Below, one piece after another: positions 1-64,000 of a stretch of DNA of 64,000 bases. This DNA comes from an uncultured Planctomycetia bacterium (GTDB lineage Bacteria > Omnitrophota > Gorgyraeia > 2-02-FULL-51-18 > JAGOUK01): positions 104,040-168,039 of the forward strand of contig CAYSFB010000004.1 in the NCBI GenBank assembly GCA_964430735.1. The letters are read 5' to 3'. How positions within the stretch are numbered: the first letter of the stretch is position 1; each line of letters opens with the position of its first letter. Below the pieces are notes generated by a model, which worked only from the letters and a program-made list of their open reading frames with translations, had not been told where the DNA came from and did no database searches. Made by a program: the position numbers and the translations under genes.

Positions 1-3000
1 ATCTGGCCGGATTCCAGGAAGTGAACAAGCTCAAAACCCTCAAGGACACGGAAAAAAATATTTCCTTCGAGAAGGCCAACCTCGAACAGGAAAAGCTCCT
101 AGCAGAACTCTCCTCCAAGGGCCTCAAAACACAAGTCGACGAATATCTCGCCGCGACCAAAAAAACCCGTAATCTCCAAGTCTCGCAGAGCGTTCTTCTC
201 GGGAATCTCATGGACTTGGCCAAGTCCCAGAGCATCGACACCGCCTCCTTTGTCGAACTCTCGCGCTACAGCGAGTACCTCAAGTTCTTCAGCGCCCTGG
301 ACCTGGAGCAGGTGATGAAGGAAGTGGAGCTTCTGGAAGACACTGTTTACAAGAACCTGCTTCCGGCCGAAGACGGCCGCAAGCTCCGCGCCGTCGACCG
401 CTTCGTGGGGCTTCTGAACAAGGCCTACCGGATCAAGATGTCCTCGCATGACTTCAGGACCTTGGCTGCCAACAAAGACGACTTCAAGACCGAGGCCTGG
501 GAAGCCTTCCTGAACGATCAGCTCCTGAAGCTCTCTTATTTTGATGATCTGGTTCCGCTGAAGCCCCTTCTGGAAGAAGCGGCCGAGCCCCTGTTCAACT
601 TCTACAAGCTCGTGGATCAGCGCGACGACGCCTTCCTGGAGAATACGGGCCGGATTCTGGAAGAAGAGAACGTCCAGGTCGGCTATCTCATCGCCGGCGG
701 CTATCACACCGAGAACCTGACCCGTCTCTTCAAGAACGAGGGCTACTCCGTCATCGTTCTGACTCCCGTCGTCGAATTCGAAACGGATCAGAAGCTCTAC
801 GAAAAAATGCTCCTCATGCCCTTCATCCTCGCCCAGAGCGAAAAGGAAAAAGAGGAACGCAAGCTGGCCAAAGCGGAAGACCCGGACGCCTCCCGATCGA
901 CGCTCGGGCAAACCCGGATGCTCCAGAGCCCTCTATCTGCTAAGAGAGCGGCCGGCGAGATGGACAGGTCCGGTCTTCCGTCCGAAGTCCTCCTCCTCGC
1001 CGCAAGACTCGCCGCCGAACCTAAACACGAGAATACAAAAGAGACCGTTGCGGAGGTGTTGGATAAATCGCTGGAACAGACTGCGAAAGATATGGTCAGC
1101 AGTTTGGTGTTCGATTCGCTTCAGATGGCTGAACCGCTGGAATATGATCCTGCGAAATTTGCCGAAGATCTGAAAAAGGTCCGGAGGCCGGACGGCGCCC
1201 GGCTGGCGGAGGCCGAAGCCCTGCGAGCCATAATGGCCGGCGAGAGATTTGATCGTCAGGGCCTCCCGGATGAGGCGGTCGAGCTTGCCATGAAACTGCA
1301 TGAAAAACTGACGGACGAAACGGGCCGGATGGACATGGCTCTGCTGTCCGATCTTATCGGTTTTATGCGGCTGATCGCTGATGAGTACACGGCTAATGTG
1401 TATTCGATCGACATGGAGGCGGTTGTAGCCGCGATCGCGAATGAAAACAATCGGATATATGCTTCTTATCCGAAGGAACTGGCGCTCATGAAAAGGCAGA
1501 AGCTGATCGAAATCAGCGAATTCTTGGAGAGCGAACCCGACATAGTTTTTGCCGAGGGACCTTGGAGATATCCGAACTTCAAGTATGGGGTGGTCAGAAT
1601 GCTTGAAAGGGCCGGCCGCGCGGCAGGCTTGGGGCAACGGAGTTCGACGAGCGGCGCTCCCCGCTACAGAAAACTGGTAATCGATTATCTGGCAAAGACC
1701 GGCGAGAGTGCCGCTTTTCAGGAAAAAGTCCTGAAGCTGTACGATCGACTTGACGACCTGGGGCAAAGCGGAGCTTCGTTTGGCCTCTTTCGGAACACTT
1801 TGACGCGTTTTGGATACGCTGCGGAAAAAGGGGACATTCAATTCGAGCTGGACTATTTTGAAGACAGATTTCGATCAGATTACCTCCAAGACGAAGAGGA
1901 GGAAAATGACGAAGAAGACGATGATGCAGATAGAGAAAAAGACGGCGTGAGTCGAAAGAGTTATGCCGAATTGCTTTATGAACATCAGATAGAGCTGCTG
2001 AACCTCTTCGTTTCGCTCACCCACGACGGCACGTCGCCCAAAAAAATCATCCATCTTTTGAATTCATCCATCAGCTACGCTGAAAATGAGCAATCCGCCA
2101 CCGAGTCCGGTCGGTTTGTGAGTCTTTCGCGGTTGCTCGCTTTGGGCGCCGAGTTTTATGGCGCGGACCGCAGGCTCTTGCTGATGCCCTCCTATCTTCT
2201 TACGGAACAGCATGCCTACAAGTGGGGGGTCTTGAGGACGATTGACGGCGAAGCCGTTCGTGCCGGACAGCACTCCACCGAAGTTTACGCGACCCGATGG
2301 ATTCCAAGAGGCTATTTCGGACTGTTTCCCCGCAGGATCAAGATTTTAAAAGTGGGAATTGATACGAGCAACTTCGAGGTGTGGGGCGCCCGGATGGCCA
2401 CCACCCAAGACATCAAGCTCAGCAGCTGGCAGGGCAGCAGCAGCATGCTCAAGATGCCCAACGGCGACATCATCAATCTGAATAAGATCGATGTGAAGAA
2501 GTCCGGCGTCCTGAAGGACGGCCAACTCACCGACGTTCCATACATCAGCTGGAAAGAAAGGGATGTGGTCAGAATCTCCTACGGCCCCAATGCCATCAAC
2601 GCCAAAGCCAACACCGAGTACACCGAGACCTTCCTTCTGACGGAAAGCAATTGGAAGAGATCGAGCTCGGCCTTTTACACCCTTCCCAACGGATTCATCG
2701 TGAACTTGAATAAGATCTCGAAGGAATCCGGTCTAAAAGAAAAAGGGGGTGCCGTTAAAGTTGAACAATACACCCTTTGGCAGAAAGGCCAAACGGTCGT
2801 GGTTCGGTACACGACGGAAGCGGTCGTAGGCATCAAGCTCACCGTAAACAGCGAAAGCTACTTTGATCAGGTGGAAGCGGTGCAAGGCGCCCGGATGGCG
2901 ACTGAATCAGATGCAAAAGCATCCAATGAGCTTGCCGATAAAATTATGGGAATTACCTTGGATCTCGAGAATCCGTGGGAGCAACGGCTCGATGCTATTT

Positions 3001-5237
3001 ACGCTTTGATCCGCGGACTTTCTTATGTCCAAATCGCCGGGTTGCTGCGCGCCTATCGTTCCCACGAGCAATTCACGGCGGATGATCTGCGCCTGGCCAC
3101 GGACAGGGCGATTTACGATACATGGATAGGTCGACGCACCGAGGCGGCTAAGGTTCTTATGCAGGCGAAATATCCTGCACCGGAAGCGGAAAAGATAAGC
3201 CGCATTGTTAGCGAGTTGGTCGAAGTGGCTCTGAGCCAAAAAAGATTACCGCTCATGGAAATCGTTCAGGAGAAACTCGAGGGCTTGAATCTGAGGGAGC
3301 GGAAAGCCGTGCACACCGAATACTACTCTCATTCGAACGATCCAGAGTTCCAACAAAACAACGCTTATTACGTCTTCATCGAACGAATTCTCAGAGAAAG
3401 AGCCGAACCGGCTATGGGAGAGCTGGAAGGAGACTTGATTGCCCCCATCGCGCCCTCGGACGGTTCCCGACTGGCCGCCCCCATTCCTTTTTATGCCGGC
3501 CTTCCCATGCTGCAATCCGTGTCCGGTGATCCCAGGGTATTGATGAACCAGGTGAATGCGCACCCTGATACGAAAGCGTTCAAGCAAGCGCTTGTTATGG
3601 CTATAAAAAATGGGGATTCGCGATTCGTAAAAAGTATGGGGATACCGTTAGGCGAAAATCAGACCCTCCCTGGAAGGTTTGAGATTGTTGGGCAGGGCAA
3701 AAGTCGCAGGCTGATGTATTTCGCTGATCGGGAAGATGGTTATCTGGTCATTTACGAGGCGAACCTTCCTGATGAAATCGATAAGGTCATTGCAAAGGCC
3801 ATCGATGATAAATTTGACTCAATGGATGATGTGATAAACGGATTGATCAAATGGGTCAAAACCGATAATGCCGCCCGGATGGCCACCACCCAAGACATCA
3901 AGCTCAGCAGCTGGCAGGGCAGCAGCAGCATGCTCAAGATGCCCAACGGCGACATCATCAATCTGAATAAGATCGATGTGAAGAAGTCCGGCGTCCTGAA
4001 GGACGGCCAACTCACCGACGTTCCATACATCAGCTGGAAAGAAAGGGATGTGGTCAGAATCTCCTACGGCCCCAATGCCATCAACGCCAAAGCCAACACC
4101 GAGTACACCGAGACCTTCCTTCTGACGGAAAGCAATTGGAAGAGATCGAGCTCGGCCTTTTACACCCTTCCCAACGGATTCATCGTGAACTTGAATAAGA
4201 TCTCGAAGGAATCCGGTCTAAAAGAAAAAGGGGGTGCCGTTAAAGTTGAACAATACACCCTTTGGCAGAAAGGCCAAACGGTCGTGGTTCGGTACACGAC
4301 GGAAGCGGTCGTAGGCATCAAGCTCACCGTAAACAGCGAAAGCTACTTTGATCAGGTGGAAGCGGTGCAAGGCGCCCGGATAGCGGGAATGGAAGGTGTC
4401 ATCCGATTCTTGGATTTCCTGTCGGTCAAATTCGAAGCTGAGACGGTGGTCGAGATCAGCGACGTCGGCGATCTGGCGCTTACGTCCGCGTTGGCGCGCA
4501 GGGGCGCGAATCTGAGAGGCGCGTCCAAGTCGCAGCTCGTGAAGTCGTTCAGTCCTTCGGTCAGCGGGATCACGGATGCATTGGGAATGCCGTTGTCTTC
4601 AGGCGATGCCGGCACGATCCGGACGACGCAAGCCGGCGGTCAAGCCGCATTTGGCATCGTCGGCGCCGGTGATCAGCTCGGGCAGCACAAGACGCTGGCC
4701 CGCGTCATATCCGGTATGGGGGATGCGGAAGTTCCCGTGCTTATCACGGTCAACGGTAAAACGGCCTCCACGATCAGCGCGATGTCGGCCAAGGAATGGC
4801 TGGAGTTCTTTTCTCTGCTCGAAACGCTCGTTGGCGGCAATATCTTCGTCGACATCGATGGGATGGGTGAAAAAGACACCGGACACCTTGCTCCCGAGAA
4901 CTCGCGGCAGGGTATTCTGACCGGAGCTGGACAAGGCGAGCTTCTCCGTCTCGGTCTGGGCGGGGCCACAGCCAGCGACGGGCTTCCGGATCCTCTGGCC
5001 CTTCTCGCATACGGTGTTTTGCTGCAAACGGATCCGGGCACCGAGGTTAGTCTGGCCGACCGTCTCGAACGGGTGCTTCCGGGCTCGACTCCGGACGTTT
5101 TGAGGGCCATACGCCAGCTTGCCGAGCAGCGCCAAAAAGAACTGGTATTGAGTCGTCCCTTCAAAAGCCTGTCCCAAGCAGAGCAGTTCTTCGAAGCCTA
5201 CGCGATCGTGCGGGCTGCGATCGTCTGGGCGGCCTAA
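1..5237 (+). CDS. Giant multidomain protein A, N-terminus outside window. It has the C-terminal half of a TraB/Tiki-like domain, an acidic stretch, and two identical ~166-aa beta-rich repeat modules.
   Basis: The ORF is open from the window edge and the track ORF 21-5237 uses GTG. Residues ~1-280 align with residues ~250-500 of the 2802-aa ORF at 44801, for example YLIAGGYHTENL...VIVLTPVVEFETDQKLYEKMLL against VLITGGYHTDHL...AVITPQVIHETDKRGYERLLL. There is a DEEEENDEEDDDAD acidic patch. No recognisable catalytic domain is present in the remainder. Confidence 0.6.
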   Translation, partial: LAGFQEVNKLKTLKDTEKNISFEKANLEQEKLLAELSSKGLKTQVDEYLAATKKTRNLQVSQSVLLGNLMDLAKSQSIDTASFVELSRYSEYLKFFSALDLEQVMKEVELLEDTVYKNLLPAEDGRKLRAVDRFVGLLNKAYRIKMSSHDFRTLAANKDDFKTEAWEAFLNDQLLKLSYFDDLVPLKPLLEEAAEPLFNFYKLVDQRDDAFLENTGRILEEENVQVGYLIAGGYHTENLTRLFKNEGYSVIVLTPVVEFETDQKLYEKMLLMPFILAQSEKEKEERKLAKAEDPDASRSTLGQTRMLQSPLSAKRAAGEMDRSGLPSEVLLLAARLAAEPKHENTKETVAEVLDKSLEQTAKDMVSSLVFDSLQMAEPLEYDPAKFAEDLKKVRRPDGARLAEAEALRAIMAGERFDRQGLPDEAVELAMKLHEKLTDETGRMDMALLSDLIGFMRLIADEYTANVYSIDMEAVVAAIANENNRIYASYPKELALMKRQKLIEISEFLESEPDIVFAEGPWRYPNFKYGVVRMLERAGRAAGLGQRSSTSGAPRYRKLVIDYLAKTGESAAFQEKVLKLYDRLDDLGQSGASFGLFRNTLTRFGYAAEKGDIQFELDYFEDRFRSDYLQDEEEENDEEDDDADREKDGVSRKSYAELLYEHQIELLNLFVSLTHDGTSPKKIIHLLNSSISYAENEQSATESGRFVSLSRLLALGAEFYGADRRLLLMPSYLLTEQHAYKWGVLRTIDGEAVRAGQHSTEVYATRWIPRGYFGLFPRRIKILKVGIDTSNFEVWGARMATTQDIKLSSWQGSSSMLKMPNGDIINLNKIDVKKSGVLKDGQLTDVPYISWKERDVVRISYGPNAINAKANTEYTETFLLTESNWKRSSSAFYTLPNGFIVNLNKISKESGLKEKGGAVKVEQYTLWQKGQTVVVRYTTEAVVGIKLTVNSESYFDQVEAVQGARMATESDAKASNELADKIMGITLDLENPWEQRLDAIYALIRGLSYVQIAGLLRAYRSHEQFTADDLRLATDRAIYDTWIGRRTEAAKVLMQAKYPAPEAEKISRIVSELVEVALSQKRLPLMEIVQEKLEGLNLRERKAVHTEYYSHSNDPEFQQNNAYYVFIERILRERAEPAMGELEGDLIAPIAPSDGSRLAAPIPFYAGLPMLQSVSGDPRVLMNQVNAHPDTKAFKQALVMAIKNGDSRFVKSMGIPLGENQTLPGRFEIVGQGKSRRLMYFADREDGYLVIYEANLPDEIDKVIAKAIDDKFDSMDDVINGLIKWVKTDNAARMATTQDIKLSSWQGSSSMLKMPNGDIINLNKIDVKKSGVLKDGQLTDVPYISWKERDVVRISYGPNAINAKANTEYTETFLLTESNWKRSSSAFYTLPNGFIVNLNKISKESGLKEKGGAVKVEQYTLWQKGQTVVVRYTTEAVVGIKLTVNSESYFDQVEAVQGARIAGMEGVIRFLDFLSVKFEAETVVEISDVGDLALTSALARRGANLRGASKSQLVKSFSPSVSGITDALGMPLSSGDAGTIRTTQAGGQAAFGIVGAGDQLGQHKTLARVISGMGDAEVPVLITVNGKTASTISAMSAKEWLEFFSLLETLVGGNIFVDIDGMGEKDTGHLAPENSRQGILTGAGQGELLRLGLGGATASDGLPDPLALLAYGVLLQTDPGTEVSLADRLERVLPGSTPDVLRAIRQLAEQRQKELVLSRPFKSLSQAEQFFEAYAIVRAAIVWAA
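2387..2896. repeat. First copy of a 510-bp intragenic direct repeat with perfect nucleotide identity to 3872-4381
   Basis: The same nucleotide string cgcccggatggccaccacccaagacatc...gtgcaaggcgcccggat occurs twice, 1485 nt (495 codons) apart and in frame. It encodes ARMATTQDIKLSSWQGSS...QVEAVQGAR in both copies. Confidence 0.8.
3872..4381. repeat. Second copy of the 510-bp intragenic direct repeat
   Basis: Identical to 2387-2896 at the nucleotide level. Each unit also contains two internal ~25-aa sub-repeats: LKMPNGDIINLNKIDVKKSGVLKDG and YTLPNGFIVNLNKISKESGLKEKGG. Confidence 0.8.
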
Positions 5238-5359
5238 CCGTTCCTCTCTATCGAATCGGCCGTGCGGATTTTCGTTCCGCATGGCTGATTTGATGTATAG
5301 TCAAAATAATTTTGTACTTTCTTCTTGAATTTTTTTTAGAAAAAGCTAACATCTTACGC

Positions 5360-5899
5360 ATGAAACACACACCTCTTACCTTGACCACCCTGACCATCAT
5401 CACGGCCCTCATGCTCGCCACCTCGGGTTGCGGGAAGAAGGCCGAAACCACGGCATCCCTTAACACCACCAGTGACCTCGAAGTTCTCGCCGGCCTCGGA
5501 GAAGGAGCAGGCAGCGCGCAGAATACGGTCGAAATCATTCCCGTGCCTCAGTCCCAGGCGGCCTTCCAGGGCGGCATGGATTCGACTCAGGCCATGATGC
5601 AGCAGGGCATCCAGCAGACCGGCCAGGTCGCGGCCGCCGTTGTCAGTGCCGCGGACGTGAAGCCCGGCACGGTTGAGTACGCCAAGAAGATCCAGACGGC
5701 GCTCAAGAACGCCGGCTTCTACACGGGCAACATCGACGGCAAGCTCGGTCCCAAGTCCAAGGAAGCCATCAAGGCATTCCAGGCTCAGAACGGTCTGAAG
5801 GCCGACGGCGTCGCCGGCGCGCAGACCTGGGCCAAGCTCGGCCAGTACTACACGACCTCGGCAGCAGCTCCCGCCGCCGTTTCGACGATCTCCGAGTAA
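5360..5899 (+). CDS. Lipoprotein with a C-terminal peptidoglycan-binding (PG_binding_1-like) domain
   Basis: The signal peptide and lipobox read MKHTPLTLTTLTIITALMLATSGC. The C-terminus ALKNAGFYTGNIDGKLGPKSKEAIKAFQAQNGLKADGVAGAQTW matches the peptidoglycan-binding repeat. The ATG at 5360 is preferred over the track start at 5312. Confidence 0.6.
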   Translation: MKHTPLTLTTLTIITALMLATSGCGKKAETTASLNTTSDLEVLAGLGEGAGSAQNTVEIIPVPQSQAAFQGGMDSTQAMMQQGIQQTGQVAAAVVSAADVKPGTVEYAKKIQTALKNAGFYTGNIDGKLGPKSKEAIKAFQAQNGLKADGVAGAQTWAKLGQYYTTSAAAPAAVSTISE

Positions 5900-5914
5900 C
5901 GGTCCGTTTCCGAA

Positions 5915-5948
5915 TCCCGGGAGACTTCGGTCTCCCGGGATTTTTTTT
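5915..5948 (+). terminator. Rho-independent terminator
   Basis: A tcccgggagac/ttcg/gtctcccggga GC-rich hairpin is followed by T8. Confidence 0.65.
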
Positions 5949-6052
5949 GCCCTCCGCCCCCGTCCAAAATATGATAAATTAGCCCCTCGACCGGTCTCAA
6001 ACCCCTTAAAAAAGCGCGGCTGTCCGACGGGCGGCCGGATGGTGATTTTTTC

Positions 6053-6724
6053 ATGTTTGAAGAATTCCGCAAAAAGATCGCGACGTTCCTTTTCTTCGCT
6101 CTCGTTCTGCTCGGTCTCGTCGTTTTTCTCAAATTCAAGGACTACTCCGACTTCAAGCGCATCGTCGCCGCGCTCGAGGCGGACTCCCGCGCCGCCGAAG
6201 TGCTCGTGACCGAGTCCAGTCTGGACGAGGCGACCGGCACGTTCACGACCACGATCAAATTCCTCGAATACGATTACAAGGGCGGGTCGCTGCCGCCGCG
6301 GTACTTCACGTTCCGGGGCAACCAGATCCAATTCCAGGCGCTCGTTGTCCGTTTTGAGGACGGCTATGTCGAACGCGGCCACCGGCTCAAGGGCAAGAGC
6401 GTCTACCTGTTCACCAAGGCCTTCGTCCTCGACGGCCAAAACACCCAGGAGTTCGTGATCACGCCGACCCAGGGCGTGCCGCGCGGCTACGAAGTCCCGG
6501 GCGCGCCGTCCGCGATGCAGAAAAAAATCTGGGCCAATTTCTGGTCCTATGTGTTGAATCCGAAGGCCCGCAAAGGCGTCGGCATCCGGAACGCCCAGAT
6601 CGAAGCGCCCGGCTCCGTGTTCGTGCCCGGCACTTTGTACGACATCCGGATCGAGCACGACGGCGGCCTGCGCATCGACGCCAAGCCGATCCCGGCCGTT
6701 CTGCGCGGCGAGACCATCCTGTGA
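6053..6724 (+). CDS. Hypothetical membrane-anchored protein
   Basis: There is an N-terminal TM helix ([17 protein letters not shown]) and the composition is coding-like. Its stop overlaps the uvrA GTG start. No homolog is recognised. Confidence 0.45.
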
Positions 6725-9546
6725 GCCTCCGCAACGACATCTACGTCAAAAACGCCCGGGAGCACAACCTCAAGGGCATCGACGTCCGGATCCCGCGCAA
6801 CTCGCTGACCGTCATCACGGGTCTTTCCGGGTCGGGGAAGTCCTCTCTTGCCTTCGACACGATCTACGCGGAGGGTCAGCGCCGCTACGTTGAGTCCCTC
6901 TCCGCCTACGCCCGCCAGTTCCTGGACCAGATGCACAAGCCGGACGTCGAGCTCATCGAAGGGTTGTCGCCGGCCATCTCGATCGAGCAGCGCAACGCGG
7001 CATCCAATCCGAGATCGACGGTCGGAACCGTCACCGAGATCTACGACTATCTCCGGCTCCTGTTCGCCTCCGTCGGCATCCCGCACTGCCACCGCTGCGG
7101 CAAACGCATCGCCAGCCAGAGCGCCCAGGAAATCGTCGAATCGGTCCTGAAGCAGGGGAAGACCGGCTGGCACCTCTCGGTGCTCGCGCCCGCCGTCGAA
7201 GGCCGCAAGGGCGAATACAAGACGATCTTCAAGGACATCGCCAAGCAGGGCTTCGTCCGCGTCCGCGTCGACGGCGAAATCCGCGAAGTCGGCGACAAGG
7301 CCAACAACACGCTCGACAAGAACAAGAAGCACACGGTCGAAATCGTCGTCGACCGGCTGGTGCTCAAGCCCGAGAATAAGAAACGCATCACCGACTCGGT
7401 CGAGACGGGTCTTAAGACCGGCAAGGGTCTGATCCGGGTTCTGACCGAGAACCCTTCCGACAAAAAAGAGCGCGACGAACGGCTCTATTCCGAGCTCCAC
7501 GCCTGCGCCGATTGCGGAATCTCCATCGACAAGATCGAGCCGCGCATGTTCAGCTTCAACAGCCCGTACGGCGCGTGCAAGTCCTGCGACGGTCTGGGCA
7601 ACAAGATGGAGATCGACCCCAAGCTTGTCGTACCGGACCCGTCCAAATCGCTGCGTGAAGGCGCGATCGAACCCTGGAAGCGCGGCGGCAAGTCCTACGT
7701 CATTTATCTCCGGCGCCAGCTCCGTTACCTCGCCGAAAAGAACGGCTTCAGCTACGACACGCCGTTCGGCAAGCTCACCAAGGCCCAGCAAAAACTGGTC
7801 CTCGACGGCGACGGCCGCGGCGTGGACGGTGACTTCGAAGGGGTGATCCCGAACCTCGAGCGGCGCTTCCACGAGACCGAATCCGAGTACATGAAGAACG
7901 AGATCAACAAGTACATGAGCGAGCAGGATTGTCCCGACTGCAAGCGGCGGCGCCTCAAGCCGGAGAGTCTGGCCGTGAAGTTCCGCGACCAAAGCATCAT
8001 GGACGTGACGGACCTCTCCATTGTGGGAGCGATCCAGTTCTTCGAATCGCTCAAGCTGACCGCGACCGAAGAGCAGATCGCGCGTCAGATCATCAAGGAG
8101 ATCAGCGAGCGCCTGACCTTCATGAAAAACGTCGGCCTCGACTACCTGACCTTGAGCCGCACGTCGGGATCCCTTTCCGGCGGCGAAGCCCAACGCATCC
8201 GCCTGGCGACCCAGATCGGCGCAGGCCTCATGGGTGTGCTGTACGTGCTCGACGAGCCCTCCATCGGTCTGCATCAGCGCGACAACTCCAAGCTGCTCAC
8301 GACGATGAAGCGGCTGCGTGATCTCGGCAATACGCTCATCGTCGTCGAACACGACGAAGAGACGATGCTCGAGGCCGACTATCTGCTCGACCTGGGTCCG
8401 GGCGCGGGGAAACACGGCGGATACCTGATCGCCGCCGGCACGCCGAAGGAAGTCATTGCGAACGAAAAATCCCTGACCGGCCGTTATCTTGCCGGCAAAG
8501 CCGGTATTCCCGTCCCGGCCAAGCGCCGTGATGCCAAGGCGGCCAAAAAGATCACCGTTCACGGCGCGCGTGAACACAACCTGAAGAACGTCACGGCCGA
8601 ATTTCCGCTGGGCCTCCTGACCTGCGTCACGGGCGTCTCGGGATCCGGCAAGAGCACGCTGATCGAGGACATCCTGTGCCGCGGCCTGATGCAGAAGCTC
8701 TATGATTCCAAGCCCAAGCCGGGCGTTCATGACAAGATCACGGGCATTGAACACATCGACAAGTGCATCGTCATCGACCAGTCGCCGATCGGCCGCACGC
8801 CGCGCTCCAACCCCGCGACGTACACCGGCATGTGGGGCCCGGTCCGCGACCTCTTCAGCCGCCTGCCCGAATCGCGCGTGCGCGGGTTCGACCCGGGCCG
8901 CTTCAGCTTCAATGTGAAGGGCGGCCGTTGTGAGGCCTGCGAAGGCGATGGCGTGAAGGTCATCGAAATGCACTTCCTGCCCGATGTTTACGTCGAATGC
9001 GAAGTCTGCAAAGGCCGCCGCTTCAACGACCAGACGCTCGAGGTGACGTACAAGGGCAAGAATATCGCCGAAATCCTCAAGCTCTCCGTCGAGGATGCGA
9101 TGACGGTGTTCAAGGACGTGCCCGCGGTGATGGGCAAGCTCCAGACGCTGCACGACGTCGGCCTCGACTACATCGAACTCGGCCAGTCGGCGACGACCCT
9201 TTCCGGCGGCGAGGCCCAGCGCATCAAGCTCGCGACCGAGCTCTCCAAACGCGCGACGGGTCGCACCCTGTATATCCTGGATGAACCGACCACCGGCCTG
9301 CACTTCGCCGACATCGCCAAGCTGCTCCAGGTGCTCCAGACGCTGGTCGACCGCGGCAACACCATCATCGTGATCGAGCACAACCTCGACGTCATCAAAA
9401 CCGCCGATCACCTGATCGATCTGGGGCCCGAAGGCGGGGACGGCGGAGGCACGATCGTCGCGCAGGGAACGCCGGAAGCGGTCGCCGTAAATCCCAAGTC
9501 TTTTACGGGCCACTACCTCAAGCGCGCTCTGGGGATCAAGAAGTGA
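6721..9546 (+). CDS. uvrA: Excinuclease ABC subunit A
   Basis: The N-terminus reads [58 protein letters not shown]. Two ABC modules, zinc-finger cysteines and LSGGEAQRI signature motifs are present. Confidence 0.95.
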
Positions 9547-11948
9547 CTTCCCGGTTCCGGGCCGCCGCGGCCGCCATGTTTCTGACTGCCGCCCTTTCAG
9601 TATTCGGCGGTCCGGCCACGGCCGGAGAATCCGACGATTTTGTCCTCGTGACCAAGACCTTCGACGACCGTTTGTACGACCTGACCCGCACCCACGCCGA
9701 AGCCTTCGTGCAAAAGTATCCGGCTTCTCCCGAAGCGTCCCGCGCCCGGTTTTTGCTGGGGCGTTCGCTTTTCGAACTGAACCGGCCCGCCGAAGCGCTG
9801 ACCGTCTTCGAGGCGCTCGCGAAGACGCCCGGATTGACGGGCCTCAAGGATCAGGCGTTATTTTGGACGGGGGAGTGCTATTTCCGCCTCAAGGATTACA
9901 CGACCGCGATTCAGCGGTATCAGGTCATTCCTCAGGAGTTCCCGTCCTCGGACCTCGCGCCGATCGCACGCTATTCGATCGCGTGGTCGCTGGAGCGGCT
10001 GGGCAACGCCGCCGAAGCCACCGCCGCGTACGAAGAGCTGCTCGTCGCGCACCCGGACAGCCCCTACGCCGCGGACAGCCGGTTCAACATCGGCCGCCTC
10101 GCCTTCGAGCGCGCGGACTACGATCAGGCGGCCGACACGCTCCGGCGTTTCGTCCAGGATCACCCGCTGCACGCCAAGGCAGCGGAAGCGTATTACCTGC
10201 TCGGCGAGACGTATTTCAACCTCAAGGATTTTCCGGAAGCGCTCCGGTACTTCAAGTCCGTTCCGGCATCCGCGGACACGTCGGATTTCCACGTGTTTCT
10301 GCTGCATGGCCTCGCCTGGACCTATTTTCAGCTGGAGCGGTACCCGGAGAGTCTGGAGGCATTTTCGCCGTTCGTCGACGAGGTTAAAGGGAGCCCGATC
10401 GAGGATTCGTTTTTGTTCGGCCGCGCGCGGGTGCTGCAGAAGCTCAAGCGGTTCGATGAAGCGCTCGCGGCGTTCGAGGATGTGGAAAAGCGCTTTCCGG
10501 ATTCCGCGCTGGCGGACGACACGCTGTTTTGGGAAGGCGAAGCTTATTACGACCGAGGCGATTACGGAAAAGCGGCGTCCAAGTGGCGGCGGCTGCTCGA
10601 ACGTTTTGATGCCAGCGATCTGAAGGAAAAAACCCAGTACAATCTGGCTTGGGCCTGTTTTAAGCTCGACAACGACGAGGAGGCCGTCAAATATCTGTCG
10701 CTGGTCCGTCACCATGGCCGGGACCCCTATCTCCGGGTGTCCGCCGCCTGTCAAATCGGCGACACGCTCCTCGAGCGAGGCAAATACGCTGAGGCGATCG
10801 CCGTGTACGACGAAGTGCTGGGCGAATATCCGGATTCGGTGCTCTCCGATTACGCCCAATACCAGCTGGCCGGCGCTTTTTTGAAGTCGCGCAACACGGC
10901 CGGCGCCATCCTGGGCTATCAGGCGCTGATCCAGAATTATCCCCAAAGCGCCTACCGGGACGACGCGCTGTACGCGTTGGGCTTCGCTCAGATGTCCCAG
11001 AACGAACATCGTTCGGCGCTCGCTTCGTTTCAGGGACTCGTGCGCCAGTATCCTGAGAGTCCGCTCCGCCGCCGGGCCTATTACCAGACCGGCGTCTGCC
11101 AGCTGAACATCGGCGCTCATGACGAGGCGCTCAAGATTTTTTCGGAACTCAAATCCGGATCGCAGGACGGGGAGCTTGCGCTCCTGTCGGCGTTTCAGGA
11201 GGCCCAGGCGCTCATCAAGCTCGGCCGCCGTGCCGACGCGCTGCGGGTGCTGGAGCGGCTCATGCAGGACGCGCCCGGCTCGCGGCTGGCGCCCGAAGCG
11301 TTGCATCTGATCGGCGAAACGCTGCTCGAGGACGGCAGATTCAAGGAAGCGGCCGACGCGTTCGACCGTTTTACAGGTGAGTACCCGCGCCACGAGCTGG
11401 CGGACAACGCGCTGCTGCGGCTGGCCGAGGAAGCCGAGCGCGCCGGTCTCACCGACGCCGTGTCGCGGTATCATGAGTTGGTCCAGCGGTACCCGGCCGG
11501 GGACGCGGCTCCGGCGGCGGCCCGCCGCTACACCGAACTCTGCATCGGTTCCGGCCGCGTGCGGATGGCCAAGCGCGAGCTGCTCAAGTGGCACGGCGCG
11601 GCCAAAGATCCGGCGTTCAAGGCGATGCTGGCCGGCAAGCTGGGCGAAATTCTGAAGATCGAAGGCAGCCGGGACGAAGCTCTTTTTTATTTGAGGGAAG
11701 CGCTGACCGGCTCGGCCGAGCCGGACGCGGCGCGGATCCAGTTCCTAATCGGCGAGACGCTCGAAGAGAAGTCGGACTTTGAGGGGGCGGTCAGCGAATA
11801 TCTCAAGGTCGGGTACCTGTACCCGGCCGAACAAAAGTCCGCTCTGGAAGCGAACCGGCGCGCCGCCGCGATCCTCGAATCGCAGGGCCGCACGGCGGAA
11901 GCGGAACAGATTCTGGAAAAATCACAAACCGTCAACGGAGGGGAATAA
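9543..11948 (+). CDS. Secreted tetratricopeptide-repeat protein (YbgF/Tol-Pal-associated-like)
   Basis: There is a signal peptide, [27 protein letters not shown]. More than 15 TPR-like units repeat the pattern ...A.Y.LG.....G.Y..A...F.. Confidence 0.7.
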
Positions 11949-11952
11949 CGAT

Positions 11953-12585
11953 ATGTGGGATGCATTGCAAAAGGGCGGACCGATCATGTGGCCGATCCTG
12001 GTCTGTTCGGTCGTCGCGTTCATCATCGTCGTGGAGCGCGCGCTCTACCTGCGCCGCGTGACTATCGACACGCGTAAGTTCTCGGAGCAGATTTCGCGGT
12101 CGATCAAGCGCAACCGCATCATGGACGCGGTCGACCTGTGCGAAAAAACTCCCGGACCCGTCGCGCACATCATCAAGGAGGGTATCCTCAAGCATGATCG
12201 GACCCGCGCCGAAATCCGCGAAGCCGTCGAAGACGCCGCGCTCCACGAAGTGCCGATCCTCGAAAAGCGCCTGCCGGTGCTGGCGACGATCGCGCACATC
12301 GCCCCGCTGCTCGGCCTGCTCGGCACGGTGACCGGCATGGTCGAAGCCTTCCGCGTGATCCAGGAAAAGTCGTCCGCCGTCGCGCCGGTGAACCCGGGCG
12401 ACCTCGCCGGAGGCATCTGGGAAGCGCTGCTCACGACCGTGTTCGGCCTCTGCGTCGCGATCCCGACCTTCGTCGCGTACAACTACCTGACCAGCCGCGT
12501 GGACGGCCTCGTGCTCGACATGGAAAAGAGCGCGTCGGACCTCATGAACACGCTGTCCGAAAAACGCGACGTCAGCGAAGCCTAG
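11953..12585 (+). CDS. MotA/TolQ/ExbB proton-channel family protein
   Basis: An ATG follows a GGAGGGGA RBS. The sequence reads MWDALQKGGPIMWPILVCSVVAFIIVVERALYLRR ... LGLLGTVTGMVEAF. Confidence 0.85.
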   Translation: MWDALQKGGPIMWPILVCSVVAFIIVVERALYLRRVTIDTRKFSEQISRSIKRNRIMDAVDLCEKTPGPVAHIIKEGILKHDRTRAEIREAVEDAALHEVPILEKRLPVLATIAHIAPLLGLLGTVTGMVEAFRVIQEKSSAVAPVNPGDLAGGIWEALLTTVFGLCVAIPTFVAYNYLTSRVDGLVLDMEKSASDLMNTLSEKRDVSEA

Positions 12586-12604
12586 GCCGCGGAAGGAGAC
12601 CGTC

Positions 12605-13021
12605 ATGCGTTTTGAACGCCTCAAGCGAAGGACTTCGATCCACAAGGGCCAGCTGGACATTGCGCCGCTCATCGACGTGGTGTTCCTGCTGCTCATCTTT
12701 TTCATGCTGACGTCCAACTTCGTCCTTCAGCCCGGAATCAAGGTCCGGCTGCCGAAGGCCGTCACCAGCGAAATCATCGATTCCGAGAACCTGATCGTAT
12801 CGGTGACCGCGCAGGATCTGGTCTACCTCAATTACAAGCCCATCCAGTCCGCGGCTCTCCAGGATCTGCTGGAGGAAGCGGCGCGTAATCAGTCGAGCGT
12901 TCTCATCAAGTCGGATGTTGGCGCGTCCGTCGGCAAGATCGTCGAGATCTGGGACCTGTGCCGCCGTTCCGGGATCAGCAAGGTGAATATCGCGACCAAC
13001 CCGACGGGAAGCCAGAGTTGA
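12605..13021 (+). CDS. ExbD/TolR biopolymer transport protein
   Basis: The sequence reads QLDIAPLIDVVFLLLIFFMLTSNF and the size (138 aa) is typical. Confidence 0.85.
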   Translation: MRFERLKRRTSIHKGQLDIAPLIDVVFLLLIFFMLTSNFVLQPGIKVRLPKAVTSEIIDSENLIVSVTAQDLVYLNYKPIQSAALQDLLEEAARNQSSVLIKSDVGASVGKIVEIWDLCRRSGISKVNIATNPTGSQS

Positions 13022-13740
13022 TCGGGTTCTTCCGCGAAATTCAGGAGAGCCGGCCGCTCCGCACGGCGATCTTCGCGTCGCTGCTGTGGCACCTGGTGTG
13101 GCTGTTTGTCTTCGTCATCGACGTCAAGGACCCGTCGGTCAAGCCGAAGCTCGAGCCGAAGATCTATTTCGTCGGACCCATCCTCTCCGACGACGCGTTC
13201 AACCTGATCCTCGAGACCAAGCCCGAGTTCAGCACGACGGTGTACCGCTCGGACGGCCAGACGGCGCCGGAACTTGAGCCCCAGCCGCAGGAGATGGAGC
13301 GCGCGGATCCGGGCGATCTGGTCAGCGTCCCGCTCGGCCGCTCCACCTGGGAGTCGCTCCGCGGCCGGCTGAAGGAAGAAAAACCCTACCCCGACGTGCT
13401 GTTCCGCAAAAAGCTCCCCGTCGACTCCGTCCGCACACCGTTCCCGGTCAGCGGAGACGAGCTGGCGTCCCGGGGTCTCTTGACGGCGCCGGTGTTTCCG
13501 TCGCTGCCGGAACGGGGTGACGCTCGGGGAACGGATCCCGAATACGAGCTGACCGTGACGGGCACGGGGCTTGTCGGCGAGGTGCGTCAGTTGATTTCCA
13601 GCGGCGATCCGGAAACGGATCTGATTCTCACCCGTTATCTGAAGCAGTGGCAGTTCATCCCGCTGGAGGAGTCGCGCCGCGACGCCGCTCAGAAGGGGAG
13701 TGTCCGGATTCCTTTGGACGGCGGAAAGAAGCCCGCATGA
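13018..13740 (+). CDS. TonB-family energy transducer (C-terminal TonB domain)
   Basis: A TTG start overlaps the ExbD stop (TTGA). A short N-terminal tail precedes a TM helix (AIFASLLWHLVWLFVFVI). The C-terminus SSGDPETDLILTRYLKQWQFIP matches the TonB_C signature SSG..LD.AA..A...W.F.P. The start is uncertain; there is an upstream ATG at 12958. Confidence 0.5.
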   Translation: MIGFFREIQESRPLRTAIFASLLWHLVWLFVFVIDVKDPSVKPKLEPKIYFVGPILSDDAFNLILETKPEFSTTVYRSDGQTAPELEPQPQEMERADPGDLVSVPLGRSTWESLRGRLKEEKPYPDVLFRKKLPVDSVRTPFPVSGDELASRGLLTAPVFPSLPERGDARGTDPEYELTVTGTGLVGEVRQLISSGDPETDLILTRYLKQWQFIPLEESRRDAAQKGSVRIPLDGGKKPA

Positions 13741-13979
13741 TCCCCGTCGATTTTTCGACCGCAGTTCTGATCTATCTGCTGGTCACGCTGATCGGCGTGA
13801 TCGCCGTCTGGGTGCGATTTGAGCGCGGCGACGCGTTCAAAAAATACAACGTCCATCCCAAAGAGGTGTGGAATTGCTCGGTCTGCGCCTATACCTATGT
13901 CGATTCTCTGCACCGGGAACTTTCTAAATGCCCCCAGTGCCAGAGCTGGAACCGCCGGAACGAAGATGACGACAACTAA
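13737..13979 (+). CDS. Small membrane protein with a C-terminal CxxC...CxxC zinc ribbon
   Basis: MIPVDFSTAVLIYLLVTLIGVIAVW forms a TM segment, followed by CSVC...CPQC. The ATG overlaps the upstream stop (ATGA). Confidence 0.45.
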   Translation: MIPVDFSTAVLIYLLVTLIGVIAVWVRFERGDAFKKYNVHPKEVWNCSVCAYTYVDSLHRELSKCPQCQSWNRRNEDDDN

Positions 13980-14082
13980 CGGAGCGGCGATGGTCGCTTG
14001 GGATTCGAACGGCCGTTGTGCTAAAATATCCGCTCTTTGGATCGAGGTCGAACGCTCAGGCGTCCGTTGAACGGAGAACCCC

Positions 14083-14283
14083 ATGATCACGGAAATCGGT
14101 ATCGTCGCCGGCGAAATTTGGCACTTTTTGGACGAGAAGAAGGAAAGCACGCTTTCGGCACTGGTCGCAGGCATCGGCCGGGATCAGGACATCACCCTCA
14201 TGAGTCTGGGTTGGCTGGCCCGCGAAGGGCACGTCATCCTCTCCAAAGAGGGCAAGGATTACCGGATCCTGCTCCGGTTCTAA
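14083..14283 (+). CDS. Small hypothetical protein (winged-helix-like)
   Basis: This 66-aa ORF has coding-like composition. No confident homolog is recognised. Confidence 0.35.
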   Translation: MITEIGIVAGEIWHFLDEKKESTLSALVAGIGRDQDITLMSLGWLAREGHVILSKEGKDYRILLRF

Positions 14284-14287
14284 GCGC

Positions 14288-14605
14288 ATGACCGACGTCC
14301 GGGTGGTCCTCGTGACCTGCAAGGACGATGATCAGGCCGGCCGGATCGCGCGGAAGCTGGTCGAAGGAAAAATGGCCGCGTGCGTCAGTCTCGTTCCGCA
14401 GATTCGTTCTTTGTATGTCTGGCAGGGGAAGCTCGAGGAGGCGAAAGAAACGCTGCTCGTAGCCAAAACCCAGGCCCACCTCGTCAAACGTCTGGAAGCC
14501 TCGATCCGGGAGGACCATACGTACGAGTGTCCGGAAATCCTCTCGATGCCTGTGGACCAGGGGTTTGAACCCTATCTGTCCTGGGTCCGCGAGAGCACCT
14601 CATAA
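14288..14605 (+). CDS. cutA: Divalent-cation tolerance protein CutA
   Basis: The sequence VVLVTCKDDDQAGRIARKLVEGKMAACVSLVPQIRSLYVWQGKLEEAKETLLVAKT is typical of the CutA1 family. Confidence 0.8.
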   Translation: MTDVRVVLVTCKDDDQAGRIARKLVEGKMAACVSLVPQIRSLYVWQGKLEEAKETLLVAKTQAHLVKRLEASIREDHTYECPEILSMPVDQGFEPYLSWVRESTS

Positions 14606-14619
14606 ATACCCGTCTTTCA

Positions 14620-14695
14620 GGGGCTGTAGCTCAATTGGTAGAGCGCTTCGTTCGCAACGAAGAGGTCAGCGGTTCGATCCCGCTCAGCTCCACCA
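14620..14695 (+). tRNA. tRNA-Ala (anticodon CGC)
   Basis: The sequence ggggctg ta gctc aattggta gagc g cttcg ttCGCaa cgaag aggtc agcgg ttcgatc ccgct cagctcc a cca folds as a cloverleaf. A G3:U70 alanine identity pair is present and CCA is encoded. Confidence 0.85.
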
Positions 14696-14716
14696 CTTTA
14701 CCTGTTTGAGGGCGAG

Positions 14717-15973
14717 TTATTTTTTCAAGCCGTCAGGCCGAGCGTCTGAGCGGCCCGCCGCAGCCCCTCTGCGGCCGTAAAAATCCAAAAAAACATCCGC
14801 TACGAGAGAATGTCCCGCCTCATTCCAGTGAAAATCGCCTTTTATGAAATACTTCCGGATCAGCGCCCGCCTTTCTTCGCGCGTGCCGCCTTTGACGAAA
14901 ATCGGAAAGTAGTTTAAAAAATCCACGCCGCGTTCACGGCACCATTCCTTCCAGAATCTGACCTGAATCGAATCCAGATCGCCGCGTTGGATCTGGCGGG
15001 GCCACGGGTATACGGCGACCGTGAGGCGGATGCCGTTTTTTTGAAGCAATGCGTTCAACCGGTCCATGTGGCCGGCCGCACGCCGCAGACCCTCCCGACC
15101 GTATTCCCGGTAGACGTTTCCGCAGTAGGTCCAGCGATCCCGCACGCGCGAAGAGTGCTGTTCCGCGAAGAAGCGCCGCTTGTTCTCGAGAATCCGCTCC
15201 GGATCCGGGCGGTAAAGGAGTTTGTGCAGCGCCATGTACACGGTATCCGCGACGATAGTCCGGCCCGCTATGAAAGACAATAACTCGTGCACAGCCGTCC
15301 GCCGTTCAGATTGGGATTTTTTTAACTCGAGCGGGTCGAATTTTCCGATCACGCGATGATTGCTCAGCTTATAAATTTGAGCTTCGTCCTGGATGTCGCT
15401 GATATCGACGTAGACGACGGCTTCATCGAACTTCAGCCCCGCTTTTTCAATCAGGAATTCGATTTTTTTCCAATAGATGACGGGGGAGTAGCTGGACACA
15501 CCCGCATTGAGAACTTCGACGCCGGATCCGGACAGTTCCGAATCGATCCGGCCGACGAACGTATCGGGGTATTCGACCCCCACGCCTTCCGTGAACGAGT
15601 CGCCTATGAAAAGGATCCGGTGTTTGTCCGTGACCAGAGGAATATTGCGTACCGTGCGGTCTTTGAATCCCAGCGAGTTTGTGTGGATCCGATATTTGGC
15701 CTGTCCCCATATTTGCGTGGCGCCGGAGAGGTTCTTGGCCAGATCGTGATGATAAATATCCGATCGGACCCTTCCGAGGGGGTGCATGCGGCCCGGCGGG
15801 TTCATCCGATCGTGCCATTTGTAGCCCTTGACCGACCGGTAGACCTCCGCTGCAGTCATATCCATGCCGACGGTGACGGCGAGGATGGTCGCACACAGCA
15901 GCACCATGGACGCGAGCGGATGCCGCTCGAATCGGGTTCGATGATTGTGTGTCGGTGACGGACGCTGGTTCAT
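14717..15973 (-). CDS. SGNH/GDSL-family hydrolase with N-terminal membrane anchor; possible glycan O-acyl esterase or transferase
   Basis: There is a TM segment (MVLLCATILAVTVGM). An FIGDSFTEG block I contains the catalytic Ser, and a GDFHWNEAGH block V contains the Asp/His. It is transcribed divergently from the glycan locus. Confidence 0.7.
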   Translation of the reverse strand: MNQRPSPTHNHRTRFERHPLASMVLLCATILAVTVGMDMTAAEVYRSVKGYKWHDRMNPPGRMHPLGRVRSDIYHHDLAKNLSGATQIWGQAKYRIHTNSLGFKDRTVRNIPLVTDKHRILFIGDSFTEGVGVEYPDTFVGRIDSELSGSGVEVLNAGVSSYSPVIYWKKIEFLIEKAGLKFDEAVVYVDISDIQDEAQIYKLSNHRVIGKFDPLELKKSQSERRTAVHELLSFIAGRTIVADTVYMALHKLLYRPDPERILENKRRFFAEQHSSRVRDRWTYCGNVYREYGREGLRRAAGHMDRLNALLQKNGIRLTVAVYPWPRQIQRGDLDSIQVRFWKEWCRERGVDFLNYFPIFVKGGTREERRALIRKYFIKGDFHWNEAGHSLVADVFLDFYGRRGAAAGRSDARPDGLKK

Positions 15974-16092
15974 AACCGCAGTTTATTCGGAACCCCTTTG
16001 TTCAACAATGAGATTAGGCGCCGGCCGCCTAGTAATACTTACTAATGTCATGTATTATATATTATTGTATATTTAGATCTATAGGAGTTTAA

Positions 16093-17148
16093 ATGGGGAC
16101 ATTGTTGGTAACAGGCTCGTCCGGTCTCATCGGGTCTGAGGTGTGCCGTTATTTTGCCCGATCCGGATGGACCCTCCACGGAGTCGATAATAACCAGCGG
16201 ATGGTCTTTTTCGGTCCGGAAGGGGACACGCGCTGGATGGGTCGGCAACTTCAGGCATCCATCAAAGGCTTTGTGCTTCACGAGACGGATATCCGGGACC
16301 GCGAAGCGGTGTTGAAGCTGGTTGAGCGCATCCGCCCCGATGCAATCGTTCATGCGGCCGCTCAACCCAGCCACGACCGCGCCGCCTCGATCCCTTTCGA
16401 CGACTTCGACACCAATGCGGTCGGCACGCTGAATCTGCTCGAAGCGGTCCGGCGCCATGCCCCCCGGGCCCCGTTCGTTCACATGTCCACCAACAAGGTT
16501 TATGGGGACGCCCCCAATGAAATCCCTTTGACGGAACTTCCGTCCCGCTGGGATTATGCCGATCCGTCGTATGCGAACGGTATTCCGGAAACTTTCCGAA
16601 TCGACCGGTCCAAGCACTCTCTGTTCGGGGCTTCCAAGCTGGCTTCCGATATCCTGGTTCAGGAATACGGCCGCTACTTCGGAATGTTCACCTGCTGTCT
16701 CAGAGGAGGGTGTCTCACGGGTCCGGACCATTCCGGCGTCGAGCTTCACGGCTACTTGAGCTATCTGATCAAATGCAACCTGGAAGGACGTATCTACAAT
16801 ATCTACGGATATAAGGGCAAGCAGGTCCGGGATAATATCCATTCGTATGATGTCGCGCGCTTCATGGAGGCTTTTATCGAAAAACCCCGCATCGCCGAAG
16901 TTTATAATCTGGGGGGCGGAAAAGAGAATGCCTGTTCGATTCTTGAGGCATTTGAGCGGGTTCAAGCGCACACGGGCAAAGCGATGCGGTCCGAGTATAC
17001 GGATAAGCACCGCGAAGGCGACCACATCTGTTATTACAGCGACTTGCGTAAAATGAAGGCGCATTATCCGGGGTGGTCTGTGACGCGATCCTTGGACGAT
17101 ATTTTTTCCGAGATCGCGGAGGCATGGTCCCGGAGGCGCGTACTGTGA
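16093..17148 (+). CDS. NAD-dependent epimerase, CDP-paratose 2-epimerase (tyvelose epimerase) family
   Basis: The N-terminal Rossmann motif is [11 protein letters not shown]. The motifs [26 protein letters not shown] and GYKGKQVRD match the CDP-tyvelose 2-epimerase pattern. An AGGAG RBS is present. Confidence 0.75.
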
Positions 17149-17173
17149 AGCCCGATCTGCAGAGCCGGCACCG

Positions 17174-18235
17174 ATGAGGGTCCTGATCACGGGCGCCGCG
17201 GGCTTTGTCGGAAGTCAGTTGGCAGAGGCGCTCCGTGCCGCATGCGCCGGGTTGAAACTGTTCGGTATCGATAATCTGAGCCGTAAGGGCAGCGAGATCA
17301 ACTTGGCGCGTCTTGCGCGCGCAGAATGCGCCTTTATCCGGGGGGACATCGGGCGCGCGGATGATGTTCGAAACCTGCCTGCCGCGGATTGGATCGTGGA
17401 TTGTGCGGCCGATCCGAGCGTGCAGGGAGGCATCAATTCCAGTTCCGAGCGCCTCGTATCCGACAATCTGATCGGCACATTGAATCTGCTTGAAAAATGC
17501 CGGCGCGATCATTGCGGGTTTGTCATGCTCAGCACGAGCCGGGTCTATTCGATCCATGATCTGCGGGCAATCCCTTTGTCCGGCTCGCCCGCGCGGTTCG
17601 ACCTCGATCCAGCCGGAAAATACCCGGCCGGCCTCACCTTGTCCGGAATATCCGAAAAATTCTCTACAGATTCGCCCCTGTCTCTCTACGGCGCGACCAA
17701 GCGCGCTTCGGAGATCATGGCATTGGAGTACGCCGCCGCCTTTGGATTCCCGGTCTGGATCGACCGGTGCAGCAACATCGCCGGCCCGGGCCAGTTCGGA
17801 AAACCTGATCAGGGCATCTACTCATTCTGGGTTTATCAGTGGCTGTTGGGGCGCCCCTTGCGATACACCGGGTTCGGGGGAGAGGGCAAACAAGTCCGGG
17901 ATCTCCTTGATGTCGCAGACCTTGCGCGGCTCGTTGTTCAGCAGGTGACCCGGCCGGCTCCGAAGGCTCCGCAAATCGTCAATGTCGGAGGGGGGGCGGA
18001 GCGATCCATCAGCCTCAAAGAACTTTCGGCATTTTGCGGGACCGCCCTAAAAGTTTCGCGCGAGGTCGTCTCCGAGCCCGATACGCATGCTTTTGATATC
18101 CCCTATTTTGTAACGGACAACCGCGCCGTCTCGGAGCATTGGGGTTGGCATCCCGAAATCCGATTGGATGAAACGCTCCGATCGATCGTCGAATGGGCGC
18201 GGGAACATAGGTCCCAAATCGAGTCGGGATTCTAA
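17174..18235 (+). CDS. Second CDP-paratose 2-epimerase-family NAD-dependent epimerase (paralog)
   Basis: The sequence contains ITGAAGFVGSQL, DNLSRKGSEINLARL, TLNLLEKCRR, STSRVYS and GEGKQVRD. Confidence 0.7.
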   Translation: MRVLITGAAGFVGSQLAEALRAACAGLKLFGIDNLSRKGSEINLARLARAECAFIRGDIGRADDVRNLPAADWIVDCAADPSVQGGINSSSERLVSDNLIGTLNLLEKCRRDHCGFVMLSTSRVYSIHDLRAIPLSGSPARFDLDPAGKYPAGLTLSGISEKFSTDSPLSLYGATKRASEIMALEYAAAFGFPVWIDRCSNIAGPGQFGKPDQGIYSFWVYQWLLGRPLRYTGFGGEGKQVRDLLDVADLARLVVQQVTRPAPKAPQIVNVGGGAERSISLKELSAFCGTALKVSREVVSEPDTHAFDIPYFVTDNRAVSEHWGWHPEIRLDETLRSIVEWAREHRSQIESGF

Positions 18236-18237
18236 TT

Positions 18238-19440
18238 ATGCACGGACGCGCGAATGCGCCGATTCGCATCCTCTATGTGTCCGCGATCACGCCCGACGAA
18301 TCGTGCGGGGCGCATTTGGCCATGTGCCGGCATCTGGTGCATCGCAAGAATTTTGATACGGCCGTGCTCAGCACGAATGCGGCGAATGCTCTGACGGACC
18401 GCAAGATGAGCCTGGCAGCCACGGGCATCAAACACCGTTTGCTGCATTCAAGGATCGCGGCTCTTGCCAATAACCTGGATTACGTCATGAACTGGTCGCG
18501 TCTGGACGGACGCGCGGTACGATTTGCCGCCGATGAGGCTCCGGATATCATCTTGTCTGTCCCGGATAATTGGCATCTGGGGGTGGCCGTACGGCTCGCA
18601 AAAAGACTCGGCAAGCCGCTCGCGCTGAACTTTCAGGACCTGAGCCCGATTTCGAATTATCTGCCCGGGTTCATGCGGCCATTTCCACCGGTCCGAAGCT
18701 ATTTAACCCGCATGTTCCGCCGCGCCCATCGTTCGGCGGACCTGGTTTTTTATACGAGCGAGGGGATGCGCGACTGGTTCGAGCCTCATCCGAATGGACA
18801 CATCCTCTATCCGATGGGGGATTGGGACCGGCCCGTGCCGGATCCGGCACGGCGGGCCGCAGCGCCGGGTGCGCGGTTCCGGGTGGTGTATGCCGGGAAT
18901 TGCTACGGGGCCTATGGACGCATGCTTCTGGGGTTAGCGCGTATGCTCAAGAATTCGGCTCATATCGATCTGAAGATTTATCCAGTCGGCGCCGGATGGG
19001 CGGAACGGGACATTCGGGAGATGAGGCAGGCGGGGATTTACCAGCATTTTCTGCCGTTTGGACAGTTGAGGCCTGAGTTGGAGAAAGCCGATGCTTTTTT
19101 GACGGCGATGAGCTTTGAACCGTCGGAAGCGCCTTTCGTCAAGACGAGCTTTACGACCAAATGGCTGGATTACGCTCCTTACGCCAGACCGATCGTCGTT
19201 TGGGCTCCGTCTTATTCGACGGCAGCCGGTTTTGCGGTCAAGAACGGCTGCGGTCTCGTGATCGACGATCCGGACCCGGTGCGGCTGGCTTCCGCTCTGC
19301 TGGATGTTTCGAGGGACGGCAGTTTACGGAGAACGTTGGGGGAGCAAGCGGCAGCTGTCTCCGAGACGCTGCTGAATCCGCGGCTGATCCACGGGGTGTT
19401 CGTCGATCAGATCACCCGTTTGGCGGGCCCGCGGACATGA
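18238..19440 (+). CDS. Putative GT-B fold glycosyltransferase (divergent)
   Basis: It sits among sugar-modification genes. A C-terminal VVYAGNCYGAYG...IYP...ERDIREM segment resembles a GT4-like nucleotide-sugar binding half. Similarity is weak. Confidence 0.4.
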   Translation: MHGRANAPIRILYVSAITPDESCGAHLAMCRHLVHRKNFDTAVLSTNAANALTDRKMSLAATGIKHRLLHSRIAALANNLDYVMNWSRLDGRAVRFAADEAPDIILSVPDNWHLGVAVRLAKRLGKPLALNFQDLSPISNYLPGFMRPFPPVRSYLTRMFRRAHRSADLVFYTSEGMRDWFEPHPNGHILYPMGDWDRPVPDPARRAAAPGARFRVVYAGNCYGAYGRMLLGLARMLKNSAHIDLKIYPVGAGWAERDIREMRQAGIYQHFLPFGQLRPELEKADAFLTAMSFEPSEAPFVKTSFTTKWLDYAPYARPIVVWAPSYSTAAGFAVKNGCGLVIDDPDPVRLASALLDVSRDGSLRRTLGEQAAAVSETLLNPRLIHGVFVDQITRLAGPRT

Positions 19441-20375
19441 ATCGATCCGTTTGTATCGCGATTCTGAACTGGCGCGGAAAAAAATATCTGGGTGAATTGC
19501 TGCCGTCGGTCGTGGCGGCTGCCGCCCGGTATCCGGGAAAGGCGGACGTTATTTTTTTGGATAATAACGGGCCAGACCAAGAGGATCGTGAATGGGTGAA
19601 AAAGCACCATGGTTCCGTCAGAATTGTGGCGGCCCCGTCCAATGATTATCTGTTCTCCTACAATGAGCTTCTCAAGAGCTCCGGCTACGACATTTTTATC
19701 TTGTTGAACAATGACATTGCGGTTGAGGAGGGGTTCGTGATGCCGTTGGCGGCGCATTTTGACGATCCTTCAGTTTTTTCGGTCAGCGCCAGATCCTTCA
19801 GCTGGGACCGCTCGGCTGTTACATCAGGCCCCTTTCTTCTCCGTAAGCATCGAACGCATTATTTCTTTACGCCGGATTACCGGAATCAGAATACCGTTTA
19901 CACGCTTTTCGCCTGCGGCGGTTTTATGGCGGTGGACCGCTCCAAATTCCTCGAGCTCGGAGGGTTCGACCGCCTGTATTACCCGGCTTACGGAGAGGAG
20001 ATGGACCTTTGTTTCAGGGCCTGGCTACGAGGATGGTCTTCGATCTATGAACCGCGGAGTACGGTGAGGCACTGGGGAAGCGGTTCTTGGGGAGGGGATG
20101 AGCATCCGGGCGGGAGCAGCGAGCATCTGAATCTAAGATCGGCCTTTTTATTCCAGTGGCGGTATCTGGCGCATTTGGACGGCAAAGCCGCGCGATTTTT
20201 GTATGACCGGTGGTGTTGGATCAGGGCTTTTCTCAGACGGGACCAGGCGTGGATCGATTCCTTCCGGGAAGCGCGACAGGTGTGGAGATCCAGGGGCGGG
20301 GAGGCGAAGCGGGTCCGGGTCAGCCGGGTCGAATTGGAACGGATCGTACAAGCCATCGGAAGGAGGGTTGCATGA
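19437..20375 (+). CDS. Family 2 glycosyltransferase
   Basis: Taking the internal ATG gives MNRSVCIAILNWRGKKYLGELLPS...IFLDNNGPD...LLNNDIAVEE. This carries the GT-A DxD-type signature. The start overlaps the upstream stop (ATGA). Confidence 0.7.
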   Translation: MNRSVCIAILNWRGKKYLGELLPSVVAAAARYPGKADVIFLDNNGPDQEDREWVKKHHGSVRIVAAPSNDYLFSYNELLKSSGYDIFILLNNDIAVEEGFVMPLAAHFDDPSVFSVSARSFSWDRSAVTSGPFLLRKHRTHYFFTPDYRNQNTVYTLFACGGFMAVDRSKFLELGGFDRLYYPAYGEEMDLCFRAWLRGWSSIYEPRSTVRHWGSGSWGGDEHPGGSSEHLNLRSAFLFQWRYLAHLDGKAARFLYDRWCWIRAFLRRDQAWIDSFREARQVWRSRGGEAKRVRVSRVELERIVQAIGRRVA

Positions 20376-21301
20376 TCCCGAAGCCGAATTTTTTTATCGT
20401 GGGATCGGCCAAATGCGGGACCTCGACATTGGCTCGGATTTTGGACCAGCATCCGGACTGCTGCATGAGCCGTCCGAAGGAGACCTGCTTCTTCAGTTTT
20501 GATCATCTCTATGAACAAGGGTGGGATTGGTATCAGACCGCCTTTGCTCATTACAATCGTGAGATTGCCATCGGGGATGCAACGCCCACTTATTCCACGA
20601 TGCCGTTTTATCCGGATTGTGCCGAAAGGATCCATGCCTTCAACCCTGCGGCCAAGATCATCTATATCGTCCGCCGCCCGATGGCAAAACTCATATCGGG
20701 ATGGCGGATGCATCACCATACGGACAGTCTGCCGGAAGACCAAAAGCGCGACATGATCCGGACGTTATACACCGAACCGTTGAGATTCGATCCATCCGCA
20801 ATGTGGAAATCCGCGGGCGAAGGCTTCGAGCGCTGGGTGATGAACTCAGTGAGGGGCAGTGTTCTGGACGATTGCCTTTATGATTATCAGTTGGAAGCTT
20901 ACCGCAGGGTCTTCCCGGACAGCGCGATCATGGTCGTCTTTCTCGAGGATTGGGTCAGCGATCCGAGGAAGGAATACGAGCGTCTTTGTGTCCATCTGTC
21001 GCTGTCTCCGGGTAACCTCAGCGAGTCGGACCTGCGGGGATACAACCGCGCGGATGACCGTATGGTTGAGAGGGCCTATTTCGCGTCTTTGCGCCGGTCG
21101 CCTTGGATCGGCCGGTTCAAGGGCCTGGTGCCCGTGAACGTGAGATACCGGATCGGGAGAATGATCGGCATCAAATCAGTCGAGCCTCCGGAGCCCGATA
21201 TATCGGACCGTTTGCGGGCCGAGATCCGGGAATACCTCTGCCGGGACACGGAGAGGTTCTTGAGCCAATATGGAAAACCGGCGGATTTTTGGCAGTGGTA
21301 A
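20372..21301 (+). CDS. PAPS-dependent sulfotransferase
   Basis: An AGGAGGG RBS is present. The 5-prime-PSB motif is FFIVGSAKCGTSTL and the 3-prime-PB motif is YIVRRPMAKLISGW. Confidence 0.75.
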   Translation: MIPKPNFFIVGSAKCGTSTLARILDQHPDCCMSRPKETCFFSFDHLYEQGWDWYQTAFAHYNREIAIGDATPTYSTMPFYPDCAERIHAFNPAAKIIYIVRRPMAKLISGWRMHHHTDSLPEDQKRDMIRTLYTEPLRFDPSAMWKSAGEGFERWVMNSVRGSVLDDCLYDYQLEAYRRVFPDSAIMVVFLEDWVSDPRKEYERLCVHLSLSPGNLSESDLRGYNRADDRMVERAYFASLRRSPWIGRFKGLVPVNVRYRIGRMIGIKSVEPPEPDISDRLRAEIREYLCRDTERFLSQYGKPADFWQW

Positions 21302-21333
21302 CCGATTCCATCGGACGCCAAGGCCGAATTTCC

Positions 21334-22275
21334 GTGATCACACCTCTTTATAACAAGGCGTCCTACATCGAGGCGACCGTGGGATCGGTCCTGGCGCAGA
21401 CCTGCACGGATTGGGAATGGCTGATCGTCGACAATAATTCGACGGACGGGAGCGTCGAACGGGTTCGCCGGTTCGGCGATCCGAGGATCCGGCTGATGCA
21501 TTGCGCGAAACAGGGGCCCGGCGCGGCGCGCAACCGGGGATTTGACGAAGCGTGCGGAGAGTGGATACTGCTGCTCGACGCGGACGACTTGCTGGAGCCT
21601 TCGTATCTTCAAAAGCAGCTGGAGACAGCGGAAAGGCATCCGGATGCCAGTCTGGCAGCCTCGGCCTGGTGCCAATTTGAATCGGAAGATCCGTCCCGGG
21701 TTAAAATGGTCGAGCCCGCGGGATTGCGCATGTCGCCGCAGGCGCTCAAGGATTATTCAATCGCTTTTTGCCCGTGGGCGCCGCACGCAGCGATTTTTAA
21801 GCGGTCGCTGTTGTCGGATCGGGAGGCTTATTTTTCTGAGGAGCTGGACGCGTTTGCCGCGGAAGACCTGAACTTCTGGTTCAAGATTCTGGATCGATCG
21901 GAGGTCGTATTCGGCGGCTATGCAGGCGCGCGCTACCGGTATCACGTACCGCAAAGCCGCAACCCGGATCAGGATATCGTCAAATGGTTCGAGGCGCTCG
22001 ATCGCACGGTCCGCTTGAATTTAAGTTACTTGTCGAGGCATTCGCGCGCCTTGTCCGACGATCACCGCGAGCATTTGGTGCGTTTGTATTCCGGTTTGTA
22101 CGCGCAGGCGAATCGCGCGGGAAACAAGGATGTTGCGAGACTGGCGCGTTGCGAATCCGGAAAGTGGCTGAGGGAATATCTGGAGCATGCGCGCAAACCC
22201 AAAAAATCCATGCGGCTGCGCGCACTTTTCGGACCCGCAATTTATAGCCGGGCCATGGCTGCGTTCGGGCGGTAG
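21334..22275 (+). CDS. Family 2 glycosyltransferase
   Basis: The sequence reads ISVITPLYNKASYIEATVGSVLAQTCTDWEWLIVDNNSTDGS...ARNRGFDEACGEWILLLDADD. A GTG start is chosen after the sulfotransferase stop; the track ORF starts further upstream. Confidence 0.7.
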   Translation: MITPLYNKASYIEATVGSVLAQTCTDWEWLIVDNNSTDGSVERVRRFGDPRIRLMHCAKQGPGAARNRGFDEACGEWILLLDADDLLEPSYLQKQLETAERHPDASLAASAWCQFESEDPSRVKMVEPAGLRMSPQALKDYSIAFCPWAPHAAIFKRSLLSDREAYFSEELDAFAAEDLNFWFKILDRSEVVFGGYAGARYRYHVPQSRNPDQDIVKWFEALDRTVRLNLSYLSRHSRALSDDHREHLVRLYSGLYAQANRAGNKDVARLARCESGKWLREYLEHARKPKKSMRLRALFGPAIYSRAMAAFGR

Positions 22276-22336
22276 CAGGGATTGTGCCGAGAGAAGCTCC
22301 AAGAAGCTTTTATATAGAAGGAACCAAATAAGACTT

Positions 22337-23578
22337 ATGGAAAAATCATGCATGAATTGCCGCGGCGGCAATCTGGTCGAATTCATCGATTTGGGCAATC
22401 AGCCGAACGGGAACAATTTTCCGTTGCCCGGATCCCGGGAGGCGGAACCGCTCCTTTCCATGGCCATGAAGGTCTGCCAGGATTGCTGGCAGGTGCAGAT
22501 TTCCCAGTTTCCGGAACAGGAATTTCTTTTTACGGACCACCCGTATATTACCGGGGTCAACGTGCCGATCGTCCAGCACTTCGAGCGGCTTTCGGGCCAT
22601 CTGGTCCAAAAACTCGGGTTGAAGCCGCAATCGCTGGTGATGGACATCGGCTGCAACGACGGAACCCTTCTCAAGGCGTTCGAAGTGCGGGGCATGCGCG
22701 TCGTCGGCGTCGATCCCAGCGGCCGGGTTGGCGAGTTGGCACGGTTGAACGGAATCAACGTGTTTCACACCTTCTGGAATCTGCAGGCGGGGAAGAGCTT
22801 GAAGCAGCTCAATCTGCTCCCGGATCTCATCACTGCGACCGCCGTTTTTTATCACGTGCCGGACCTTCATGACTTCGTTCTGGGCTTGAGGGAGGTGATG
22901 CACGAAAAAACGGTATTCGCCGTTCAGTGCGTCAACCTGAAGGACTTGATCGAAAAAAATCAATTCGACCATTTTTATCACGAACACAGCTGCATCCATG
23001 CGATCGCTCCGCTCAAACGTTTGTTCGGGGAGCACGGTTTGCGGCTGCTGGACGTCGAATTCATCGATATTCACGGAGGTTCTTTCGTCTTGTACGTCGG
23101 CCTCGATTCCAACCCGACCCCGACCAGCCCGGCGGTTCAGAATGCGATCGATCTCGAAAAACGGGCGGGGCTGGACAAGCTGGAGACTTACCGGGAATTC
23201 GCCCGGCGCACGCGGCAAAATGCGGATCAGCTGGTCGGGCTTTTGCGCCAGCTCAAGAAGGACGGCAAGCGGGTTTATGCTTTGGGCGCGCCGGCAAAGG
23301 GCAGCACGCTTCTGAACTATTGTCAGATAGGCCCCGACCTCGTCCAATGCGCGACGGAAGTGAACCCGTTCAAGATCGGCCGCCTGACGCCTGGAACCCA
23401 CATTCCAGTGGTTGATGAAAAAAACGTGCAGGACGATCCGGAGTATTACCTGATTTTGTCTTGGAACTTCCTGGACTACCTGATCGTCAAATACAAATCC
23501 TATCTGATGAGGGGCGGCAAGTTCATCGTGCCGATTCCGACCATCCGCGTTCTCTCGTTCGATACGGTGGGCCGGTGA
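22337..23578 (+). CDS. Sugar C-methyltransferase (TylC3/NovU-like: N-terminal Cys4 zinc domain plus class I SAM MTase)
   Basis: The zinc ligands are CMNCRGGN...CQDCWQVQ and the SAM motif I is VMDIGCNDGTLL. The architecture is that of C-3 methyltransferases acting on NDP-4-keto-6-deoxyhexoses. Confidence 0.65.
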   Translation: MEKSCMNCRGGNLVEFIDLGNQPNGNNFPLPGSREAEPLLSMAMKVCQDCWQVQISQFPEQEFLFTDHPYITGVNVPIVQHFERLSGHLVQKLGLKPQSLVMDIGCNDGTLLKAFEVRGMRVVGVDPSGRVGELARLNGINVFHTFWNLQAGKSLKQLNLLPDLITATAVFYHVPDLHDFVLGLREVMHEKTVFAVQCVNLKDLIEKNQFDHFYHEHSCIHAIAPLKRLFGEHGLRLLDVEFIDIHGGSFVLYVGLDSNPTPTSPAVQNAIDLEKRAGLDKLETYREFARRTRQNADQLVGLLRQLKKDGKRVYALGAPAKGSTLLNYCQIGPDLVQCATEVNPFKIGRLTPGTHIPVVDEKNVQDDPEYYLILSWNFLDYLIVKYKSYLMRGGKFIVPIPTIRVLSFDTVGR

Positions 23579-24528
23579 TGGCGGAGGGAGCGGTGAAACA
23601 CGCGGTGGTGACGGGCGCAACGGGGTTTATCGGCAGCGTTCTGCTTGAGAGACTGAAGCGCGAAGGTGGCGGGGATTCCTCTGTTACGGGACTCGGCTCG
23701 AAAGACGTCGACCTGACCGACGGCGGGGCGTCCTTTGCCTGGTTCAAACAGCAGTCGCTCAAGCACAAGGTCAGCCATATTTTTCATCTGGCCGCCGTTT
23801 ACAAGGCGGGAGGATGGCCGGCCGCGCATCCGGCGACTCAATTTTATGCGAACATGTCGATCAATGTGAATTTACTGGAAGCGTGGGCGCGGCACTGTCC
23901 CAAGGCCCGGCTCGCCAGCGTTTTATCCTACTGCATGTACCCGCCGCACGACCGGCCGCATCCGGAAACCGAACTTCAGGGGACGGAGCCGGAAGAATAT
24001 TTGTACAGCTACGCCATGACCAAAAAATCCCTTTTGATCGGCCAGCGCGCGTACCGACAGGAGTATGGGATGAGCTGCACCGCCGTCATCCTGCCGACCG
24101 TGTACGGGCCGAACGACAGCTTCGCCGAAGATTCCCATGTGATGGGCGCCATGATCGGAAAGTTTGTCCGGGCCGCCCGGTCGGGAGCGGATACGGTGGA
24201 AGTGTGGGGAGACGGTCTGCAGGAACGGGAGTTCCTCTATGTCGACGACGCGGTTGACGGATTAATCACGGCCGCAGCCAAATCGCAGGCGGATGTCCTG
24301 AATCTGGGTGCCGGCCGGACGCATTCGATCCGGGAGATTGCGGACTTGATTGCAAAAGCCTCCGGGTTCAAAGGGAAGATTCAGTACAACCCGGCCCGCT
24401 TTACCGGTGTTTTGAAGCGCTCGCTGGATTCGAGCCGCGCCGCCCGCGAGCTCGGCTGGACCGCGCAAACTTCCATAGAGACGGGGATTCAAAAGACGGT
24501 GCAGTGGTATGAGCGCCATCTCGGTTAA
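23578..24528 (+). CDS. GDP-L-fucose synthase-like NDP-4-keto-6-deoxyhexose 3,5-epimerase/4-reductase
   Basis: The Rossmann motif is VTGATGFIGS. The blocks HLAAVYKAGGW, SYCMYPP, LPTVYGPNDSF, VWGDGLQEREFLYVDDAV and ARELGW are collinear with Fcl/WcaG. The start overlaps the upstream stop (TGATG). Confidence 0.7.
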   Translation: MAEGAVKHAVVTGATGFIGSVLLERLKREGGGDSSVTGLGSKDVDLTDGGASFAWFKQQSLKHKVSHIFHLAAVYKAGGWPAAHPATQFYANMSINVNLLEAWARHCPKARLASVLSYCMYPPHDRPHPETELQGTEPEEYLYSYAMTKKSLLIGQRAYRQEYGMSCTAVILPTVYGPNDSFAEDSHVMGAMIGKFVRAARSGADTVEVWGDGLQEREFLYVDDAVDGLITAAAKSQADVLNLGAGRTHSIREIADLIAKASGFKGKIQYNPARFTGVLKRSLDSSRAARELGWTAQTSIETGIQKTVQWYERHLG

Positions 24529-25636
24529 ATTCAAGTCTGCGCTCAAGGCCGCCGGCGGCGTCTTATGGCCGGAGTATTATTATCGGCTCACTCCGGCAAT
24601 GAGCGCAGTCCTTCGTCAGTCGCGGCTCATCGTGGCGGACGCAGGTTCGTGCGGCGGGCCGGATGTCCGGTGGCTTCCGCTGAAGGGCCTGGTGCATTTC
24701 CTGGCCTTTGAGCCGGATGCCCGTTCCTCCCAAACTTCCCCGGACGCCAATTGCACATATTTTGCGGTCGGGCTGGGCCGGCGTAAGGAAACGCGTCCGC
24801 TTCATTTGACCCAATTTCCGCCGGCCTCGTCGCTTTATCCTTTGAATCAGGAACGCCTCAAGGACTTTGCAAACCGGGAGTGGCATCAGGTGACCGGATC
24901 CAGTCTGATTCCGCTCGATACGATGGACGCCTGTCTGGCGGACCGTCCCGATCTGGCGCCGGACTTTTTAAAGGTGGACGTCGAAGGCGCGGATTTGGAC
25001 GTCCTGAATGGGGCGTCGGGACTGTTGGCGGCCGGCATTCTGGGCGTTCAGGCGGAGGTGACGTTTTTGGAGCGGCATCTCGGGGCTCCGTTTTTCGGGG
25101 AGACGGACCAGTTCCTGCGGAGCAGGGGGTATGAGCTTTTTGCGCTGCTGCGCGAGCGCTGGCTGCGGACGAATCGGACCTATGGAGCCAATTCCAATCC
25201 CCAAATCGTTTGGGCGGATGCCGTTTATTTTTTAAATCGAGAATCCATGCTCCGCCGGCTCCAGGAAAGTTCGCCGGACGGTAGGAGGATTCTTTTGGTC
25301 AAATTCGTGACGTTGCTGCTTTGTTACGGGGCGCATGATTATGCCGTCGAAATAACGGACGCGGCCCGGTCTGCGGGTCTTGCGGACGCTGCGGATGCGG
25401 AAGATCTCAAGAGGGCCGTCGAGCAGTCGGTTCGAGGCTTTGCCGACGTTTTGATCCGTTCCGCCCTCGGTGCTGTTTTGTCTCTTTGCCTTTGGATCGT
25501 GTCGCTTCCGTTTGCGCGGGCCCGGAACCGCGCTTTGCAGTACTTGAAAAGACATGTGTCCGAATGTTCCGACGCTCTGTCCCGATTCTCGAACCGTTGC
25601 GGAGTGAACGGTTCATGCGTGCCGGACGCCAGATGA
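24509..25636 (+). CDS. FkbM-family methyltransferase
   Basis: The segment FLKVDVEGADLDVLNGASGLL is an FkbM signature. Confidence 0.7.
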   Translation: MSAISVKFKSALKAAGGVLWPEYYYRLTPAMSAVLRQSRLIVADAGSCGGPDVRWLPLKGLVHFLAFEPDARSSQTSPDANCTYFAVGLGRRKETRPLHLTQFPPASSLYPLNQERLKDFANREWHQVTGSSLIPLDTMDACLADRPDLAPDFLKVDVEGADLDVLNGASGLLAAGILGVQAEVTFLERHLGAPFFGETDQFLRSRGYELFALLRERWLRTNRTYGANSNPQIVWADAVYFLNRESMLRRLQESSPDGRRILLVKFVTLLLCYGAHDYAVEITDAARSAGLADAADAEDLKRAVEQSVRGFADVLIRSALGAVLSLCLWIVSLPFARARNRALQYLKRHVSECSDALSRFSNRCGVNGSCVPDAR

Positions 25637-26850
25637 CTGCCGAGAAGCGCCTTCTGATCGTCGAGGAGGCTCTGAAGGATCGCCGGGGGCATTGGTACGA
25701 ATACGATAAAGCGGTCCGGTCGATCAACGCTGCGCGCGGAGTGAGCGTCGTAGTTGCGGCGCATCAGTCGGTCGCTCCGGAAATTATGACCGAGCTCAAT
25801 GCGGCGCCAGTTTTCCGGTATACGAATTGGGATCAGATCTATTACAGCGCCCGCCCGTTCAAACGGTACTGGGGCGTTCTCGTGCACAACTGGCGGGTTT
25901 GGCGCGCGATGGACCGGTTTCTGAAAGACTCGGAGCCCTTCGACCATATTTTTGTGCCGACCGTCGCCGTTTTTCACCTCGCCGCCTGGTTTTTTCTGTG
26001 CATGCGGCACAAAAATAAAAAATTTAAACGGCTGACACTTCTTTTTCGAAACAATGCCGGACGTTATGTTGCGGGACAATCCCGGCCGGTGTTCAAGCGG
26101 TCGTCCTACATCCTGCGACAGTTGCTCCGCAGCTTCGGACCCTGGGTTCGGGACGGCGCGGTTTGTCTGGCCACGGACAGCTCCAGACTCTCGGCCGAGT
26201 ATACCGCGCTCTGCGGACTGCCTTTTCAAACTTTTCCACATGCGCTGATCCGGACGCACACGGCGACAGTCCACTTGCGGAAGTCCGGGGATCCGGTCGT
26301 TTTGGCGTGTCTGGGTCCGGCGCGTCTCGAAAAGGGTATTGACCTGCTGGAGAAGGCCGTCCGGTTATTGCTGGATCGGAAGCCGGAATTGAATGTCCGG
26401 TACGTCATCCAGTGGAATCAGGAATTGCGGACATTGGACGGCGGCCGAATCGAGCCTGATTCGGGGCTCGTGAAGAGCGGCCGGGTGGATTATTTGACCC
26501 GCGAACTCTCCAGCGACGAGTATGACCGGCAGCTTCTCAGAGCGGACTGCATGGTGCTGCCCTATCGCCGGGAATCCTACTGCGCCCGAATTTCGGGCGT
26601 GGCTCTCGAGGCGATGGCCGCCGGGATTCCGCTGATCTACACCCGGGATACCTGGATGGAGGACGCCGTTCTGGCTCACGGGGCGGGTCTGGCGGTTGAA
26701 GACGAAAGCGCCGAAGACCTCGCGGACAAAATTACCGAGATGGTCTCCCGCGCGGATGAGTTCAGGGCCGCCGCTGCCCGGCGTTCTGCCGCCGCAGTCG
26801 AACATCATTCGCCCGAGCGTTTGATGGCCGCATTATGGGGCGGGGCGTGA
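25633..26850 (+). CDS. GT-B fold glycosyltransferase (GT1/GT4-like)
   Basis: The C-terminal half LPYRRESYCARISGVALEAMAAGIPLIYTRDTWMEDAV resembles a GT4 EX7E region. The start is chosen at the ATGA overlap. Confidence 0.6.
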   Translation: MTAEKRLLIVEEALKDRRGHWYEYDKAVRSINAARGVSVVVAAHQSVAPEIMTELNAAPVFRYTNWDQIYYSARPFKRYWGVLVHNWRVWRAMDRFLKDSEPFDHIFVPTVAVFHLAAWFFLCMRHKNKKFKRLTLLFRNNAGRYVAGQSRPVFKRSSYILRQLLRSFGPWVRDGAVCLATDSSRLSAEYTALCGLPFQTFPHALIRTHTATVHLRKSGDPVVLACLGPARLEKGIDLLEKAVRLLLDRKPELNVRYVIQWNQELRTLDGGRIEPDSGLVKSGRVDYLTRELSSDEYDRQLLRADCMVLPYRRESYCARISGVALEAMAAGIPLIYTRDTWMEDAVLAHGAGLAVEDESAEDLADKITEMVSRADEFRAAAARRSAAAVEHHSPERLMAALWGGA

Positions 26851-28010
26851 AGATTCTTTATTATTCTCCCGCCGCTCACGGCGGCATCGCCGACTATGCG
26901 CACGAACAGGCGAACGCCTTGGCGGATCTGGGGACGGAAGTGACGCTGTTGTGCACGCCGCGTTATGTCCGGGGCCGCGGTGAGAAGTACGCGATCGCGG
27001 CTGATTTGAAGGACGCGGGCTCATTTTTGGCCGGTGCGCCCCGCTGGCTGAAGCGCGTGGATTATGTCCGGGCGACCCTTCGTAACTTTAAGACGCTCGC
27101 CCGGCAGATCAAGGCTTCCGGCTCGAACTACGTTCTGCTCGGATCCTATCAGGAATATCTGGCGCCTCTCTGGGCGCCGGAGTTCAAGAAATTGGCGGCG
27201 CGGGGAGTCGTATTCGGGGCTATCCTGCACGATCCGGTCCGGGATTACGTCGTCGGCCCTCGCGGGTGGCATCGGTGGTCGGTCGCGGAAGGGTATTCTT
27301 TTCTGAGAGAGGCCTTTGTGCACGAGCCGATTCAGCTCGATACGGTCCGGCCCGTCCCCGGCTTGCGGACGACGGTGATTCCCATGGGACCCTTTCGCCA
27401 GACCGCCTCCCGGCGCACCCGCGAAGAGATGAGGCGGAGTCTGGATCTTCCCGGCGATGCGCCGGTGCTGCTGGCCTTCGGACATATCCATCCCAACCGG
27501 AAGAATCTCGATCTGATCATTCACTCTCTGAAGCATCATCCGTCCGTTTATCTCGTGGTCGCCGGGAGCGACGAGTCGACGGGGCAAAAGGTGGTCGAGG
27601 CGTATAAAAAACTGGCGGCCGATCTTGGCGTGGCTGACCGCTGCCGTTGGCATATCGACTATATCCCGAACGAATGTGCGGGGGATTATTTTGTCGCGGC
27701 GGACCTCGTGGCGCTGGTCTACAAGGGAATGTTCCGCTCGGCCAGCGCGGTGCTGAATGTCGCCGCCGTTTACCGGAAACCCTGTATCGCCTCGTCCGGC
27801 GCCGGAAACCTCCGATCCGTCGTCGAAAAATACCGGCTGGGGGTTTGGGTGGAACCCGATAATCTGGATACGCTGGTTTCCGGCATCCGGCGTTGTCTGG
27901 ATTCCGGGACGGTTCCGGACTGGGACAGGTACCTGGCCGAAAATTCATGGGAAACAAACGCGGCGGCGGTGATCGAAAAAATGGAAGCGCCGGGGAGATT
28001 GCGCTCATGA
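26835..28010 (+). CDS. Family 4 glycosyltransferase
   Basis: The sequence reads VVAGSDES...ADLVALVYKGMFRSASAVLNVAAVYRKPCIASSGAGNLRSVVE. Confidence 0.65.
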   Translation: MGRGVKILYYSPAAHGGIADYAHEQANALADLGTEVTLLCTPRYVRGRGEKYAIAADLKDAGSFLAGAPRWLKRVDYVRATLRNFKTLARQIKASGSNYVLLGSYQEYLAPLWAPEFKKLAARGVVFGAILHDPVRDYVVGPRGWHRWSVAEGYSFLREAFVHEPIQLDTVRPVPGLRTTVIPMGPFRQTASRRTREEMRRSLDLPGDAPVLLAFGHIHPNRKNLDLIIHSLKHHPSVYLVVAGSDESTGQKVVEAYKKLAADLGVADRCRWHIDYIPNECAGDYFVAADLVALVYKGMFRSASAVLNVAAVYRKPCIASSGAGNLRSVVEKYRLGVWVEPDNLDTLVSGIRRCLDSGTVPDWDRYLAENSWETNAAAVIEKMEAPGRLRS

Positions 28011-28705
28011 ACGGAGGCATGTACGGAAGCGGCGAGTATGTGGATAAAAACCCTTCTTGGCATTCCGAAGATTCCGAATGGAAGGCCGGTCAGATTCTCA
28101 AAATGATGGACCGGAATCGGCTGCTCCCGAATTCGATGTGCGAGGTCGGCTGCGGCGCCGGCGAGATATTAAACGGTCTGCACAACCGGATGCCGAAGCA
28201 CGTTGTATTTTCGGGTTATGAGATCTCGCCGCAAGCGTTCGACATATGCCGGCAGAAAGAAAAAGAACGACTGAAGTATTATCGCGGGAACATGCTCGAG
28301 TCCGAGACCCCTTATTCCGACATCGCCCTGGCGATCGACGTCTTTGAACATGTGGAGGATTATCGGGGGTTTCTCCGTCAATTGCGCCTGAAGGCAGCGC
28401 ACAAAATTTTCCACATTCCGTTGGACTTGTCGGTCTCGAGCGTTTTGCGGGGCTCGCCTTTGGCAAACGCCCGGAAGCGCGTCGGACACATCCATTATTT
28501 TACGAAAGAGACCGCGATCGAGACGCTGAAGGACACCGGCTACGAGATCCTCGACCATTTTTATACCGCAGGATCGATAGATCTTCCCTCGAAGTCCCTG
28601 GCGGCTTCACTGGCCCGGCTGCCGAGGCAAATGATCTACCGCCTCCACCCGGACACGGCGGTCCGATGGCTGGGCGGATATTCGCTTATGGTGCTGGCAA
28701 GGTAG
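28007..28705 (+). CDS. Class I SAM-dependent methyltransferase
   Basis: Motif I is CEVGCGAGEIL, the acidic residue after beta2 is in SGYEIS, and a later motif is IDVFEHV. The start is an ATGA overlap. Confidence 0.7.
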   Translation: MNGGMYGSGEYVDKNPSWHSEDSEWKAGQILKMMDRNRLLPNSMCEVGCGAGEILNGLHNRMPKHVVFSGYEISPQAFDICRQKEKERLKYYRGNMLESETPYSDIALAIDVFEHVEDYRGFLRQLRLKAAHKIFHIPLDLSVSSVLRGSPLANARKRVGHIHYFTKETAIETLKDTGYEILDHFYTAGSIDLPSKSLAASLARLPRQMIYRLHPDTAVRWLGGYSLMVLAR

Positions 28706-28712
28706 CGCACCC

Positions 28713-29873
28713 ATGAAAGTCGCGTTGATCTGGTCCAATTTCATGTCCTACCACGTGGCGAGACTTCGCGCGCTTCAGGAGAAGAGTGCGGACGACGTTC
28801 TGGGGATCGAATTGACCGGTGCGGGGGACAGCGCGGGTCTGGCCCTCTGGCAGAGCCGGGAGAGGCAGGGGCTTCGAATTGAGACACTTTTTCCAGAAAC
28901 GGATTTGAGGACGCTGCCGCCGGGCCGGATTGCGGAATCGCTGATCCGCAAGATGACCGAGAACGGAATTCAGGCGGTATTCGTGAACGGATACGGAACG
29001 CCGGAGATGCGGCGCGTCATCCGATGGGCCGGAAGAAGCGGCGTGGCGTGTTATATTTTTTCGGAAACCAAGAAAAACGACTTCAGGCGGTTTTTCTGGA
29101 AGGAATGGTTCAAGAGGTGGATTCTGCGCGGGGTGGACGGGGCCATTTGCGGCGGCAGGCTTCATCGGGAGTATCTGGAGGACCTGGGGATGCCGGCAGA
29201 ACGCATCTTCACCGGATACGACGTCGTCGACAACGCTTTTTTTGCGGTCCGCAGCGACGAGGCGAGAGGCCGCGCGGCCGAGATGAGACTTGCGCACGCG
29301 CTGCCGGCCCGTTATTTTTTATCCGTCTGCCGTTTTGTGGAAAAGAAGAACCTGGAACGTTTGATCTCGGCCTACCAGCATTATCGGCAGAGCTGTTCCG
29401 GAGGCGATCCGTGGGCACTCGTGCTGTGCGGAGCAGGGCCTCTCGAAACCCGTCTCAAGGATCGGGTGCGAGAAGAGGGTATTCCGGGCGTCGTGTTTGC
29501 CGGTTCCAGGACGTCGGAAGAGCTCGCCGTTTATTACGGGTTGTCCGAATGTTTCGTGCTGGCGAGCACCACGGAGCAGTGGGGGTTGGTGGTCAACGAG
29601 GCCATGGCCAGCGGAGTACCGGTGCTGGTGAGCCGGGCGGCCGGCGCGGCCGACGAACTGATCGAAGAGGGGGTGAACGGATTTACATTCGACCCATTCA
29701 ATATCGGCCAGATCGCCGCACATTTTTGTAAAATACATGCGATGTCCGGCGTTGAGCGCGCGGCCCTGGGGCGCCGGGGAAGGGGCAAAGTGGCGGAGTA
29801 TTCACCCGGGCATTTTGCGGACGGCGTTTTATCGGCGCTCCGTATACAGCCGCGAAATCAAGAGAGAAGGTAG
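28713..29873 (+). CDS. Family 4 glycosyltransferase
   Basis: The sequence FVLASTTEQWGLVVNEAMASGVPVLVSRAAGAADELIEEGVNGFTFDP carries an EX7E motif. Confidence 0.75.
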   Translation: MKVALIWSNFMSYHVARLRALQEKSADDVLGIELTGAGDSAGLALWQSRERQGLRIETLFPETDLRTLPPGRIAESLIRKMTENGIQAVFVNGYGTPEMRRVIRWAGRSGVACYIFSETKKNDFRRFFWKEWFKRWILRGVDGAICGGRLHREYLEDLGMPAERIFTGYDVVDNAFFAVRSDEARGRAAEMRLAHALPARYFLSVCRFVEKKNLERLISAYQHYRQSCSGGDPWALVLCGAGPLETRLKDRVREEGIPGVVFAGSRTSEELAVYYGLSECFVLASTTEQWGLVVNEAMASGVPVLVSRAAGAADELIEEGVNGFTFDPFNIGQIAAHFCKIHAMSGVERAALGRRGRGKVAEYSPGHFADGVLSALRIQPRNQERR

Positions 29874-29877
29874 GAAT

Positions 29878-30408
29878 ATGTTGTTGTGGAAAAAGAAGCG
29901 GACGCCGGCCGTGATTTGGTTCACCGGGCTTTCCGGAGCCGGCAAGTCCACGATCGGCGAGCAGATGGCGAAGGAACTCAAAGCGCGGGGGATCGATTTT
30001 GAGTGGCTGGACGGCGATTCGATCCGGGACATCTTTCCGGGGACCGGGTTTTCCAAGGAAGAGCGCATCAAGCATATCGCCCGGGTCGGGCACCTGGCGA
30101 GCGTTTTGGAGCGGCACGGCGTATTCGTTCTGGCGACTTTCGTCTCGCCCTATGAGGCTTCCCGCGACTTCGTCCGGTCCATCTGCAAAAATTACGTGGA
30201 AGTGTACGTATCGACCGATTTGGCGGAATGTGAGCGGCGCGATGTTAAAGGCCTCTACAAAAAAGCCCGCAAAGGGGAGATCCAGAACTTTACCGGGATC
30301 AGCGATCCTTATGAAGTTCCGACGCGTCCGGATCTTGTGATCAATACTCAGGAAGTGCCCGTTGCCCGGGCGGTCCGGATGATTCTGGACCGGCTCAAGA
30401 TCCGCTGA
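29878..30408 (+). CDS. cysC: Adenylylsulfate (APS) kinase
   Basis: The P-loop is VIWFTGLSGAGKSTIG. The blocks LDGDSIR, FVSPY and LYKKARKGEIQNFTGISDPYE are present, and the length (176 aa) is typical. Confidence 0.85.
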   Translation: MLLWKKKRTPAVIWFTGLSGAGKSTIGEQMAKELKARGIDFEWLDGDSIRDIFPGTGFSKEERIKHIARVGHLASVLERHGVFVLATFVSPYEASRDFVRSICKNYVEVYVSTDLAECERRDVKGLYKKARKGEIQNFTGISDPYEVPTRPDLVINTQEVPVARAVRMILDRLKIR

Positions 30409-30413
30409 GAAGA

Positions 30414-30442
30414 TTGATACCGCGGGGTTCAGAGGTTATACT
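30414..30442 (+). promoter_or_regulatory. Consensus-like sigma70 promoter: TTGATA, 17-nt spacer, TATACT
   Basis: The -35 and -10 hexamers have ideal spacing, ~75 nt upstream of the repeat-protein ATG. Confidence 0.5.
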
Positions 30443-30516
30443 ATTTTGAACATTCGCCGACAAAAATGAGTGCGAATCGCGTACTTAACCGGATGACAAG
30501 GAGAAATACACAGACC

Positions 30517-30810
30517 ATGAAGAACCGCCTGGCCGTTTGCACTTTCGTGTTGGGAGCCGTCGTTGCCTGCGCTTCCGCTTATGCCGATGACAACGCCGTC
30601 ACTCAGGCCGTCAGCACCACCGTGACCACCACGGCCAACGTCGTGACCGGCACCGCCGACGCCGTTTACAAGGCCCCCGGTCAGGTCGTCGACGCGACCT
30701 ACAAGGCCCCCGGCCAGGTCGTGGACGCCACCTACAAAGCCCCGGGTCAGGTCGTCGACGCGGTCAGCTCGGTCGTGAACAACTTCGTTCCCGGCAACAA
30801 GAAGAGCTAA
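30517..30810 (+). CDS. Small secreted protein with three tandem 12-aa repeats (YKAPGQVVDA[TV])
   Basis: An AAGGAG RBS is present. The signal peptide is MKNRLAVCTFVLGAVVACASAYA. Three tandem 36-nt units at 30664-30771 encode (V/T)YKAPGQVVDAT. The gene has its own promoter and terminator. Confidence 0.55.
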   Translation: MKNRLAVCTFVLGAVVACASAYADDNAVTQAVSTTVTTTANVVTGTADAVYKAPGQVVDATYKAPGQVVDATYKAPGQVVDAVSSVVNNFVPGNKKS

Positions 30811-30841
30811 TGCTTGAGGGTTCCTTCGGGAGCCCGGAATT

Positions 30842-30884
30842 CCCGCCAGACCTCCGGTCGATCCGGGCGTCTGGCGGGTTTTTC
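30842..30884 (+). terminator. Rho-independent terminator
   Basis: A cccgccagac...gtctggcggg stem is followed by TTTTT. Confidence 0.6.
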
Positions 30885-30894
30885 ATTTTGACCC

Positions 30895-31635
30895 ATGGTC
30901 CAATTTTATCTTCCCCCTGACCGCTGGAAGTCCGAGGACGCCGAGCTGCATCTGGAAGGCGACGAAGCGCGGCATGCGCGCGACGTGTTCCGTCTGGCGC
31001 CGGGCGACCCGATCCGTATCTTCGACGGGCTCGGTTCCGCGGCCGAGGCGCGGATCCGGAGCGCTTCAAAATCGGCGCTCGGTCTTCAGATCGAAAAAAA
31101 GCTTCCGTCCGACCCCGCGCCTCCGGTGCGCATCGATCTGGCTCAGGCGCTCGTCCCGCACGAGACGATGGACGAAATCGTCCGCCAGGCGTCCGAACTG
31201 GGAGCCGCCCGGATCTGGCCGGTGCTGTGCGAACGCAGCATCGTCCGGCTCGATGCGGAAAAGCGCATTTCCAAGCTGGAGCATTGGAAAAAAACGGCGC
31301 TGGCCGCCTGCAAGCAATGCGACCGCAACACGCTTCCCGAGGTGATGCCGGTGGTGACCGCCAAGGAGCTGGCGGAACATTTTTTGGAATACGACGCCGT
31401 GCTGGCCGCCTGTCCCGTCGCTCCGGAGGGGCGTCTCGACAGCTGGGCTGCCGCCGCCGTGCGTCCCCGGCGCATCCTGGTCGCGATCGGACCCGAGGGG
31501 GACTTCTCGCCTGCGGAAATGAAGCTTTTTAAGGAGCGCGGAGCCGCATCCGTCACGCTCGGACCGTTGATTCTGCGCAGCGATACGGCTGCCGCCGCCG
31601 CGCTCGCCGTCCTCCAATTCCTGTCCCACAAGTAA
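30895..31635 (+). CDS. rsmE: 16S rRNA (uracil1498-N3)-methyltransferase
   Basis: The sequence RFYLPPD...GDEARHARDVFRLAPGDPIRIFDG...IGPEGDFSPAE matches the RsmE family and the length is typical. Confidence 0.8.
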   Translation: MVQFYLPPDRWKSEDAELHLEGDEARHARDVFRLAPGDPIRIFDGLGSAAEARIRSASKSALGLQIEKKLPSDPAPPVRIDLAQALVPHETMDEIVRQASELGAARIWPVLCERSIVRLDAEKRISKLEHWKKTALAACKQCDRNTLPEVMPVVTAKELAEHFLEYDAVLAACPVAPEGRLDSWAAAAVRPRRILVAIGPEGDFSPAEMKLFKERGAASVTLGPLILRSDTAAAAALAVLQFLSHK

Positions 31636-31672
31636 GCCCGTTCCGCCCCCGAACCGCGCGTGAAGAACCGTT

Positions 31673-31744
31673 TTGTCAAGCGGTCTGTCAAGCCCCCCTC
31701 CTTCCCTCGAGAAACAGGCCTCCGGGGAAGGGGCTTGTCAAGCG
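31673..31744 (+). promoter_or_regulatory. Three direct repeats of TGTCAAGC upstream of cvpA-dnaG-rpoD; candidate operator
   Basis: The repeats are ttgtcaagcg (31673-31682), ctgtcaagcc (31685-31694) and ttgtcaagcg (31735-31744). A TATACT -10-like box follows. Confidence 0.25.
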
Positions 31745-31874
31745 TTTGGGCCATATACTTTTTTGTATATTAACCCCTTGAAGTCACCACGACCCTCGTG
31801 TATACTTCGGTATCTCGATTTCCGGAGAGCTCTCACAAAACATCCGATTTTAGTTCAAGACACGAGGCGCAAGC

Positions 31875-32417
31875 ATGGATCAGGCGATTCAGCAGGTCAG
31901 TGAATTTTTGCAAACGCTCAGTTGGGTTGATTACGTGATCGCCGCCGGCATCGGCCGCGGAATTTTTGTCGGTTACAAGGCGGGCGGCTTCGTCGAGCTG
32001 ACGCGCTGGGTGGTTCTGCTTCTGACGCTCGCGGTGATCGTGGCGTTCAACGGAACGCTCGCGGCCTACGTCCAGAACCACACGCTGCTGAGCGCGGATC
32101 TTTCCCAGAAGACGGTGATCGTCCTGCTCGGCGTGATCACGTTCATGGTGCTGGGCTGGATCATGGGAATGATCCTCAAGTTCGCGTCGATGGATAACAA
32201 CTGGGTGATGAAAATCATCGGCATCACGCTCGGCGGCCTGCGCTGGGCCCTGATTTTGAGCTTTGCTTTGTTCGCCTTGAATTCGCTCGAATTGCTCGTG
32301 ATCGGCAAGGACGTGCTCCAGCAGTCTCGCTGGGGCGGGGCGATCGAGCCGATCGCGCCCGGCGTGATCGACTTCGCGAACGGCACGGTTCCCAAGGCTT
32401 CGTTCGACCTTAAGTAG
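31875..32417 (+). CDS. cvpA: CvpA-family membrane protein
   Basis: The N-terminus is typical for CvpA (WVDYVIAAGIGRGIFVGYKAGGFVELTRWVVLL). Multiple TM helices are present. Confidence 0.7.
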   Translation: MDQAIQQVSEFLQTLSWVDYVIAAGIGRGIFVGYKAGGFVELTRWVVLLLTLAVIVAFNGTLAAYVQNHTLLSADLSQKTVIVLLGVITFMVLGWIMGMILKFASMDNNWVMKIIGITLGGLRWALILSFALFALNSLELLVIGKDVLQQSRWGGAIEPIAPGVIDFANGTVPKASFDLK

Positions 32418-32439
32418 ACTCAAAGCCAGACAGGATTTT

Positions 32440-34213
32440 TTGACGATGATCCCTCAGAACGTGCTGGACCAGATCCAGGACCGGTGCGACATCGTCGAGG
32501 TGATCCAGCGGGTCGTTCCGCTCAAGCGCGCGGGCAAGGGTTTTTCGGCGACGTGTCCGTTCCATTCGGAAAAGTCGCCCTCGTTCACGGTCAGCCCGGA
32601 CAAACAGATTTTTCACTGCTTCGGGTGCGGCGCCGGCGGCAACGTGTTCACGTTTGTGATGAAGTACGAGAAGCTGACCTTTCCGGAAGCGGTGCGGCAG
32701 CTGGCGCAGAGCGCGGGCATTCTGCTCGCCGAGGACGAGGAGTTCCGGAAGCGCGAAGACACGCGGCAGCCGCTGTACGCGGCGATGCAGGCGGCGACGG
32801 ACTTTTTTAGAAAAACCCTGCAGGCCCAGGGCGCGGAGGCGCCGGTCCAAAAGTATATCGCCAAGCGACGGCTCACGGACGCAGCCCTTTCGAAGTTCAA
32901 GATTGGTTTTTCTCCCGAGGCGTGGGACGGGCTGCTCAAGTCGCTCGCGAAGGACCACGGGGTCGAGACGCTTACGCGCTGCGGGCTGCTTCTCGAGCGC
33001 GAAAACAAGAGCGGTCACTACGACCGGTTCCGGAACCGGATGATGTTTCCGATCACGGACACCAAGGGCCGGGTGATCGGGTTCGGCGGCCGGGTGCTGG
33101 ACGATTCGCAGCCCAAGTACGTGAATTCGCCGGAGACGGAGATTTATCACAAGGGCCGGGTGCTGTACGGTTTTTATGAGGGTCTGGACGCGATCCGGAA
33201 CGAGAACCGGGTCCTCCTCGTCGAAGGGTACATGGACGTGGTCGGCTGTCACGAGGCCGGCGTCGAGATCGCGGCCGCGGCGTCCGGAACGTCGCTGACG
33301 ACGGATCAGATCCGGGCGATCAAACGCTTCACGTCCAACGTGACGGTGCTGTTCGACGCGGACAAGGCCGGCGAAAACGCGACTCTGCGCGGCCTGGACC
33401 TTTTGGTCGAAGAAAATTGTTCGGTGCTCGTCGCGTCGCTCGAACAGGGGCATGACCCCGATTCGTACGTCAGGGAATTTGGCGCCGAGAAGTTCCGCGC
33501 GGCGGTCGACGCGGCGCTGCCGCTCTTCGATTACAAGTATCAGCTGCTCGCCCGGCGCAACGACGCGCGCCGCGTCGAGGGCAAGGTGAGGATCGCGGCG
33601 GAGATGCTCACGACGATCCGCCGGATCCCGAACGAGATCACGAAGGCCGGCTATGTGGCGGAGTTGTCGCGCCGGCTCGGCGTCTCCGAAGACGCCCTCA
33701 AGGTGGAGCTCGCGAAGGCCGCGTCGGCGCCCCGGGCGGTCGAGCTCGCGACCCCGAGGGAGGAACTGGGAGTTCCCGAGCGTCCGCGCGGCCCGGTCCC
33801 GGCCATCGAAAAATTGCTGCTCGGCCTCCTGATCACGACGCCGAAGATCTGGACGAAGGGACGCGAGCGGTTCACGATCGAAGATTTTGCGCACGAAGAG
33901 GCCAAAGCGCTGGCCCGGATGGTGTTCGGCGCCGGCGGGTGGGAAGAGATCCAGCCCTCGCGGATCATGAACGCGGTTCAGGACCGGGAAACGGCGTCGC
34001 TGCTCGTCCGTCAGGCGGTGCACGAAGCCGAGATCGTCGAAGACGCCGACCGGGCGTTCGAGGATTGCCTGAGGCGGCTCGGCTCGGACCGCGACAAGGA
34101 TCGGCTCAAGCGGATGCGCGAAGAAATTGCGGCGTGCGAAAAGTCGAACGACCGCGAACGTTTGAACGTTTTGTTGAGAGAATTTGAATTAACCAGCAGA
34201 AAGGCAAAGCCCA

Positions 34214-34236
<23 letters not shown>
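32440..34236 (+). CDS. dnaG: DNA primase
   Basis: The zinc-binding domain is [34 protein letters not shown]. The TOPRIM motifs LVEGYMDV and DADKAGENA are present. Confidence 0.9.
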
Positions 34237-36082
<1,846 letters not shown>

Positions 36083-36106
36083 TTCTTAGAGGATCAATCG
36101 GGGAAA

Positions 36107-36140
36107 AGGGGTTCGCCGGAGACGGCGGACCCCTTTTTGT
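36107..36140 (+). terminator. Rho-independent terminator after rpoD
   Basis: A ggggttcgccg/gaga/cggcggacccc stem is followed by TTTTT. Confidence 0.6.
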
Positions 36141-36167
36141 TTGGGGTCCTCCCCGGATCCGGGGAAC

Positions 36168-36179
36168 TGTGCTAGAATC
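36168..36179 (+). promoter_or_regulatory. Possible extended -10 promoter (TGn-TAGAAT) for the tRNA-Met/tRNA-Val unit
   Basis: The sequence tgtgcTAGAAT lies ~18 nt upstream of the tRNA-Met 5-prime end. No good -35 is present. Confidence 0.3.
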
Positions 36180-36196
36180 TTGAACCAAAGTTTTAC

Positions 36197-36270
36197 GGGC
36201 CCATAGCTCAGTTGGTTAGAGCAGGTGACTCATAATCACTTGGTCCCTGGTTCAAGTCCAGGTGGGCCCA
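36197..36270 (+). tRNA. tRNA-Met (anticodon CAT; elongator type with fully paired acceptor; could alternatively be lysidine tRNA-Ile2)
   Basis: The sequence gggccca ta gctc agttggtta gagc a ggtga ctCATaa tcact tggtc cctgg ttcaagt ccagg tgggccc a folds as a cloverleaf. CCA is not encoded. Confidence 0.8.
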
Positions 36271-36404
36271 AAGTCGTTCGCTGAAAAAGGCGCATCTGCG
36301 GCGTTGCCGGCGCGCTCACGTAGCTACCGCTACGCATCGCGCACCGGCGCCTTGCATCTGCACCTTTTTGAGCGAACGACTGTGATCAAAAAAAATGACA
36401 GTTT
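36271..36404 (+). other. ~130-nt highly structured spacer between two tRNA genes (long imperfect hairpin with nested stems)
   Basis: The arm gtcgttcgctgaaaaaggcgcatctgcgg pairs with the downstream ccttgcatctgcacctttttgagcgaacgac at ~22 of 27 bp. Inside are ccggcgcgc/gcgcaccgg and cgtag/ctacg sub-stems. An A8 tract follows. Confidence 0.45.
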
Positions 36405-36481
36405 GGGCAATTAGCTCAGTTGGTTAGAGCACATCGTTCACATCGATGGGGTCAGAGGTTCGAGTCCTCTATTGCCCACCA
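36405..36481 (+). tRNA. tRNA-Val (anticodon CAC)
   Basis: The sequence gggcaat ta gctc agttggtta gagc a catcg ttCACat cgatg gggtc agagg ttcgagt cctct attgccc a cca folds as a cloverleaf. CCA is encoded. Confidence 0.85.
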
Positions 36482-36492
36482 TTAGGATCCAT

Positions 36493-37206
36493 ATGGCACA
36501 CACGCTGACCGATCAAATCAAGGTTCTCATCGAGCTCCAGAAGATCGACGGCCGGATCTTCGAGCTGCGGCGCTCGTTGGAAGCTTTTCCCGCCAGGAAA
36601 AAGACGATCGAAACCAAGCTCGCCGCCGCCAAAACCCGCTTCGCGGCCGCCGAAGAAAACGTCAAAAAGCTCCAGGTGAAGCAAAAAGAACTCGAGAACG
36701 ACGCGCTCGCCAAAGAGAACCAGGGCAAGAAGTACCAGCAGCAGCAGGCGTCCGTGAAGACCAATCAGGAATACGCGGCCCTCACCAAAGAGATCCAGAA
36801 CGCCGCCGCCGACAAGTCGCTCATCGAAGATCAGATCCTCAAGCTCATGGACGAGATTGAAGGGCAAAAAAAATTCATCCAGGACGAGAAAAAAGTTCTC
36901 GCCGATTCCGAAGCCGCCGTGAAGCAGGAGCTCGAAACGATCGCCCGCGAAACCGCCGCGATCACGCAGCAGGTCGATGCCTTGAACGCGGAACGCAAGC
37001 AGCACACGCCCCAGGTGGCGCCGGACACGCTGGCTCAGTACGACCGGATTCTCGCCAAGCGCGACGGCAAGGCGTTGGCCGCCCTGAACGGCGAGTCCTG
37101 CAGCGGTTGCGGGTTGGCGTTTCCTCCCCAGACGGTCAACGAGATCAAGATGAAAGAGTCGATGATCTTTTGCGAGTCCTGCAGCCGTATCGTCTATGAC
37201 GCATAA
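36493..37206 (+). CDS. COG1579-type coiled-coil protein with C-terminal C4 zinc ribbon
   Basis: The ATG lies 12 nt after the tRNA-Val end. A long coiled-coil (ELQKIDGRIFELRRSLEAFPARKKTIETKL...) leads to CSGCG...FCESC. Confidence 0.7.
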   Translation: MAHTLTDQIKVLIELQKIDGRIFELRRSLEAFPARKKTIETKLAAAKTRFAAAEENVKKLQVKQKELENDALAKENQGKKYQQQQASVKTNQEYAALTKEIQNAAADKSLIEDQILKLMDEIEGQKKFIQDEKKVLADSEAAVKQELETIARETAAITQQVDALNAERKQHTPQVAPDTLAQYDRILAKRDGKALAALNGESCSGCGLAFPPQTVNEIKMKESMIFCESCSRIVYDA

Positions 37207-37606
37207 GGAACTTCATATCTTTGTCGACGGGGCATCCCGCGGCAACCCCGGACCCGCATCCGTCGGCGTCCTCATCCTCGATCCTTCCGGCGAGACCGTC
37301 AAAACGATTTCCGAATACATCGGCACCGCGACCAACAACATCGCCGAATACTTCGCCCTGATCTACGCCCTGCAGGAAGCGATCGCCCTCGGAGCGAAGA
37401 AAGTCGCGGTCAAGACCGACAGTCAGCTCATGGCGCGCCAGTTCAGCGGGGAGTACGAGACCCGCGAGCCGCATGTGAAGCTGCTCTACAAGATCGTGAA
37501 GCGGCTGGCGACGTATTTTGAGCGCTGCACGGTGACGCATATCCCCCGGGAAGAGAACCGGGAGGCGGATCGGCTGGCCGGCAAGGCCGTCGAGGCCGTC
37601 CAGTAG
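37196..37606 (+). CDS. RNase H-like (ribonuclease HI family) protein
   Basis: The sequence reads IFVDGASRGNPGPASVGVLI...TNNIAEYFALIYALQEA...VKTDSQLM...EENREADRLA. The DEDD-type RNase H catalytic residues are present. It overlaps the upstream gene by 11 nt. Confidence 0.7.
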   Translation: MTHKELHIFVDGASRGNPGPASVGVLILDPSGETVKTISEYIGTATNNIAEYFALIYALQEAIALGAKKVAVKTDSQLMARQFSGEYETREPHVKLLYKIVKRLATYFERCTVTHIPREENREADRLAGKAVEAVQ

Positions 37607-37647
37607 TTTTTTGATAGAACTGTCAAAAACTGCTCAATCCTGTTACC

Positions 37648-37676
37648 TTGAAAAGCCCTTGTGGCTCGGGTATACT
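37648..37676 (+). promoter_or_regulatory. Consensus-like sigma70 promoter: TTGAAA, 17-nt spacer, TATACT
   Basis: Near-perfect hexamers with ideal spacing lie ~90 nt upstream of the ComFB-like ATG. An AT-rich UP-like region sits upstream. Confidence 0.5.
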
Positions 37677-37769
37677 GGCCCAGTCCCCAGTTATTTATAG
37701 AGTTCAACGTCTCCAGTTTTTCGGGTTCGATTTTATTCATTATCATTCGGAATTTTTAAGGACAATTTT

Positions 37770-38114
37770 ATGAAGCGCAAGACCGCCGCGAGCAAATCCG
37801 CCTCCAAAGCCGATCAAAAAGAGTACCATGTGTTCAATTACATGGAAGAGCTCGTGAACATCACGCTCAAGGGTCTCATCTCGCAGCTTCCCGACAAGAC
37901 CCGTCCGTCCGGCCGCGAAGAAGTCGACATCCGTGCTTTGGCGCTCAACCGCCTGTGGCCGATGTACGTCACGACCGAGAAGGGCAAGAAGTTCGTCCAG
38001 CGCGATGTCGTGACCGACAAGATCGACCGCGACGTGACCCGCGAACTCCGGGCCGCGCTTGAGATCGTGTCGAAACACCCGGCGCCGAAGACCTCGACTC
38101 CCGTTTCCGCTTAA
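37770..38114 (+). CDS. ComFB-like (late competence protein ComFB family) small protein
   Basis: An AAGGA RBS is present. The core EVDIRALALNRLWPMYVTTEKGKKFVQRDV resembles the ComFB motif D..A.ALN.LPP.YV.T. The cysteines seen in some family members are absent. Confidence 0.5.
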   Translation: MKRKTAASKSASKADQKEYHVFNYMEELVNITLKGLISQLPDKTRPSGREEVDIRALALNRLWPMYVTTEKGKKFVQRDVVTDKIDRDVTRELRAALEIVSKHPAPKTSTPVSA

Positions 38115-38139
38115 GCAAATCCCTTTCGCTTGAACTATA

Positions 38140-41100
38140 ATGGGCCGCATGAAAATGCGGCCCATTTTGCGTTTGATCACCGGCGCTGCCGGTACGGGAA
38201 AAACCTCCCGCTGCATCGAACTGTTCCGGGACCGCATCCTCGCTTCCGGCGGCTCCGGCCTCGATTCCGCGTCCTACTTCATCCTTCCCAATAAAGAGCA
38301 TACCGACCGCATCCACGACGTGCTGACCCGCGACCCCCGCGTCGGCGGACTCGTTCAGCATCATCTGCTGCCCATCGGCGACTTCGTCCGCTTCAAATGC
38401 TGGACGGGCCGCGACCGCGTCGTGACCCAGTTTGAACGCCGCTGGTTTGCCCGGCGTGTGCTCGACGCCGGTGCCTGGACCTGGATGGCGCAGAGCGCCG
38501 GAACAGCCGGTATGGCCGACTGCATGGCCAATTGGATTCGCGCGATGAAAACCGCCGGCGCGGACGCGGCGGGGTTCGAGCGGGCCGCGCGCGGGCCGTT
38601 GGCGGCGGCCGGAGATCCGGACAAGCTCCGCGACCTGACGGCGTTTTACCGCGATTACGAGAATCTGGTCCGCGCCGAAGGATGGCAGGACCCGGAGGAC
38701 GCGGTCGCCGCTTACGCGCGCGCGACGGCGGAACGTCCCGAGGCGGCGCCCGCCGAGATGGACCTCGTCGTCCTGGACGGGTTCTTCAGTTTGACGCATC
38801 AACAGCTCGTTTTTCTGGAAGCGGCGGCGCGGCGGTCGGCCGAGACGGTGGTCACGCTCACGCTGCCGGAAGCGGCGGAGGAGGGCGTCCGGGCGGAGGC
38901 CTTTTTGTACCCGCTGCGGTTACGGCGGAAGCTGCTCGGAATGGGCTTCGTCGAGGAGCGGATCGCGGATGCGCCGCGCCGGTTCAAGAGCGCCGGGTTG
39001 GCGGCGTTGGAGCGGAGTTTGCCGGCGCCGGCTGCGGAGACGGACGCGTCGGGGGTGCGGCGCATCGAGGCGGCGGGCCGGCGGCAGGAGGTCGAAGCGA
39101 TCGGCCGCGCGATGGCGGCGCAGGTGCGCAGCGGCCGCTGCCATTGGAGCGATCAGATGGCCGTTTTTCGCGGCGTGCTCGCGTATCGGCCGTACCTCGA
39201 AGAAGTTTTTGGCGCGCTGGAAATTCCGTACGAACTGCACGAGCGCCGCCGGCTGTCGGAGCATCCTTCGGTCCGGCGGATGATCGAGTGGCTGGAGCTC
39301 ACGGAGCCCGCGGAGGCGGCGGAGGGCGCTCCGGCGGTGATCCGGGTACATCGCTGGGCGATGTGGATGGACGCGCCGGAGGTTCAGCGCGAGCTGGACG
39401 CGCTGCCGTCGCGGCTGGTGTGGGAGCAGATTCCTGAGGCGGTTTCCGGGTCCTCGACGGACTGGGAGCGGGAGCGCGGACGGATGAAGCGCTTTTTGGA
39501 GCTGGACGATGCGCGCGGACTCAAGACTTTTCTGGAGGAGCTGTTCCGGGATTGTGCGGGGGAACAGGCTCTGCCCGAGACCCGGCGCGCGGCGGATTTG
39601 ACGCGCGAGCTCATCGAGCGGCAGGCGGTGCGGCCGATCGCCGGCCGCGAGGGCGTGCGCGCGGCCGTCGAGCGGTTCCGAGGGGATTTGAAGTCGGGGT
39701 TGTACTCGTTTTCGGACCGGCGCAAGAACTGCGTTCAGATTTATGACACGGCGCTGGCGCTTCCCAAGGAATACCGGATCGTGTACGTCGGCGGGCTGAA
39801 CCACGGGGAATTTCCGGCCGCGCATCGGGAGGATCCGATTCTGGCCGACGCGGAGAGGCGGATTCTCGCGGCCGAAGGGTACGAGCTGGACACGGCCGAG
39901 GACCGCCGGAAGGGCGAGGCGTTTTTTTTCTATATGGCCGCGACGCGCGCATCGGAAGAGCTGGTGCTGTCGCGGTTCGCGGCGGATGACGAGGGCCGCT
40001 CGACGGCGGAGTCGGCCTGGTGGCGCGCGGCGGCCGACGTTTTTGGCGGGACGCTGTCGACCGAGCGCCTGGAATCCGACGCGCTCCTTCCTCCCGCGCC
40101 GCAGCTGCGGCTCCCCAAAGACCTCATCAAAAAATCCGGTCAGGCGCTTGCGCCGGGATCGCCGGACGCCGCGTGGGCGCCCGCGCTCGGCGCGGCCTGG
40201 GACCGGCTCGACGCCGTCGACCGGCGTTTGGCCGGCTTCGGCGGAACGGCCGAAGACTTCGGCGGCCGATGCGCGCAATTCCGGAGGCCGGCGGCGGTGA
40301 ATCCGGAGCTGCTGGGTCCGGCGGCTTTTCAACGCCGCAAGCCCTGGAGCGCGACCGAGGCGCAGTCGATCCGTCAATGCCGGTTCAAATATTTTGCGCA
40401 GTACGGCATCGGCATCAAGCCGCCGGTCGAAACGACGCCGGTGATGCGCGAAGGCGAAATCTGGCACAAAGCGCTCGAGATTCTGATGCGCCAGGTCTTC
40501 GGCGGCGGCAAAGGCGGGCCGCGGCCGGTGCGGGAAGCCGTGTTCCGGGCGGCTCCGGCGGCCCTTGAGCAGGCGCTGCGAGAACATCCGCCGGTTCCGG
40601 AGCGGTTCTATTCACGGACGGCCCGCCTGGAGCGGATCCGCCGCCGGTGGCCCCGGGTCGTCGAAGCCGAATGGGACAATCTCGCGGCCACGCGGTCTCT
40701 CGCCCCGGCTCATTTTGAAGCGGGATTTGGTCTCGTCGAAAATGGCGTGCCGTCGGACCGGCCCGCGTTTGCGGTGACGGCCGGGAGCGAGCGGCTGGAA
40801 TTCCAGGGCAAAATCGACCGGATCGACGCGGACCCGGCGTCGGGGCGCGCGCTGGCCGTCGATTACAAAAGCGGCAAGGGCTTTGCGCCCGCCGAGCTCA
40901 AAAAAGGGATGCGCTTCCAGGCCGTCCTTTACGCCCTCGCGCTGGAAAAAGTGTGGGGGTATCAGCCGGTGGGAACGGAGTATGTGTCGCTCAAGAGCTT
41001 CAAGCGCGGCGGCCTGTTGCGCGAGGATTATTTTTTGGAAGAGCGGCCGAAGAGCCGTTTGAAAAACCTCATGGATGCCGCGACCTTTGACGCGTTCATT

Positions 41101-41235
41101 GCCGGCGAATTAGCCGCGCTGGCCGGGGACTGGGGCGCGTACAAGTCCGGCGATATCGCGGCCGACTCCAAGAGTTGTCAAAACTGCGACTTTTATCCGA
41201 TGTGCCGTTATGAAAAACGACGCGACAAAAAATAA
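38140..41235 (+). CDS. addB: AddB-type helicase-nuclease subunit (N-terminal P-loop, C-terminal PD-(D/E)XK nuclease with Fe-S cysteine cluster)
   Basis: The N-terminus carries the P-loop LITGAAGTGKTS. The C-terminus carries QCRFKYF...VDYKSGKG...CQNCDFYPMCRY (Cys4). It is positioned immediately upstream of addA. Confidence 0.75.
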   Translation: MGRMKMRPILRLITGAAGTGKTSRCIELFRDRILASGGSGLDSASYFILPNKEHTDRIHDVLTRDPRVGGLVQHHLLPIGDFVRFKCWTGRDRVVTQFERRWFARRVLDAGAWTWMAQSAGTAGMADCMANWIRAMKTAGADAAGFERAARGPLAAAGDPDKLRDLTAFYRDYENLVRAEGWQDPEDAVAAYARATAERPEAAPAEMDLVVLDGFFSLTHQQLVFLEAAARRSAETVVTLTLPEAAEEGVRAEAFLYPLRLRRKLLGMGFVEERIADAPRRFKSAGLAALERSLPAPAAETDASGVRRIEAAGRRQEVEAIGRAMAAQVRSGRCHWSDQMAVFRGVLAYRPYLEEVFGALEIPYELHERRRLSEHPSVRRMIEWLELTEPAEAAEGAPAVIRVHRWAMWMDAPEVQRELDALPSRLVWEQIPEAVSGSSTDWERERGRMKRFLELDDARGLKTFLEELFRDCAGEQALPETRRAADLTRELIERQAVRPIAGREGVRAAVERFRGDLKSGLYSFSDRRKNCVQIYDTALALPKEYRIVYVGGLNHGEFPAAHREDPILADAERRILAAEGYELDTAEDRRKGEAFFFYMAATRASEELVLSRFAADDEGRSTAESAWWRAAADVFGGTLSTERLESDALLPPAPQLRLPKDLIKKSGQALAPGSPDAAWAPALGAAWDRLDAVDRRLAGFGGTAEDFGGRCAQFRRPAAVNPELLGPAAFQRRKPWSATEAQSIRQCRFKYFAQYGIGIKPPVETTPVMREGEIWHKALEILMRQVFGGGKGGPRPVREAVFRAAPAALEQALREHPPVPERFYSRTARLERIRRRWPRVVEAEWDNLAATRSLAPAHFEAGFGLVENGVPSDRPAFAVTAGSERLEFQGKIDRIDADPASGRALAVDYKSGKGFAPAELKKGMRFQAVLYALALEKVWGYQPVGTEYVSLKSFKRGGLLREDYFLEERPKSRLKNLMDAATFDAFIAGELAALAGDWGAYKSGDIAADSKSCQNCDFYPMCRYEKRRDKK

Positions 41236-44200
41236 TCCTTCCGCCTCTCCCGAGCTGTCCGCGGCGCAGGCGCAGGCGGTTCATTGCGCCGCAGCCGACG
41301 TGTGTGTGTCGGCGGCTGCCGGTTCGGGGAAGACCCGCGTACTGGTCGAGCGTTTCGCGCGGCTCGTGCTCGAGCACGGTATCGCGCCCGGCCGCATCAT
41401 CGCGATCACCTACACCCAAAAAGCCGCCGATGAGCTGCGCGAACGCATCGAACGGCGGCTGATCGCTGCCGGCCGCGATCTGAACGAACATCGCGAGCCG
41501 GCGATCGGCACCATCCACGGTTTTTGTCTCCGGCTTTTGCAGGAGAACGCCGTCGACGCAGGGCTTGACCCGGCATTCCGCGTCCTGCAAGGGGACTTGT
41601 ACGAAGCGGTTGTCGAAGAGGCGATCGAAGAGACTCTGGACGAAGCGATGCGGGGCGACCCGGCGCGGTTCGCCCCGATGCTCGAATATTCGGACCCGTC
41701 CGCGCTCAAGTCGGCGTTGCTTCAGGGGTATGAACGCGCGCGGACGCTCGGTCGGCGCCCGGAACCGCATCCGGCGCCGGACCCGGCCGGGTTGAGCGCG
41801 CGTATCCGCCACTGGGCCGCGGACGTGAACGCGTGGAAAAAGGAATTGCCGGAAAAGCAGTCGGACCGGATCGGCGGCGCGGCGGACGCGCTGCTGGCGG
41901 AGGGCGCGGACCCGGAGGCGCTTTTGACCGCGCTGCTGGAAATCGGAGAACCGCTGCGGCTGATCCGGAGGACCAAGGCGCTCGAAGAGACCGCGACCGC
42001 ATTTCTCGAAACGCTCGAGACGCTGACGGCGGAGACCGCGGACGCGGCCGCCGCGCCGTACAATGCCCGGTTCGCCGAACTCCTGGAACGGCTTGCGGCT
42101 GCGGTCGCGATTCGCAAGCGGATCGGCTCATGGGTCGATCTGCACGACCTCATGGACCGGGTGATCGAATTGTTGGACCGGCCGGCGTTTCAGGCCCGGA
42201 TCCGGACGGAATACGCGGCCCTGTTGGTCGACGAGTACCAGGACGTGAACGCGCTCCAGGCGAAGTTGCTGGACCGGCTCGGGCGGGGACTTGAAACGTT
42301 CGTCGTGGGCGACGCGCGGCAGGCCATTTATGGCTTCAGGCATTCGGAGAGCGCATTTTTCATCGAGCGGTTCGCGCGCGCCGCCCGGTCCGGCGCGGCC
42401 GTTGAGATTCCGGAAAACTTCAGGTCGCGGCCGGAAGTGGTCGGGTGGATCAACCAGGTGTTCGCGCGCCGCAGCCACGCGGGCGGCCTGTACGGGGATT
42501 TGCAGGCGCGCCGGGCTTCCGCCGGTTCCGGCCCAGCAGTGGAGTGCCTGTGGACCGCTCCTCCCGAAGGCGAAAAGCTCAAGGCCGACGCATTGCGGCA
42601 GCTGGATGCCGCTCAAGCCGCGGCCGCGATCCTGCGCTTCACGGCCGGCGGCTCCGTCCGGTTCGGGGATATCGCGGTGCTGTTGAGCCGGATGACGGCG
42701 CTACCGGCCTACGAAGACGCGTTTCGCCGGGCCGGGATCCGGTACCACGTGATGCGCGGCCGGGGGTTTTACGAAAAGAACGAGATCGTGGATCTGGTGA
42801 ACCTGTTCCGCGCGGTGAGGGATCCGGAGGAGCCGCTGTATCTGGCGGCGCTCTTGCGTTCGCCCTTCGCGGGATTGCGCGACGAGGATATCTGGAAGAT
42901 TTTTAAAAACGACCGCGCGGACGCGCGTCCGGCGGCCTACGAAGACTTCGTCCGCTGGTTCGCGCCGCTTGCCGCGCTCCGGCGTGAACTGACGCTGAGT
43001 CAGATTCTGGAGCGCGCGCTCGCCGGAAGCGCGTTTGAAGCCGTCACCCTCGCGCAGCCCGACGGTTTGCGCCGGTTCGCGAACATCCGCAAGTTCAAAG
43101 ACGTGCTGCGCGAATTCGAAGGATTATACGGATCGAACCTGGACGCGTTTGTCGCAAGGCTCGAGGAACGCATGGACGGCGAGGCGGAGGAGCGGGAGAC
43201 CGAAGCAGCCGTCGCTTCGGAGCGCGGCGACGCGGTGCGCATCCTTACGGTGCACGCGTCGAAGGGATTGGAATTTCCGGTGGTGATCGCGGCGGATTTG
43301 TCCGGGACCGCGCCCAAGTCGAGGTCCGCCGGCGCGTTCGTCGTGGATGACGACGCCCGGATCCTTTCGAACCCGCCCGCACCGGACGAAGACGGGGAAC
43401 GGATTCCGTCGGCGGCGTTTCTCGCGTATCAGGAGACGCGGGCGGAGAAGGAAGGCGCGGAATCGCTGCGGCTGTTCTATGTGGCGGCCACGCGCGCGCG
43501 GGAACGGCTCGTTCTCTGCGGCTCCCTGCCGGATACAGCCGCCGGCTCGCGTAAGAAAAAATCCGCCGTCAGCTGGACGGACATCGTACTCGAAGCGTTT
43601 CCGGAATCGGTCGCCGCCGTTCCGGCGGGATTTGCCGTCGCGCCGGGTTCTGCCCCGGCCTCGGAATCAACGCTTCCGGTGTCGACTGCCGACGGGCTCT
43701 GGGAACAGCTGCAGGACCGGTCCCGGCCGTACCGGCAGAGCGTCGATGTGACAGTTTCGGATTTGTCGGGAGCGGCGCAGGAAGCGGACGATATTCCCGA
43801 CGCCGAACGGAGGACGGTGATGGCGGACGGGACGGAATCCGAAGCGACGCTGCTCGGGGCTTCGAACGCAGGAAGGCTTTTTCACGAAATGATCCAGCAT
43901 GCGGTTTTTTCGCGGGACCCAAAGGAAGAGCAGGCCCGCCTCATGAGCGACTTCGGCCACCGGATGGACGCTGCGGCGCGGCCGGACTTCGAGCAGGGAA
44001 TTCAGCGCTTTTTATCGTCCCGTCTCGCGGAGGATTTGCGCGCGTCGGAGCGCGCGGGGCGTCCGATTTACCGGGAATTGCCGTTTTTTTATCGGGTTCG
44101 AGGGGAAAGCGGCGAGCGGGATCCGGGGTCGATCAAGGGGCAGGTGGATCTTTTGTTCGAGGCGCCCGACGGCAAATGGACGCTGGTGGATTACAAGACG

Positions 44201-44404
44201 ACGGTCGCCGAAAAGTGGGAACACCATGATCAGGCGCGCATCTACGCTTTTTGTCTCAAGCAACTGCTTCGGGGGAGACCTCACCGGGCGGCATTGTATT
44301 ACTCACGAGACGGATCGATGGTGCCGGTGGATTTGAAGGCGCTGGAATCTGAAGATTTTAAGCTGGAATTGAGGGAGCGGTTCGAGGCGCTTAAAACGTA
44401 CTAG
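41210..44404 (+). CDS. addA: AddA/UvrD-family ATP-dependent helicase-nuclease subunit
   Basis: The UvrD Walker A is VSAAAGSGKTRVLVERFA. The blocks ITYTQKAADEL, LVDEYQDVN, VGDARQAIYGFRH and TVHASKGLEFPVV are present. The C-terminal nuclease reads GQVDLLFEAPDGKWTLVDYKT. Confidence 0.8.
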   Translation: MKNDATKNNPSASPELSAAQAQAVHCAAADVCVSAAAGSGKTRVLVERFARLVLEHGIAPGRIIAITYTQKAADELRERIERRLIAAGRDLNEHREPAIGTIHGFCLRLLQENAVDAGLDPAFRVLQGDLYEAVVEEAIEETLDEAMRGDPARFAPMLEYSDPSALKSALLQGYERARTLGRRPEPHPAPDPAGLSARIRHWAADVNAWKKELPEKQSDRIGGAADALLAEGADPEALLTALLEIGEPLRLIRRTKALEETATAFLETLETLTAETADAAAAPYNARFAELLERLAAAVAIRKRIGSWVDLHDLMDRVIELLDRPAFQARIRTEYAALLVDEYQDVNALQAKLLDRLGRGLETFVVGDARQAIYGFRHSESAFFIERFARAARSGAAVEIPENFRSRPEVVGWINQVFARRSHAGGLYGDLQARRASAGSGPAVECLWTAPPEGEKLKADALRQLDAAQAAAAILRFTAGGSVRFGDIAVLLSRMTALPAYEDAFRRAGIRYHVMRGRGFYEKNEIVDLVNLFRAVRDPEEPLYLAALLRSPFAGLRDEDIWKIFKNDRADARPAAYEDFVRWFAPLAALRRELTLSQILERALAGSAFEAVTLAQPDGLRRFANIRKFKDVLREFEGLYGSNLDAFVARLEERMDGEAEERETEAAVASERGDAVRILTVHASKGLEFPVVIAADLSGTAPKSRSAGAFVVDDDARILSNPPAPDEDGERIPSAAFLAYQETRAEKEGAESLRLFYVAATRARERLVLCGSLPDTAAGSRKKKSAVSWTDIVLEAFPESVAAVPAGFAVAPGSAPASESTLPVSTADGLWEQLQDRSRPYRQSVDVTVSDLSGAAQEADDIPDAERRTVMADGTESEATLLGASNAGRLFHEMIQHAVFSRDPKEEQARLMSDFGHRMDAAARPDFEQGIQRFLSSRLAEDLRASERAGRPIYRELPFFYRVRGESGERDPGSIKGQVDLLFEAPDGKWTLVDYKTTVAEKWEHHDQARIYAFCLKQLLRGRPHRAALYYSRDGSMVPVDLKALESEDFKLELRERFEALKTY

Positions 44405-44482
44405 AGGAGGGAGTCGAACCCTCAACCCCTTGCGGGGAGTGGATTTTGAGACCACCGCGTATGCCAATTCCGCCACTCTAGC
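44399..44482 (-). tRNA. tRNA-Leu (anticodon CAA), type II with long variable arm
   Basis: The minus-strand sequence gctagag tg gcggaattggcatacgc g gtggt ctCAAaa tccac tccccgcaaggggtt gaggg ttcgact ccctc ctctagt a has a D-arm and variable arm collinear with bacterial tRNA-Leu. A G1-U72 wobble and a U31-U39 mismatch are inferred. The 3-prime end overlaps the addA stop. Confidence 0.7.
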
Positions 44483-44492
44483 AAAAGAAAAA

Positions 44493-44568
<76 letters not shown>

Positions 44569-44669
44569 TGAAAAAACGGACCTAACTATAACACCCGCTT
44601 CAAATTCCTGTCAACGACCGCTCTGCGTCCTGCGGCGAAAAGAACGTTGAAATAATTGTTAATCGTTAA

Positions 44670-44698
44670 TTGCCAATGAATAGGATTTGCTATATTAT
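44670..44698 (+). promoter_or_regulatory. Putative sigma70 promoter for giant ORF B: TTGCCA, 17-nt spacer, TATTAT
   Basis: It lies in an AT-rich island ~100 nt upstream of the ORF B start. Confidence 0.35.
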
Positions 44699-44800
44699 TC
44701 CGCCCGGCGCTTATTGAACCCTGCGCAGTCCCGGGGCATACTTCGTGCCAGTATATTTTTTGTCCTCTCTATAAAGTATTCATAGGGGAATCACGCCAAG

Positions 44801-47800
44801 ATGCTCTTTTGGGCTCTCTTGCAGTCCACAAGTCTGCTCCGTACTTTAAAACTTCGGATAAGTCGTGCGCGCCGCCGCCGCGTGCCGCTGCGCGCCCTTG
44901 CGCTGGTCCTCGTCCTCGCGCTCGGGTTTGAGGAATGCGCACAAGCGGCTCCGGCGGTGCTTGCGGCCGCTGCGCTCCGTCCGGCCCCGCTTCCCGATTA
45001 CGGTCTTCCGGCGTCCGTCGCAACGGTCGACGACGCGTTTCGGTCGACGGATCCGGATGCGCCCAAAATCCTCCTGGTCCGTGACGCCCACGCCAACCCC
45101 TCCGGACAATTCAATCTGGCGCGCACGCTCGACGCGGTGCTCGAGCGCGAAAATATTTCTGTCGTTTACACCGAAGGCGCCGACCGCGACGTCTCGCTTC
45201 TGTACCTGCGCGATCTGGCCGACCCGTCGGCGCTTGCCCGTGTGGCGAGGGAGTATGTGCATCGGGGCGGGATCAAGGGCAGCGAATATCTGGAGTTGAC
45301 CGGGTCCCGGCGTTTTACGATCCGCGGCGTGGAAGAGGAGCGATTGTACGGAAAGGCGTTGGATGTGTACCGCGGAGTGAGCGCCGCGCGCTCGGACGTC
45401 GGGCGGTTCTTGGCCGAATTGCGCGTGACGGCCGAATTCGTTGAGGATAAAACGCTTCCGGCCGATTTGATCGCCGCGCTCCGGCTGCGCCGGGCGCTGC
45501 GGGAAAAGCGGATCGGGTGGTCGGAATATCTGGACCGGATGGTCGCGCTCAGTCTGAAGCTCGGGCTGACGCTCTCGAATCTGCCGGACCTCGAGGCGCT
45601 CCGCGCGTTGAGGGCGCGGGAGCAGGAGTTGGACGCCGAGGCGGCCGGCCGCGAATGGGATTCCGCGCTCGCCCGCGGCGTCGATCCGGAAAAGGGGTCC
45701 GAAGAATTTCCGCACTTGCGTCGGTACGCGGCTTATAAAAAAATTCTGTCGAACACCCGGTTCCGGCGCCTGACGGCCGATCAAGAAGCGCTGGAACAGG
45801 CTGTGTACGGCGCTCTCGCCGGAAGTGCCGACGAGCTTCAATCGGTCCGCATCGCGCTGGCGATTGAGACGCTCGGTGCGATCGCGGCCATGGAGGCGAC
45901 TCCGGACCAGATCCGCCGTTACCGTTCCGACGCCGAGGCCCACGACCCGGTCCGCATCGCCGCCTGGTTGAACCGGCGGTTGATGCAGTTGGGAACGGGG
46001 CATGAGCGGGCGCTTTTTATGGACGAGGCTTCGACCCGGATCTTGCGGCAGGCGGCCGGTTTTTATCTCACCGCGGATGCGCGCGACCGCGTCTTTGTCC
46101 GCCGCACGCTCCGCCGCATGCAGAGAGACGGGCTCCGGACATCCGTTCTCATCACCGGCGGCTATCACACGGACCATCTCAAGGCCCTTCTCCGGCATCA
46201 GAACATTTCGTACGCAGTGATCACTCCCCAGGTGATCCATGAAACGGACAAGCGGGGGTACGAACGCCTGCTGCTGGGCTCCGACCGCTCCACCCTCATC
46301 CCGCGTTATCACGACAGCCTTCCGGCCGCCGCCCGGCTCCCTCTGATCCGGTCGCTCGGGCTGGACCCGGCGGGTGTCGATGCGGCGCGTCTCGCCCAAT
46401 CATCCGCCGACCGCACGCCGCCGATCGGGACGGTCCGGGAAGGGCTCAACGGTCTGATGCTCGCCGTGAACATTCTCGACCTCGGCATCGAATACCGCTC
46501 GAACCAGCCGCTTGTGAACCGGAATGGTCTGAAAAAACTCAAGGAGCTCATTCCGACCCTGGCGGACATGGGCATCCGCGAGATTTATGTGTACGGTCTG
46601 GCCGAAACGAGCGTGTTGTCCAAACACATCCACCAGGTGCCGACCACCGCGCAATACTTTTTCCACGAAGGCAGCGCCTCGGTGACGGTGGCCCATTACC
46701 CGACGCGGAGCGAGAAGCTGGGCGAGGTGACGCTGCGGGATTCGTGGGGGAATATTTTTTCGATCAATGATATGCGCCGGATCAACCCCATCCTTTCGGA
46801 AGGGGATGCGGAGCAGGACTTGCTCGACGTGACGGCTGCGGCGCAGGCCGCCGGGATCACCGTCGTCGCCGACATGATCAGCTGGCTTTCGCCCGGTGCG
46901 ATCAACAGCTCGAATTACCGGCAGATGTTTTACCGGGAGATCCCGGCCGCCGACAACGAGCGCTTCCGGCAGGTGTCCGATGCCGAAAAGAACGCGTGGA
47001 TCGAGCGGAACATTCTGAGCAAGGATTTGAGGGGGTCGTTTGCGGTCCGCGTGACGGAAGGCGGCGTCGAGCGCATTGTGCTCGTGAAGCATCTCGCGTT
47101 TCACGGGTCCCACAGCGCCGACCAGGCGATTCCGAATCCGCTGCATCCCGCCACGCTGCAGTACTACCTCGACTCCGTCAAAAAGCAGATTGACCGCGGC
47201 ATGAGCGGTCTGCGGGTCGACCTGGGCCACCTTCTGCTCAAGCGCAACATCCGGGGTTACTTCGACGAGATCCGGCACAACGCGGAGGCGTCCGGATCGA
47301 CCATGGAGGAGTGGCTCCGGAACAGCGGCATGGACATCCGTCCCGGCGAAAATTACGAGGCCTGGTGGAGCCGCCAGCCGGAGCCGTGGAGGCAGATCGT
47401 CGACGAAGCCAGTTATTACGCGCTCGAAAAAAACCGGAGCATTCACTTTTATCTGGAGACGTACAACCCGGTCGAGCAGCACGAGTTGTTCAACCTGGGT
47501 GTCGACGGCGCTTACCTCGGAAAGATGTTCGAAGCGAACTACCGCGTCGCCGGCGGAGGATCGCCGCGGGCTTTTGACGACGCGGTGAACGCCGCGCTCT
47601 ACACCCGGCCGCGGTCGCTGATCTACATGACGAACTTCGACCAGATCTCGGAAGAGGCGATGGGCGGTTCCGGCCGCGCCGCGGGGATGCTCCTGGCGAT
47701 TCTGGCCCACGTCGGTTCACCCGCGATTGTCGACTTGAGAGACTTCATGTTCCACCGGGGCCATGTCGCCAAAATCGTCGGCGGCACCCCCGACGCCAAA

Positions 47801-50800
47801 GATCCCCACACCCATCCGTTTCCCACTCACGAGCAGCTCTTGCGCCGGAAGGACTTCGAGGGGATCAAGGCCGAGATCCGGAAGAGCCCTTGGCGCACGA
47901 TTCTTCGGGACTTTTTGAACGCGGTTCCCGGCGACGGGGAAAAGTACGTCACCATCCTCAACAACTCAAACCGCGAGCGGTACTTCACGATCGGCTGGCG
48001 GGCTCAGAACGACCGTTGGGCGATCGCGGTGCTGGACTTCAAGCCGCAGTATGGACGTGATCCGGGGGTGACCGTTCAGCTTCCCAAGAGCGATGATCAA
48101 ACCGGCTTCGACGTTCTGAATTACCGTCCCGTGGAGCTCTCAGGCGCCGAATGCCGAATTTCTAGGTGGGAACCGGGACATCCGGGTTCCCCGGCTGTCG
48201 TCGAAGTCCGGTTCAAGCCCGAAGATGAAATCAAGCCGTACCGATTTATCACCCTGACTCCGATTCATCCCGTGGCCGCCCCGCGCAGGGACGCCAAACC
48301 CTCGCTCGAGAACGCGCTGCGTCAGAATTACATCAAGGGCCGCGTACTGGAGCTGACGCATATCGTCCGCGACGCGGAATTCAAATCGATCCGCCAAAGC
48401 GCGGTATTCTTTTCCCTCCTGGACGACGACTACTTTGTAAGGGCATTTGCGGGCAATCTGCTGGCCGGCCGCGCGCGTCAGGGGTGGGTCGAAGCCGATC
48501 CGACCAAACTGCTCGCTCATCTGCGCGATCCGCTCAAGCCTCTCAAGGAACTCCGGACGCCGCGGATTCCGGGCCGTCAGGACTTCGATCCGATCCGCGC
48601 CCGCCGCAACAGCCGTTACGTCATGCTGTGGGTGCTGGCCAGAATCCTGCAGCCGGACGCCGAAGCCGTGGCCGCCACGATGGGCCGGGACTTGAAGCCG
48701 TACCAGGAGCGTGTCCGCCGGGTTCTGGATCTGCAGCTCCGGCGCGAAGCCGAGTCCTGGGGGCCGGGACATGAGGCGCGGCTGCGCGCGCTGGTCGACA
48801 AACACGACGCGGACCTGGTGCTGGGCGCTCGGCCCGTACTGCCCCCGTTGGAAGTGATGCGGCTGGTGATGCTGAGGGCGCAAAAGGTCGAAGGGTCTTT
48901 GCCGGCCGGACAGCGCGACAATTTTTATTGGGTCAAGCTTGCGGTCGAGCGTGCGTATCCGCAGCGGGAGGACGACCCCGTTTCCGATATTCTTTATGCT
49001 TCGACCGCGGATCCTGGCTCTTCCGGCGCGCGGCTGGCGGACGATCTTAAGGAGAGAGTGGAGCGGATTTTCATGGCGCGGTTGAACCGCGAGTCCGCGA
49101 TCCGGGCGGCCTGGATCCGGGCAGTGCTTTCTTTGAACCCCGCGGTGCTCTGGTTCGTTGGCGGCGTTTCGGTGACCACGATGCAGGATTACCGGGTGGT
49201 CGGAGCGTCGATCTGGGCCGTAGTTTACGGGATCTATCGAGCGAGCTTGAACCGTATCATCGAAGATCCTGTTTTTCATGCGCGTTATCTGGTGTCGCAT
49301 CCCACGGGCGGACAAGACCTGCTTCCGGAGGTGGTCAAGATCCTGGACGGCGCGCGGCTCAGTGCTTTGGATAATTTTGAATCCTTTTATCAAAAGCTTC
49401 GGGCATTGCCCCAGGACGCCACGGCGGAGCAGCTGACAGACGCGATGGATAAGGCGGCGCGGTGGACACGCGGACTGGACGGCATCTCGCTCACGGACGA
49501 CCAGCAGAGGTGGATGTTCTTAAAAGCCAAATTTCTCGCCTTGCAGGCGCAACTGATATGGGAAGCGGCGGATTTGTCTTCCGGCGGCTCGGACAAGGCG
49601 GATCGACTGGATCGTGCTGCCGAGATGTTCCGGTCGGCTGCCGAGCAGCTCGAAAAACACCGGAACCCACTCTACGCCCGCCTTTTGAACGGGTATCAGG
49701 CCGCCGCCAGTCTCGAATCCTTCGTCGCAGGTTACCAGGAGGAGTTGAAGCGGCTCGATGCGGTTGCTGTGACTCCGGAGGCGTTGTCCCGCCGTAGGCT
49801 TTTTAACGACTTCGAATCCAAGGGTCGGTGGCAGCGGGAAATGATCGAGGAGGCCGTTTGGGGAGGAATTCCATTCGTTTCCGATCAGCTTATTGTCCGC
49901 GATAGGATCGCCCGGCGCTTGCATACCGCATTCGAGACGCACCACGCTCTTAAGGCCGAATGGATTCCCAAAGCCAGAGCAGCCGTCGGGCTTCCGCCGT
50001 CCGGTCCGGATCGGATCGTCGATCTTTTGGGAGGGCGACCTGTCAGCCGCAGTATTTCGCGGGAGATGGAAGGTGCCGACCTGGTGTTTTCGTATTTCCG
50101 CAGCATGATGCGGAAAGAGCTCGTAAGCAAAGACATCCGCGATATGAAGCGTGTCCTCATCATCGGCGCGTCCCGTCGCGAGGTGATCGATTGGATCAAT
50201 GCCACGCCGGACACCACCCGGATCACAGCGGTGAACATCGACGGCCGCATGCTCGAAGAAATCGAAAGGCATTTTGTCGAGCATCAGCCCGACGCGCTCA
50301 ACCGGATCGAGATGTTTCGGGCAGACGCCACGCAGCTCGACCCCGCGTATTTCCCGGACGAAACCTACGATTTCATTTACGAGTGGTCGGTCGACCGCAG
50401 CGCCTTCCGGGAGCAGTCGGTGGCCGACCGGGTGTTACCGGCCATCCATCGGGAAGAGACGCGGGTTCTGAAAAAGGGCGGGTATTTATACAAGCTGGTT
50501 ACGGACGATGATTTGTGGGATTTTGACAACCAGCTCGACCGCATCGGCGGCCATCTGTTCATGAAGCCGGCCGCCGGCGCGCGGCTGGCGGATCGCTCCA
50601 GTGTTTTTGAGTTGAATTCCAGGGATACGGGCGAGATCAAGGGTTCGTTCAAGTGGATACAGAAGGCGGACCGGGCGCAGGGGATCATGGAAGACCATTT
50701 GGTATTTTTATGGGCCAATGAACCTTCCGGTCCGCCCGCCCGCTCCGCCGTTTACGATATTTTTGTCATTCCCGTGCGGGAGATTGCGCGCTGGAAGAGC

Positions 50801-53209
50801 ATGGACGGGATACGGGGTTCTTATCAGGGTTGGGCAAATCTTTATTTTGACGCCGACAAGCGGTTGGTGCGGAATCGCGAGGATGCCGTTTGGGGAGGCT
50901 GGGTGACCAAGCGTTCGCGTCTGCACCGATATCCCTGGATCAACGAATTCCTGGTCCGCCGGTTGACCGTGCTGGCGGGGCGTCAGTTGTCGCCGAACGC
51001 TTCGGGAATGGACGACGAAATCGACGGTTTGGACGCATGGCTGGCGTTGACGCCCGAGGAATCCCAAATTCCGATGCGGCTGGACCGGCAGGTGCAGCAA
51101 GAACGCACGGTCGCGGCGATTGAGGCCCTCGAGTCCGACGAACGGCAGCTGGAGTCGTACCCCCGGGCCAAAGCGGAGGCGATTTTCCGAGAGTTGCTGC
51201 GTCAGGTGATCCATTCCGGATCTTATGCCGGTCCCGCTCACGGGATCCCCGCTGCGGACGTTCAAAAAATATCGGAGAATTTGAACGCCGGCGCTTCCAT
51301 TCAGTCATTTTCCGAAGATCTGCTGAACGATCCGGGACTTTCCGTTCAGAGTCGCAACTTGTTCGCGGGCTATCTGATGCAATTCCGGCCGAGGGGGAAA
51401 AATCCTCTGGCGTTTGACGCCGGAAGGCCCCTGTTCCGGTACTACCTCGGGATCGAACCGGCGGCTCCTGACGTTTTTAAAGGGGTTTACCGGTATGTCC
51501 GAGTGATCGGCGCGGGAGCGGAAGGGGTGGTGTTTGAGGTCGCGGACACGCGGTCGGGCCGGACTCTTGCGCTCAAGGTGCTTGCCGGCGGGGGCGCGGG
51601 ACAGGCGGAGACGTTCGCCCGGGCGCTGTCGGGATATTCCGGCGTCGCCGAGATCGTCGAGTATGGGAGCGCCGGCAGATTTGATTACATTGTCCAGGAA
51701 CTTTTGGACGGAGCCGAGATGAGCCACCGCAGCTTTTTGAGCGACCTCGACCGGCTTTATTACAGTCCGGACGAGCGCTTGCAGGTGCTGCTCCGGCTCA
51801 TCGAAGGACTTTCTGAGTTGATGGACCGCGGGATCCTGCCCAAAGATTTTCAATTCATGAGCAAGGCTTCCGCGGGGAGCGCCGACATCAAGTTTTTTGA
51901 CAGCGGCCAATGGATGTTTTTTGGAAGCCCGCAAAGCATCCGCGATTTTGGCGACGACGATCTGGAGGTCTTCACCGCCTCGTTCACACGCTTTTTTGCC
52001 CACCTGCTGCGTTCATCCTCGCGCGATCTCATGGTTGGCCGCTCGCAGGATTCGGAAGCCCTGCGCGCTCTGGTCCTGGAATCGGACCGGATCGAGGCAA
52101 AAATAAAACCGGATGCTCCGTACGACTTCGTTCCTTACATCCGGATGGTCCGCGCGGCCGCGCAGATGACTTTGCAGAATCAGGCGGCGGAAGCTGACTT
52201 TGAAAAAGCTTACCGTAGCTTGGGGATGTACGAACAGATGCGTCTGGACCAATTCGCCGGCCGCATGTCCGACATCACCGCCGTGTTTAAAAACGTGCGC
52301 CTCTACAAGTCGGCGCGTCTCCGCACCGTTTTGGGCGCGCGGCTGGCGCAAGCGGAGGACTTCGGCATATCGGACGAGCGGTTGAGGCCATTTTTGGCGG
52401 CGGTGGCGAGGGCGAAACGTGCCGTGTTGTCGCAGGGTGCAAAAAAGTTCGTGCTCGCGGACGATGAGGGACGGCTCAAGACGATCGTGCTCGGCGCTCA
52501 GGCCGTCACGACCGACAGGATTGCGCCGTCCGAACCGGTTGAAGCGGAGTATGTGCCGCGGTTGTCGGGTGAGCAGGCGGTCGAGCGGGATGCGGAGGTC
52601 TTCGGTCTTTTGGCGGAGATCGCCGACCGCTGGGGTGTGGATCCGACGAATTTTGAGTTTCGATGGGAAGACGTGGCTTCGGGCGCGGACGCAGCGGCGT
52701 TGCCGGCTCTGAAGAAGAGCCTGATCGCGCTTCAGAAAACCGTTCGGAGCAAGGGCTGGGGCGTGTTGCGGATCGCCGGATTCTCGGAGCCGGATCCGAT
52801 CGCGGGAGCGCCCACGACTGCGTTGTGGAACCGGAAACACCCTGGTTGGATGGATGAGCGTATCCGGGCTTCCAGGGCCCATAACGTCCATCTTGCGTTC
52901 GAGCGGGAGGGGGACGAGTCCCTTCCTTATATGAGCGCGATCCTGTTCTCCGGTCTTCTGAGTCATGCGCTTCAGATCCGGGACGCGGCCGAACGCCGGG
53001 AGCGTCTCGCTTCGCTGACTCCGATTTTTAGGAGTCTCACCGGATCCATGCTGTCGTTGACCGACGAGGCGGAGCCCGGCTTCACGGTCTATGAGCCCGC
53101 CAAGTTGAGCGTCTATCCCGCCATCCAACCGCTCACACTGCGCGGATACCTCGACCTCGTCGTTTATCTCCAGAGTCTCTCCCGCGTGTCCGTTTCCGAA
53201 TCCGCGTAA
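44801..53209 (+). CDS. Giant (2802 aa) multidomain protein B: signal-anchor, TraB/Tiki-like domain, GH13-like TIM-barrel module, Rossmann MTase-like module, divergent protein-kinase-like module
   Basis: This is a single uninterrupted ORF with coding-like codon usage throughout. The N-terminus is RRRRVPLRALALVLVLALGF. The motifs LLVRDAHAN...ITGGYHTDHL are paralogous to ORF A at 1-5237. Module-level evidence is given in the findings. Confidence 0.8.
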   Translation: MLFWALLQSTSLLRTLKLRISRARRRRVPLRALALVLVLALGFEECAQAAPAVLAAAALRPAPLPDYGLPASVATVDDAFRSTDPDAPKILLVRDAHANPSGQFNLARTLDAVLERENISVVYTEGADRDVSLLYLRDLADPSALARVAREYVHRGGIKGSEYLELTGSRRFTIRGVEEERLYGKALDVYRGVSAARSDVGRFLAELRVTAEFVEDKTLPADLIAALRLRRALREKRIGWSEYLDRMVALSLKLGLTLSNLPDLEALRALRAREQELDAEAAGREWDSALARGVDPEKGSEEFPHLRRYAAYKKILSNTRFRRLTADQEALEQAVYGALAGSADELQSVRIALAIETLGAIAAMEATPDQIRRYRSDAEAHDPVRIAAWLNRRLMQLGTGHERALFMDEASTRILRQAAGFYLTADARDRVFVRRTLRRMQRDGLRTSVLITGGYHTDHLKALLRHQNISYAVITPQVIHETDKRGYERLLLGSDRSTLIPRYHDSLPAAARLPLIRSLGLDPAGVDAARLAQSSADRTPPIGTVREGLNGLMLAVNILDLGIEYRSNQPLVNRNGLKKLKELIPTLADMGIREIYVYGLAETSVLSKHIHQVPTTAQYFFHEGSASVTVAHYPTRSEKLGEVTLRDSWGNIFSINDMRRINPILSEGDAEQDLLDVTAAAQAAGITVVADMISWLSPGAINSSNYRQMFYREIPAADNERFRQVSDAEKNAWIERNILSKDLRGSFAVRVTEGGVERIVLVKHLAFHGSHSADQAIPNPLHPATLQYYLDSVKKQIDRGMSGLRVDLGHLLLKRNIRGYFDEIRHNAEASGSTMEEWLRNSGMDIRPGENYEAWWSRQPEPWRQIVDEASYYALEKNRSIHFYLETYNPVEQHELFNLGVDGAYLGKMFEANYRVAGGGSPRAFDDAVNAALYTRPRSLIYMTNFDQISEEAMGGSGRAAGMLLAILAHVGSPAIVDLRDFMFHRGHVAKIVGGTPDAKDPHTHPFPTHEQLLRRKDFEGIKAEIRKSPWRTILRDFLNAVPGDGEKYVTILNNSNRERYFTIGWRAQNDRWAIAVLDFKPQYGRDPGVTVQLPKSDDQTGFDVLNYRPVELSGAECRISRWEPGHPGSPAVVEVRFKPEDEIKPYRFITLTPIHPVAAPRRDAKPSLENALRQNYIKGRVLELTHIVRDAEFKSIRQSAVFFSLLDDDYFVRAFAGNLLAGRARQGWVEADPTKLLAHLRDPLKPLKELRTPRIPGRQDFDPIRARRNSRYVMLWVLARILQPDAEAVAATMGRDLKPYQERVRRVLDLQLRREAESWGPGHEARLRALVDKHDADLVLGARPVLPPLEVMRLVMLRAQKVEGSLPAGQRDNFYWVKLAVERAYPQREDDPVSDILYASTADPGSSGARLADDLKERVERIFMARLNRESAIRAAWIRAVLSLNPAVLWFVGGVSVTTMQDYRVVGASIWAVVYGIYRASLNRIIEDPVFHARYLVSHPTGGQDLLPEVVKILDGARLSALDNFESFYQKLRALPQDATAEQLTDAMDKAARWTRGLDGISLTDDQQRWMFLKAKFLALQAQLIWEAADLSSGGSDKADRLDRAAEMFRSAAEQLEKHRNPLYARLLNGYQAAASLESFVAGYQEELKRLDAVAVTPEALSRRRLFNDFESKGRWQREMIEEAVWGGIPFVSDQLIVRDRIARRLHTAFETHHALKAEWIPKARAAVGLPPSGPDRIVDLLGGRPVSRSISREMEGADLVFSYFRSMMRKELVSKDIRDMKRVLIIGASRREVIDWINATPDTTRITAVNIDGRMLEEIERHFVEHQPDALNRIEMFRADATQLDPAYFPDETYDFIYEWSVDRSAFREQSVADRVLPAIHREETRVLKKGGYLYKLVTDDDLWDFDNQLDRIGGHLFMKPAAGARLADRSSVFELNSRDTGEIKGSFKWIQKADRAQGIMEDHLVFLWANEPSGPPARSAVYDIFVIPVREIARWKSMDGIRGSYQGWANLYFDADKRLVRNREDAVWGGWVTKRSRLHRYPWINEFLVRRLTVLAGRQLSPNASGMDDEIDGLDAWLALTPEESQIPMRLDRQVQQERTVAAIEALESDERQLESYPRAKAEAIFRELLRQVIHSGSYAGPAHGIPAADVQKISENLNAGASIQSFSEDLLNDPGLSVQSRNLFAGYLMQFRPRGKNPLAFDAGRPLFRYYLGIEPAAPDVFKGVYRYVRVIGAGAEGVVFEVADTRSGRTLALKVLAGGGAGQAETFARALSGYSGVAEIVEYGSAGRFDYIVQELLDGAEMSHRSFLSDLDRLYYSPDERLQVLLRLIEGLSELMDRGILPKDFQFMSKASAGSADIKFFDSGQWMFFGSPQSIRDFGDDDLEVFTASFTRFFAHLLRSSSRDLMVGRSQDSEALRALVLESDRIEAKIKPDAPYDFVPYIRMVRAAAQMTLQNQAAEADFEKAYRSLGMYEQMRLDQFAGRMSDITAVFKNVRLYKSARLRTVLGARLAQAEDFGISDERLRPFLAAVARAKRAVLSQGAKKFVLADDEGRLKTIVLGAQAVTTDRIAPSEPVEAEYVPRLSGEQAVERDAEVFGLLAEIADRWGVDPTNFEFRWEDVASGADAAALPALKKSLIALQKTVRSKGWGVLRIAGFSEPDPIAGAPTTALWNRKHPGWMDERIRASRAHNVHLAFEREGDESLPYMSAILFSGLLSHALQIRDAAERRERLASLTPIFRSLTGSMLSLTDEAEPGFTVYEPAKLSVYPAIQPLTLRGYLDLVVYLQSLSRVSVSESA

Positions 53210-53215
53210 ATCCGC

Positions 53216-53244
53216 TTGACCGGTCCTGCCCAGAACAGTAACAT
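53216..53244 (+). promoter_or_regulatory. Putative sigma70 promoter upstream of marR: TTGACC, 17-nt spacer, TAACAT. It is followed by an ATCAAA-N10-ATCAAA direct repeat.
   Basis: The hexamers and spacing are good. The repeat between the promoter and the start codon is a candidate MarR operator. Confidence 0.35.
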
Positions 53245-53277
53245 ATCAAATAATTCGCTTATCAAACTATTAGACAA

Positions 53278-53745
53278 ATGCCAAATTCCTCCAAATCCCT
53301 CATCGACTTCAGCCGCCAGGTCACGGAGATCATGCCGTTCCTGCTGCGCGAATTCGTCAAACGCGAGAAAAACGAGCTGGCCACCGGCCGCATCAGCTTC
53401 CCGCAGATGGTCGCGCTAGATCTTTTGGCCCAGCGGTCCAAGGTGAAGATGTCCGAGATCGCCCACGCGCTTTCGGTCCAGCTGTCGACCGCGACGCCGC
53501 TCGTCGACCGGCTGGTCCGCGAGGGAATGGCCGCCCGCTCCCGCGACGAGAAGGACCGGCGGCTGGTCTGGGTCACGGCCACCGAAAAGGGCCGCAAAGT
53601 CGTCGCCAACATCATCCGCGAAAAAGAAGCTAGTATCCGAGCGATTTTTGGCTCCCTCACGGAAGAGGAGCGCTGCCAATACCTTTGTGTTCTTAAAAAA
53701 GTCCGCTGCCACCTGATCGGCGAGGAGCCCAAGCAATGCATATAA
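53278..53745 (+). CDS. MarR-family transcriptional regulator
   Basis: The winged-HTH region reads ISFPQMVALDLLAQRSKVKMSEIAHALSVQLSTATPLVDRLVREGMAARSRDEKDRRLVWVTATEKGRKVV. Confidence 0.8.
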   Translation: MPNSSKSLIDFSRQVTEIMPFLLREFVKREKNELATGRISFPQMVALDLLAQRSKVKMSEIAHALSVQLSTATPLVDRLVREGMAARSRDEKDRRLVWVTATEKGRKVVANIIREKEASIRAIFGSLTEEERCQYLCVLKKVRCHLIGEEPKQCI

Positions 53746-55115
53746 ACTTTTTCACCGCGAAGCGCGTGTCTGCTGCGGCTTTATTGACCGTTTTTGCGAC
53801 GTCGTTCTGCGCGCCGTCCGCCTCGGCTTTTATCTGGCCGTTCAACGCCAAAAAACAGGAGCCTGCCGCCGCGTCCCAGCCTGAGACGTCCGCCCTGAGT
53901 CTCCGCCGCGCGTTCGAGCTCGCGCTCGCCAACGCCGAAGTGATCGCGATCGAGCAGGAGAAACTCAAAGAGGTGGAAGCGCGTTTTTATACGGCGCTGG
54001 ACGAAGTGACGCCGGACGTCAGCTTCCTGCTTTCTGAATTCTGGCAGGATGCCCCGAAAAAGGGCGAGGAGAGCAGCAGTTCTTCCTCCGACGGCGCCAG
54101 CAGCAACCTGTCCCGCCGCACCAAACCCGAGGGCAAGTTCACGTTCAATCAATCGCTCTTCAAGGGCTTTAAAGAAATCGCCGCGATCAACGCTTCGGGC
54201 GCGGACAAGAAACGTCAGGCCGCGCTGCTGCGCAAGGCCAAGCTCCTGCTGTTCGTCGAAGTGTCCGACGCGTTCTACAACCTGCAGGAAGCGCGCCAGA
54301 ATCTCCTGATCCTTGAAGAAATGCGCAGCACCCTCAACCGCCGCGTGAAGGACCTGGACGAGCGTGTGAAGCTCGGCCGCTCGCGCCAGAGCGAAGCGGA
54401 GACTTCCAAGGCCGACCTGCGGCTCATCGAAGCCGACGCCGCGGAAGAAAAGCGCCTCGAGAACGTGTCGCGCCAGCTTCTGGAGTTTTACACGGGCCTC
54501 GAGCGTATCGACCAGCTGGATACGGAATTTCCGGACCTCAACATCGCGTCCGACCCGGCGGAATACGTCCAGAAGTCGCAGACGCGCGCCGACGTCGTGG
54601 CCGCGGAGGAGTTTTTTAAACTCTCGCGCGAGGACGTGACGGCCGCCCGGTCGGAGTTCCTGCCCTCGGCGAGCGTGGGCGGAAACTATTACACGCGCCG
54701 TGTGGGCTTCCAGTCCGGCACGGACTGGGACATGACCTGGCAGCTGGACGTTCCCGTATTCGAGGGAACCGGCCCGATCGGCGAGCTCAAGGCCGCCGAG
54801 GCCCGCCGCCGCCAGGCGGAGCTCGAGTACCAGCGCACCGAGCGTTACGCCCGGACCGAGATCCGCAACGCGTACGAGGAGCTGACCGCCTGGATCACGC
54901 AGGAAAAAGCGCTGCGCGAAGCCCGCGACGCTTCCAAAGAGAATTACCGCATTCAGAACGAAGAGTACGGCCTGAGTCTCGTGAACAACCTGCAGGTGCT
55001 CGACGCCTTCCGCCAGTATCAGGAAGTCGCGCTGCGCTGGAGCCGGGCGTACCACGAAGTGAAGCGGAAATATTGGGAATTCCGCGCGGCCCAAGGCGAA
55101 TCCATCCTTCAGTAA
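53736..55115 (+). CDS. TolC-family outer membrane efflux protein
   Basis: There is a signal peptide. The two-repeat OEP architecture with coiled-coil segments is present, along with LSLRRAFELALANAEVIAIEQ and the C-terminal SLVNNLQVLDAFRQYQEVALRW. Confidence 0.8.
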   Translation: MHINFFTAKRVSAAALLTVFATSFCAPSASAFIWPFNAKKQEPAAASQPETSALSLRRAFELALANAEVIAIEQEKLKEVEARFYTALDEVTPDVSFLLSEFWQDAPKKGEESSSSSSDGASSNLSRRTKPEGKFTFNQSLFKGFKEIAAINASGADKKRQAALLRKAKLLLFVEVSDAFYNLQEARQNLLILEEMRSTLNRRVKDLDERVKLGRSRQSEAETSKADLRLIEADAAEEKRLENVSRQLLEFYTGLERIDQLDTEFPDLNIASDPAEYVQKSQTRADVVAAEEFFKLSREDVTAARSEFLPSASVGGNYYTRRVGFQSGTDWDMTWQLDVPVFEGTGPIGELKAAEARRRQAELEYQRTERYARTEIRNAYEELTAWITQEKALREARDASKENYRIQNEEYGLSLVNNLQVLDAFRQYQEVALRWSRAYHEVKRKYWEFRAAQGESILQ

Positions 55116-55146
55116 AAAACTTTTTCACCAACCACGGACGGCATTC

Positions 55147-58100
55147 ATGACACTTTCTGACATTTCGATCAAAAATCCCGTGTTCGCCTGGATGCTCATG
55201 GCGGCGCTCATCCTCTTCGGATGGATCTCGTACAAGGAGCTGGGCGTTTCTGAAATGCCGGACGTGGACTTTCCGGTCATCGCGGTCAGTCTCAAGTGGG
55301 AGGGCGCCGCGCCGGAAGTCATGGAATCGGACGTCGTCGACGTCGTCGAAGATGCGATCATGAGCGTGCAGGGCGTCCGCGAGATCTCGTCCACGACCCG
55401 CCAGGGCACGGCGGACGTCTCCATCGAATTCGAACTTACGCGCGACATCGACGTCGCGCTCCAGGAAGTCCAGTCCAAGATCGCCCAGGCGCAGCTGCGC
55501 CTTCCGGTCGACATGGACCCGGCCATCATCGCCAAGTTCAATCCGACGGACCAGCCCATCATCTGGCTGGGCCTCGCCGGTTCGCGGCCGAAGCGCGACC
55601 TGATGGGCTACGTGCAGGACGTGCTCAAGGATCGGTTCCAGACCATCGACGGCGTTGGCGACATCATGCTCGGCGGGTACGTCGAGCGGAACCTCCGCGT
55701 CTGGGTGTCGATGGGCAAACTGGCTGAGTACCAGCTCACCGTCAACGACGTGATGGATGCGGTGCGCTCCGGCCATTCCGAAATGCCCGCCGGCCGCATC
55801 GAGACGCCGGAAAAAGAAATGAACATCCGCGCGATGGGCGAGGCGATGACGGTCGAAGACTTCGGCAACATCGTGGTGAGCCGCCGCGGAGGACTCCCGG
55901 TTTACAAGCCCATCTACCTCAAGGAAGTGGCGACGATCGAGGACGGCCTCGCGGACCAGCGCACCTTCTCGCGCGTTCAGGGCGAAACGGCCGTCGGTAT
56001 CGGTATCCGCAAACAGCGCGGCAAGAACGCCGTCGCCGTCGCCGAAGAGGTCAAGAAGCGCCTTGCCGAAGTCCAAAAAGAACTCCCCGAAGGCATGTCG
56101 CTCGGCATCAACTTCGATTCCACTCATTTCGCGCAGGAAGCGATCGACGAACTGATCTTCACGCTCATCCTGTCCGCGCTGCTCACGGCGGTTGTCTGCT
56201 GGATTTTCCTCGGCTCCTGGAGCTCCACCCTCAACGTCCTGCTTGCGATCCCGACGTCGATCCTCGGCACCTTCCTCGTCTTCAAATTCTTCAACTTCAC
56301 GCTGAATACCTTCACCGTGCTCGGTCTGTCGCTGGCCATCGGTATCGTCGTCGACGACGCCATCATGGTGCTCGAAAACATCGTGCGCCACCGCGAAATG
56401 GGCCATAAGCAGGTCGCGGCCGCGCAGATCGGTGCGCGCCAGATTACGTTCGCGGCCATGGCCACGACGCTCGCCCTCATGGCCATCTTCCTGCCGGTCG
56501 CATTCATGAAGGGGATCATCGGCAAATTCTTTTTCCAGTTCGCCGTCGCGATTTCGGCCGCGGTGGGCCTGTCGCTGCTCGAAGCGCTCACACTCACGCC
56601 CATGCGCGCGTCGCAATTCCTCAAAGTCGGCGAACGTGCGACCGCCTTCGGCCGTGGCGTGGAAAAAGCTTTTCACAAACTCTCCGAGGGATATCAGCGC
56701 TGGCTGGTCGCGGCGCTCGACCGCAAGTGGATCGTGGTCGGCGTCTCGGTTCTGATCTTCGTCGTTTCGCTGATGCTGTTCGGCAAGCTCCGCAAGGAGA
56801 TGGTGCCGGCTCAGGATCAGAGCATGTTCCTCGCACGCATCACGACGCCGGTCGGCTCGTCGCTGGAGTACACCGACAGCAAATTCAAGATCGCCGAAGA
56901 GATCGTGATGAAGACCCCCGAAGTGAACCGTTATTACGCGGCGGTCGGCGGTTTTTCCGGCGGCGAAACGAACGCCGGCATGCTGTTTGTGACGCTCAAG
57001 CCCAAGAACGAGCGCCCGGTCCGCGAAGGGAAGAGCCGGCCGCTTTCGCAGCAGGAGCTGATCGACGTGTTCCGCGTCGAGCTCAACAAGATTCCGGACG
57101 CCAAGGCCTTCATCCAGGACCTTTCGACGCGCGGATTCACCGCACAGCGCGGATTCCCGATCGAATTCAGCGTCCACGGCCGCAACTGGGAGCAGCTCGG
57201 GCAGGCCGCTACGGACTTGATCAAGAAAATGGAAGCCACCGGCCTCATGGTCGACGTCGACACGGATTATCAGCTCGGCGTGACCGAAGTGCGCGTCATG
57301 CCGGACCGGCAGAAGGCGCTCGAGCGCGGGGTGGAGATGAGCACGATCGGCGAGGCGATCAACGCGCTGTTCGGCGGCGCCCGCGTCGGCAAGTATTCGC
57401 GCGACGGCCGCCGTTATGACGTGCGCGTCCGCCTGCGCCCGGAAGACCGCGTGTCCCCGGACGACATCAAGAAGGTCTATGTTTGGAACAACCGCGGCGA
57501 GCTGGTCAAGCTCACCGACGTCGCGTCGATCGAACTCAAGCCCTCGCTGCTCTCGATCACGCGCAAAGGCCGCGAGCGCGCGATCGGCATCTTCGGCAAC
57601 GTGGCGCCCGGCAAATCCCAGGCCGACGCGCTGGCCGCGGTCGAGAAGCTCGGCAAGGAGATGCCCGAGGGGACGCGCATTGTGTTTTCCGGAAGCGCGA
57701 CCGTGTTCAAGGAATCGTTCCAGAGTCTTTTCTTCGCGCTGGGCCTCGGCATCATCGTCGCGTACATGATCCTGGCGTCTCAGTTCAACAGCTATGTGCA
57801 TCCGTTCACGGTGCTCATGGCGCTGCCGTTCTCGATCACCGGGGCGCTCGTGGCGCTGTTCATCATGAACCAGTCGCTCAACCTGTACAGCATGATCGGC
57901 ATCATCCTGCTCACCGGTATCGTCAAAAAGAACTCGATTCTGCTCGTGGACTTCACGAACCAGAACCGCCGCGAGGGGAAGAGCACCCGCGACGCGCTGC
58001 TCACCGCGTGTCCCGCGCGTCTGCGCCCGATCCTCATGACGTCGATCGCCACGATCGCGGCGGCGGTGCCTCCGGCGCTCGCGATGGGCCCCGGCGCCGA

Positions 58101-58239
58101 GACGCGCGTACCGATGGCGGTCGGCGTGATCGGCGGCGTGCTCGTTTCGACGGTCCTGACGCTCTTCGTCGTGCCCTGTGTCTACCAGATCCTGTCGGGG
58201 CTCGAACGCGCAAAGTATTCCGCTTCCGCCTCCGAGTGA
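55147..58239 (+). CDS. RND efflux transporter permease (AcrB/HAE1 family)
   Basis: The N-terminus is MTLSDISIKNPVFAWMLMAALILFGWISY. There are 12 TM segments and two large periplasmic loops; the length is 1030 aa. Confidence 0.9.
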   Translation: MTLSDISIKNPVFAWMLMAALILFGWISYKELGVSEMPDVDFPVIAVSLKWEGAAPEVMESDVVDVVEDAIMSVQGVREISSTTRQGTADVSIEFELTRDIDVALQEVQSKIAQAQLRLPVDMDPAIIAKFNPTDQPIIWLGLAGSRPKRDLMGYVQDVLKDRFQTIDGVGDIMLGGYVERNLRVWVSMGKLAEYQLTVNDVMDAVRSGHSEMPAGRIETPEKEMNIRAMGEAMTVEDFGNIVVSRRGGLPVYKPIYLKEVATIEDGLADQRTFSRVQGETAVGIGIRKQRGKNAVAVAEEVKKRLAEVQKELPEGMSLGINFDSTHFAQEAIDELIFTLILSALLTAVVCWIFLGSWSSTLNVLLAIPTSILGTFLVFKFFNFTLNTFTVLGLSLAIGIVVDDAIMVLENIVRHREMGHKQVAAAQIGARQITFAAMATTLALMAIFLPVAFMKGIIGKFFFQFAVAISAAVGLSLLEALTLTPMRASQFLKVGERATAFGRGVEKAFHKLSEGYQRWLVAALDRKWIVVGVSVLIFVVSLMLFGKLRKEMVPAQDQSMFLARITTPVGSSLEYTDSKFKIAEEIVMKTPEVNRYYAAVGGFSGGETNAGMLFVTLKPKNERPVREGKSRPLSQQELIDVFRVELNKIPDAKAFIQDLSTRGFTAQRGFPIEFSVHGRNWEQLGQAATDLIKKMEATGLMVDVDTDYQLGVTEVRVMPDRQKALERGVEMSTIGEAINALFGGARVGKYSRDGRRYDVRVRLRPEDRVSPDDIKKVYVWNNRGELVKLTDVASIELKPSLLSITRKGRERAIGIFGNVAPGKSQADALAAVEKLGKEMPEGTRIVFSGSATVFKESFQSLFFALGLGIIVAYMILASQFNSYVHPFTVLMALPFSITGALVALFIMNQSLNLYSMIGIILLTGIVKKNSILLVDFTNQNRREGKSTRDALLTACPARLRPILMTSIATIAAAVPPALAMGPGAETRVPMAVGVIGGVLVSTVLTLFVVPCVYQILSGLERAKYSASASE

Positions 58240-58252
58240 CTATAATGTCGGG

Positions 58253-59638
58253 GTGCAGCACCTCGAACCGCTCGCCCATCTGATTCCCGAGATTAAGGAA
58301 CTCCTCGCCGCGCATGATTTTGCGACGGTGAAGGAGCTCCTGGTCGACCTGCGTCCCGAGGACCTGGCCGAGAGCTGGTCGCGCCTGTCCGAGCACGAAA
58401 AAGTCGAGATGTTCCAGCTGCTCGATCCCAAGTCCGCGCTCGTTCTCTTCGAAAGTCTCGACAACCCCGATCAGGCCTTTTTGCTCAAATCGCTCGAGGA
58501 CGACAGCATCACGCGCATCCTCGAAGGCGTCCCCGTTTCAGACATCGCCAACATCTTCCATACGCTTCCCAAAAAGATCAAAAGCCGGATGATGACGCTG
58601 ACGCGCCACACCGACGCCGTCCGCCGCATCGAAAAGGCGCTCGAATACAAACCGAACACCGCCGGCGCGCTGATGCACCCCGAATACGTGGCGATCAATC
58701 CCAAAATGAGCGCCCGCAACGCGCTGTGGCTGGTCCAGTCGATCACGCATGTCCGTGAGAAGCACCTGCTGCGTTCGCTCTACGTGATCAATTCCAAGGG
58801 CAAGCTCATCGGCGGCATCACGCTCGAAGACCTCATCTCGGCGGCGCCGGACATTCTCGTCCAGGACCTCATGTCCTCGATCATTCCCTACAAGCTCACG
58901 CCCGACATGGACCAGGAGCACGTTTCGGAGCTTTTTACCCGCTACAACGTCCTGGCCGCGCCCGTCGTGGACGAGCAGGACCAGATCCTCGGCGTCGTGA
59001 TGATCGACGATATCATCAAGGTCGTTCAGGCCGAGGCCGCCGAGGACATGGCCAAGATGGCCGGTACGCGCGCGGACGAATTCCGCGAACGGTCGATTTT
59101 CCGCATCGCATGGATCCGCGCTCCGTGGCTTCTGGCGACGCTGGCCACGCAGCTGGTGGTGTCGCTCGTGATGCGCCACTTCCAATTCGTGCTCCAGGAG
59201 GTGATCGCGCTGGCGACCTTTTTACCGCTCGTCGCGGCCATGGGCGGCAACGTCGGCTCCCAATCGGCGATGATCAGCGTGCGCGGGCTGGCGACCGGCC
59301 GTTTCCGCGGCAAGGGCAAGCTCCTATCCGTGTTTCATGAGGCGGCGACGGGCTGTGTATTGGGCCTTGGTTACGGCGTGCTGGTCGGCGCCATCGCGTT
59401 CGTGATGTACGGCGAGATGTACGGTATAAATTTTGTATTCGTCGTGGGGTTCGCGGTGTTCGTGGCGATGCTGTGGGCGTCGATCGTGGGAGCGGCGGGC
59501 CCGCTCGTGTTCGAAAAGTTCGGCGCCGACCCCGCCACCGCGATGGGCCCCATGGTCACGACCACGACCGACCTTTTCAGCATCACGGCGTATTTTTTGC
59601 TGGCGATCGCGCTCTTGATGCACACCGCTCCCCACTAA
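58253..59638 (+). CDS. mgtE: Magnesium transporter MgtE
   Basis: A MgtE_N domain, a CBS pair (VLAAPVVDEQDQILGVVMIDDI) and a 5-TM MgtE channel domain are present. A GTG start just after the RND stop is chosen; the start is uncertain. Confidence 0.8.
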   Translation: MQHLEPLAHLIPEIKELLAAHDFATVKELLVDLRPEDLAESWSRLSEHEKVEMFQLLDPKSALVLFESLDNPDQAFLLKSLEDDSITRILEGVPVSDIANIFHTLPKKIKSRMMTLTRHTDAVRRIEKALEYKPNTAGALMHPEYVAINPKMSARNALWLVQSITHVREKHLLRSLYVINSKGKLIGGITLEDLISAAPDILVQDLMSSIIPYKLTPDMDQEHVSELFTRYNVLAAPVVDEQDQILGVVMIDDIIKVVQAEAAEDMAKMAGTRADEFRERSIFRIAWIRAPWLLATLATQLVVSLVMRHFQFVLQEVIALATFLPLVAAMGGNVGSQSAMISVRGLATGRFRGKGKLLSVFHEAATGCVLGLGYGVLVGAIAFVMYGEMYGINFVFVVGFAVFVAMLWASIVGAAGPLVFEKFGADPATAMGPMVTTTTDLFSITAYFLLAIALLMHTAPH

Positions 59639-59671
59639 ACCGGCCTCCGCATCATCCCGACAGGAAACGAC

Positions 59672-62176
59672 ATGAATTCAGCCCAGAACCCGAACGCCTC
59701 TTCATCCGCAACCGACGCGCTGTTTCCGTTCGCCGCGTTCGAGCCCAAGTGGCAGAAACGCTGGCTCGACGAAAAGCCCTTCAAGACCGCGAATCCGGCC
59801 GCCGGCGCCAAGTCCGGGGCGGCCGACAAAGCCAAAAAGTACTACATCCTCGACATGTTTCCGTACCCGTCCGGCGCCGGCCTGCACGTGGGACACCCGG
59901 AAGGGTATACGGCGACCGATATCCTCGCGCGGTACAAGCGGATGCGCGGCTACAGCGTCCTGCACCCGATGGGCTGGGACGCGTTCGGTCTGCCGGCTGA
60001 GCAGTACGCCATCCAGACCGGCACACATCCCAAGATCACGACCCAGAACAACATCAACCGTTTCCGCGAGCAGATCCAGCAACTGGGATTCAGCTACGAT
60101 TGGGACCGCGAAGTGGATACGACGGATCCGGCCTACGTGCGCTGGACGCAGTGGATCTTCCTCCAGCTGTTCAAAAAGGGCCTGGCGTACGAGAGTTCCG
60201 CTCCCGTCTGGTGGTGCGAAGCGCTCGGCGCGGTGCTGGCGAACGAAGAGGTGGTCGACGGCAAGAGTGAGCGGGGGAATCATCCCGTCGAGCGGCGGCC
60301 CCTGCGCCAATGGATGCTCAAGATCACGGCCTACGCCGACCGGCTGCTCGAAGATCTCGAGTCGGTCGACTGGTCGCCCGCGATCAAGGACATGCAGCGC
60401 AATTGGATCGGCAAGTCCGTAGGCGCGGAAGTCGACTTCGCGGTGTTCGGCGGCGGAGCGGCAGGGCAGAAGCTGCGCGTGTTCACGACGCGGCCCGACA
60501 CGCTGTTCGGCGCGACGTACATGGTGCTGGCGCCCGAGCACGCGCTGGTGGACGGCGTGACGACCGCCGAGCAGAAGGCGGCGGTGGACGCCTATTGTGA
60601 CCAGGCGTCGAAAAAAAGCGAACTCGAGCGCACCGATCTGGCCAAGGACAAATCCGGCGTCTTCACCGGCGGATATGCGACGAACCCGGTGAACGGCGCG
60701 AAGATCCCGATCTGGATCGCCGATTACGTGATGGCCAGCTACGGGACGGGCGCCATCATGGCGGTCCCGGCGCATGACGAACGTGACTTCGAGTTTGCGC
60801 AAAAGTTCTCCATCCCCGTGATCCGAGTGGTCGCCGATCCTTCCGGAAAGACGGCGGACGGCGCGGTCTTTTCGGGCGAGGGAACGGCGGTGAACAGCGG
60901 CTTTTTGGACGGCCTGGCGACGAAGCAGGCGAAGGACAAAATCATCGGCTGGCTCGAGGAAAAGAAGCTCGGCACGCGCGCCGTGAACTACAAGCTCCGC
61001 GACTGGCTCTTTTCGCGCCAGCGCTACTGGGGCGAGCCGATTCCGCTGGTGCATTGCGCCGCCTGCGGTATCGTCCCGCTGCCCGAAAACCAGCTCCCGC
61101 TGCTTCTGCCCGACATGAAGGACTTCAAGCCCGCCGGGACGGCCGAGCCGCCGCTGGCCAAGGCGGCCGACTGGGTGAACACGAAATGTCCGGCGTGTTC
61201 CGGTCCCGCCAAGCGCGAAACGAACACGATGCCGCAATGGGCCGGCTCCTGCTGGTACTACCTGCGTTACATCGATCCCAAGAATTCCGAGCAATTCGTC
61301 GCGCCGGAACTCGAAAAGTTCTGGATGAACGTTGACCTCTATGTCGGCGGCGCGGAACACGCGGTGCTGCATCTTTTGTATTCGCGTTTCTGGCACAAGG
61401 TACTGTATGACTTGGGGCATGTTTCGACCAAGGAACCGTTCCAGCGGCTGGTGAACCAGGGGATGATTCTCGGCGAAGACGGCCAGAAGATGTCCAAGTC
61501 GCGCGGCAACGTGGTCAACCCCGACGACGTGATCCAGGTGAACGGCGCCGACAGCATGCGCCTCTTCGAGATGTTCATGGGTCCGCTCGAGCAGTCCAAG
61601 GCCTGGTCGACGACCGGCGTTCAGGGTGTGTACCGCTTTTTGGGACGGGTCTGGCGCCTTTATATCGGGGAAGACGGCGCGGTCCGGCCGGACCTCAAGG
61701 CCGTTCCGATGAACGACAAGCAGAAGAAGCTCGTCCACCAGCTCATCCAGAAGGTGACGCAGGACCTGGACCGCATGCAATTCAACACCGCGATCAGCGC
61801 GTTCATGGTTTTTTCAAACGAAATCGCCAAGGAAGAGACCAAGTCGCGCGAAGCGATGGAGATTTTTCTCAAGCTTTTCTCGCCGTTCGCGCCGCACATG
61901 GCCGAAGAGCTGTGGGAAAAGCTCGGCCACAAGACGCTCGTGTGCAAAGAAACCTGGCCCGACTTCGACCCGGCCCAGCTCGTCGAGAGCACGGTCGAAA
62001 TCCCGGTGCAGGTGAACGGCCGGCTCAAGTGCCGGCTCAACGTCCCGGCCGGCATCGCCGAAGCGGACCTGAAGGTTCAGGCCCTGGCCGACCCGGCCGT
62101 GGTCCAGGCGCTCGAGGGCAAAACCCCGACCCGCGTCGTCGTCGTCCCCAAGCGGCTGGTCAACATCGTCGTCTAG
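59672..62176 (+). CDS. leuS: Leucyl-tRNA synthetase
   Basis: The HIGH motif is [16 protein letters not shown] and the KMSKS motif is QKMSKSRGN. The CP1 editing domain is present; the length is 834 aa. Confidence 0.95.
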
Positions 62177-62192
62177 CGCGTTTTTGGGGCTA

Positions 62193-62342
62193 TGGTAGAA
62201 TTGAACAAAATTGAAAAACGGGTGATCGTGCTGGTGCTCGCGGCGCTGTTGGCCGTCGTGTTCGTGCGTTGGCGGCAAGCCGAATCGTCCCGGGTCGAAC
62301 TCAAGGTTGTTTCGGAGGATTCCGTCAGTGTACAACGGTAAG
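62193..62342 (+). CDS. Candidate 49-aa single-pass membrane micro-protein (not in ORF track)
   Basis: The ORF reads atg gta gaa ttg aac ... caa cgg taa. The product is MVELNKIEKRVIVLVLAALLAVVFVRWRQAESSRVELKVVSEDSVSVQR, with a strongly hydrophobic helix. The end coordinate is approximate. Confidence 0.3.
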
Positions 62343-62927
62343 CGCGTCATCGTCCTCGACTTGGAAACGCAAAAAAGCTTCGCCGAAATCGATCGGTCCA
62401 AGCTCCACCTGCTCAAGGTCTCGACCTGCGGCATTTACGACTCGTTCGACGAGCAATACCACGCCTACGAGGAGAACGAGCTCCACAAGGTCGAGCAGCG
62501 CCTCAAGCAGGCGGACCTCATCGTCGGCTTCAACATCATCGACTTCGACATGCGCGTGCTCGGGCCCTACCTCCTGTGCGATGTCCGGCCCTTCAAAGTC
62601 CTCGATCTGATGCAGGAAATCGCCAAAGTCCGCGGCCACCGCGTGAGCCTGCAGTCCGTCGCGCAGGCGACGCTGCACGACTCCAAGAGCGGCTCCGGCT
62701 TCGACGCGATCCAGCTGTTCAAGGACGGCCGGATGGACGACCTCAAGAAATACTGCCTCGACGACGTGCGCATCACCAAACAGGTCTTCGATTACGGCCT
62801 GAAGCACAAGCACATCCTCTTCTACTCCAATCGCGACTTCATGAACCACCAGGTCGAGCTCGACTGGAGCGGCTGGCTCGAAGCGCCCAAAGAGTCCGAG
62901 CAGGTTTTTCCGACGAGTTTGTTCTAA
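62307..62927 (+). CDS. RNase H-like fold 3-prime to 5-prime exonuclease-like protein (DEDD-type motifs)
   Basis: Acidic motifs are VIVLDLET (D,E), GFNIIDFDMRVL (D) and YCLDDVRITKQVFDY (D,Y). The real start may be the GTG near 62328 that follows a GGAGGA RBS. Confidence 0.45.
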   Translation: MFRRIPSVYNGKRVIVLDLETQKSFAEIDRSKLHLLKVSTCGIYDSFDEQYHAYEENELHKVEQRLKQADLIVGFNIIDFDMRVLGPYLLCDVRPFKVLDLMQEIAKVRGHRVSLQSVAQATLHDSKSGSGFDAIQLFKDGRMDDLKKYCLDDVRITKQVFDYGLKHKHILFYSNRDFMNHQVELDWSGWLEAPKESEQVFPTSLF

Positions 62928-63248
62928 ATGAGCGGCCAGTACATGAGGATTTGGCAGACCGTCGACATCGAAGCGGTCAAAAAGCATCTCCTCATCGTCG
63001 GCGAGCTCACGGGCGACTGCGCCTCCTGCCGCGAACTCGGCATTCCGTACGCGACGAGCAAAAATTGCCCCCAGTGCGGCACCGACTTCCACTTTGTCGC
63101 GGCGCGCTCAGCCGTCGGCTCCGCCAAAACCGCCGGCAGCGTCGTCAAGCGCATCAAAGACAAGCGCCCCGACCTGACCTTCATCGACCATGATGACTAC
63201 GTTGCACTGACCGGCAAACAATCCGCGAGAGACTTTTTTGGTGTTTGA
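62928..63248 (+). CDS. Hypothetical protein with CxxC...CxxC zinc-ribbon
   Basis: The cysteine pairs are CASCRELG...CPQCGTDF. Composition is coding-like. It is adjacent and co-directional with the exonuclease-like gene. Confidence 0.4.
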   Translation: MSGQYMRIWQTVDIEAVKKHLLIVGELTGDCASCRELGIPYATSKNCPQCGTDFHFVAARSAVGSAKTAGSVVKRIKDKRPDLTFIDHDDYVALTGKQSARDFFGV

Positions 63249-63254
63249 GCGTGC

Positions 63255-63390
63255 TTGGCAGGAGAGGACGTCTTCTGCGGACAGAGCCGCTCGCGCGCTG
63301 TCTTCGACTAGGCGCGTTCGCTCCTTGCTCCTCGTCGGCGGGGACGCCTCCTCGGAGCAAAAGTCCTACGAAGACGACCTCTCCTGCCAA
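63255..63390 (+). other. 21-bp near-perfect inverted repeat flanking a 94-nt GC-rich structured spacer, ending 3 nt before the downstream start codon
   Basis: ttggcaggagaggacgtcttc (63255-63275) pairs with gaagacgacctctcctgccaa (63370-63390) with 1 mismatch. Inner palindromes include cgctcgcgcgctg and ttgctcc...ggagcaa. Confidence 0.45.
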
Positions 63391-63392
63391 TC

Positions 63393-64000
63393 ATGATCAA
63401 GTTCCTCAAACTCACAGGACTTATTTTTATGCTAACTGTGATCACGAACGCAGCTTACGCAAAAGACAATTTGGTTGAGGTTCAGAAGCTTGATCCGACC
63501 ATCCAAAAAGAAATTAGATATGCGACGGCGGATAATTTTATGAAGGAAGTTTTGTACGAGGATGACCGGTGTTTCTTGCTGCCGGAAGCGGCGGAAATGC
63601 TGGTGAGGGCGCACAGGGAGTTGCAGAAGCAGGGGCTCGGGATCAAGGTGTATGACTGCTACAGGCCGCTGGCGGTTCAGAAGAAGATGTTCAAGCGGTT
63701 TCCGCAGCCGGGGTATGTCGCCGACCCGGCCAAGGGCTCCAATCATAACCGCGGGGCGGCGATCGACTGCACGATTGTCGACGCGCAGGGAAATGAGCTG
63801 AAGATGCCGTCCGAGTACGACGAATTCACCGAGCGGGCGCATCTGGTTTATGCGAACGCGCCGGCGGACCAGATTGCCAACCGCGAGCTCCTGCAAAAAA
63901 CGATGTTGGCCCAAGGATTCAAGTCGATCTCGATGGAGTGGTGGCATTTTGATCTTCCGGACGCCAAGTCGTATCCGGTCTTCGACATCCCGATCCAAGA
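63393..64000 (+). CDS. ddpX: D-alanyl-D-alanine dipeptidase (VanX/DdpX, peptidase M15D), C-terminus outside window
   Basis: There is a signal peptide, MIKFLKLTGLIFMLTVITNAAYA. The motifs YDCYRP, SNHNRGAAIDCTIVD and EWWHFD carry the zinc ligands and catalytic residues. The ORF is open to the window end and is not in the track because it has no stop in the window. Confidence 0.7.
   Translation, partial: MIKFLKLTGLIFMLTVITNAAYAKDNLVEVQKLDPTIQKEIRYATADNFMKEVLYEDDRCFLLPEAAEMLVRAHRELQKQGLGIKVYDCYRPLAVQKKMFKRFPQPGYVADPAKGSNHNRGAAIDCTIVDAQGNELKMPSEYDEFTERAHLVYANAPADQIANRELLQKTMLAQGFKSISMEWWHFDLPDAKSYPVFDIPIQ

What the first reader, a model, noticed from the sequence alone, without database searches (positions are those of the whole stretch)
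2387..4381. 510-bp perfect (100% nt identity) in-frame direct repeat inside ORF A
Two copies, at 2387-2896 and 3872-4381, are identical at every nucleotide. They are separated by 975 bp of unique sequence, and both encode the same 166-aa module, which is bounded by GARMA...QGAR. Perfect identity over 510 bp in a coding region implies a very recent duplication, ongoing gene conversion, or an assembly artefact. Such repeats are also substrates for RecA-mediated deletion or expansion, which would phase-vary the protein. Each unit contains two ~25-aa sub-repeats (..PNGDIINLNKIDVKKSG.. and ..PNGFIVNLNKISKESG..), suggesting an older tandem origin for the module.
Basis: seen in the sequence. Interest (0 to 1): 0.55.

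Follow-up and report, generated by a model that had tools for sequence, protein, structure and literature searches.

The report
Duplicated cassette in a modular protein
The perfect 510-base repeat is real in this assembly: one 167-codon building block of a large modular protein was copied to a second place, cut and pasted at a short conserved 'GAR(L/M)A' junction that separates the building blocks in a whole, so far undescribed, family of large Omnitrophota-type proteins.

Summary
Window 2387-2896 and 3872-4381 are identical at all 510 positions, lie 1485 nt apart in frame, and have unrelated flanks. It is the only long repeat in the 64 kb.

The ORF is the C-terminal 1744 aa of a 1994-aa protein. 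That protein has a signal-peptide-like start, a conserved ~520-aa N-terminal domain with TIKI/TraB-like signature residues, and variable "cargo" modules separated by a G-A-R-[L/M/F]-[A/S] motif. This motif is about 26-fold enriched in proteins carrying the N-domain.

The repeat is exactly one motif-to-motif cassette: 501 nt plus a 9-nt microhomology, CGCCCGGAT, inside the motif codons at all four junctions. An independent relative (L009) has a diverged duplication bounded the same way. A second paralog lies at 44801-53209.

Best reading: a very recent cassette duplication by recombination or template switching at the junction-coding sequence. The motif plausibly also serves as a proteolytic processing site, which is inferred and not shown.

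The cassette has no homolog among 1.84 billion representative proteins, and its fold is unresolved. An assembly chimera cannot be excluded without reads. Phase variation is possible but has no supporting evidence.

The parts
3..5237 (+). ORF A. This is the C-terminal 1744 codons, plus the stop, of the 1994-aa protein P0001. The window starts at aa 251.
3..842 (+). C-terminal part (aa 251 to about 530) of the conserved N-terminal domain. It contains the invariant R457 and G482-G483-x-H485. The D88-x-H90 and E118 residues lie upstream of the window.
999..1013 (+). Junction motif AARLA (aa 583), the first motif after the N-domain.
1194..1208 (+). Junction motif GARLA (aa 648), coded GGCGCCCGGCTGGCG.
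2385..2399 (+). Junction motif GARMA (aa 1045), the left boundary of copy 1. The exact repeat starts at the third base of its Gly codon (2387).
2387..2896 (+). Copy 1 of the exact 510-nt repeat. It consists of the 501-nt cassette plus the 9-nt CGCCCGGAT.
2421..2597 (+). Sub-repeat a of the cassette (aa 1057-1115). The same sub-repeat in copy 2 lies at 3906-4082.
2646..2825 (+). Sub-repeat b of the cassette (aa 1132-1191), 39% identical to sub-repeat a. The same sub-repeat in copy 2 lies at 4131-4310.
2886..2900 (+). Junction motif GARMA (aa 1212), the right boundary of copy 1.
2897..3871 (+). 975-nt unique spacer. It holds two further motif-bounded modules of 192 aa and 136 aa, split by GSRLA at 3462-3476.
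3870..3884 (+). Junction motif AARMA (aa 1540), the left boundary of copy 2. It differs from the copy-1 motif by one base (GCC versus GGC).
3872..4381 (+). Copy 2 of the exact 510-nt repeat.
4371..4385 (+). Junction motif GARIA (aa 1707), the right boundary of copy 2. It differs from the copy-1 motif by one base (ATA versus ATG).
4386..5234 (+). Last cargo module. It has higher G+C (about 0.61) than the rest of the ORF (about 0.52).
44801..53209 (+). Second paralog in the window (2802 aa). It has the same N-terminal domain, then cargo modules (methyltransferase by Pfam; amylase-like and kinase-like only by eye) separated by AARLA and three GARLA motifs. All three GARLA motifs are coded by the identical 15-mer GGCGCGCGGCTGGCG.

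Best explanation
ORF A encodes an exported, modular multi-domain protein. It starts with a signal-peptide-like N-terminus, followed by a conserved ~520-aa N-terminal domain. After that comes a string of unrelated 'cargo' modules, each separated from the next by the pentapeptide G-A-R-[L/M/F]-[A/S].

The 510-nt perfect repeat is one such cargo cassette of 167 codons. It was copied very recently from one junction to another junction 1485 nt away. The join was made by homologous or microhomology-mediated recombination, or by replication template switching, within the junction-coding sequence itself. All four ends of the two copies carry the same 9 nt, CGCCCGGAT, and the only two differences in a 514-nt alignment lie in the motif codons.

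Shown: the repeat; its motif-to-motif boundaries; the family-wide motif and its association with the N-domain; and an independent motif-bounded duplication in a relative.

Inferred: the mechanism and recency of the duplication; export; and that the motif is a proteolytic processing site (P1 L/M/F, P1' small residue), perhaps cut by the TIKI/TraB-like N-domain. If so, the duplication would double the dose of one released 167-aa beta-rich module.
For: The repeat is exact and in frame, and it is the only long repeat in the window. Junction sequences show CGCCCGGAT at 2387, 2888, 3872 and 4373, and both mismatches of the 514-nt alignment fall in motif codons.

The motif [GAS][AS]R[LMI]A occurs 7 times in P0001 and 2-6 times in 7 of the 12 homologs. 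Across the ORFs of 80 related loci it was seen 79 times against 4.3 expected. GAR[LMF][AST] occurs at 0.80 per 1000 aa in ORFs with the N-domain, against 0.03 in all other stop-free segments. GARL is the most frequent 4-mer of the cargo regions.

Modules shared between different proteins end at motifs. P0009 682-1665 matches the second window paralog at 518-1413, and both segments are motif-bounded. HSP ends lie within 15 aa of a motif in 39% of cases against 9% at random, though n is only 18.

In L009, an independent 126-nt repeat at 96% identity runs exactly from GARLT to GARLA. Older dispersed duplications occur in P0003, P0008, P0010, P0013, L060 and L068.

Codon identity among motif copies within a protein exceeds expectation at p <= 0.05 in 10 of 18 proteins. 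This fits recombination at these sites.

Position 4 of the motif is L52/M18/F5/V1/I1 and position 5 is A70/S21/T6/G4, which looks like a protease site.

The N-domain has invariant D88-x-H90, E118, R457 and GGxH485, collinear with PrgY signature motifs in hhalign. It also gives sub-threshold Pfam hits to ChaN of the Tiki superfamily, and weak Foldseek hits to exactly the TIKI-fold structures listed in PMC6254334.
Against: No reads and no independent assembly of this locus were available, so the two-copy arrangement rests on a single contig.

The TIKI/TraB assignment is statistically weak. All Pfam hits are below gathering score, hhalign probabilities are under 1%, and profile searches found nothing in the PDB by sequence.

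There is no direct evidence of proteolysis. Some family members with long cargo have no motif, and the flanks of the motif are only slightly enriched in polar residues.

Zero divergence could also reflect gene conversion rather than recency.
Confidence: 0.62

Rival explanations
1. Assembly chimera. Two co-existing haplotypes carry the same cassette R and spacer B in different module orders, for example ...A-R-B-... and ...B-R-C. The assembler threaded them into one path A-R-B-R-C, so no single molecule carries two copies.
For: The source is a metagenome-derived contig represented once. Repeats of 510 nt exceed short-read k-mers. Module order is evidently shuffled in this family, so such haplotypes are conceivable. 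No independent contig was found to cross-check.
Against: The unique 975-nt spacer is flanked by the repeat on both sides, so a simple collapse or expansion error cannot create this layout; only a two-haplotype chimera could. That chimera would leave extra branches at which assemblers normally break, yet the contig is 238 kb. Both junctions are in frame with intact motifs. A relative from another assembly shows the same kind of motif-bounded duplication. There is no other long repeat in the window.
Confidence: 0.17
2. Old paralogous cassettes kept identical by ongoing gene conversion (concerted evolution), rather than a recent duplication.
For: There are zero differences in 510 nt. The identity stops at the edges of homology, as full-length conversion tracts would. 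Recombination genes (AddAB) are present at 38140-44404.
Against: Other intra-protein duplicates in the family have drifted to 65-96% nt identity, so homogenisation is not the rule. The two mismatches sit exactly in the junction motifs, as expected for crossovers at a pre-existing target motif.
Confidence: 0.12
3. A programmed contingency or phase-variation switch. The repeats are maintained because RecA-mediated deletion and re-expansion of the 1485-nt unit toggles the module content of the protein.
For: The direct repeats are long enough for efficient homologous recombination, and the deletion product stays in frame (established knowledge of repeat-mediated deletion).
Against: No length variants were observed or observable here. 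The family shows duplicates at all ages rather than maintained perfect repeats. There is no associated recombinase or invertible element, and no other long repeats in the window.
Confidence: 0.05

Closest known systems
MARTX toxins and large clostridial glucosylating toxins (autoprocessing multi-effector proteins)
   Same: They are large secreted proteins in which unrelated effector modules are strung together. The modules are released by cleavage after Leu, before a small residue, in segments between modules; examples are EGAL|GED and GGSL|SED (PMC2900308; PMC2780291). Effector content changes by recombination (PMC5555677). One MARTX effector, RRSP, is itself a TIKI-fold endopeptidase (PMC6254334).
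   Different: No C80 cysteine protease domain, RTX repeats or T1SS signal were detected here. The candidate protease is N-terminal and TIKI/TraB-like. The junction is a much more strictly conserved pentapeptide. Cleavage is not demonstrated. The cargo includes housekeeping-type enzymes, and relatives sit in a sugar-metabolism gene context.
Polymorphic toxins with conserved junction motifs (CdiA 'VENN', Rhs 'PxxxxDPxGL'). This comparison rests on the reviewer's own knowledge.
   Same: A conserved N-terminal part is followed by highly variable C-terminal modules. A short conserved peptide, and its coding sequence, marks the swap point and acts as a recombination joint.
   Different: Here there are several junctions per protein rather than one. 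The motif is different. No immunity gene is evident. Modules are duplicated internally as well as exchanged.
Omnitrophota giant 'multi-enzyme' proteins and Archaeovorins (bioRxiv 10.1101/2023.11.21.568195; 10.64898/2026.06.07.730766)
   Same: The likely phylum is the same: most of the best 80 of 303 N-domain hits in GTDB representative genomes are Omnitrophota MAGs or MAGs labelled 'uncultured Planctomycetia'. The long polypeptides tile unrelated enzyme domains such as methyltransferase, GNAT, HEAT, HATPase and sugar enzymes. Repeated domains are the rule. Post-translational cleavage has been proposed, with the cleavage points explicitly unknown.
   Different: These proteins are 1-4 kaa rather than 10 kaa or more. 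The papers name C39 and S8 peptidases and SecA-like domains, and text searches found neither a TIKI/TraB-like N-domain nor the terms searched (motif, linker, cleavage) used for a junction motif. The 2026 preprint finds that recent identical nucleotide repeats are rare, which makes this 510-nt perfect repeat unusual in that context.
TIKI/TraB/PrgY/ChaN/erythromycin-esterase superfamily
   Same: The collinear signature is x-x-[D/E]-x-H at the end of a strand, then Glu 28 residues later, then R-D...G-x-x-H. The predicted core is alpha/beta. The superfamily includes sequence-specific endopeptidases (PMC6254334).
   Different: A helical insert of about 300 aa splits the core. Asp replaces the first Glu. 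No curated model reaches threshold.

Membership tests
TIKI/TraB/PrgY/ChaN/Ere superfamily (for the N-terminal domain) | Catalytic 2His/2Glu-type signature (E-x-H ... E ... H, as in RRSP E3900/H3902/E3930/H4030; PMC6254334) | tested here: met
   D88-x-H90, E118 and H485 are invariant in 66 sequences. The H-to-E spacing is 28 residues, the same as in RRSP. Asp stands in place of the first Glu. hhalign pairs IQDAH with VGTAH, LAEG with CLEW, and QRD..GGYH with ERD..GQAH of PrgY.
TIKI/TraB/PrgY/ChaN/Ere superfamily (for the N-terminal domain) | Significant match to a curated family model (PF01963, PF04187 or a related model) | tested here: not met
   PF04187 is hit by only 3 of 13 members, with best E = 3.8e-5 and 20.5 bits against a cut-off of 27.7. 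PF01963 gives E = 0.11. Constructs limited to the core do no better. NCBIfam gives nothing.
TIKI/TraB/PrgY/ChaN/Ere superfamily (for the N-terminal domain) | Alpha/beta TIKI fold with a parallel beta-sheet core | tested here: inconclusive
   The AlphaFold model (pLDDT 85) has a beta-alpha-beta core interrupted by a helical insert of about 300 aa. Foldseek gives only weak local hits, but they are to HopBA1 (5T09), ChaN (2G5G) and Bcr135 (3B55), which are the TIKI folds named in PMC6254334.
MARTX / CGT autoprocessing toxins | Inositol-phosphate-activated C80 cysteine protease domain | tested here: not met
   There are no Pfam or NCBIfam hits in ORF A or in the second paralog.
MARTX / CGT autoprocessing toxins | Processing after Leu, before a small residue, between effector modules | not testable with these tools
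   Only the sequence pattern (P1 L/M/F, P1' A/S/T/G) and its inter-module position are shown. Cleavage itself needs proteomics.
Polymorphic toxins (CdiA/Rhs type) | Conserved N-terminal region, variable C-terminal modules, conserved junction peptide used as a recombination joint | tested here: met
   Homologs share only the first 550 aa or so. Cargo is almost entirely unrelated between members. The junction motif is conserved, with codon identity above expectation.
Polymorphic toxins (CdiA/Rhs type) | Known junction motif (VENN, PxxxxDPxGL), cognate immunity gene, and a T5SS, T6SS or T7SS delivery domain | tested here: not met
   There are no such Pfam domains. The downstream gene at 5354-6658 is on the opposite strand and has no family match.
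Omnitrophota giant proteins (Archaeovorin / multi-enzyme class) | Length of 10-30 kaa or more, with N-terminal C39 or S8 peptidase or SecA-DEAD domains | tested here: not met
   The proteins are 1994 aa and 2802 aa, and none of these domains is present.
Omnitrophota giant proteins (Archaeovorin / multi-enzyme class) | Omnitrophota origin, with tiling of unrelated enzyme domains | tested here: inconclusive
   Among the best 80 of 303 N-domain hits in GTDB representatives, most are Omnitrophota MAGs or MAGs labelled 'uncultured Planctomycetia'. The taxon of the window itself could not be determined. The second paralog tiles methyltransferase (Pfam) and amylase-like and kinase-like (by eye) modules.
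Repeat-mediated phase-variable (contingency) gene | Population-level length polymorphism at the repeat | not testable with these tools
   No reads were available, and no second contig of the locus was found.

The most novel reading that the evidence does not exclude
G-A-R-(L/M/F)|(A/S) is the long-sought processing site of a class of Omnitrophota polyproteins. Under this reading, an N-terminal TIKI/TraB-like hydrolase, fused to the cargo or encoded just upstream, cuts exported multi-module precursors into individual enzymes or effectors. The 15-nt junction coding sequence (consensus GGCGCGCGGYTGGCG) doubles as the recombination joint by which cassettes are duplicated and swapped. The 510-nt perfect repeat would then be a freshly caught example of that cassette copy-paste.
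Probability: 0.3. Interest if true: 0.8.

Novelty: new variant of a known kind. Interest (0 to 1): 0.6.

Why it matters
An intragenic duplication is ordinary on its own. This one matters because its breakpoints expose the unit of construction of a large, unannotated protein family. That family has 303 hits in GTDB representative genomes, mostly Omnitrophota-type MAGs, and no Pfam or NCBIfam model.

Work on Omnitrophota giant proteins has proposed that they are cut into pieces, but states that the cleavage points are unknown (bioRxiv 10.1101/2023.11.21.568195). A strictly conserved inter-module pentapeptide that looks like a protease site, tied to a conserved N-terminal hydrolase-like domain, gives a concrete and testable candidate.

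It also offers a way to cut these proteins informatically into modules for structure prediction. Finally, it suggests how new module combinations arise: recombination at a 9-15-nt junction sequence.

Tried and rejected
1. Homologs of the 170-aa cassette. The word-indexed search found none. Exhaustive phmmer against 1.84 billion representatives found only the protein itself and P0014. P0014 is a low-complexity Ig-like repeat protein whose E-value is inflated by 11 repeats, so I judged it spurious. PDB sequence searches of the cassette and of all the cargo gave nothing.

2. Fold of the cassette. Single-sequence AlphaFold gave pLDDT 48. Foldseek on that model returned only meaningless hits to two-domain small beta-barrel proteins. 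The fold remains unassigned.

3. Independent copies of the locus. The exact-protein look-ups failed. Close-relative scans of genome contigs and metagenome contigs found nothing. The assembly therefore could not be cross-checked.

4. The idea that the L/M position is an internal NTG start codon, so that the modules are separate genes. The Leu codons are 82% TTG or CTG, which prompted the idea. It was rejected because Val (GTG) is almost absent (1 case) while Phe occurs 5 times. That pattern points to selection on the amino acid, not the codon.

5. PDB sequence-profile searches with the N-domain, using 13 sequences, 66 sequences and a core-only alignment, gave no TIKI hit. A whole-model Foldseek search is dominated by the helical insert.

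6. A de novo search for an alternative junction motif in family members that lack GARLA found nothing convincing.

7. The 85-nt inverted repeat at 14615-14699 and 44489-44573 is just two tRNA-Ala genes.
Full report
**1. Observation**

Window 2387-2896 and 3872-4381 are identical at all 510 positions, and this is the maximal exact match. The offset of 1485 nt is a multiple of three, and both copies lie in one open reading frame. Sequence on either side is 17-42% identical in 60-nt windows, which is unrelated. No other repeat of comparable length exists in the 64 kb, and only one short tandem array was found elsewhere.

The frame has no stop between position 3 and 5237, so the gene runs off the left end of the window. 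The complete product is in the protein collection as P0001, 1994 aa, seen on one NCBI contig of 238 kb. The window starts at residue 251.

The cassette contains an older internal duplication. Two segments of about 60 aa at a 76-aa period are 39% identical, E = 2e-7, with a 33-nt core at 79% nt identity.

**2. What the gene is**

Pfam and NCBIfam find nothing in ORF A. The homologs found with the whole protein are 1.2-3 kaa proteins that share only the first 550 aa or so. Everything downstream is unrelated.

A profile of this N-terminal domain finds 303 places in GTDB representative genomes. Among the best 80, most are MAGs labelled Omnitrophota or 'uncultured Planctomycetia', with single Elusimicrobiota and Ratteibacteria records. 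Several genomes hold multiple paralogs.

The window itself holds a second paralog at 44801-53209 (2802 aa). Its N-domain is 27% identical to that of ORF A in alignment A2, and its cargo includes a methyltransferase domain by Pfam, plus amylase-like and kinase-like regions judged only by eye.

About half of the relatives fuse the domain to more than 1000, and up to more than 3300, aa of cargo. In many of the others the domain is a separate 500-620-aa gene, and in several of these it is followed immediately on the same strand by a giant ORF. This is a fusion/fission link between the domain and the cargo.

The N-terminus of P0001 has basic residues, a hydrophobic stretch, then AFA|GP. It reads as a Sec signal peptide, and the pattern recurs in homologs. 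This is inferred from the sequences and was not tested with a predictor.

**3. The junction motif**

The edges of the repeat are 'GARMA'. Scanning shows that [GAS][AS]R[LMI]A occurs 7 times in P0001 and 2-6 times in 7 of the 12 homologs found with it. It occurs 4 times in the second window paralog. Across the family ORFs of the 80 loci it was seen 79 times against 4.3 expected from composition.

With the refined pattern GAR[LMF][AST], the density is 0.80 per 1000 aa in ORFs that carry the N-domain. It is 0.03 in all other stop-free segments of the same loci and the window. The only two 'other' ORFs with two or more motifs run off the start of their contig, so they are probably the tails of upstream family members. 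GARL is by far the commonest 4-mer in cargo regions: 63 occurrences in 27.8 kaa, against about 8 for ordinary 4-mers.

By position, G, A and R are nearly fixed. Position 4 is L52/M18/F5/V1/I1, and position 5 is A70/S21/T6/G4.

Modules shared between different proteins end at motifs. The clearest case is a ~900-1000-aa module shared by P0009 (682-1665) and the second window paralog (518-1413), both bounded by motifs within about 10 aa. Overall, 39% of HSP ends fall within 15 aa of a motif against 9% at random, but n is only 18.

The motif therefore delimits the evolutionary units of these proteins. Its flanks are only slightly enriched in polar residues, so 'unstructured linker' is weakly supported.

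**4. Anatomy of the duplication**

P0001 reads as follows:
- N-domain
- AARLA583
- 65-aa module
- GARLA648
- 397-aa module
- GARMA1045
- R (the duplicated 167-aa cassette)
- GARMA1212
- 192-aa module
- GSRLA1404
- 136-aa module
- AARMA1540
- R (167 aa)
- GARIA1707
- 287-aa module

The motif-to-motif period is 501 nt. The exact repeat is 510 nt because it begins and ends with the same 9 nt, CGCCCGGAT, which lie inside the motif codons. Extending to 514 nt adds only two mismatches, GGC/GCC and ATG/ATA, both in motif codons.

Two point mutations falling in the 19 motif-edge positions and none in the ~495 interior positions would be unlikely by chance (roughly 0.001, my estimate). The differences more likely reflect the sequence of a pre-existing target motif (A-A-R-I-A), with the crossovers inside the motif.

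An independent case supports this as a recurrent process. In L009, a 126-nt repeat at 96% identity, 1614 nt apart, runs exactly from GARLT to GARLA. Older dispersed or tandem duplications occur in P0003, P0008, P0010 (61 aa, 95% identical overall, 2186 aa apart), P0013, L060 and L068 (65-77% nt identity). This shows that duplicates normally diverge.

With 0 differences in 510 nt, the upper 95% bound on divergence is about 0.6% (rule of three).

**5. Nucleotide-level peculiarity**

Codons in the motif are biased towards GGC GCG CGG YTG GCG. For example, CGG makes up 52% of Arg codons in the motif against 22% in the background, and TTG or CTG make up 82% of Leu codons against 40%. Within a protein, motif copies share codons more often than codon usage predicts, at p <= 0.05 in 10 of 18 proteins. 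The three GARLA motifs of the second window paralog are coded by one identical 15-mer.

This fits recombination occurring preferentially between nucleotide-identical junctions, which keeps them alike. A separate DNA- or RNA-level function is not excluded. I considered internal NTG start codons and rejected the idea, because Val is almost absent and Phe is present at that position.

**6. The N-terminal domain**

With a 13-sequence alignment, AlphaFold gives pLDDT 85: a beta-alpha-beta core split by a helical insert of about 300 aa. Invariant residues in 66 sequences are D88, H90, Q96, E118, G153, G169, Y176, Y339, R457, G482, G483, H485 and P505.

The pattern is [D]-x-H at a strand end, Glu 28 residues later, then R-D and G-G-x-H. 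This matches the 2His/2Glu signature described for TIKI-family enzymes: RRSP has E3900, H3902, E3930 and H4030, with the same 28-residue H-to-E spacing (PMC6254334). It is also collinear with the GTAH / LE / ERD...GQAH motifs of PrgY from pCF10, and hhalign chooses exactly those pairings, though at negligible probability against a single sequence.

Pfam gives sub-threshold hits to PF04187 (ChaN, Tiki superfamily) in 3 of 13 members, best E = 3.8e-5, and to PF01963 at E = 0.11. Foldseek's weak local hits include HopBA1 (5T09), ChaN (2G5G) and Bcr135 (3B55). These are the structures that PMC6254334 names as TIKI folds.

Profile searches of PDB sequences found nothing. I therefore treat the assignment as likely (about 0.65) but not established.

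**7. Mechanistic reading**

Shown: a motif-bounded cassette is present twice; the breakpoints lie in the junction codons; and the motif is specific to N-domain proteins and delimits the modules.

Inferred: the duplication arose by recombination or template switching at the junction sequence. The two 510-nt copies can now recombine to delete or expand a 1485-nt in-frame unit (established behaviour of long direct repeats; AddAB genes lie at 38140-44404).

More speculatively, the motif's residue pattern (large hydrophobic residue, then a small one) resembles the inter-effector sites of MARTX and clostridial toxins, such as EGAL|GED, with cleavage exclusively after Leu (PMC2900308, PMC2780291). 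Together with its exclusive association with a hydrolase-like domain, this suggests a processing site. If so, the duplication doubles the output of one 167-aa beta-rich product.

Three things count against the processing idea. Cleavage is unproven. Some long family members lack the motif. And in a distant subgroup the gene context is sugar catabolism (NagA-like amidohydrolase, ROK, GH94) rather than anything toxin-like.

**8. Artefact question**

No reads or independent contigs could be obtained.

The unique spacer is flanked by the repeat on both sides. A simple collapse or expansion error cannot generate that layout; only a chimera of two haplotypes with different module order could. Such a chimera would normally break the contig. 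I put this at about 0.17.

**9. Literature**

Two preprints on Omnitrophota giant proteins describe multi-enzyme tiling and frequent repeated domains. They propose cleavage by C39 or S8 peptidases, and one states that cleavage points are unknown. The more recent one reports that recent identical nucleotide repeats are rare.

My text searches of both papers found no mention of a TIKI/TraB-like N-domain and no passage describing a junction motif. A full-text search for 'GARLA' returned only surnames in the rows shown. Absence from these sources is not proof of novelty.

**10. Verdict**

The added value is the context. The repeat is a freshly duplicated cassette in a motif-delimited modular protein family that appears to be undescribed.

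Noticed in passing
window 44801-53209 (+): This is a second, 2802-aa member of the same family, with the same N-terminal domain (27% identical in alignment A2). Its cargo modules (methyltransferase by Pfam; amylase-like and kinase-like by eye) are separated by AARLA and three GARLA motifs. All three GARLA motifs are coded by the identical 15-mer GGCGCGCGGCTGGCG. Its first module is homologous to a motif-bounded module of P0009.
   Followed up: partly
motif codons in window ORF A, in the second paralog, and in loci L009, L012, L014, L015, L016 and L036: The junction motif shows codon bias towards GGC GCG CGG YTG GCG across different genomes, and codon identity within a protein is above expectation. 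It is not known whether this reflects a DNA- or RNA-level signal (for example Chi-like; AddAB is in the window) or homogenisation by recombination.
   Followed up: partly
L009 15620-15745 and 17234-17359: An independent dispersed repeat of 126 nt at 96% identity lies inside a family member of more than 3800 aa. It runs exactly from a GARLT motif to a GARLA motif.
   Followed up: yes
loci L028, L049, L058, L059, L067, L070: Stand-alone N-domain genes are followed directly on the same strand by giant ORFs (over 900 to over 3200 aa). In L058 and L059 the giant ORF is in the same frame, after a single stop codon. This could be readthrough, recoding, a sequencing error or true fission. These cargos lack the GARLA motif.
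   Followed up: partly
L059 3498-9557; L070 5182-7611: In the distant subgroup, conserved genes lie upstream of the N-domain gene: an amidohydrolase (NagA-like), an unknown gene, a ROK gene and a GH94 phosphorylase. The downstream giant ORF carries a SIS domain. This suggests a sugar-metabolism context.
   Followed up: partly
window 1-4400 versus the rest: ORF A up to about 4400 has G+C of 0.52-0.54. Its last module has 0.61 and the window as a whole about 0.60. The compositionally atypical cargo and N-domain may have been acquired or shuffled recently.
   Followed up: no
P0010 aa 729-789 and 2915-2975: An Elusimicrobia family member (MBK8574972.1) carries a 61-aa segment repeated at 95% identity overall (100% over the last 39 aa), 2186 aa apart, without GARLA motifs.
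   Followed up: no
window 14620-14695 (+) and 44493-44568 (-): Two tRNA-Ala genes (anticodons CGC and GGC) account for the only long inverted repeat in the window. tRNA-Leu and tRNA-Ala sit just upstream of the second paralog.
   Followed up: yes
window 30667-30762: A 33-nt tandem repeat is present, 2.9 copies at 87% match. It is in frame by period, and its context was not examined.
   Followed up: no
window 5354-6658 (-): A 434-aa ORF lies immediately downstream of ORF A on the opposite strand and has no Pfam match.
   Followed up: no

Follow-up and report, generated by a model that had tools for sequence, protein, structure and literature searches.

What would a compact set of glycosyltransferase, sugar-modifying and sulfotransferase genes make in an uncultured Omnitrophota bacterium, and how would the product leave the cytoplasm? 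The window analyzed here, taken from a MAG, comprises 64 kb of a 238-kb contig. The two closest RpoD hits are 90% identical; among the named RpoD homologues, which reach 87%, nearly all come from Omnitrophica/Omnitrophota. The locus occupies positions 14717–30408 and consists of a divergent SGNH-like gene at the left border (g0) and 14 closely packed genes on one strand (g1–g14; Table 1), an arrangement reported in a preliminary description of this DNA and seen again in the ORF list and on inspection of start codons. All 14 family calls for g1–g14 were reproduced using Pfam, NCBIfam and PDB sequence searches, on which the assignments below are based. The 14 ORFs are intact and retain conserved motifs. 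Successive junctions measure 25, 2, −4, −4, 32, 76, −1, −20, −4, −16, −4, 7 and 4 nt (negative values denote overlaps, as between the g3 stop and the g4 start, 4 nt), with overlaps at 7 of 13 junctions and a widest gap of 76 nt; the divergent g0/g1 intergenic region is 119 nt long. The start of g6 agrees with the call on a Logan contig (L001). Gene spacing suggests that g1–g14 are co-transcribed; promoter and terminator scans gave no signal above chance.

Table 1. Features of the glycan island and its insertion site, in window coordinates.
Feature	Position	Strand	Predicted identity	Evidence
tRNA-Ala(CGC)	14620..14695	+	tRNA	ARAGORN; Rfam tRNA 71.2 bits
Island	14703..30465		inserted island, ~15.8 kb	missing from close relatives
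g0	14717..15973	-	candidate membrane-anchored SGNH/AlgX-like esterase or acyltransferase	Lipase_GDSL_2 29.3 bits, ALGX 25.8 bits
g1	16093..17148	+	extended SDR, CDP-tyvelose 2-epimerase family, catalytic Tyr replaced by Phe (FGASK)	PDB 9rl0 (1.6e-37), 1orr (2.9e-33)
g2	17174..18235	+	second tyvelose-epimerase-like SDR, canonical YGATK	PDB 1orr (3e-26)
g3	18238..19440	+	GT4-like (GT-B) glycosyltransferase	Glyco_trans_4_4 34.8 bits, GA 29.7
g4	19437..20375	+	GT2 glycosyltransferase	Glycos_transf_2 35.1 bits, GA 23.3
g5	20372..21301	+	PAPS-dependent carbohydrate-type sulfotransferase, soluble, cytoplasmic	Sulfotransfer_3 64 bits, Sulfotransfer_1 46 bits; PDB 3rnl (1.5e-19), HS 3-OST-1 (1.2e-14)
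g6	21334..22275	+	GT2 glycosyltransferase	Glycos_transf_2 115 bits
g7	22352..23578	+	NDP-hexose 3-C-methyltransferase, TylC3/TcaB9 type	Methyltransf_13 + 23 + 14; PDB 4rv9
g8	23578..24528	+	Fcl/GMER-like 3,5-epimerase/4-reductase	NF047922 170 bits; PDB 1bsv (8.8e-34)
g9	24509..25636	+	FkbM-family methyltransferase, one C-terminal hydrophobic segment	Methyltransf_21 52.5 bits; hydropathy
g10	25633..26850	+	GT1/GT4 glycosyltransferase	Glycos_transf_1 51 bits
g11	26835..28010	+	GT4 glycosyltransferase	Glycos_transf_1 48.9 bits
g12	28007..28705	+	class I SAM methyltransferase	Methyltransf_23 43.4 bits
g13	28713..29873	+	GT4 glycosyltransferase	Glycos_transf_1 102 bits
g14	29878..30408	+	adenylyl-sulfate (APS) kinase CysC, PAPS supply	APS_kinase 180 bits; TIGR00455 191 bits

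The segment is an island inserted between tRNA-Ala/cutA and rsmE, at a site whose content varies by strain. It starts 8 bp past the 3′ end of tRNA-Ala(CGC); nucleotide synteny with the relative L083 stops at 14702 and picks up at 30546, and window positions 10098–14702 and 30546–36274 align with L083 at 75–77%. Identity to the L083 counterpart is already 77% at the flanking protein x_114. Three close relatives lack the island and carry other, partly polysaccharide-related content at the site: L083 has 1.7 kb with an Alginate_exp gene (AlgE-like porin), L084 encodes Wzc-like, Wzy_C and WecA-like (Glycos_transf_4) proteins and PilZ, and L091 contains DAO and small ORFs. The island has a GC3 of 0.695 and the flanks one of 0.808 (Mann–Whitney p = 3e-6), that of g0 being island-like. 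As part of the overall explanation developed below, we consider it probable that the Omnitrophota chromosome gained this surface-glycan island horizontally, as an accessory element.

The genes g5 and g14 point to sulfation of the product. The sulfotransferase retains the 5′-phosphosulfate loop GSAKCGTST and the 3′-phosphate motif RRPMAKLIS, each (nearly) invariant across 16 homologues; G11, K14, G16, T17, R101 and P103 show no variation and S109 almost none. It has Asp at the position of the catalytic Glu of HS 3-OST-1 and most homologues. Its structural model (pLDDT 88.7) matches the fold of 3rnl and of the PAP/oligosaccharide complexes of heparan sulfate 3-O-sulfotransferases, and the hydropathy scan found no membrane segment in it. 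The CysC protein aligns along its length with the solved APS kinase 5cb6 (9e-44), matching the P-loop GLSGAGKST and LDGD, and its TIGR00455 score exceeds the curated cut-off of 138.7 bits. The gene is part of the insert, starting 4 nt past the last glycosyltransferase gene, and is therefore cluster-borne rather than a neighboring housekeeping gene. Loss of conserved PAPS-binding or catalytic residues from the sulfotransferase and CysC had been named beforehand as one point against the proposal; on examination the PAPS motifs are intact, which, with a CysC above cut-off encoded inside the insert, supports the proposal that a sulfotransferase and a dedicated cysC indicate PAPS-dependent sulfation. 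The combination of PAPS genes and a sulfotransferase is the published mark of sulfated capsules whose structures were verified (PMC11641403, PMC11766843). The accompanying remark that sulfated bacterial glycans are uncommon was overstated: a genome scan found relatives of g5 encoded in at least 512 stretches, among 600 stretches listed, and sulfated capsule loci have been published.

Four genes would act on nucleotide sugars. The preliminary description took g1 and g2, which are 32% identical, for CDP-paratose-2-epimerase-family paralogs; the family holds, as CDP-tyvelose 2-epimerases are the best PDB matches. In g1, 'hslFgask' aligns with 'hspYgcsk', placing Phe at the catalytic Tyr position, and since the Y165F change abolishes the activity of Salmonella TyvE (PMC12188384), g1 is not a canonical 2-epimerase. 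FGASK is present in all 120 best g1 homologues, so that this family-wide Phe is not a sign of decay. At 69–77% identity to homologues in several phyla, g1 shows the highest conservation in the cluster family. The YxxxK motif of g2 lies at residue 172. The protein g7 aligns over its full length with TylC3 (1.3e-81), 'fyhehs' corresponding to 'iyhehl'. In g8, equivalents of Ser107, Cys109, Tyr136, Lys140 and His179 of 1bsv align, and its NF047922 score is far under the GDP-fucose synthase equivalog cut-off of 500.

Homologues of the glycosyltransferase g3 (26–46% identical) adjoin the sulfotransferase in related loci, while those of g10 (30–38%) adjoin g11 homologues in the L003, L006 and L008 loci; g11 itself is 54% identical to its homologue in the first of these, from Xenococcaceae. 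Judging by family, g9 and g12 probably O-methylate the glycan. In the divergent protein g0 the blocks GDSFTEG and DFHW are visible, as is a membrane anchor at the N-terminus (one segment by hydropathy); both of its Pfam scores are slightly under the gathering scores, and its tentative SGNH assignment is the least secure family call of the locus.

The island holds only the cytoplasmic portion of a glycan pathway. Pfam scans of every large ORF found no Wzx, Wzy, Wza, Wzc, glycan ABC exporter or priming transferase in the 64 kb, and no flippase, ligase, 4,6-dehydratase, nucleotidyltransferase or ATP sulfurylase is encoded in the same window. In the hydropathy scan, which covered all frames of the island, no ORF exceeded two membrane segments, hence no polytopic membrane ORF; outside g0, a single hydrophobic segment occurs in each of g9 and g10 and none in the other island proteins. 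These scans agree with the preliminary description that export, polymerase and priming genes are absent from the window. Because the 4,6-dehydratase, nucleotidyltransferase, ATP sulfurylase, priming transferase, flippase and ligase are missing, the pathway is incomplete within the window, and the lack of the first two means that the deoxy-sugar route relies on genes elsewhere. Other contents of the window include giant ORFs and an OEP and AcrB pair (53736–58239); its ABC domains are those of UvrA only.

In rhizobial Nod-factor sulfation, NodPQ supplies PAPS and is encoded beside the cytoplasmic carbohydrate sulfotransferase NodH, whose substrate is a lipo-oligosaccharide. A dedicated PAPS-supply gene in the same locus as a carbohydrate sulfotransferase would be common to that system and the island; however, the island lacks the chitin-oligosaccharide synthase set, and g5 is closest to the 3rnl/HS 3-OST-like group. 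NodH/NodPQ is also mentioned in the work on the xss cluster of Synechocystis sp. PCC 6803, which produces the sulfated exopolysaccharide synechan (Maeda et al. 2021, PMC8205485). The xss cluster, whose product is a sulfated heteropolysaccharide, likewise combines glycosyltransferases and sulfotransferases in one locus. However, it encodes Wzx, Wzy, PCP and the XssQRS regulators, the first three of which are not in the window, while it lacks the cysC and C-methyltransferase found in the island.

The sulfated capsule loci described in Vibrio sp. KMM 8419 and Cobetia marina KMM 1449 share with the island glycosyltransferases and PAPS-supply genes beside sulfotransferases; there the supply genes are cysC and cysDN, a pairing that the authors call a hallmark of sulfated polysaccharide synthesis (PMC11641403, PMC11766843). 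Those loci comprise 70–80 genes, including kpsDMTE/kpsSC ABC export, sugar-nucleotide genes and cysDN/cysQ, whereas cysC is the sole PAPS gene of the island, which has no export system. A TylC3-type C-methyltransferase beside a GMER/Fcl-like enzyme (g7–g8) recalls the surface-glycan locus of Coxiella burnetii, for which an in silico scheme of LPS virenose synthesis runs from Gmd through a TylC3-like 3-C-methyltransferase to GMER (PMC3539893). The island lacks Gmd, and the nucleotide carrier of its sugar may be GDP or dTDP.

The closest counterparts lie in other phyla. Homologues of g1 (69–71%), g2 (43–48%) and the sulfotransferase (34–45%) occur together in loci of Xenococcaceae, Thiotrichaceae/Thiomargarita, Verrucomicrobiota and Bacteroidota, with g2 homologues (44–46% identical) adjoining those of g1 in seven loci; homologues of g3, g6, g10 and g11 (up to 54%) join them in subsets. 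By sequence comparison, the seven genes g1, g2, g3, sulfotransferase, g6, g10 and g11 form a core common to clusters in Cyanobacteria, Thiotrichaceae, Verrucomicrobiota and Bacteroidota. Members include a Thiotrichaceae MAG (L004/L086), Thiomargarita nelsonii (L013), Xenococcaceae (L003), Phormidesmis (L011/L087), Winogradskyella aurantia (L006), Verrucomicrobiales (L008) and Puniceicoccaceae (L009). The family order is SDR, SDR, PglK-like ABC exporter, sulfotransferase, GT4, hexapeptide acyltransferase, GT1. In about ten genomes the gene directly upstream of the sulfotransferase encodes a ~600-aa ABC_membrane + ABC_tran protein, whose best full-length solved bacterial relative, among the matches listed, is the lipid-linked-oligosaccharide flippase PglK (2e-70). 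The Thiotrichaceae locus encodes a GT2, a C-methyltransferase (67% identical to g7) and an epimerase consecutively. The island shares g1, g2 and sulfotransferase homologues in similar order, but has no ABC exporter, hexapeptide acyltransferase or Wzc/Wza-type genes; its additions are FkbM, a class I methyltransferase, a further GT4 and a cysC of its own. Relative to the sulfotransferase gene, g3 is placed upstream here and downstream in relatives. A literature search found no experimental work on this family.

The observed families, motifs and cross-phylum synteny allow substrates, product and carrier to be proposed. We hypothesize, with better than even confidence in the explanation as a whole, that the island specifies an incomplete cytoplasmic pathway for a sulfated, methylated lipid-linked oligosaccharide whose export machinery is unlinked. 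The six soluble glycosyltransferases suffice for at most about six transfer steps in a heteroglycan, or for a repeat unit. The enzyme g7 would 3-C-methylate an NDP-4-keto-6-deoxyhexose and g8 would then reduce it, giving a 6-deoxy-3-C-methylhexose if the scheme proposed for Coxiella applies. Another NDP-hexose is probably reshaped by g1 and g2, of which g2 looks catalytically competent and g1 atypical. The CysC enzyme would make PAPS, from which g5 may move sulfate onto the glycan at the cytoplasmic face. Lipid-carrier priming, flipping or export, ligation or polymerization, the 4,6-dehydratase, sugar activation and ATP sulfurylase would be encoded elsewhere in the genome. Since a PglK-like ABC flippase gene lies directly upstream of the sulfotransferase in related clusters, a lipid-linked route is the most likely one: the oligosaccharide would be assembled and decorated, flipped by an unlinked transporter and passed to lipid A-core, protein or the cell surface.

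The missing membrane machinery can also be read as a self-contained cytoplasmic system operating without undecaprenyl carrier, flippase or polymerase. It would either make a sulfated, methylated glycolipid directly on a membrane lipid, as in mycobacterial sulfoglycolipids or Nod-factor sulfation, or glycosylate proteins in the cytoplasm that are secreted afterwards, such as the giant proteins characteristic of the lineage. Priming, flipping, polymerizing and exporting genes are indeed absent from the 64 kb, the island has no polytopic membrane ORF, and the GT2 gene g4 takes the slot upstream of the sulfotransferase that the ABC flippase holds in clusters of other phyla. However, the core is common to clusters with PglK-like, Wzc-like and Wza-like export genes, which argues for the same lipid-linked product type, and the WecA-like and Wzy_C genes of L084 at the island site indicate that the lineage uses carrier-based pathways. 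The giant ORFs in the window would suit the protein variant; g13 weakly matches monoglucosyl-diacylglycerol synthase and GlcN-PG synthase, but these sub-threshold scores are far under the cut-offs. Sulfotransferase-bearing clusters of cyanobacteria are often partial, of Wzx/Wzy or ABC type, and machinery encoded elsewhere is the common case there (PMC8205485). We therefore regard the self-contained system, in either variant, as unlikely.

A mosaic of unrelated or decaying fragments making no single sulfated, methylated glycan, with an assimilatory cysC, a sulfotransferase acting on a non-glycan acceptor and C-methyl sugar genes serving another product, is highly improbable: the island looks modular, the g7–g8 pair and the group of g1, g2, sulfotransferase and g3 occur apart in other genomes, only 2 of 80 related loci have a CysC homologue less than 10 kb from the sulfotransferase, the window lacks essential upstream enzymes and g1 lacks the catalytic Tyr, but that substitution is conserved, cysC lies inside the insert, the 14 intact same-strand ORFs overlap or nearly abut and share one compositional signature unlike the flanks, and the Thiotrichaceae cluster unites the same modules (two sulfotransferases, C-methyltransferase) with export genes in one locus.

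The Omnitrophota island thus belongs, as a member without an exporter, to a type of glycan cluster that occurs in many bacterial phyla, and does not represent a novel kind of system.

The glycan locus is a genomic island, absent from close relatives, of deviant composition and with a tRNA gene adjacent. Named homologues of the window's RpoD, at up to 87% identity, almost all carry the annotation Candidatus Omnitrophica/Omnitrophota, which points to this phylum as the host; the two nearest RpoD matches reach 90%. In a related Omnitrophota stretch, L083 (RpoD 90% identical), collinearity with the window covers positions 10098-14702 and 30546-36274, and a 1.7-kb gene for an AlgE-like porin is all that lies between these blocks. 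GC3 is 0.695 for the island genes versus 0.808 for the flanks (p = 3e-6). The site from cutA/tRNA-Ala to rsmE holds four gene sets in four closely related Omnitrophota genomes, the window included. Synteny breaks, composition and the tRNA thus show the locus to match, in its coordinates, an accessory island whose site varies between strains and is in part polysaccharide-related. Among O-antigen and capsule loci exposed to selection by phages or hosts, differences of this kind in gene content are typical.

Positions of the island, its genes and features compared with it
Feature	Sequence	Position	Strand	Remark
tRNA-Ala(CGC)	window	14620-14695		island starts 8 bp past tRNA end
Island	window	14703-30465
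g0	window	14717-15973	minus	single minus-strand gene (ORF listing and start-site inspection)
g1 to g14	window	16093-30408	plus	fourteen genes (ORF listing and start-site inspection)
tRNA-Met and tRNA-Val	window	36197-36481		after rpoD
tRNA-Leu and tRNA-Ala(GGC)	window	44398-44568		after addA
Site syntenic to island	L083 (Omnitrophota)	4710-6245		AlgE-like porin
Syntenic site	L084 (Omnitrophota)	1-6689		Wzc-like ATPase, Wzy_C, WecA-like Glycos_transf_4, PilZ, DAO oxidase, upstream of rsmE
Syntenic site	L091 (Omnitrophota)	1-4883		DAO and small ORFs
Half-size ABC exporter, PglK-like	L086 (Thiotrichaceae MAG)	7308-9104
Half-size ABC exporter, PglK-like	L087 (Phormidesmis)	8101-9927
Half-size ABC exporter, PglK-like	L088	7267-9075
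Half-size ABC exporter, PglK-like	L003 (Xenococcaceae), L006 (Winogradskyella aurantia), L008 (Verrucomicrobiales), L012, L013 (Thiomargarita nelsonii)			also present

Domain searches found no integrase in the island, and its far border bears no direct (att) repeat of the tRNA-Ala 3′ end, the sole other match of which in the window is the paralogous tRNA-Ala(GGC) at 44493. Lacking tRNA-end repeats at that border, the island gives no support to classical site-specific integration. An 87-nt element common to the relatives, first taken for a repeat, is the tRNA gene itself, and the tRNA-Ala(GGC) gene also accounts for what looks like an inverted repeat (81 nt) of the island border. The ORF at 30466-30810, small (114 aa) and conserved (63-77% identity with its counterparts in relatives), starts with what resembles a signal peptide; within it, a 33-nt unit is repeated in tandem 2.9 times (30667-30762).

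Every enzyme family named in the preliminary description was recovered by Pfam, NCBIfam and PDB sequence searches. Successive junctions from g1 to g14 measure 25, 2, -4, -4, 32, 76, -1, -20, -4, -16, -4, 7 and 4 nt, and a divergent spacer of 119 nt separates g0 from g1. The best solved relatives of g1 and g2, which are 32% identical to each other, are CDP-tyvelose 2-epimerases (1.6e-37 and 3e-26, respectively; PDB sequence search). Domain searches assign g3 to the GT4-type glycosyltransferases, g4 and g6 to GT2, g10, g11 and g13 to GT1/GT4, g9 to FkbM and g12 to the class I methyltransferases; g5 is a Sulfotransfer_1/3 protein (Pfam). The least secure call is SGNH for g0, with two Pfam families just under the gathering score. 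Scans for sigma-70 promoters and intrinsic terminators yielded no excess over shuffled expectation and are therefore uninformative on operon structure. An Rfam scan of the whole window returned five tRNAs only and matched no riboswitch or leader in the island.

Gene g5 encodes a putative PAPS-dependent sulfotransferase, with the corresponding fold and a predicted glycan acceptor. The protein begins straight at the 5′-phosphosulfate loop (GSAKCGTST, residues 11-19), which fits GxxKxGT[ST]; in an alignment with about 15-16 homologues G11, K14, G16 and T17 are invariant. Its 3′-phosphate motif (RxPxxxxxS) reads RRPMAKLIS, aligned to 'lrdpservls' of 3-OST-1, with R101 and P103 invariant and S109 nearly so in the same set. 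The presumed catalytic carboxylate is Asp (GDATPTY) in g5 and in 3 of 15 homologues, and Glu in 3-OST-1 (EKTPxY), 3rnl and most homologues. An AlphaFold model of g5 (pLDDT 88.7) matches the bacterial sulfotransferase 3rnl first among PDB structures (1.7e-14), followed by complexes of heparan sulfate 3-O-sulfotransferase with PAP and oligosaccharide (about 1e-11). The product of g14 (cysC), a gene within the inserted segment, scores 191 bits against the curated equivalog-domain cut-off of 138.7 for TIGR00455. It aligns lengthwise with the solved APS kinase 5cb6, the GLSGAGKST P-loop, LDGD, FSxxxR and SPY all being matched.

Genes g7 and g8 form a candidate branched-sugar module. The g7 protein possesses all three domains expected of an NDP-hexose 3-C-methyltransferase of the TylC3/TcaB9 type (Methyltransf_13, 23 and 14), corresponding to a Zn-binding N domain, a SAM domain and a C-terminal Methyltransf_14 domain; a CxxC...CxxC pattern is seen in its sequence. 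It aligns over its full length with TylC3 (1.3e-81), the active-site YxEH motif 'fyhehs' standing opposite 'iyhehl'. The g8 protein is Fcl-like, yet is no Fcl equivalog, reaching 170 bits against a cut-off of 500 bits for NF047922 (GDP-L-fucose synthase). The Ser-Tyr-Lys triad and the epimerisation residues Cys and His of E. coli GMER are kept in g8, where 'lsycmyp', 'ysyamtk' and 'dshvmga' stand opposite 'gssciyp', 'epyaiak' and 'nshvipa'; we take the matched GMER positions to be residues 107, 109, 136, 140 and 179. The g5 motifs, the CysC alignment and the residues kept in g7 and g8 speak against the possibility that the sulfotransferase and CysC lack conserved PAPS-binding or catalytic residues, as the loop and 3′-phosphate motif are present and the CysC P-loop is aligned. 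A scheme proposed for virenose in Coxiella runs from a 4,6-dehydratase through a 3-C-methyltransferase to a GMER (PMC3539893). The g7-g8 pair fits this scheme, the dehydratase and nucleotidyltransferase being absent from the window; we hypothesize that g7 and g8 follow a virenose-like route, for which these two enzymes would be encoded outside the window.

The SDR encoded by g1 (16093-17148) carries FGASK, i.e., Phe at the catalytic Tyr of YxxxK, where the tyvelose epimerases 1orr and 9rl0 have YGCSK and g2 keeps YGATK. Phe occupies this position in all of the 120 best g1 homologues (P0146-P0264 among them). The NAD-binding glycines, the threonine of STNKVYG and the lysine are kept in g1, whose conservation is the highest within the cluster family. 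Homologues at E < 1e-60 number at least 8000; the best are 74-77% identical, and the named ones are mostly cyanobacterial. Some occur without g2, namely in a Wzm/Wzt-type cluster of Calothrix PCC 7507 and in another, methyltransferase-rich cluster. The equivalent Y165F mutant of Salmonella TyvE (SeTyvE) is inactive (PMC12188384). The label 'epimerase' is therefore unsafe for g1, given its conserved Phe, the inactivity of that mutant and the homologues without g2. Beyond this loss of function, nothing on a Tyr-less tyvelose-epimerase subgroup was found in the literature searched. Genes for CDP-3,6-dideoxyhexose (ddhA-D/rfbFGHI, rfbS), expected alongside a CDP-tyvelose 2-epimerase, are absent from the 64-kb window. 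In 4,6-dehydratases an Asp/Glu pair lies in TDEVYG. Both g1 and g2 were ruled out as the missing 4,6-dehydratase, having STN(K)/STS(R)VY at the position of this pair and tyvelose epimerases as best solved relatives.

The absence of Wzx, Wzy, Wza, Wzc, a glycan ABC exporter and a priming transferase, pointed out in the preliminary description, persisted when every large ORF of the 64 kb was searched with Pfam: no priming phosphoglycosyltransferase, flippase or ABC exporter, polymerase, PCP or OPX was matched. Neither did tblastn with ABC, Wzc and Wza proteins of the relatives match the window, nor did a hydropathy scan of all frames of the island reveal an ORF with at least three membrane segments. 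To the left of the island, Pfam identifies UvrA, a TPR protein, ExbB, ExbD and CutA (with a weak TonB-like NCBIfam match), and to the right RsmE, CvpA, DnaG, RpoD, AddAB, a giant ORF, MarR, OEP, AcrB, MgtE and LeuRS. The OEP and AcrB pair (53736-58239) was dismissed as an island exporter, being a generic RND efflux pair without relation to it; MarR, the outer-membrane efflux protein and the AcrB-type RND pump follow in a row at 53278-58239, with no recognisable membrane-fusion protein in between. Pfam matches hardly anything in two giant ORFs, 21-5237 (at least 1738 aa) and 44801-53209 (2802 aa). The former lies within a lower-GC, A-rich stretch, and syntenic giant genes of the relatives encode 3343-4943 aa with an alpha/beta-hydrolase domain.

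Since the enzymes are all soluble or singly anchored and PAPS is cytoplasmic, glycan assembly, methylation and sulfation should proceed at the cytoplasmic face of the membrane. We consider it rather probable that the product would be a lipid-linked, decorated oligosaccharide or repeat unit, with priming, flipping and transfer encoded elsewhere in the genome. The alternative of a carrier-independent glycolipid or protein glycosylation system appears unlikely.

The island's sulfotransferase g5 occurs on a 238-kb NCBI MAG contig and in the Logan assemblies of two runs, and its nearest other homologues among 5.8 billion proteins are only 41-43% identical; hence no close copy of the island is known. 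Scanning the GTDB species representatives produced at least 600 pattern-matching stretches, and at least 512 of those listed encode g5 relatives, the best among the matches listed being 45% identical. At the genomic level this overturns the earlier view that sulfated bacterial glycans are rare. The closest loci (Xenococcaceae, a Thiotrichaceae MAG, Thiomargarita nelsonii, Phormidesmis, Winogradskyella aurantia, Mangrovimonas, Verrucomicrobiales and Puniceicoccaceae) group several island-gene homologues in similar order. They have in common g1 (69-71%), g2 (43-48%) and the sulfotransferase, and subsets add g3, g6, g10 and g11 (up to 54%); in the Thiotrichaceae locus, a GT2, a C-methyltransferase with 67% identity to g7 and an epimerase follow one another. 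That the island is a mosaic of non-cooperating genes is very improbable. Two anammox MAGs, Ca. Loosdrechtia and Ca. Jettenia (L024 7157, L026 5725), have a homologue of the sulfotransferase at a distance of 3-4 kb from one of the C-methyltransferase g7 (34% identity).

A protein of about 600 aa with ABC_membrane and ABC_tran domains is encoded directly upstream of the sulfotransferase in about ten genomes and within 8 kb in three more. At least four phyla have clusters with the directly 5′ arrangement. Among the matches listed, the solved bacterial structure closest to this ABC protein over its full length is PglK, a lipid-linked-oligosaccharide flippase (2e-70), and some of the closest loci add Wzc-like and Wza-like genes. 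The pairing of a PglK-like exporter with a sulfotransferase suggests that sulfated lipid-linked glycans are made by a widespread pathway that is as yet unstudied. Unlike these clusters, the island has no ABC exporter, the GT2 gene g4 lying immediately upstream of the sulfotransferase, and no hexapeptide acyltransferase; its additions are FkbM, a class I methyltransferase, one more GT4 and cysC. Only 2 of 80 related loci have a CysC homologue within 10 kb of the sulfotransferase.

For Vibrio sp. KMM 8419 and Cobetia marina KMM 1449, genes for PAPS supply together with sulfotransferases in glycan loci are described as a hallmark of the synthesis of sulfated capsules, and the sulfated polymers of both have been structurally solved (PMC11641403, PMC11766843). 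The Synechocystis xss cluster directs synthesis of the sulfated synechan; clusters with sulfotransferases in other genomes are often only partial (PMC8205485). Pontiella (class Kiritimatiellae), which produces sulfated exopolymers, has a sulfotransferase among clustered glycosyltransferases (PMC7356697). The locus belongs to a known type, that of surface-glycan loci that include a sulfotransferase and supply their own PAPS, and is distinguished by its lack of membrane machinery and by the added branched-sugar module. The original description and interpretation of the locus stand.

As a long shot, we speculate that the exporter-less layout is itself functional: cytoplasmic enzymes alone would attach an oligosaccharide, sulfated, O-methylated and with a C-methyl branch, directly to lipid or giant surface proteins of a nanosized, possibly host-dependent cell, the strain-variable locus would tune host or prey recognition, and the Tyr-less g1 would be a non-redox partner or represent new chemistry in a nucleotide-sugar step common to thousands of glycan clusters. 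For the enzymology of nucleotide sugars, the conserved Tyr-to-Phe SDR family of g1, with its thousands of homologues, offers a lead of its own.

The occurrence of the cluster family in at least five phyla, usually with a PglK-like flippase, argues for sulfated lipid-linked glycans being commoner among environmental bacteria than one would expect from the literature on model organisms. To our knowledge, envelope glycans of Omnitrophota are unstudied; the literature searched contained nothing on the cell-surface chemistry of the phylum, and a search combining Omnitrophota with sulfotransferase gave no relevant result. For this widespread uncultured phylum, the island leads to a concrete prediction of a sulfated, methylated surface glycan, at a site between cutA/tRNA-Ala and rsmE shown to be variable among close relatives.

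Follow-up and report, generated by a model that had tools for sequence, protein, structure and literature searches.

The locus raises the question of what kind of product is encoded by a single 8.4-kb gene that strings several unrelated enzyme-like modules onto one polypeptide. It lies within the 64,000-nucleotide stretch of DNA analyzed as a whole (the window), and a preliminary description, made from the sequence alone, had regarded it as the best candidate of the window for an undescribed system, its domain combination resembling no characterized family. The reading frame is uninterrupted from the ATG at 44801, the earliest start available in a frame opening at 44786, to the stop codon at 53207-53209, encoding 2802 aa. 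The identical protein is encoded in two independent Logan assemblies (SRR14271366 and SRR14271373) as well as on a 238-kb NCBI contig. Consequently, a frameshift or an assembly join is excluded for this ORF. Antisense "shadow" ORFs reaching 517 aa show that long open frames do arise in this GC-rich DNA, as would be expected if the gene were an artefact, i.e., a chimeric assembly, a run of pseudogenes, or a chance open frame. This reading, of practically negligible probability, is refuted by 2802 sense codons without any stop, by the agreement of the independent assemblies, by hundreds of proteins homologous to the head and tail of the product, and by a confident AF2 model of its head.

The gene is preceded by a tRNA-Leu/tRNA-Ala pair and followed by genes for MarR, OEP/TolC, ACR_tran/RND, MgtE, and LeuRS (Table 1). 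In the 232-bp intergenic region at its 5' side the GC content dips to 0.546 compared with 0.58-0.66 within the gene, and a second, divergent sigma-70-like match (44614-44585) is oriented toward the tRNAs. The single ORF, the tRNA pair, and the MarR-TolC-RND unit of the preliminary description were all recovered.

Table 1. Features of the 2802-aa protein gene and its surroundings, in window positions and protein residues.
Feature	Position	Strand	Residues (aa)	Remarks
Second family member	3..5237	+		N-terminus cut by window edge; rear half of head present
tRNA-Leu(CAA)	44398-44482	minus		
tRNA-Ala(GGC)	44493-44568	minus		
Sigma-70-like promoter match	44670..44698	+		TTGCCA-17-TATTAT; 10/12 matches; consensus match only
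Complete gene	44801..53209	+		2802 codons plus stop
Signal peptide or signal anchor (predicted)	44801..44947	+	1-49	Hydrophobicity and conserved AxA
Head module	44984..46285	+	62-495	TIKI/TraB/EreA/ChaN-fold alpha/beta core (model) plus ~260-aa helical insert
AARLA	46382..46396	+	528-532	Relaxed junction motif after head
Cassette 2	46397..49024	+	533-1408	GH13-like module aa ~547-1103, plus ~300 aa
GARLA	49025..49039	+	1409-1413	Junction motif
Cassette 3	49040..49348	+	1414-1516	Small module, two moderately hydrophobic stretches (KD max 1.56)
GARLS	49349..49363	+	1517-1521	Junction motif
Cassette 4	49364..50575	+	1522-1925	Helical-repeat region, then class-I SAM-methyltransferase-like domain aa ~1756-1897
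GARLA	50576..50590	+	1926-1930	Junction motif
Cassette 5	50591..52333	+	1931-2511	~290 aa, then divergent protein-kinase-like domain aa ~2228-2385
GARLA	52334..52348	+	2512-2516	Junction motif; homology to P0002, P0003, P0005 tails begins exactly here
Tail module	52349..53206	+	2517-2802	Alpha/beta; one of several recurrent family tail types
Family-wide C-terminal signature	53126..53206	+	2776-2802	Predicted amphipathic helix ending S-A-COOH

The N-terminus is composed of an n-region (RARRRR), an h-region (LRALALVLVLALGF, Kyte-Doolittle 1.72), which is the sole clear hydrophobic segment of the protein, and a site between A47-Q48-A49 and A50-P51. FLxQDLAxAAP is the family-wide consensus around this site, with A47, A49, and A50 being invariant in close relatives. 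Judged from hydrophobicity and the conserved AxA, the N-terminus is probably a Sec-type signal peptide, in agreement with the arginine-rich signal or anchor noticed previously. The head module following it was modeled by AF2 with a pLDDT of 82; its core strands (aa 74-80, 89-95, 121-124, 173-176, 447-453, and 470-476) are interrupted by the helical insert (aa 180-443). The core fold of the TIKI superfamily is a parallel beta-sheet sandwiched by alpha-helices (PMC6254334), and the same arrangement is found in the head model. The putative catalytic residues D95, H97, E125, and H456 are invariant in 153/153 representatives. The 28-residue His-to-Glu spacing within D95-x-H97...E125 equals that of Bcr135 (H85/E113) and RRSP (H3902/E3930) (PMC6254334). 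Sequence and spacing may point to a center of the 2His/2Glu type known from active superfamily enzymes, but with Asp in place of the first Glu.

The fold of the model places the head in the TIKI/TraB/EreA/ChaN superfamily, so that the TraB/Tiki-like module proposed earlier holds on this level. The head shares the helix-flanked sheet and the presence of a lineage-specific inserted domain with the superfamily of the Tiki Wnt protease, RRSP, erythromycin esterases, ChaN, and HopBA1, and its putative 2His/2acid center has the His-to-Glu spacing given above. Unlike them, it contains this large helical insert and invariably occurs between a signal peptide and a long string of cargo. It also differs in lacking sequence-profile similarity: Pfam (including TraB/Tiki, erythromycin esterase, and ChaN) had no match to aa 1-540 even at E <= 10, NCBIfam had none to the head, no chain was matched in a PDB profile search, and Foldseek against the PDB gave no significant match. 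As the superfamily also holds esterases and haem binders, the fold does not establish a protease activity of the head.

Searches with the head showed that the protein is no orphan. A very large, unannotated family of at least 10,193 clusters (50% identity) carries it, without exception within the first 550 residues of proteins spanning about 570-7,500 aa, and the head of the 2802-aa protein matches the family profile with E 1.9e-176. Named relatives belong mostly to Candidatus Omnitrophota, for which long multi-enzyme proteins have been described in general terms (10.1101/2023.11.21.568195; 10.64898/2026.06.07.730766). Paralogues are frequent, with at least seven in one MAG and two in the window. 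The second member of the window lacks any Pfam match and was recognized by BLASTP (E 1e-17) to query aa 283-492, including a GGYHT motif. Distant head-bearing relatives are also found, P0014 and P0015 having many TM helices and P0014 a SecA domain.

Between head and tail, the four enzyme-like modules announced in the preliminary description, counting the head, are all present roughly where they had been placed, each on superfamily level, and the large stretches without recognizable homology are equally real. Cassette 2 shares 30% identity over 575 aa with the stand-alone 617-aa protein P0019. A profile of its GH13-like module (four sequences) retrieved GH13 enzymes as 28 of 29 PDB matches, each weak (E 0.03-0.7), aligned at GH13 regions I, II (RVD), and IV (NFD), and D807, E886, and D947, the putative counterparts of the GH13 nucleophile (Asp), acid/base (Glu), and transition-state stabilizer (Asp), are invariant in the module alignment. 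Neither Pfam Alpha-amylase nor any other Pfam model matched this module or P0019, P0020, and P0006; homology to P0006 stops at aa 1415. Cassette 3 (103 aa) is 55% identical to P0002 aa 1933-2044, where its counterpart is bracketed by AARMA (1915) and GARMA (2039). Cassette 4, scanned alone, matched Methyltransf_25 (28.4 bits, cut-off 27) and Methyltransf_11 (25.3 bits, cut-off 21.2), while both stayed sub-threshold in the whole-protein scan (23.2 and 20.8 bits); its predicted motif I reads LIIGAS, not GxGxG, and its helical repeats gave weak PPR/TPR-like PDB matches over aa 1596-1690. The kinase-like domain of cassette 5 matched PknA with E 2e-4 and the Pfam-positive kinase P0021 with 30% identity over 167 aa, its Pfam Pkinase score of 15.6 bits being below the 31.7 cut-off. 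It keeps the Gly loop G2237-x-G-x-x-G (GAGAEG) and K2259, has D2349 as PKD for HRD and D2367 as DSG for DFG, and is devoid of the catalytic-loop Asn. From these residues, it may be an atypical kinase or a pseudokinase. No characterized family matches the 2802-aa protein.

As a system, this combination of domains is not conserved. P0002, the closest relative, is 54-57% identical in head and tail and has in common with the 2802-aa protein only these two parts and the 103-aa cassette; GH13-like, methyltransferase, and kinase modules are missing from it. In their place, IMPase, alpha/beta-hydrolase, GH77, HPr, GDPD, PEPCK, FBPase, CsrA, adenylate kinase, LOG, aldose epimerase, or receiver domains are found in other members. 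Most of these cargo types are homologues of cytoplasmic enzymes needing ATP, SAM, or PEP. The modules between head and tail are swappable, whole-protein-sized cassettes. One function suggested earlier, as an example, was a surface-exposed polysaccharide-processing or signaling megaprotein, taken here as a dedicated protein with four modules cooperating in one pathway. It would agree with the N-terminal signal, with a GH13-like module keeping its catalytic triad residues, and with sugar-metabolism domains being common among long Omnitrophota proteins. However, the module set is not kept even in P0002, the cargo of other members is unrelated, the methyltransferase and kinase modules require SAM and ATP, which are absent outside cells, and domain scans detected no carbohydrate-binding or adhesion domain. 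We found no specific support for such a function and consider it highly unlikely.

The cassettes are delimited by a short peptide. Downstream of the head, no other 5-mer is shared as widely as GARLA (95/153 proteins, 385 occurrences). Counting by the regular expression G[AS]R[LM][ASTG], which defines the strict form of the junction motif, gave 733 sites versus 13.8 expected in 153 members (53-fold). The 2802-aa protein has four strict sites versus 0.126 expected, a number reached in 0/5000 shuffles, plus one relaxed site. Within the window, six-frame translation confined the motif to the two family ORFs, the second of which has six copies (AARLA, GARLA, GARMA twice, GSRLA, and AARMA). Across 78 related loci, ORFs of ≥1200 aa contain 1.52 motif copies per 1000 aa, compared with 0.035 for ORFs of 100-599 aa. 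The first site is found at median aa 604 and the median spacing is 287 aa. None of 65 motif sites falls inside Pfam stretches (7.8 expected); instead, the intervals match whole proteins, e.g., CsrA between sites 3997 and 4091, a receiver domain between 2185 and 2323, adenylate kinase between 1100 and 1354, and PEPCK between 1468 and 2064, with HPr and GDPD occupying adjacent intervals. Ends of BLAST blocks are 3-5 fold enriched within 10 aa of motif sites, and in the 2802-aa protein the borders of homology blocks are found at aa 1415, 1415-1522, and 2512. Internal sites lie in P/S/A-rich linkers with small residues at -1 and Pro at -2 to -4. The four copies covered by two models are all in low-confidence, presumably flexible segments; among them, AARLA 528-532 is in a segment of block-mean pLDDT 40-50 (residues 530-540 <50), and GARLA 2512-2516 in a part of the tail model that is disordered (pLDDT <50). 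A strict site is missing in 30/153 members with intact heads, and thus the head has a motif-independent role.

Such borders could alternatively be fusion scars doubling as linkers in an uncleaved, membrane-tethered or periplasmic multi-enzyme assembly, the scars resulting from recombination between the C-terminal signature of one family gene and a motif site in a different one. The demonstrable shuffling of cassettes between motif sites and the turnover of sites, only 37% of site-spanning pairs retaining the motif at the aligned position, are in line with this, as is the top-codon 15-mer GGCGCGCGGCTGGCG, present at 3/5 sites in this gene and 5/31 overall, which could give microhomology. A motif copy within the C-terminal signature (positions -13 to -9) would be the expected remnant of end-to-head fusions, and a published account regards each protein of this kind as one "multi-enzyme metabolic cluster" having an SP/TM topology (10.64898/2026.06.07.730766). 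A neutral scar, however, should decay like its flanks, yet the five-residue core is 54% identical in site-spanning alignments compared with 24% in the ±15-aa flanks. Synonymous codons vary freely among 31 sites; selection therefore acts on the peptide, and the 53-fold enrichment of the core points in the same direction. In addition, the internal sites are located in linkers whereas the terminal copy has an amphipathic-helix context, and there is no obvious reason to join unrelated proteins such as CsrA, adenylate kinase, and PEPCK in one intact protein. An intact scaffold is possible, if rather improbable in our view.

The third hallmark of the family is its C-terminus. The 2802-aa protein ends in ...SVSESA. 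Its signature, ...LRGYLDLVVYLQSLSRVSVSESA, is a degenerate version of the family pattern ...Q-G-A-R-[LM]-A-x-[KRQ]-A-[VI]-G-x-[SA]-A. An [SA]A terminus is present in 100/155 members compared with 54/1849 background ORFs (2.9%), and in 23/155 the last 30 aa contain a GAR[LM]A-type site; the second member of the window ends in ...IVRAAIVWAA. As the motif is also part of this signature, its internal copies could be conserved for a reason other than cleavage. Motif and [SA]-A end might act together as a tag for a transporter, a chaperone, or a PDZ-type C-terminal-binding protein that threads or docks each cassette, with the head not being the protease. The recurrence of the motif core in a signature resembling a terminal recognition element speaks for such sorting or hand-over, and some members stop 6-12 aa past a motif (e.g., P0013, ...RRGARLSEISA, where a genuine stop codon and then another gene come next). 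Shortness, the small residue at -1, Pro at -2 to -4, and linkers modeled as disordered where models exist would fit as well. In contrast, none of the NCBIfam sorting-signal models matched the signature, the motif lacks the subsequent hydrophobic or charged stretch typical of sortase- and exosortase-type signals, and in the contexts inspected no conserved partner gene was seen beside family genes. We judge a sorting tag unlikely. The context survey envisaged in the preliminary description likewise gave no conserved adjoining secretion or protease gene in the contexts inspected. What defines the family is thus the TIKI-fold head together with the GAR[LM]A junctions and the C-terminal signature. 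The 2802-aa protein combines a predicted signal and this head with four strict G[AS]R[LM][ASTG] junctions, where one would suffice for membership, and an [SA]-A end. No description of these three elements was found in the literature searched.

Giant proteins are known from Omnitrophota as Archaeovorins (West-Roberts et al. 2023, bioRxiv 10.1101/2023.11.21.568195) and as a class of "multi-enzyme metabolic clusters" (Nielsen & Lui 2026, bioRxiv 10.64898/2026.06.07.730766), and long or giant proteins of this phylum are also treated in the portion of Seymour et al. 2023 (Nature Microbiology, PMC10066038) considered here. The 2802-aa protein, which from the names of its relatives probably belongs to the same phylum, resembles them in its predicted N-terminal signal peptide, in arrays of mutually unrelated enzyme domains that are mostly of cytoplasm type (methyltransferase, kinase-type, sugar enzymes, receivers), in large unannotated stretches, in poor sequence conservation among members, and in a suspected post-translational cleavage, which West-Roberts et al. 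named an open question with unknown cleavage points (10.1101/2023.11.21.568195). In contrast, the giants comprise at least 10,000-30,000 aa, tens of TM helices, and SecA-like and C39 peptidase domains, whereas Pfam and NCBIfam scans of the 2802-aa protein gave none of those domains and it has no clear internal TM helix. The two preprints and the considered portion of PMC10066038 do not mention the TIKI-fold head, the junction motif, or the C-terminal signature. With 2802 aa and one hydrophobic segment, the protein is not an Archaeovorin, a group characterized by at least ~30,000 aa, many TM helices, and divergent SecA DEAD, HEAT, and C39 domains.

Analogies to processed or modular proteins are found outside this phylum. 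MARTX toxins are, like the 2802-aa protein if exported, very long secreted polypeptides in which conserved terminal regions flank a variable array of effector enzymes that differs between strains through cassette exchange. Their effectors include an alpha/beta-hydrolase, and their cysteine protease domain (CPD) cuts after Leu. The effectors also comprise RRSP, a TIKI-family endopeptidase, and are freed by cleavage in inter-domain linkers (PMC6254334). The likeness is functional only, as Pfam and NCBIfam scans gave no RTX or glycine-rich repeats, Peptidase_C80 (CPD), or T1SS-type architecture. Further differences are the predicted N-terminal Sec-type signal instead of a C-terminal T1SS signal, the TIKI-fold head as candidate protease, the fixed pentapeptide junction, and cargo consisting mostly of housekeeping-type metabolic enzymes.

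In polymorphic toxins, VENN (CdiA) and PxxxxDPxGL (Rhs) mark the border between the conserved delivery part and exchangeable cassettes, coinciding with recombination breakpoints; each protein has one border and one C-terminal toxin, for which a cognate immunity gene exists. A short conserved peptide bordering exchangeable enzymatic cassettes and coinciding with recombination breakpoints is common to both, but the GARLA family has up to 32 borders per protein and cargo that is not toxin-like; no immunity-like neighbor gene was seen in the contexts inspected. Viral polyproteins contain whole proteins in one ORF, short consensus junctions, and an embedded processing enzyme. The first two properties recur here, with the processing enzyme being a candidate only; unlike in viruses, the genomic context is cellular (UvrA, AddAB, tRNAs, LeuRS), many paralogous copies exist per genome, and cleavage is a proposal. 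The precursor proposed below would thus be MARTX-like or viral-polyprotein-like by functional analogy.

Based on this evidence, we propose that the 2802-aa protein is a "beads-on-a-string" precursor that is exported and whose cassettes are recognized and probably cut at GARLA junctions, with the head as candidate processing enzyme; we assign this reading a probability of about 0.5. Members consist of five parts, i.e., a predicted Sec-type signal peptide, an invariant ~430-aa head, variable cassettes, G-[AS]-R-[LM]-A in flexible linkers, and a tail ending in the signature. This architecture is established by the data, whereas export, cleavage at the motif, the role of the head as protease, and delivery to a host are proposals. 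The precursor would first be exported, its GAR[LM]A junctions would then be recognized and most likely cut, and the cargo enzymes would finally be released or handed over singly. The head is the obvious candidate for processing the junctions, because it is the only universal enzyme domain and its superfamily includes site-specific endopeptidases. Omnitrophota are host-dependent or predatory according to published work, and as the cargo is of cytoplasm type, its likely destination would be another cell or a cell-cell interface. Unless a recipient cell exists, export does not readily fit such cargo, which includes CsrA and enzymes dependent on ATP, SAM, and PEP.

A wider generalization, which we regard as tentative and somewhat doubtful, is that many Omnitrophota, and possibly related candidate phyla, use exported self-processing polyproteins with a TIKI-fold head protease cutting G-A-R-[L/M]-A, whereby whole enzymes and regulators are released into or onto a partner cell. 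The released set would include kinases, methyltransferases, glycogen and gluconeogenesis enzymes, CsrA, and adenylate kinase. The same junction code might parse the 10,000-147,000-aa giants, too. If true, this would constitute a cellular polyprotein and effector-array system that uses a defined code for cleavage and a dedicated signal at the C-terminus.

Long multi-enzyme Omnitrophota proteins were already known in general terms; for the head, the junction motif, and the C-terminal signature, no description was found in the literature searched. The preliminary description was right about the ORF, the signal, and the four modules, did not hold regarding system and function, and had not noticed these three family markers as such. 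Both preprints and the considered portion of the third study (10.1101/2023.11.21.568195; 10.64898/2026.06.07.730766; PMC10066038) leave the function and cutting of giant Omnitrophota proteins open. Three handles are now supplied: a universal N-terminal enzyme domain with putative catalytic residues, a five-residue junction code, and a common C-terminal signature. The junction code divides the proteins of the family into whole-enzyme cassettes, housekeeping-type enzymes and regulators being among those exchanged; it provides concrete candidate cut sites, rendering the cleavage question testable, and a rational basis for dividing such proteins before their structures are predicted. Should processing be confirmed, this would represent a large-scale cellular use of the polyprotein strategy and probably also a new effector-delivery logic in ultra-small host-dependent bacteria.

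The ORF of 2,802 aa at the center of this analysis is a genuine gene, running from its ATG, the earliest start of a frame opening at 44786, to the stop codon without interruption. Breakage by a frameshift or an assembly join, considered in the preliminary description, was dismissed because two contigs from independent assemblies (SRR14271366 and SRR14271373) and a 238-kb NCBI contig all encode a residue-identical protein. Within the gene, antisense ORFs reach up to 517 aa, shadows of the kind that GC-rich coding DNA commonly produces. Its flanks, described earlier as a tRNA-Leu/tRNA-Ala pair upstream and a MarR-TolC-RND unit downstream, were recovered in the same arrangement. The 232-bp intergenic region shows a reduced GC content (0.55) and hosts divergent sigma-70-like matches, one directed toward the gene and the other toward the tRNAs, both representing consensus matches only. 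At its 3' end, the AddA-like ORF overlaps tRNA-Leu(CAA) on the opposite strand by 7 nt; thus, the family gene is separated from a housekeeping operon directly by the tRNA pair.

Coordinates of features in the window and of cassettes in related proteins
Feature	Located in	Position	Strand	Remarks
Second family member	window	3-5237	+	N-terminus lost at window edge
AddB, AddA, UvrA, TPR protein	upstream of the 2,802-aa gene
AddA-like ORF	window	41210-44404	+
tRNA-Leu(CAA) and tRNA-Ala(GGC)	window	44398-44568	-
tRNA-Leu(CAA)	window	44398-44482	-
Sigma-70-like match	window	44670-44698		toward the 2,802-aa gene
2,802-aa family gene	window	44801-53209	+	stop codon 53207-53209
GH13-like cassette	window	46439-48109
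15-mer GGCGCGCGGCTGGCG	window	49025-49039; 50576-50590; 52334-52348		contains GCGCGC
Hydrophobic stretches of cassette 3	window	49121-49225		aa 1441-1475
C-terminal signature	window	53126-53206		aa 2776-2802
MarR, OEP/TolC protein, RND pump, MgtE, LeuRS	downstream of the 2,802-aa gene
Adenylate kinase cassette	relative	sites 1100-1354
PEPCK cassette	relative	sites 1468-2064
Receiver domain cassette	relative	sites 2185-2323
CsrA cassette	relative	sites 3997-4091
HPr and GDPD cassettes	relative			adjacent intervals

The encoded protein is modular, with a signal-like N-terminus. A first homology search revealed 17 further long proteins (1,800-4,900 aa), the named ones being labeled Candidatus Omnitrophota or Omnitrophica. 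Common to all of them is only the region of approximately aa 20-530, complemented by aa 2512-2802 in the closest four, while the middle part differs; the other domains of these relatives include inositol monophosphatase, alpha/beta-hydrolase, GH77, HPr, GDPD, receiver domain, SecA, M20 peptidase, and FHA, among others. Extension of this search with a profile of the N-terminal module (the head, aa 62-495) toward 1.84 billion cluster representatives yielded 10,193 clusters, 7,096 of them at E <= 1e-30. In every case the head occupied residues ~1-550 of proteins ranging from ~570 to ~7,500 aa, outlining a very large family. When one genome of each species was scanned with a narrow pattern, 345 copies were confirmed; most of them come from MAGs whose titles read Candidatus Omnitrophota or "uncultured Planctomycetia", and one Eisenbacteria and one Auribacterota MAG are also represented. 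With at least seven copies in a single MAG, the family is also paralogous. The window itself contains a second member, which retains the GGYHT motif and, at 29% identity, the C-terminal half of the head, carries six junction motifs, has a GC content of 0.54 compared with 0.62 in the 2,802-aa gene, and gave zero Pfam matches. At the related loci L016, L035, L042, L058, L068, and L073, the family gene is closely preceded, on its own strand, by the end of a second very long, motif-rich ORF, a pattern suggestive of family genes arrayed in tandem or of frameshifts that split genes.

No Pfam or NCBIfam model covers the head. Comparison of its profile with PDB sequences returned noise only (E at least 0.23), and a Foldseek search against the PDB gave no match at E <= 0.001. 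Fifteen head residues are invariant in 153 of 153 representatives (D95, H97, Q103, E125, G176, E178, Y183, E274, Y422, R428, G453, G454, H456, P476, and Y487). Among these, the arrangement D95-x-H97 ... E125 ... H456 mirrors, in sequence pattern and spacing, the 2His/2Glu center of active TIKI-family enzymes. The distance of 28 residues between His and Glu equals that found in Bcr135 (H85/E113) and RRSP (H3902/E3930) (PMC6254334). Because of this invariant center and the shared spacing, the TIKI-fold head is probably an active hydrolase, as judged from sequence.

Downstream of the head, GARLA-like pentapeptides recur in the 2,802-aa protein (at aa 528, 1409, 1517, 1926, and 2512) and in most relatives. 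In an unbiased count over 153 members, GARLA was the top-ranked 5-mer of this region (385 occurrences in 95 proteins), followed by GARMA, GARLS, and GSRLA. The strict motif G[AS]R[LM][ASTG] was observed 733 times in these members compared with 13.8 expected from shuffling, and four times in the 2,802-aa protein compared with 0.126 expected, a count reached in 0 of 5,000 shuffles. A general proteome feature was rejected as an explanation: when the window is translated in all six frames, the motif is confined to the two family ORFs, and over 78 related loci its density amounts to 1.52 per 1,000 aa in ORFs of at least 1,200 aa but only 0.035 in those of 100-599 aa, a 43-fold lower frequency in ORFs of ordinary size. 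The idea that the motif is a recombination signal or DNA repeat was rejected as well. All synonymous codons occur among 31 motif sites in four genes, and because they vary freely, it is the peptide rather than a DNA repeat that is under selection. The identical 15-mers at the motif in the 2,802-aa gene consist of the most-used codons, yet are somewhat over-represented: GGCGCGCGGCTGGCG encodes three of the five motif copies of this gene and five of the 31 sites, with ~0.4 expected from codon usage. This mild excess could still assist recombination between cassettes.

Across alignments that span a motif site, identity is 54% in the core compared with 24% in the flanks of 15 residues on either side; the motif is an island of conservation within a decaying linker. 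Upstream, Ser and Ala are enriched at position -1 and Pro, Ser, and Ala at -2 to -4. The copies at aa 528 and aa 2512 fall into low-confidence segments of two AF2 models and presumably lie in flexible segments. P0027, P0032, and P0058, three relatives without strict sites, show the variant junctions A[AST]RM[AT] and GSRV[AG], and the relatives P0015 and P0018 combine many TM helices with zero motifs; the family may thus comprise sub-classes with differing junction codes or none.

These sites delimit whole-enzyme cassettes. None of 65 motif sites falls inside a Pfam-matched stretch (7.8 expected), and the intervals between sites have the size of ordinary single proteins (median 287 aa), several of them matching one recognizable protein (table). 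The first site is found just past the head (median aa 604). Ends of BLAST homology blocks are three- to fivefold enriched within 10 aa of a motif site. Homology between the 2,802-aa protein and its relative P0006 extends no further than aa 1415; with the closest relative, P0002, a block is shared that covers aa 1415-1522 and coincides exactly with the span between two successive motifs; and every alignment of the tail begins at aa 2512. The 103-aa cassette common to the 2,802-aa protein and P0002 takes another position in the latter, where motifs enclose it as well, in this case AARMA and GARMA. P0002 shares 54-57% identity in the head, cassette 3, and the tail, and the cassettes with the GH13-like, methyltransferase, and kinase modules are missing from it; cassettes are therefore exchanged over short evolutionary time. 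The relatives P0078, P0144, P0152, and P0013 have among their cassettes classic cytoplasmic housekeeping proteins, all behind a putative signal peptide: CsrA, adenylate kinase, ATP-dependent PEPCK, FBPase, HPr, a LOG-like domain, aldose epimerase, and receiver domains.

The four modules named in the preliminary description (TraB/Tiki-, glycosidase-, methyltransferase-, and kinase-like) hold at the superfamily level, based on Pfam per cassette, profile, and alignment evidence. A Pfam scan of the whole protein gave only sub-threshold methyltransferase matches and a faint kinase match. Rescanned cassette by cassette, the methyltransferase module passed the cut-offs of both Methyltransf_25 (28.4 bits, cut-off 27) and Methyltransf_11 (25.3 bits, cut-off 21.2). 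The kinase-like module matches the PknA N-lobe (E 2e-4) and aligns over 167 residues at 30% identity with P0021, a protein recognized by Pfam as a kinase. It retains the glycine loop, the VAIK lysine (K2259), and the aspartates of HRD (D2349) and DFG (D2367), and lacks the catalytic-loop asparagine, characterizing it as a putative atypical kinase or pseudokinase. For the glycosidase-like region, which had zero Pfam matches, a profile of four sequences matched GH13 enzymes in 28 of 29 PDB hits (E 0.03-0.7), with regions I, II, and IV aligned and D807, E886, and D947 invariant; the proposed GH13 membership is thus built on many concordant, singly weak matches. One of the four sequences, P0019 (617 aa, on a 205-kb contig of an AT-rich organism), is a stand-alone homologue of this cassette without signal peptide or Pfam match. 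Together with P0006 and P0020 it makes up a GH13-like subfamily, apparently an unannotated one, with invariant RVDLGHLLLK, E, and NFD. Internal TM anchoring was rejected, as KD 1.6 is reached only by the signal and by a buried strand of the GH13-like module (aa 961-979). The segment aa 1441-1459 is ambiguous (KD 1.56). It belongs to two moderately hydrophobic stretches of cassette 3 (KD <= 1.56; 1.64 in the P0002 homologue), which might fold as a pair of buried helices or as a hairpin in the membrane; were they membrane-spanning, the cassettes downstream would switch side.

The family furthermore shares its C-terminus. The last residue is Ala in 112 of 155 family proteins, and 100 of them have [SA]-Ala as their end, compared with 54 of 1,849 background ORFs (2.9%) ending in [SA]-Ala; many of the remaining members are probably fragments. 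The last ~27 residues follow a conserved amphipathic pattern with the core ...[LVI]-Q-[GA]-A-R-[LM]-A-phi-[KRQ]-A-[VI]-G-x-[SA]-A-COOH, hosting the junction motif 8-12 residues before the end. The 2,802-aa protein ends in a degenerate form of it (...GYLDLVVYLQSLSRVSVSESA), and its paralogue in the window in ...IVRAAIVWAA. Several tail types recur in the family; the ~290-aa tail ahead of the signature is one of them, shared by 8 of 133 long members, and its model predicts an alpha/beta fold with zero specific structural relatives. An NCBIfam scan of ten family C-termini matched no sorting-signal model.

We favor the reading of the pentapeptide as a recognition site, which would most simply be a processing site. 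The head would then be the processing enzyme acting at the junctions, because it is the only universal enzyme of the family and its superfamily includes sequence-specific endopeptidases, e.g., Tiki and RRSP (PMC6254334). In the main rival reading, the protein functions uncleaved, with the motif serving as a fusion joint or as a linker under selection. Three observations leave room for this rival. A motif site is retained at the aligned position in only 37% of pairs; therefore, sites turn over. Members without the motif keep intact heads, and a coupling of motif loss to loss of the catalytic residues was rejected, these residues being invariant with and without the motif. Finally, the motif also occurs within the C-terminal signature. 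As a third possibility, the pentapeptide might act as a tag that a separate partner reads for sorting or hand-over. For a processed protein, the closest functional analogue would be the MARTX toxins, which are secreted, carry an effector array between conserved termini, and undergo autoprocessing in linkers (PMC6254334), but have zero diagnostic domains in common with the 2,802-aa protein.

As cargo, the family carries homologues of regulators and of enzymes that are cytoplasmic and cofactor-dependent. The combination of such cargo with a putative N-terminal signal argues against the extracellular polysaccharide-processing role considered initially. As the most speculative step, the cargo might be delivered to, or act at, another cell, consistent with the proposal that Omnitrophota live as predators or depend on hosts (PMC10066038).

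Long multi-enzyme proteins of Omnitrophota are already known as a phenomenon (West-Roberts et al., 2023, 10.1101/2023.11.21.568195; Nielsen & Lui, 2026, 10.64898/2026.06.07.730766; Seymour et al., 2023, PMC10066038). The two preprints mention neither TraB, Tiki, linkers, nor a junction motif. A full-text literature search for GARLA returned surnames only, a search for Omnitrophota polyproteins or processing an unrelated SpeD-fusion study only, and the titles of the V. archaeovorus proteomics literature nothing usable on processing. Missing information on cleavage points is said to have blocked analysis of these proteins (10.1101/2023.11.21.568195). The newly recognized organizing features of this cassette-shuffling family make the open cleavage question directly testable.
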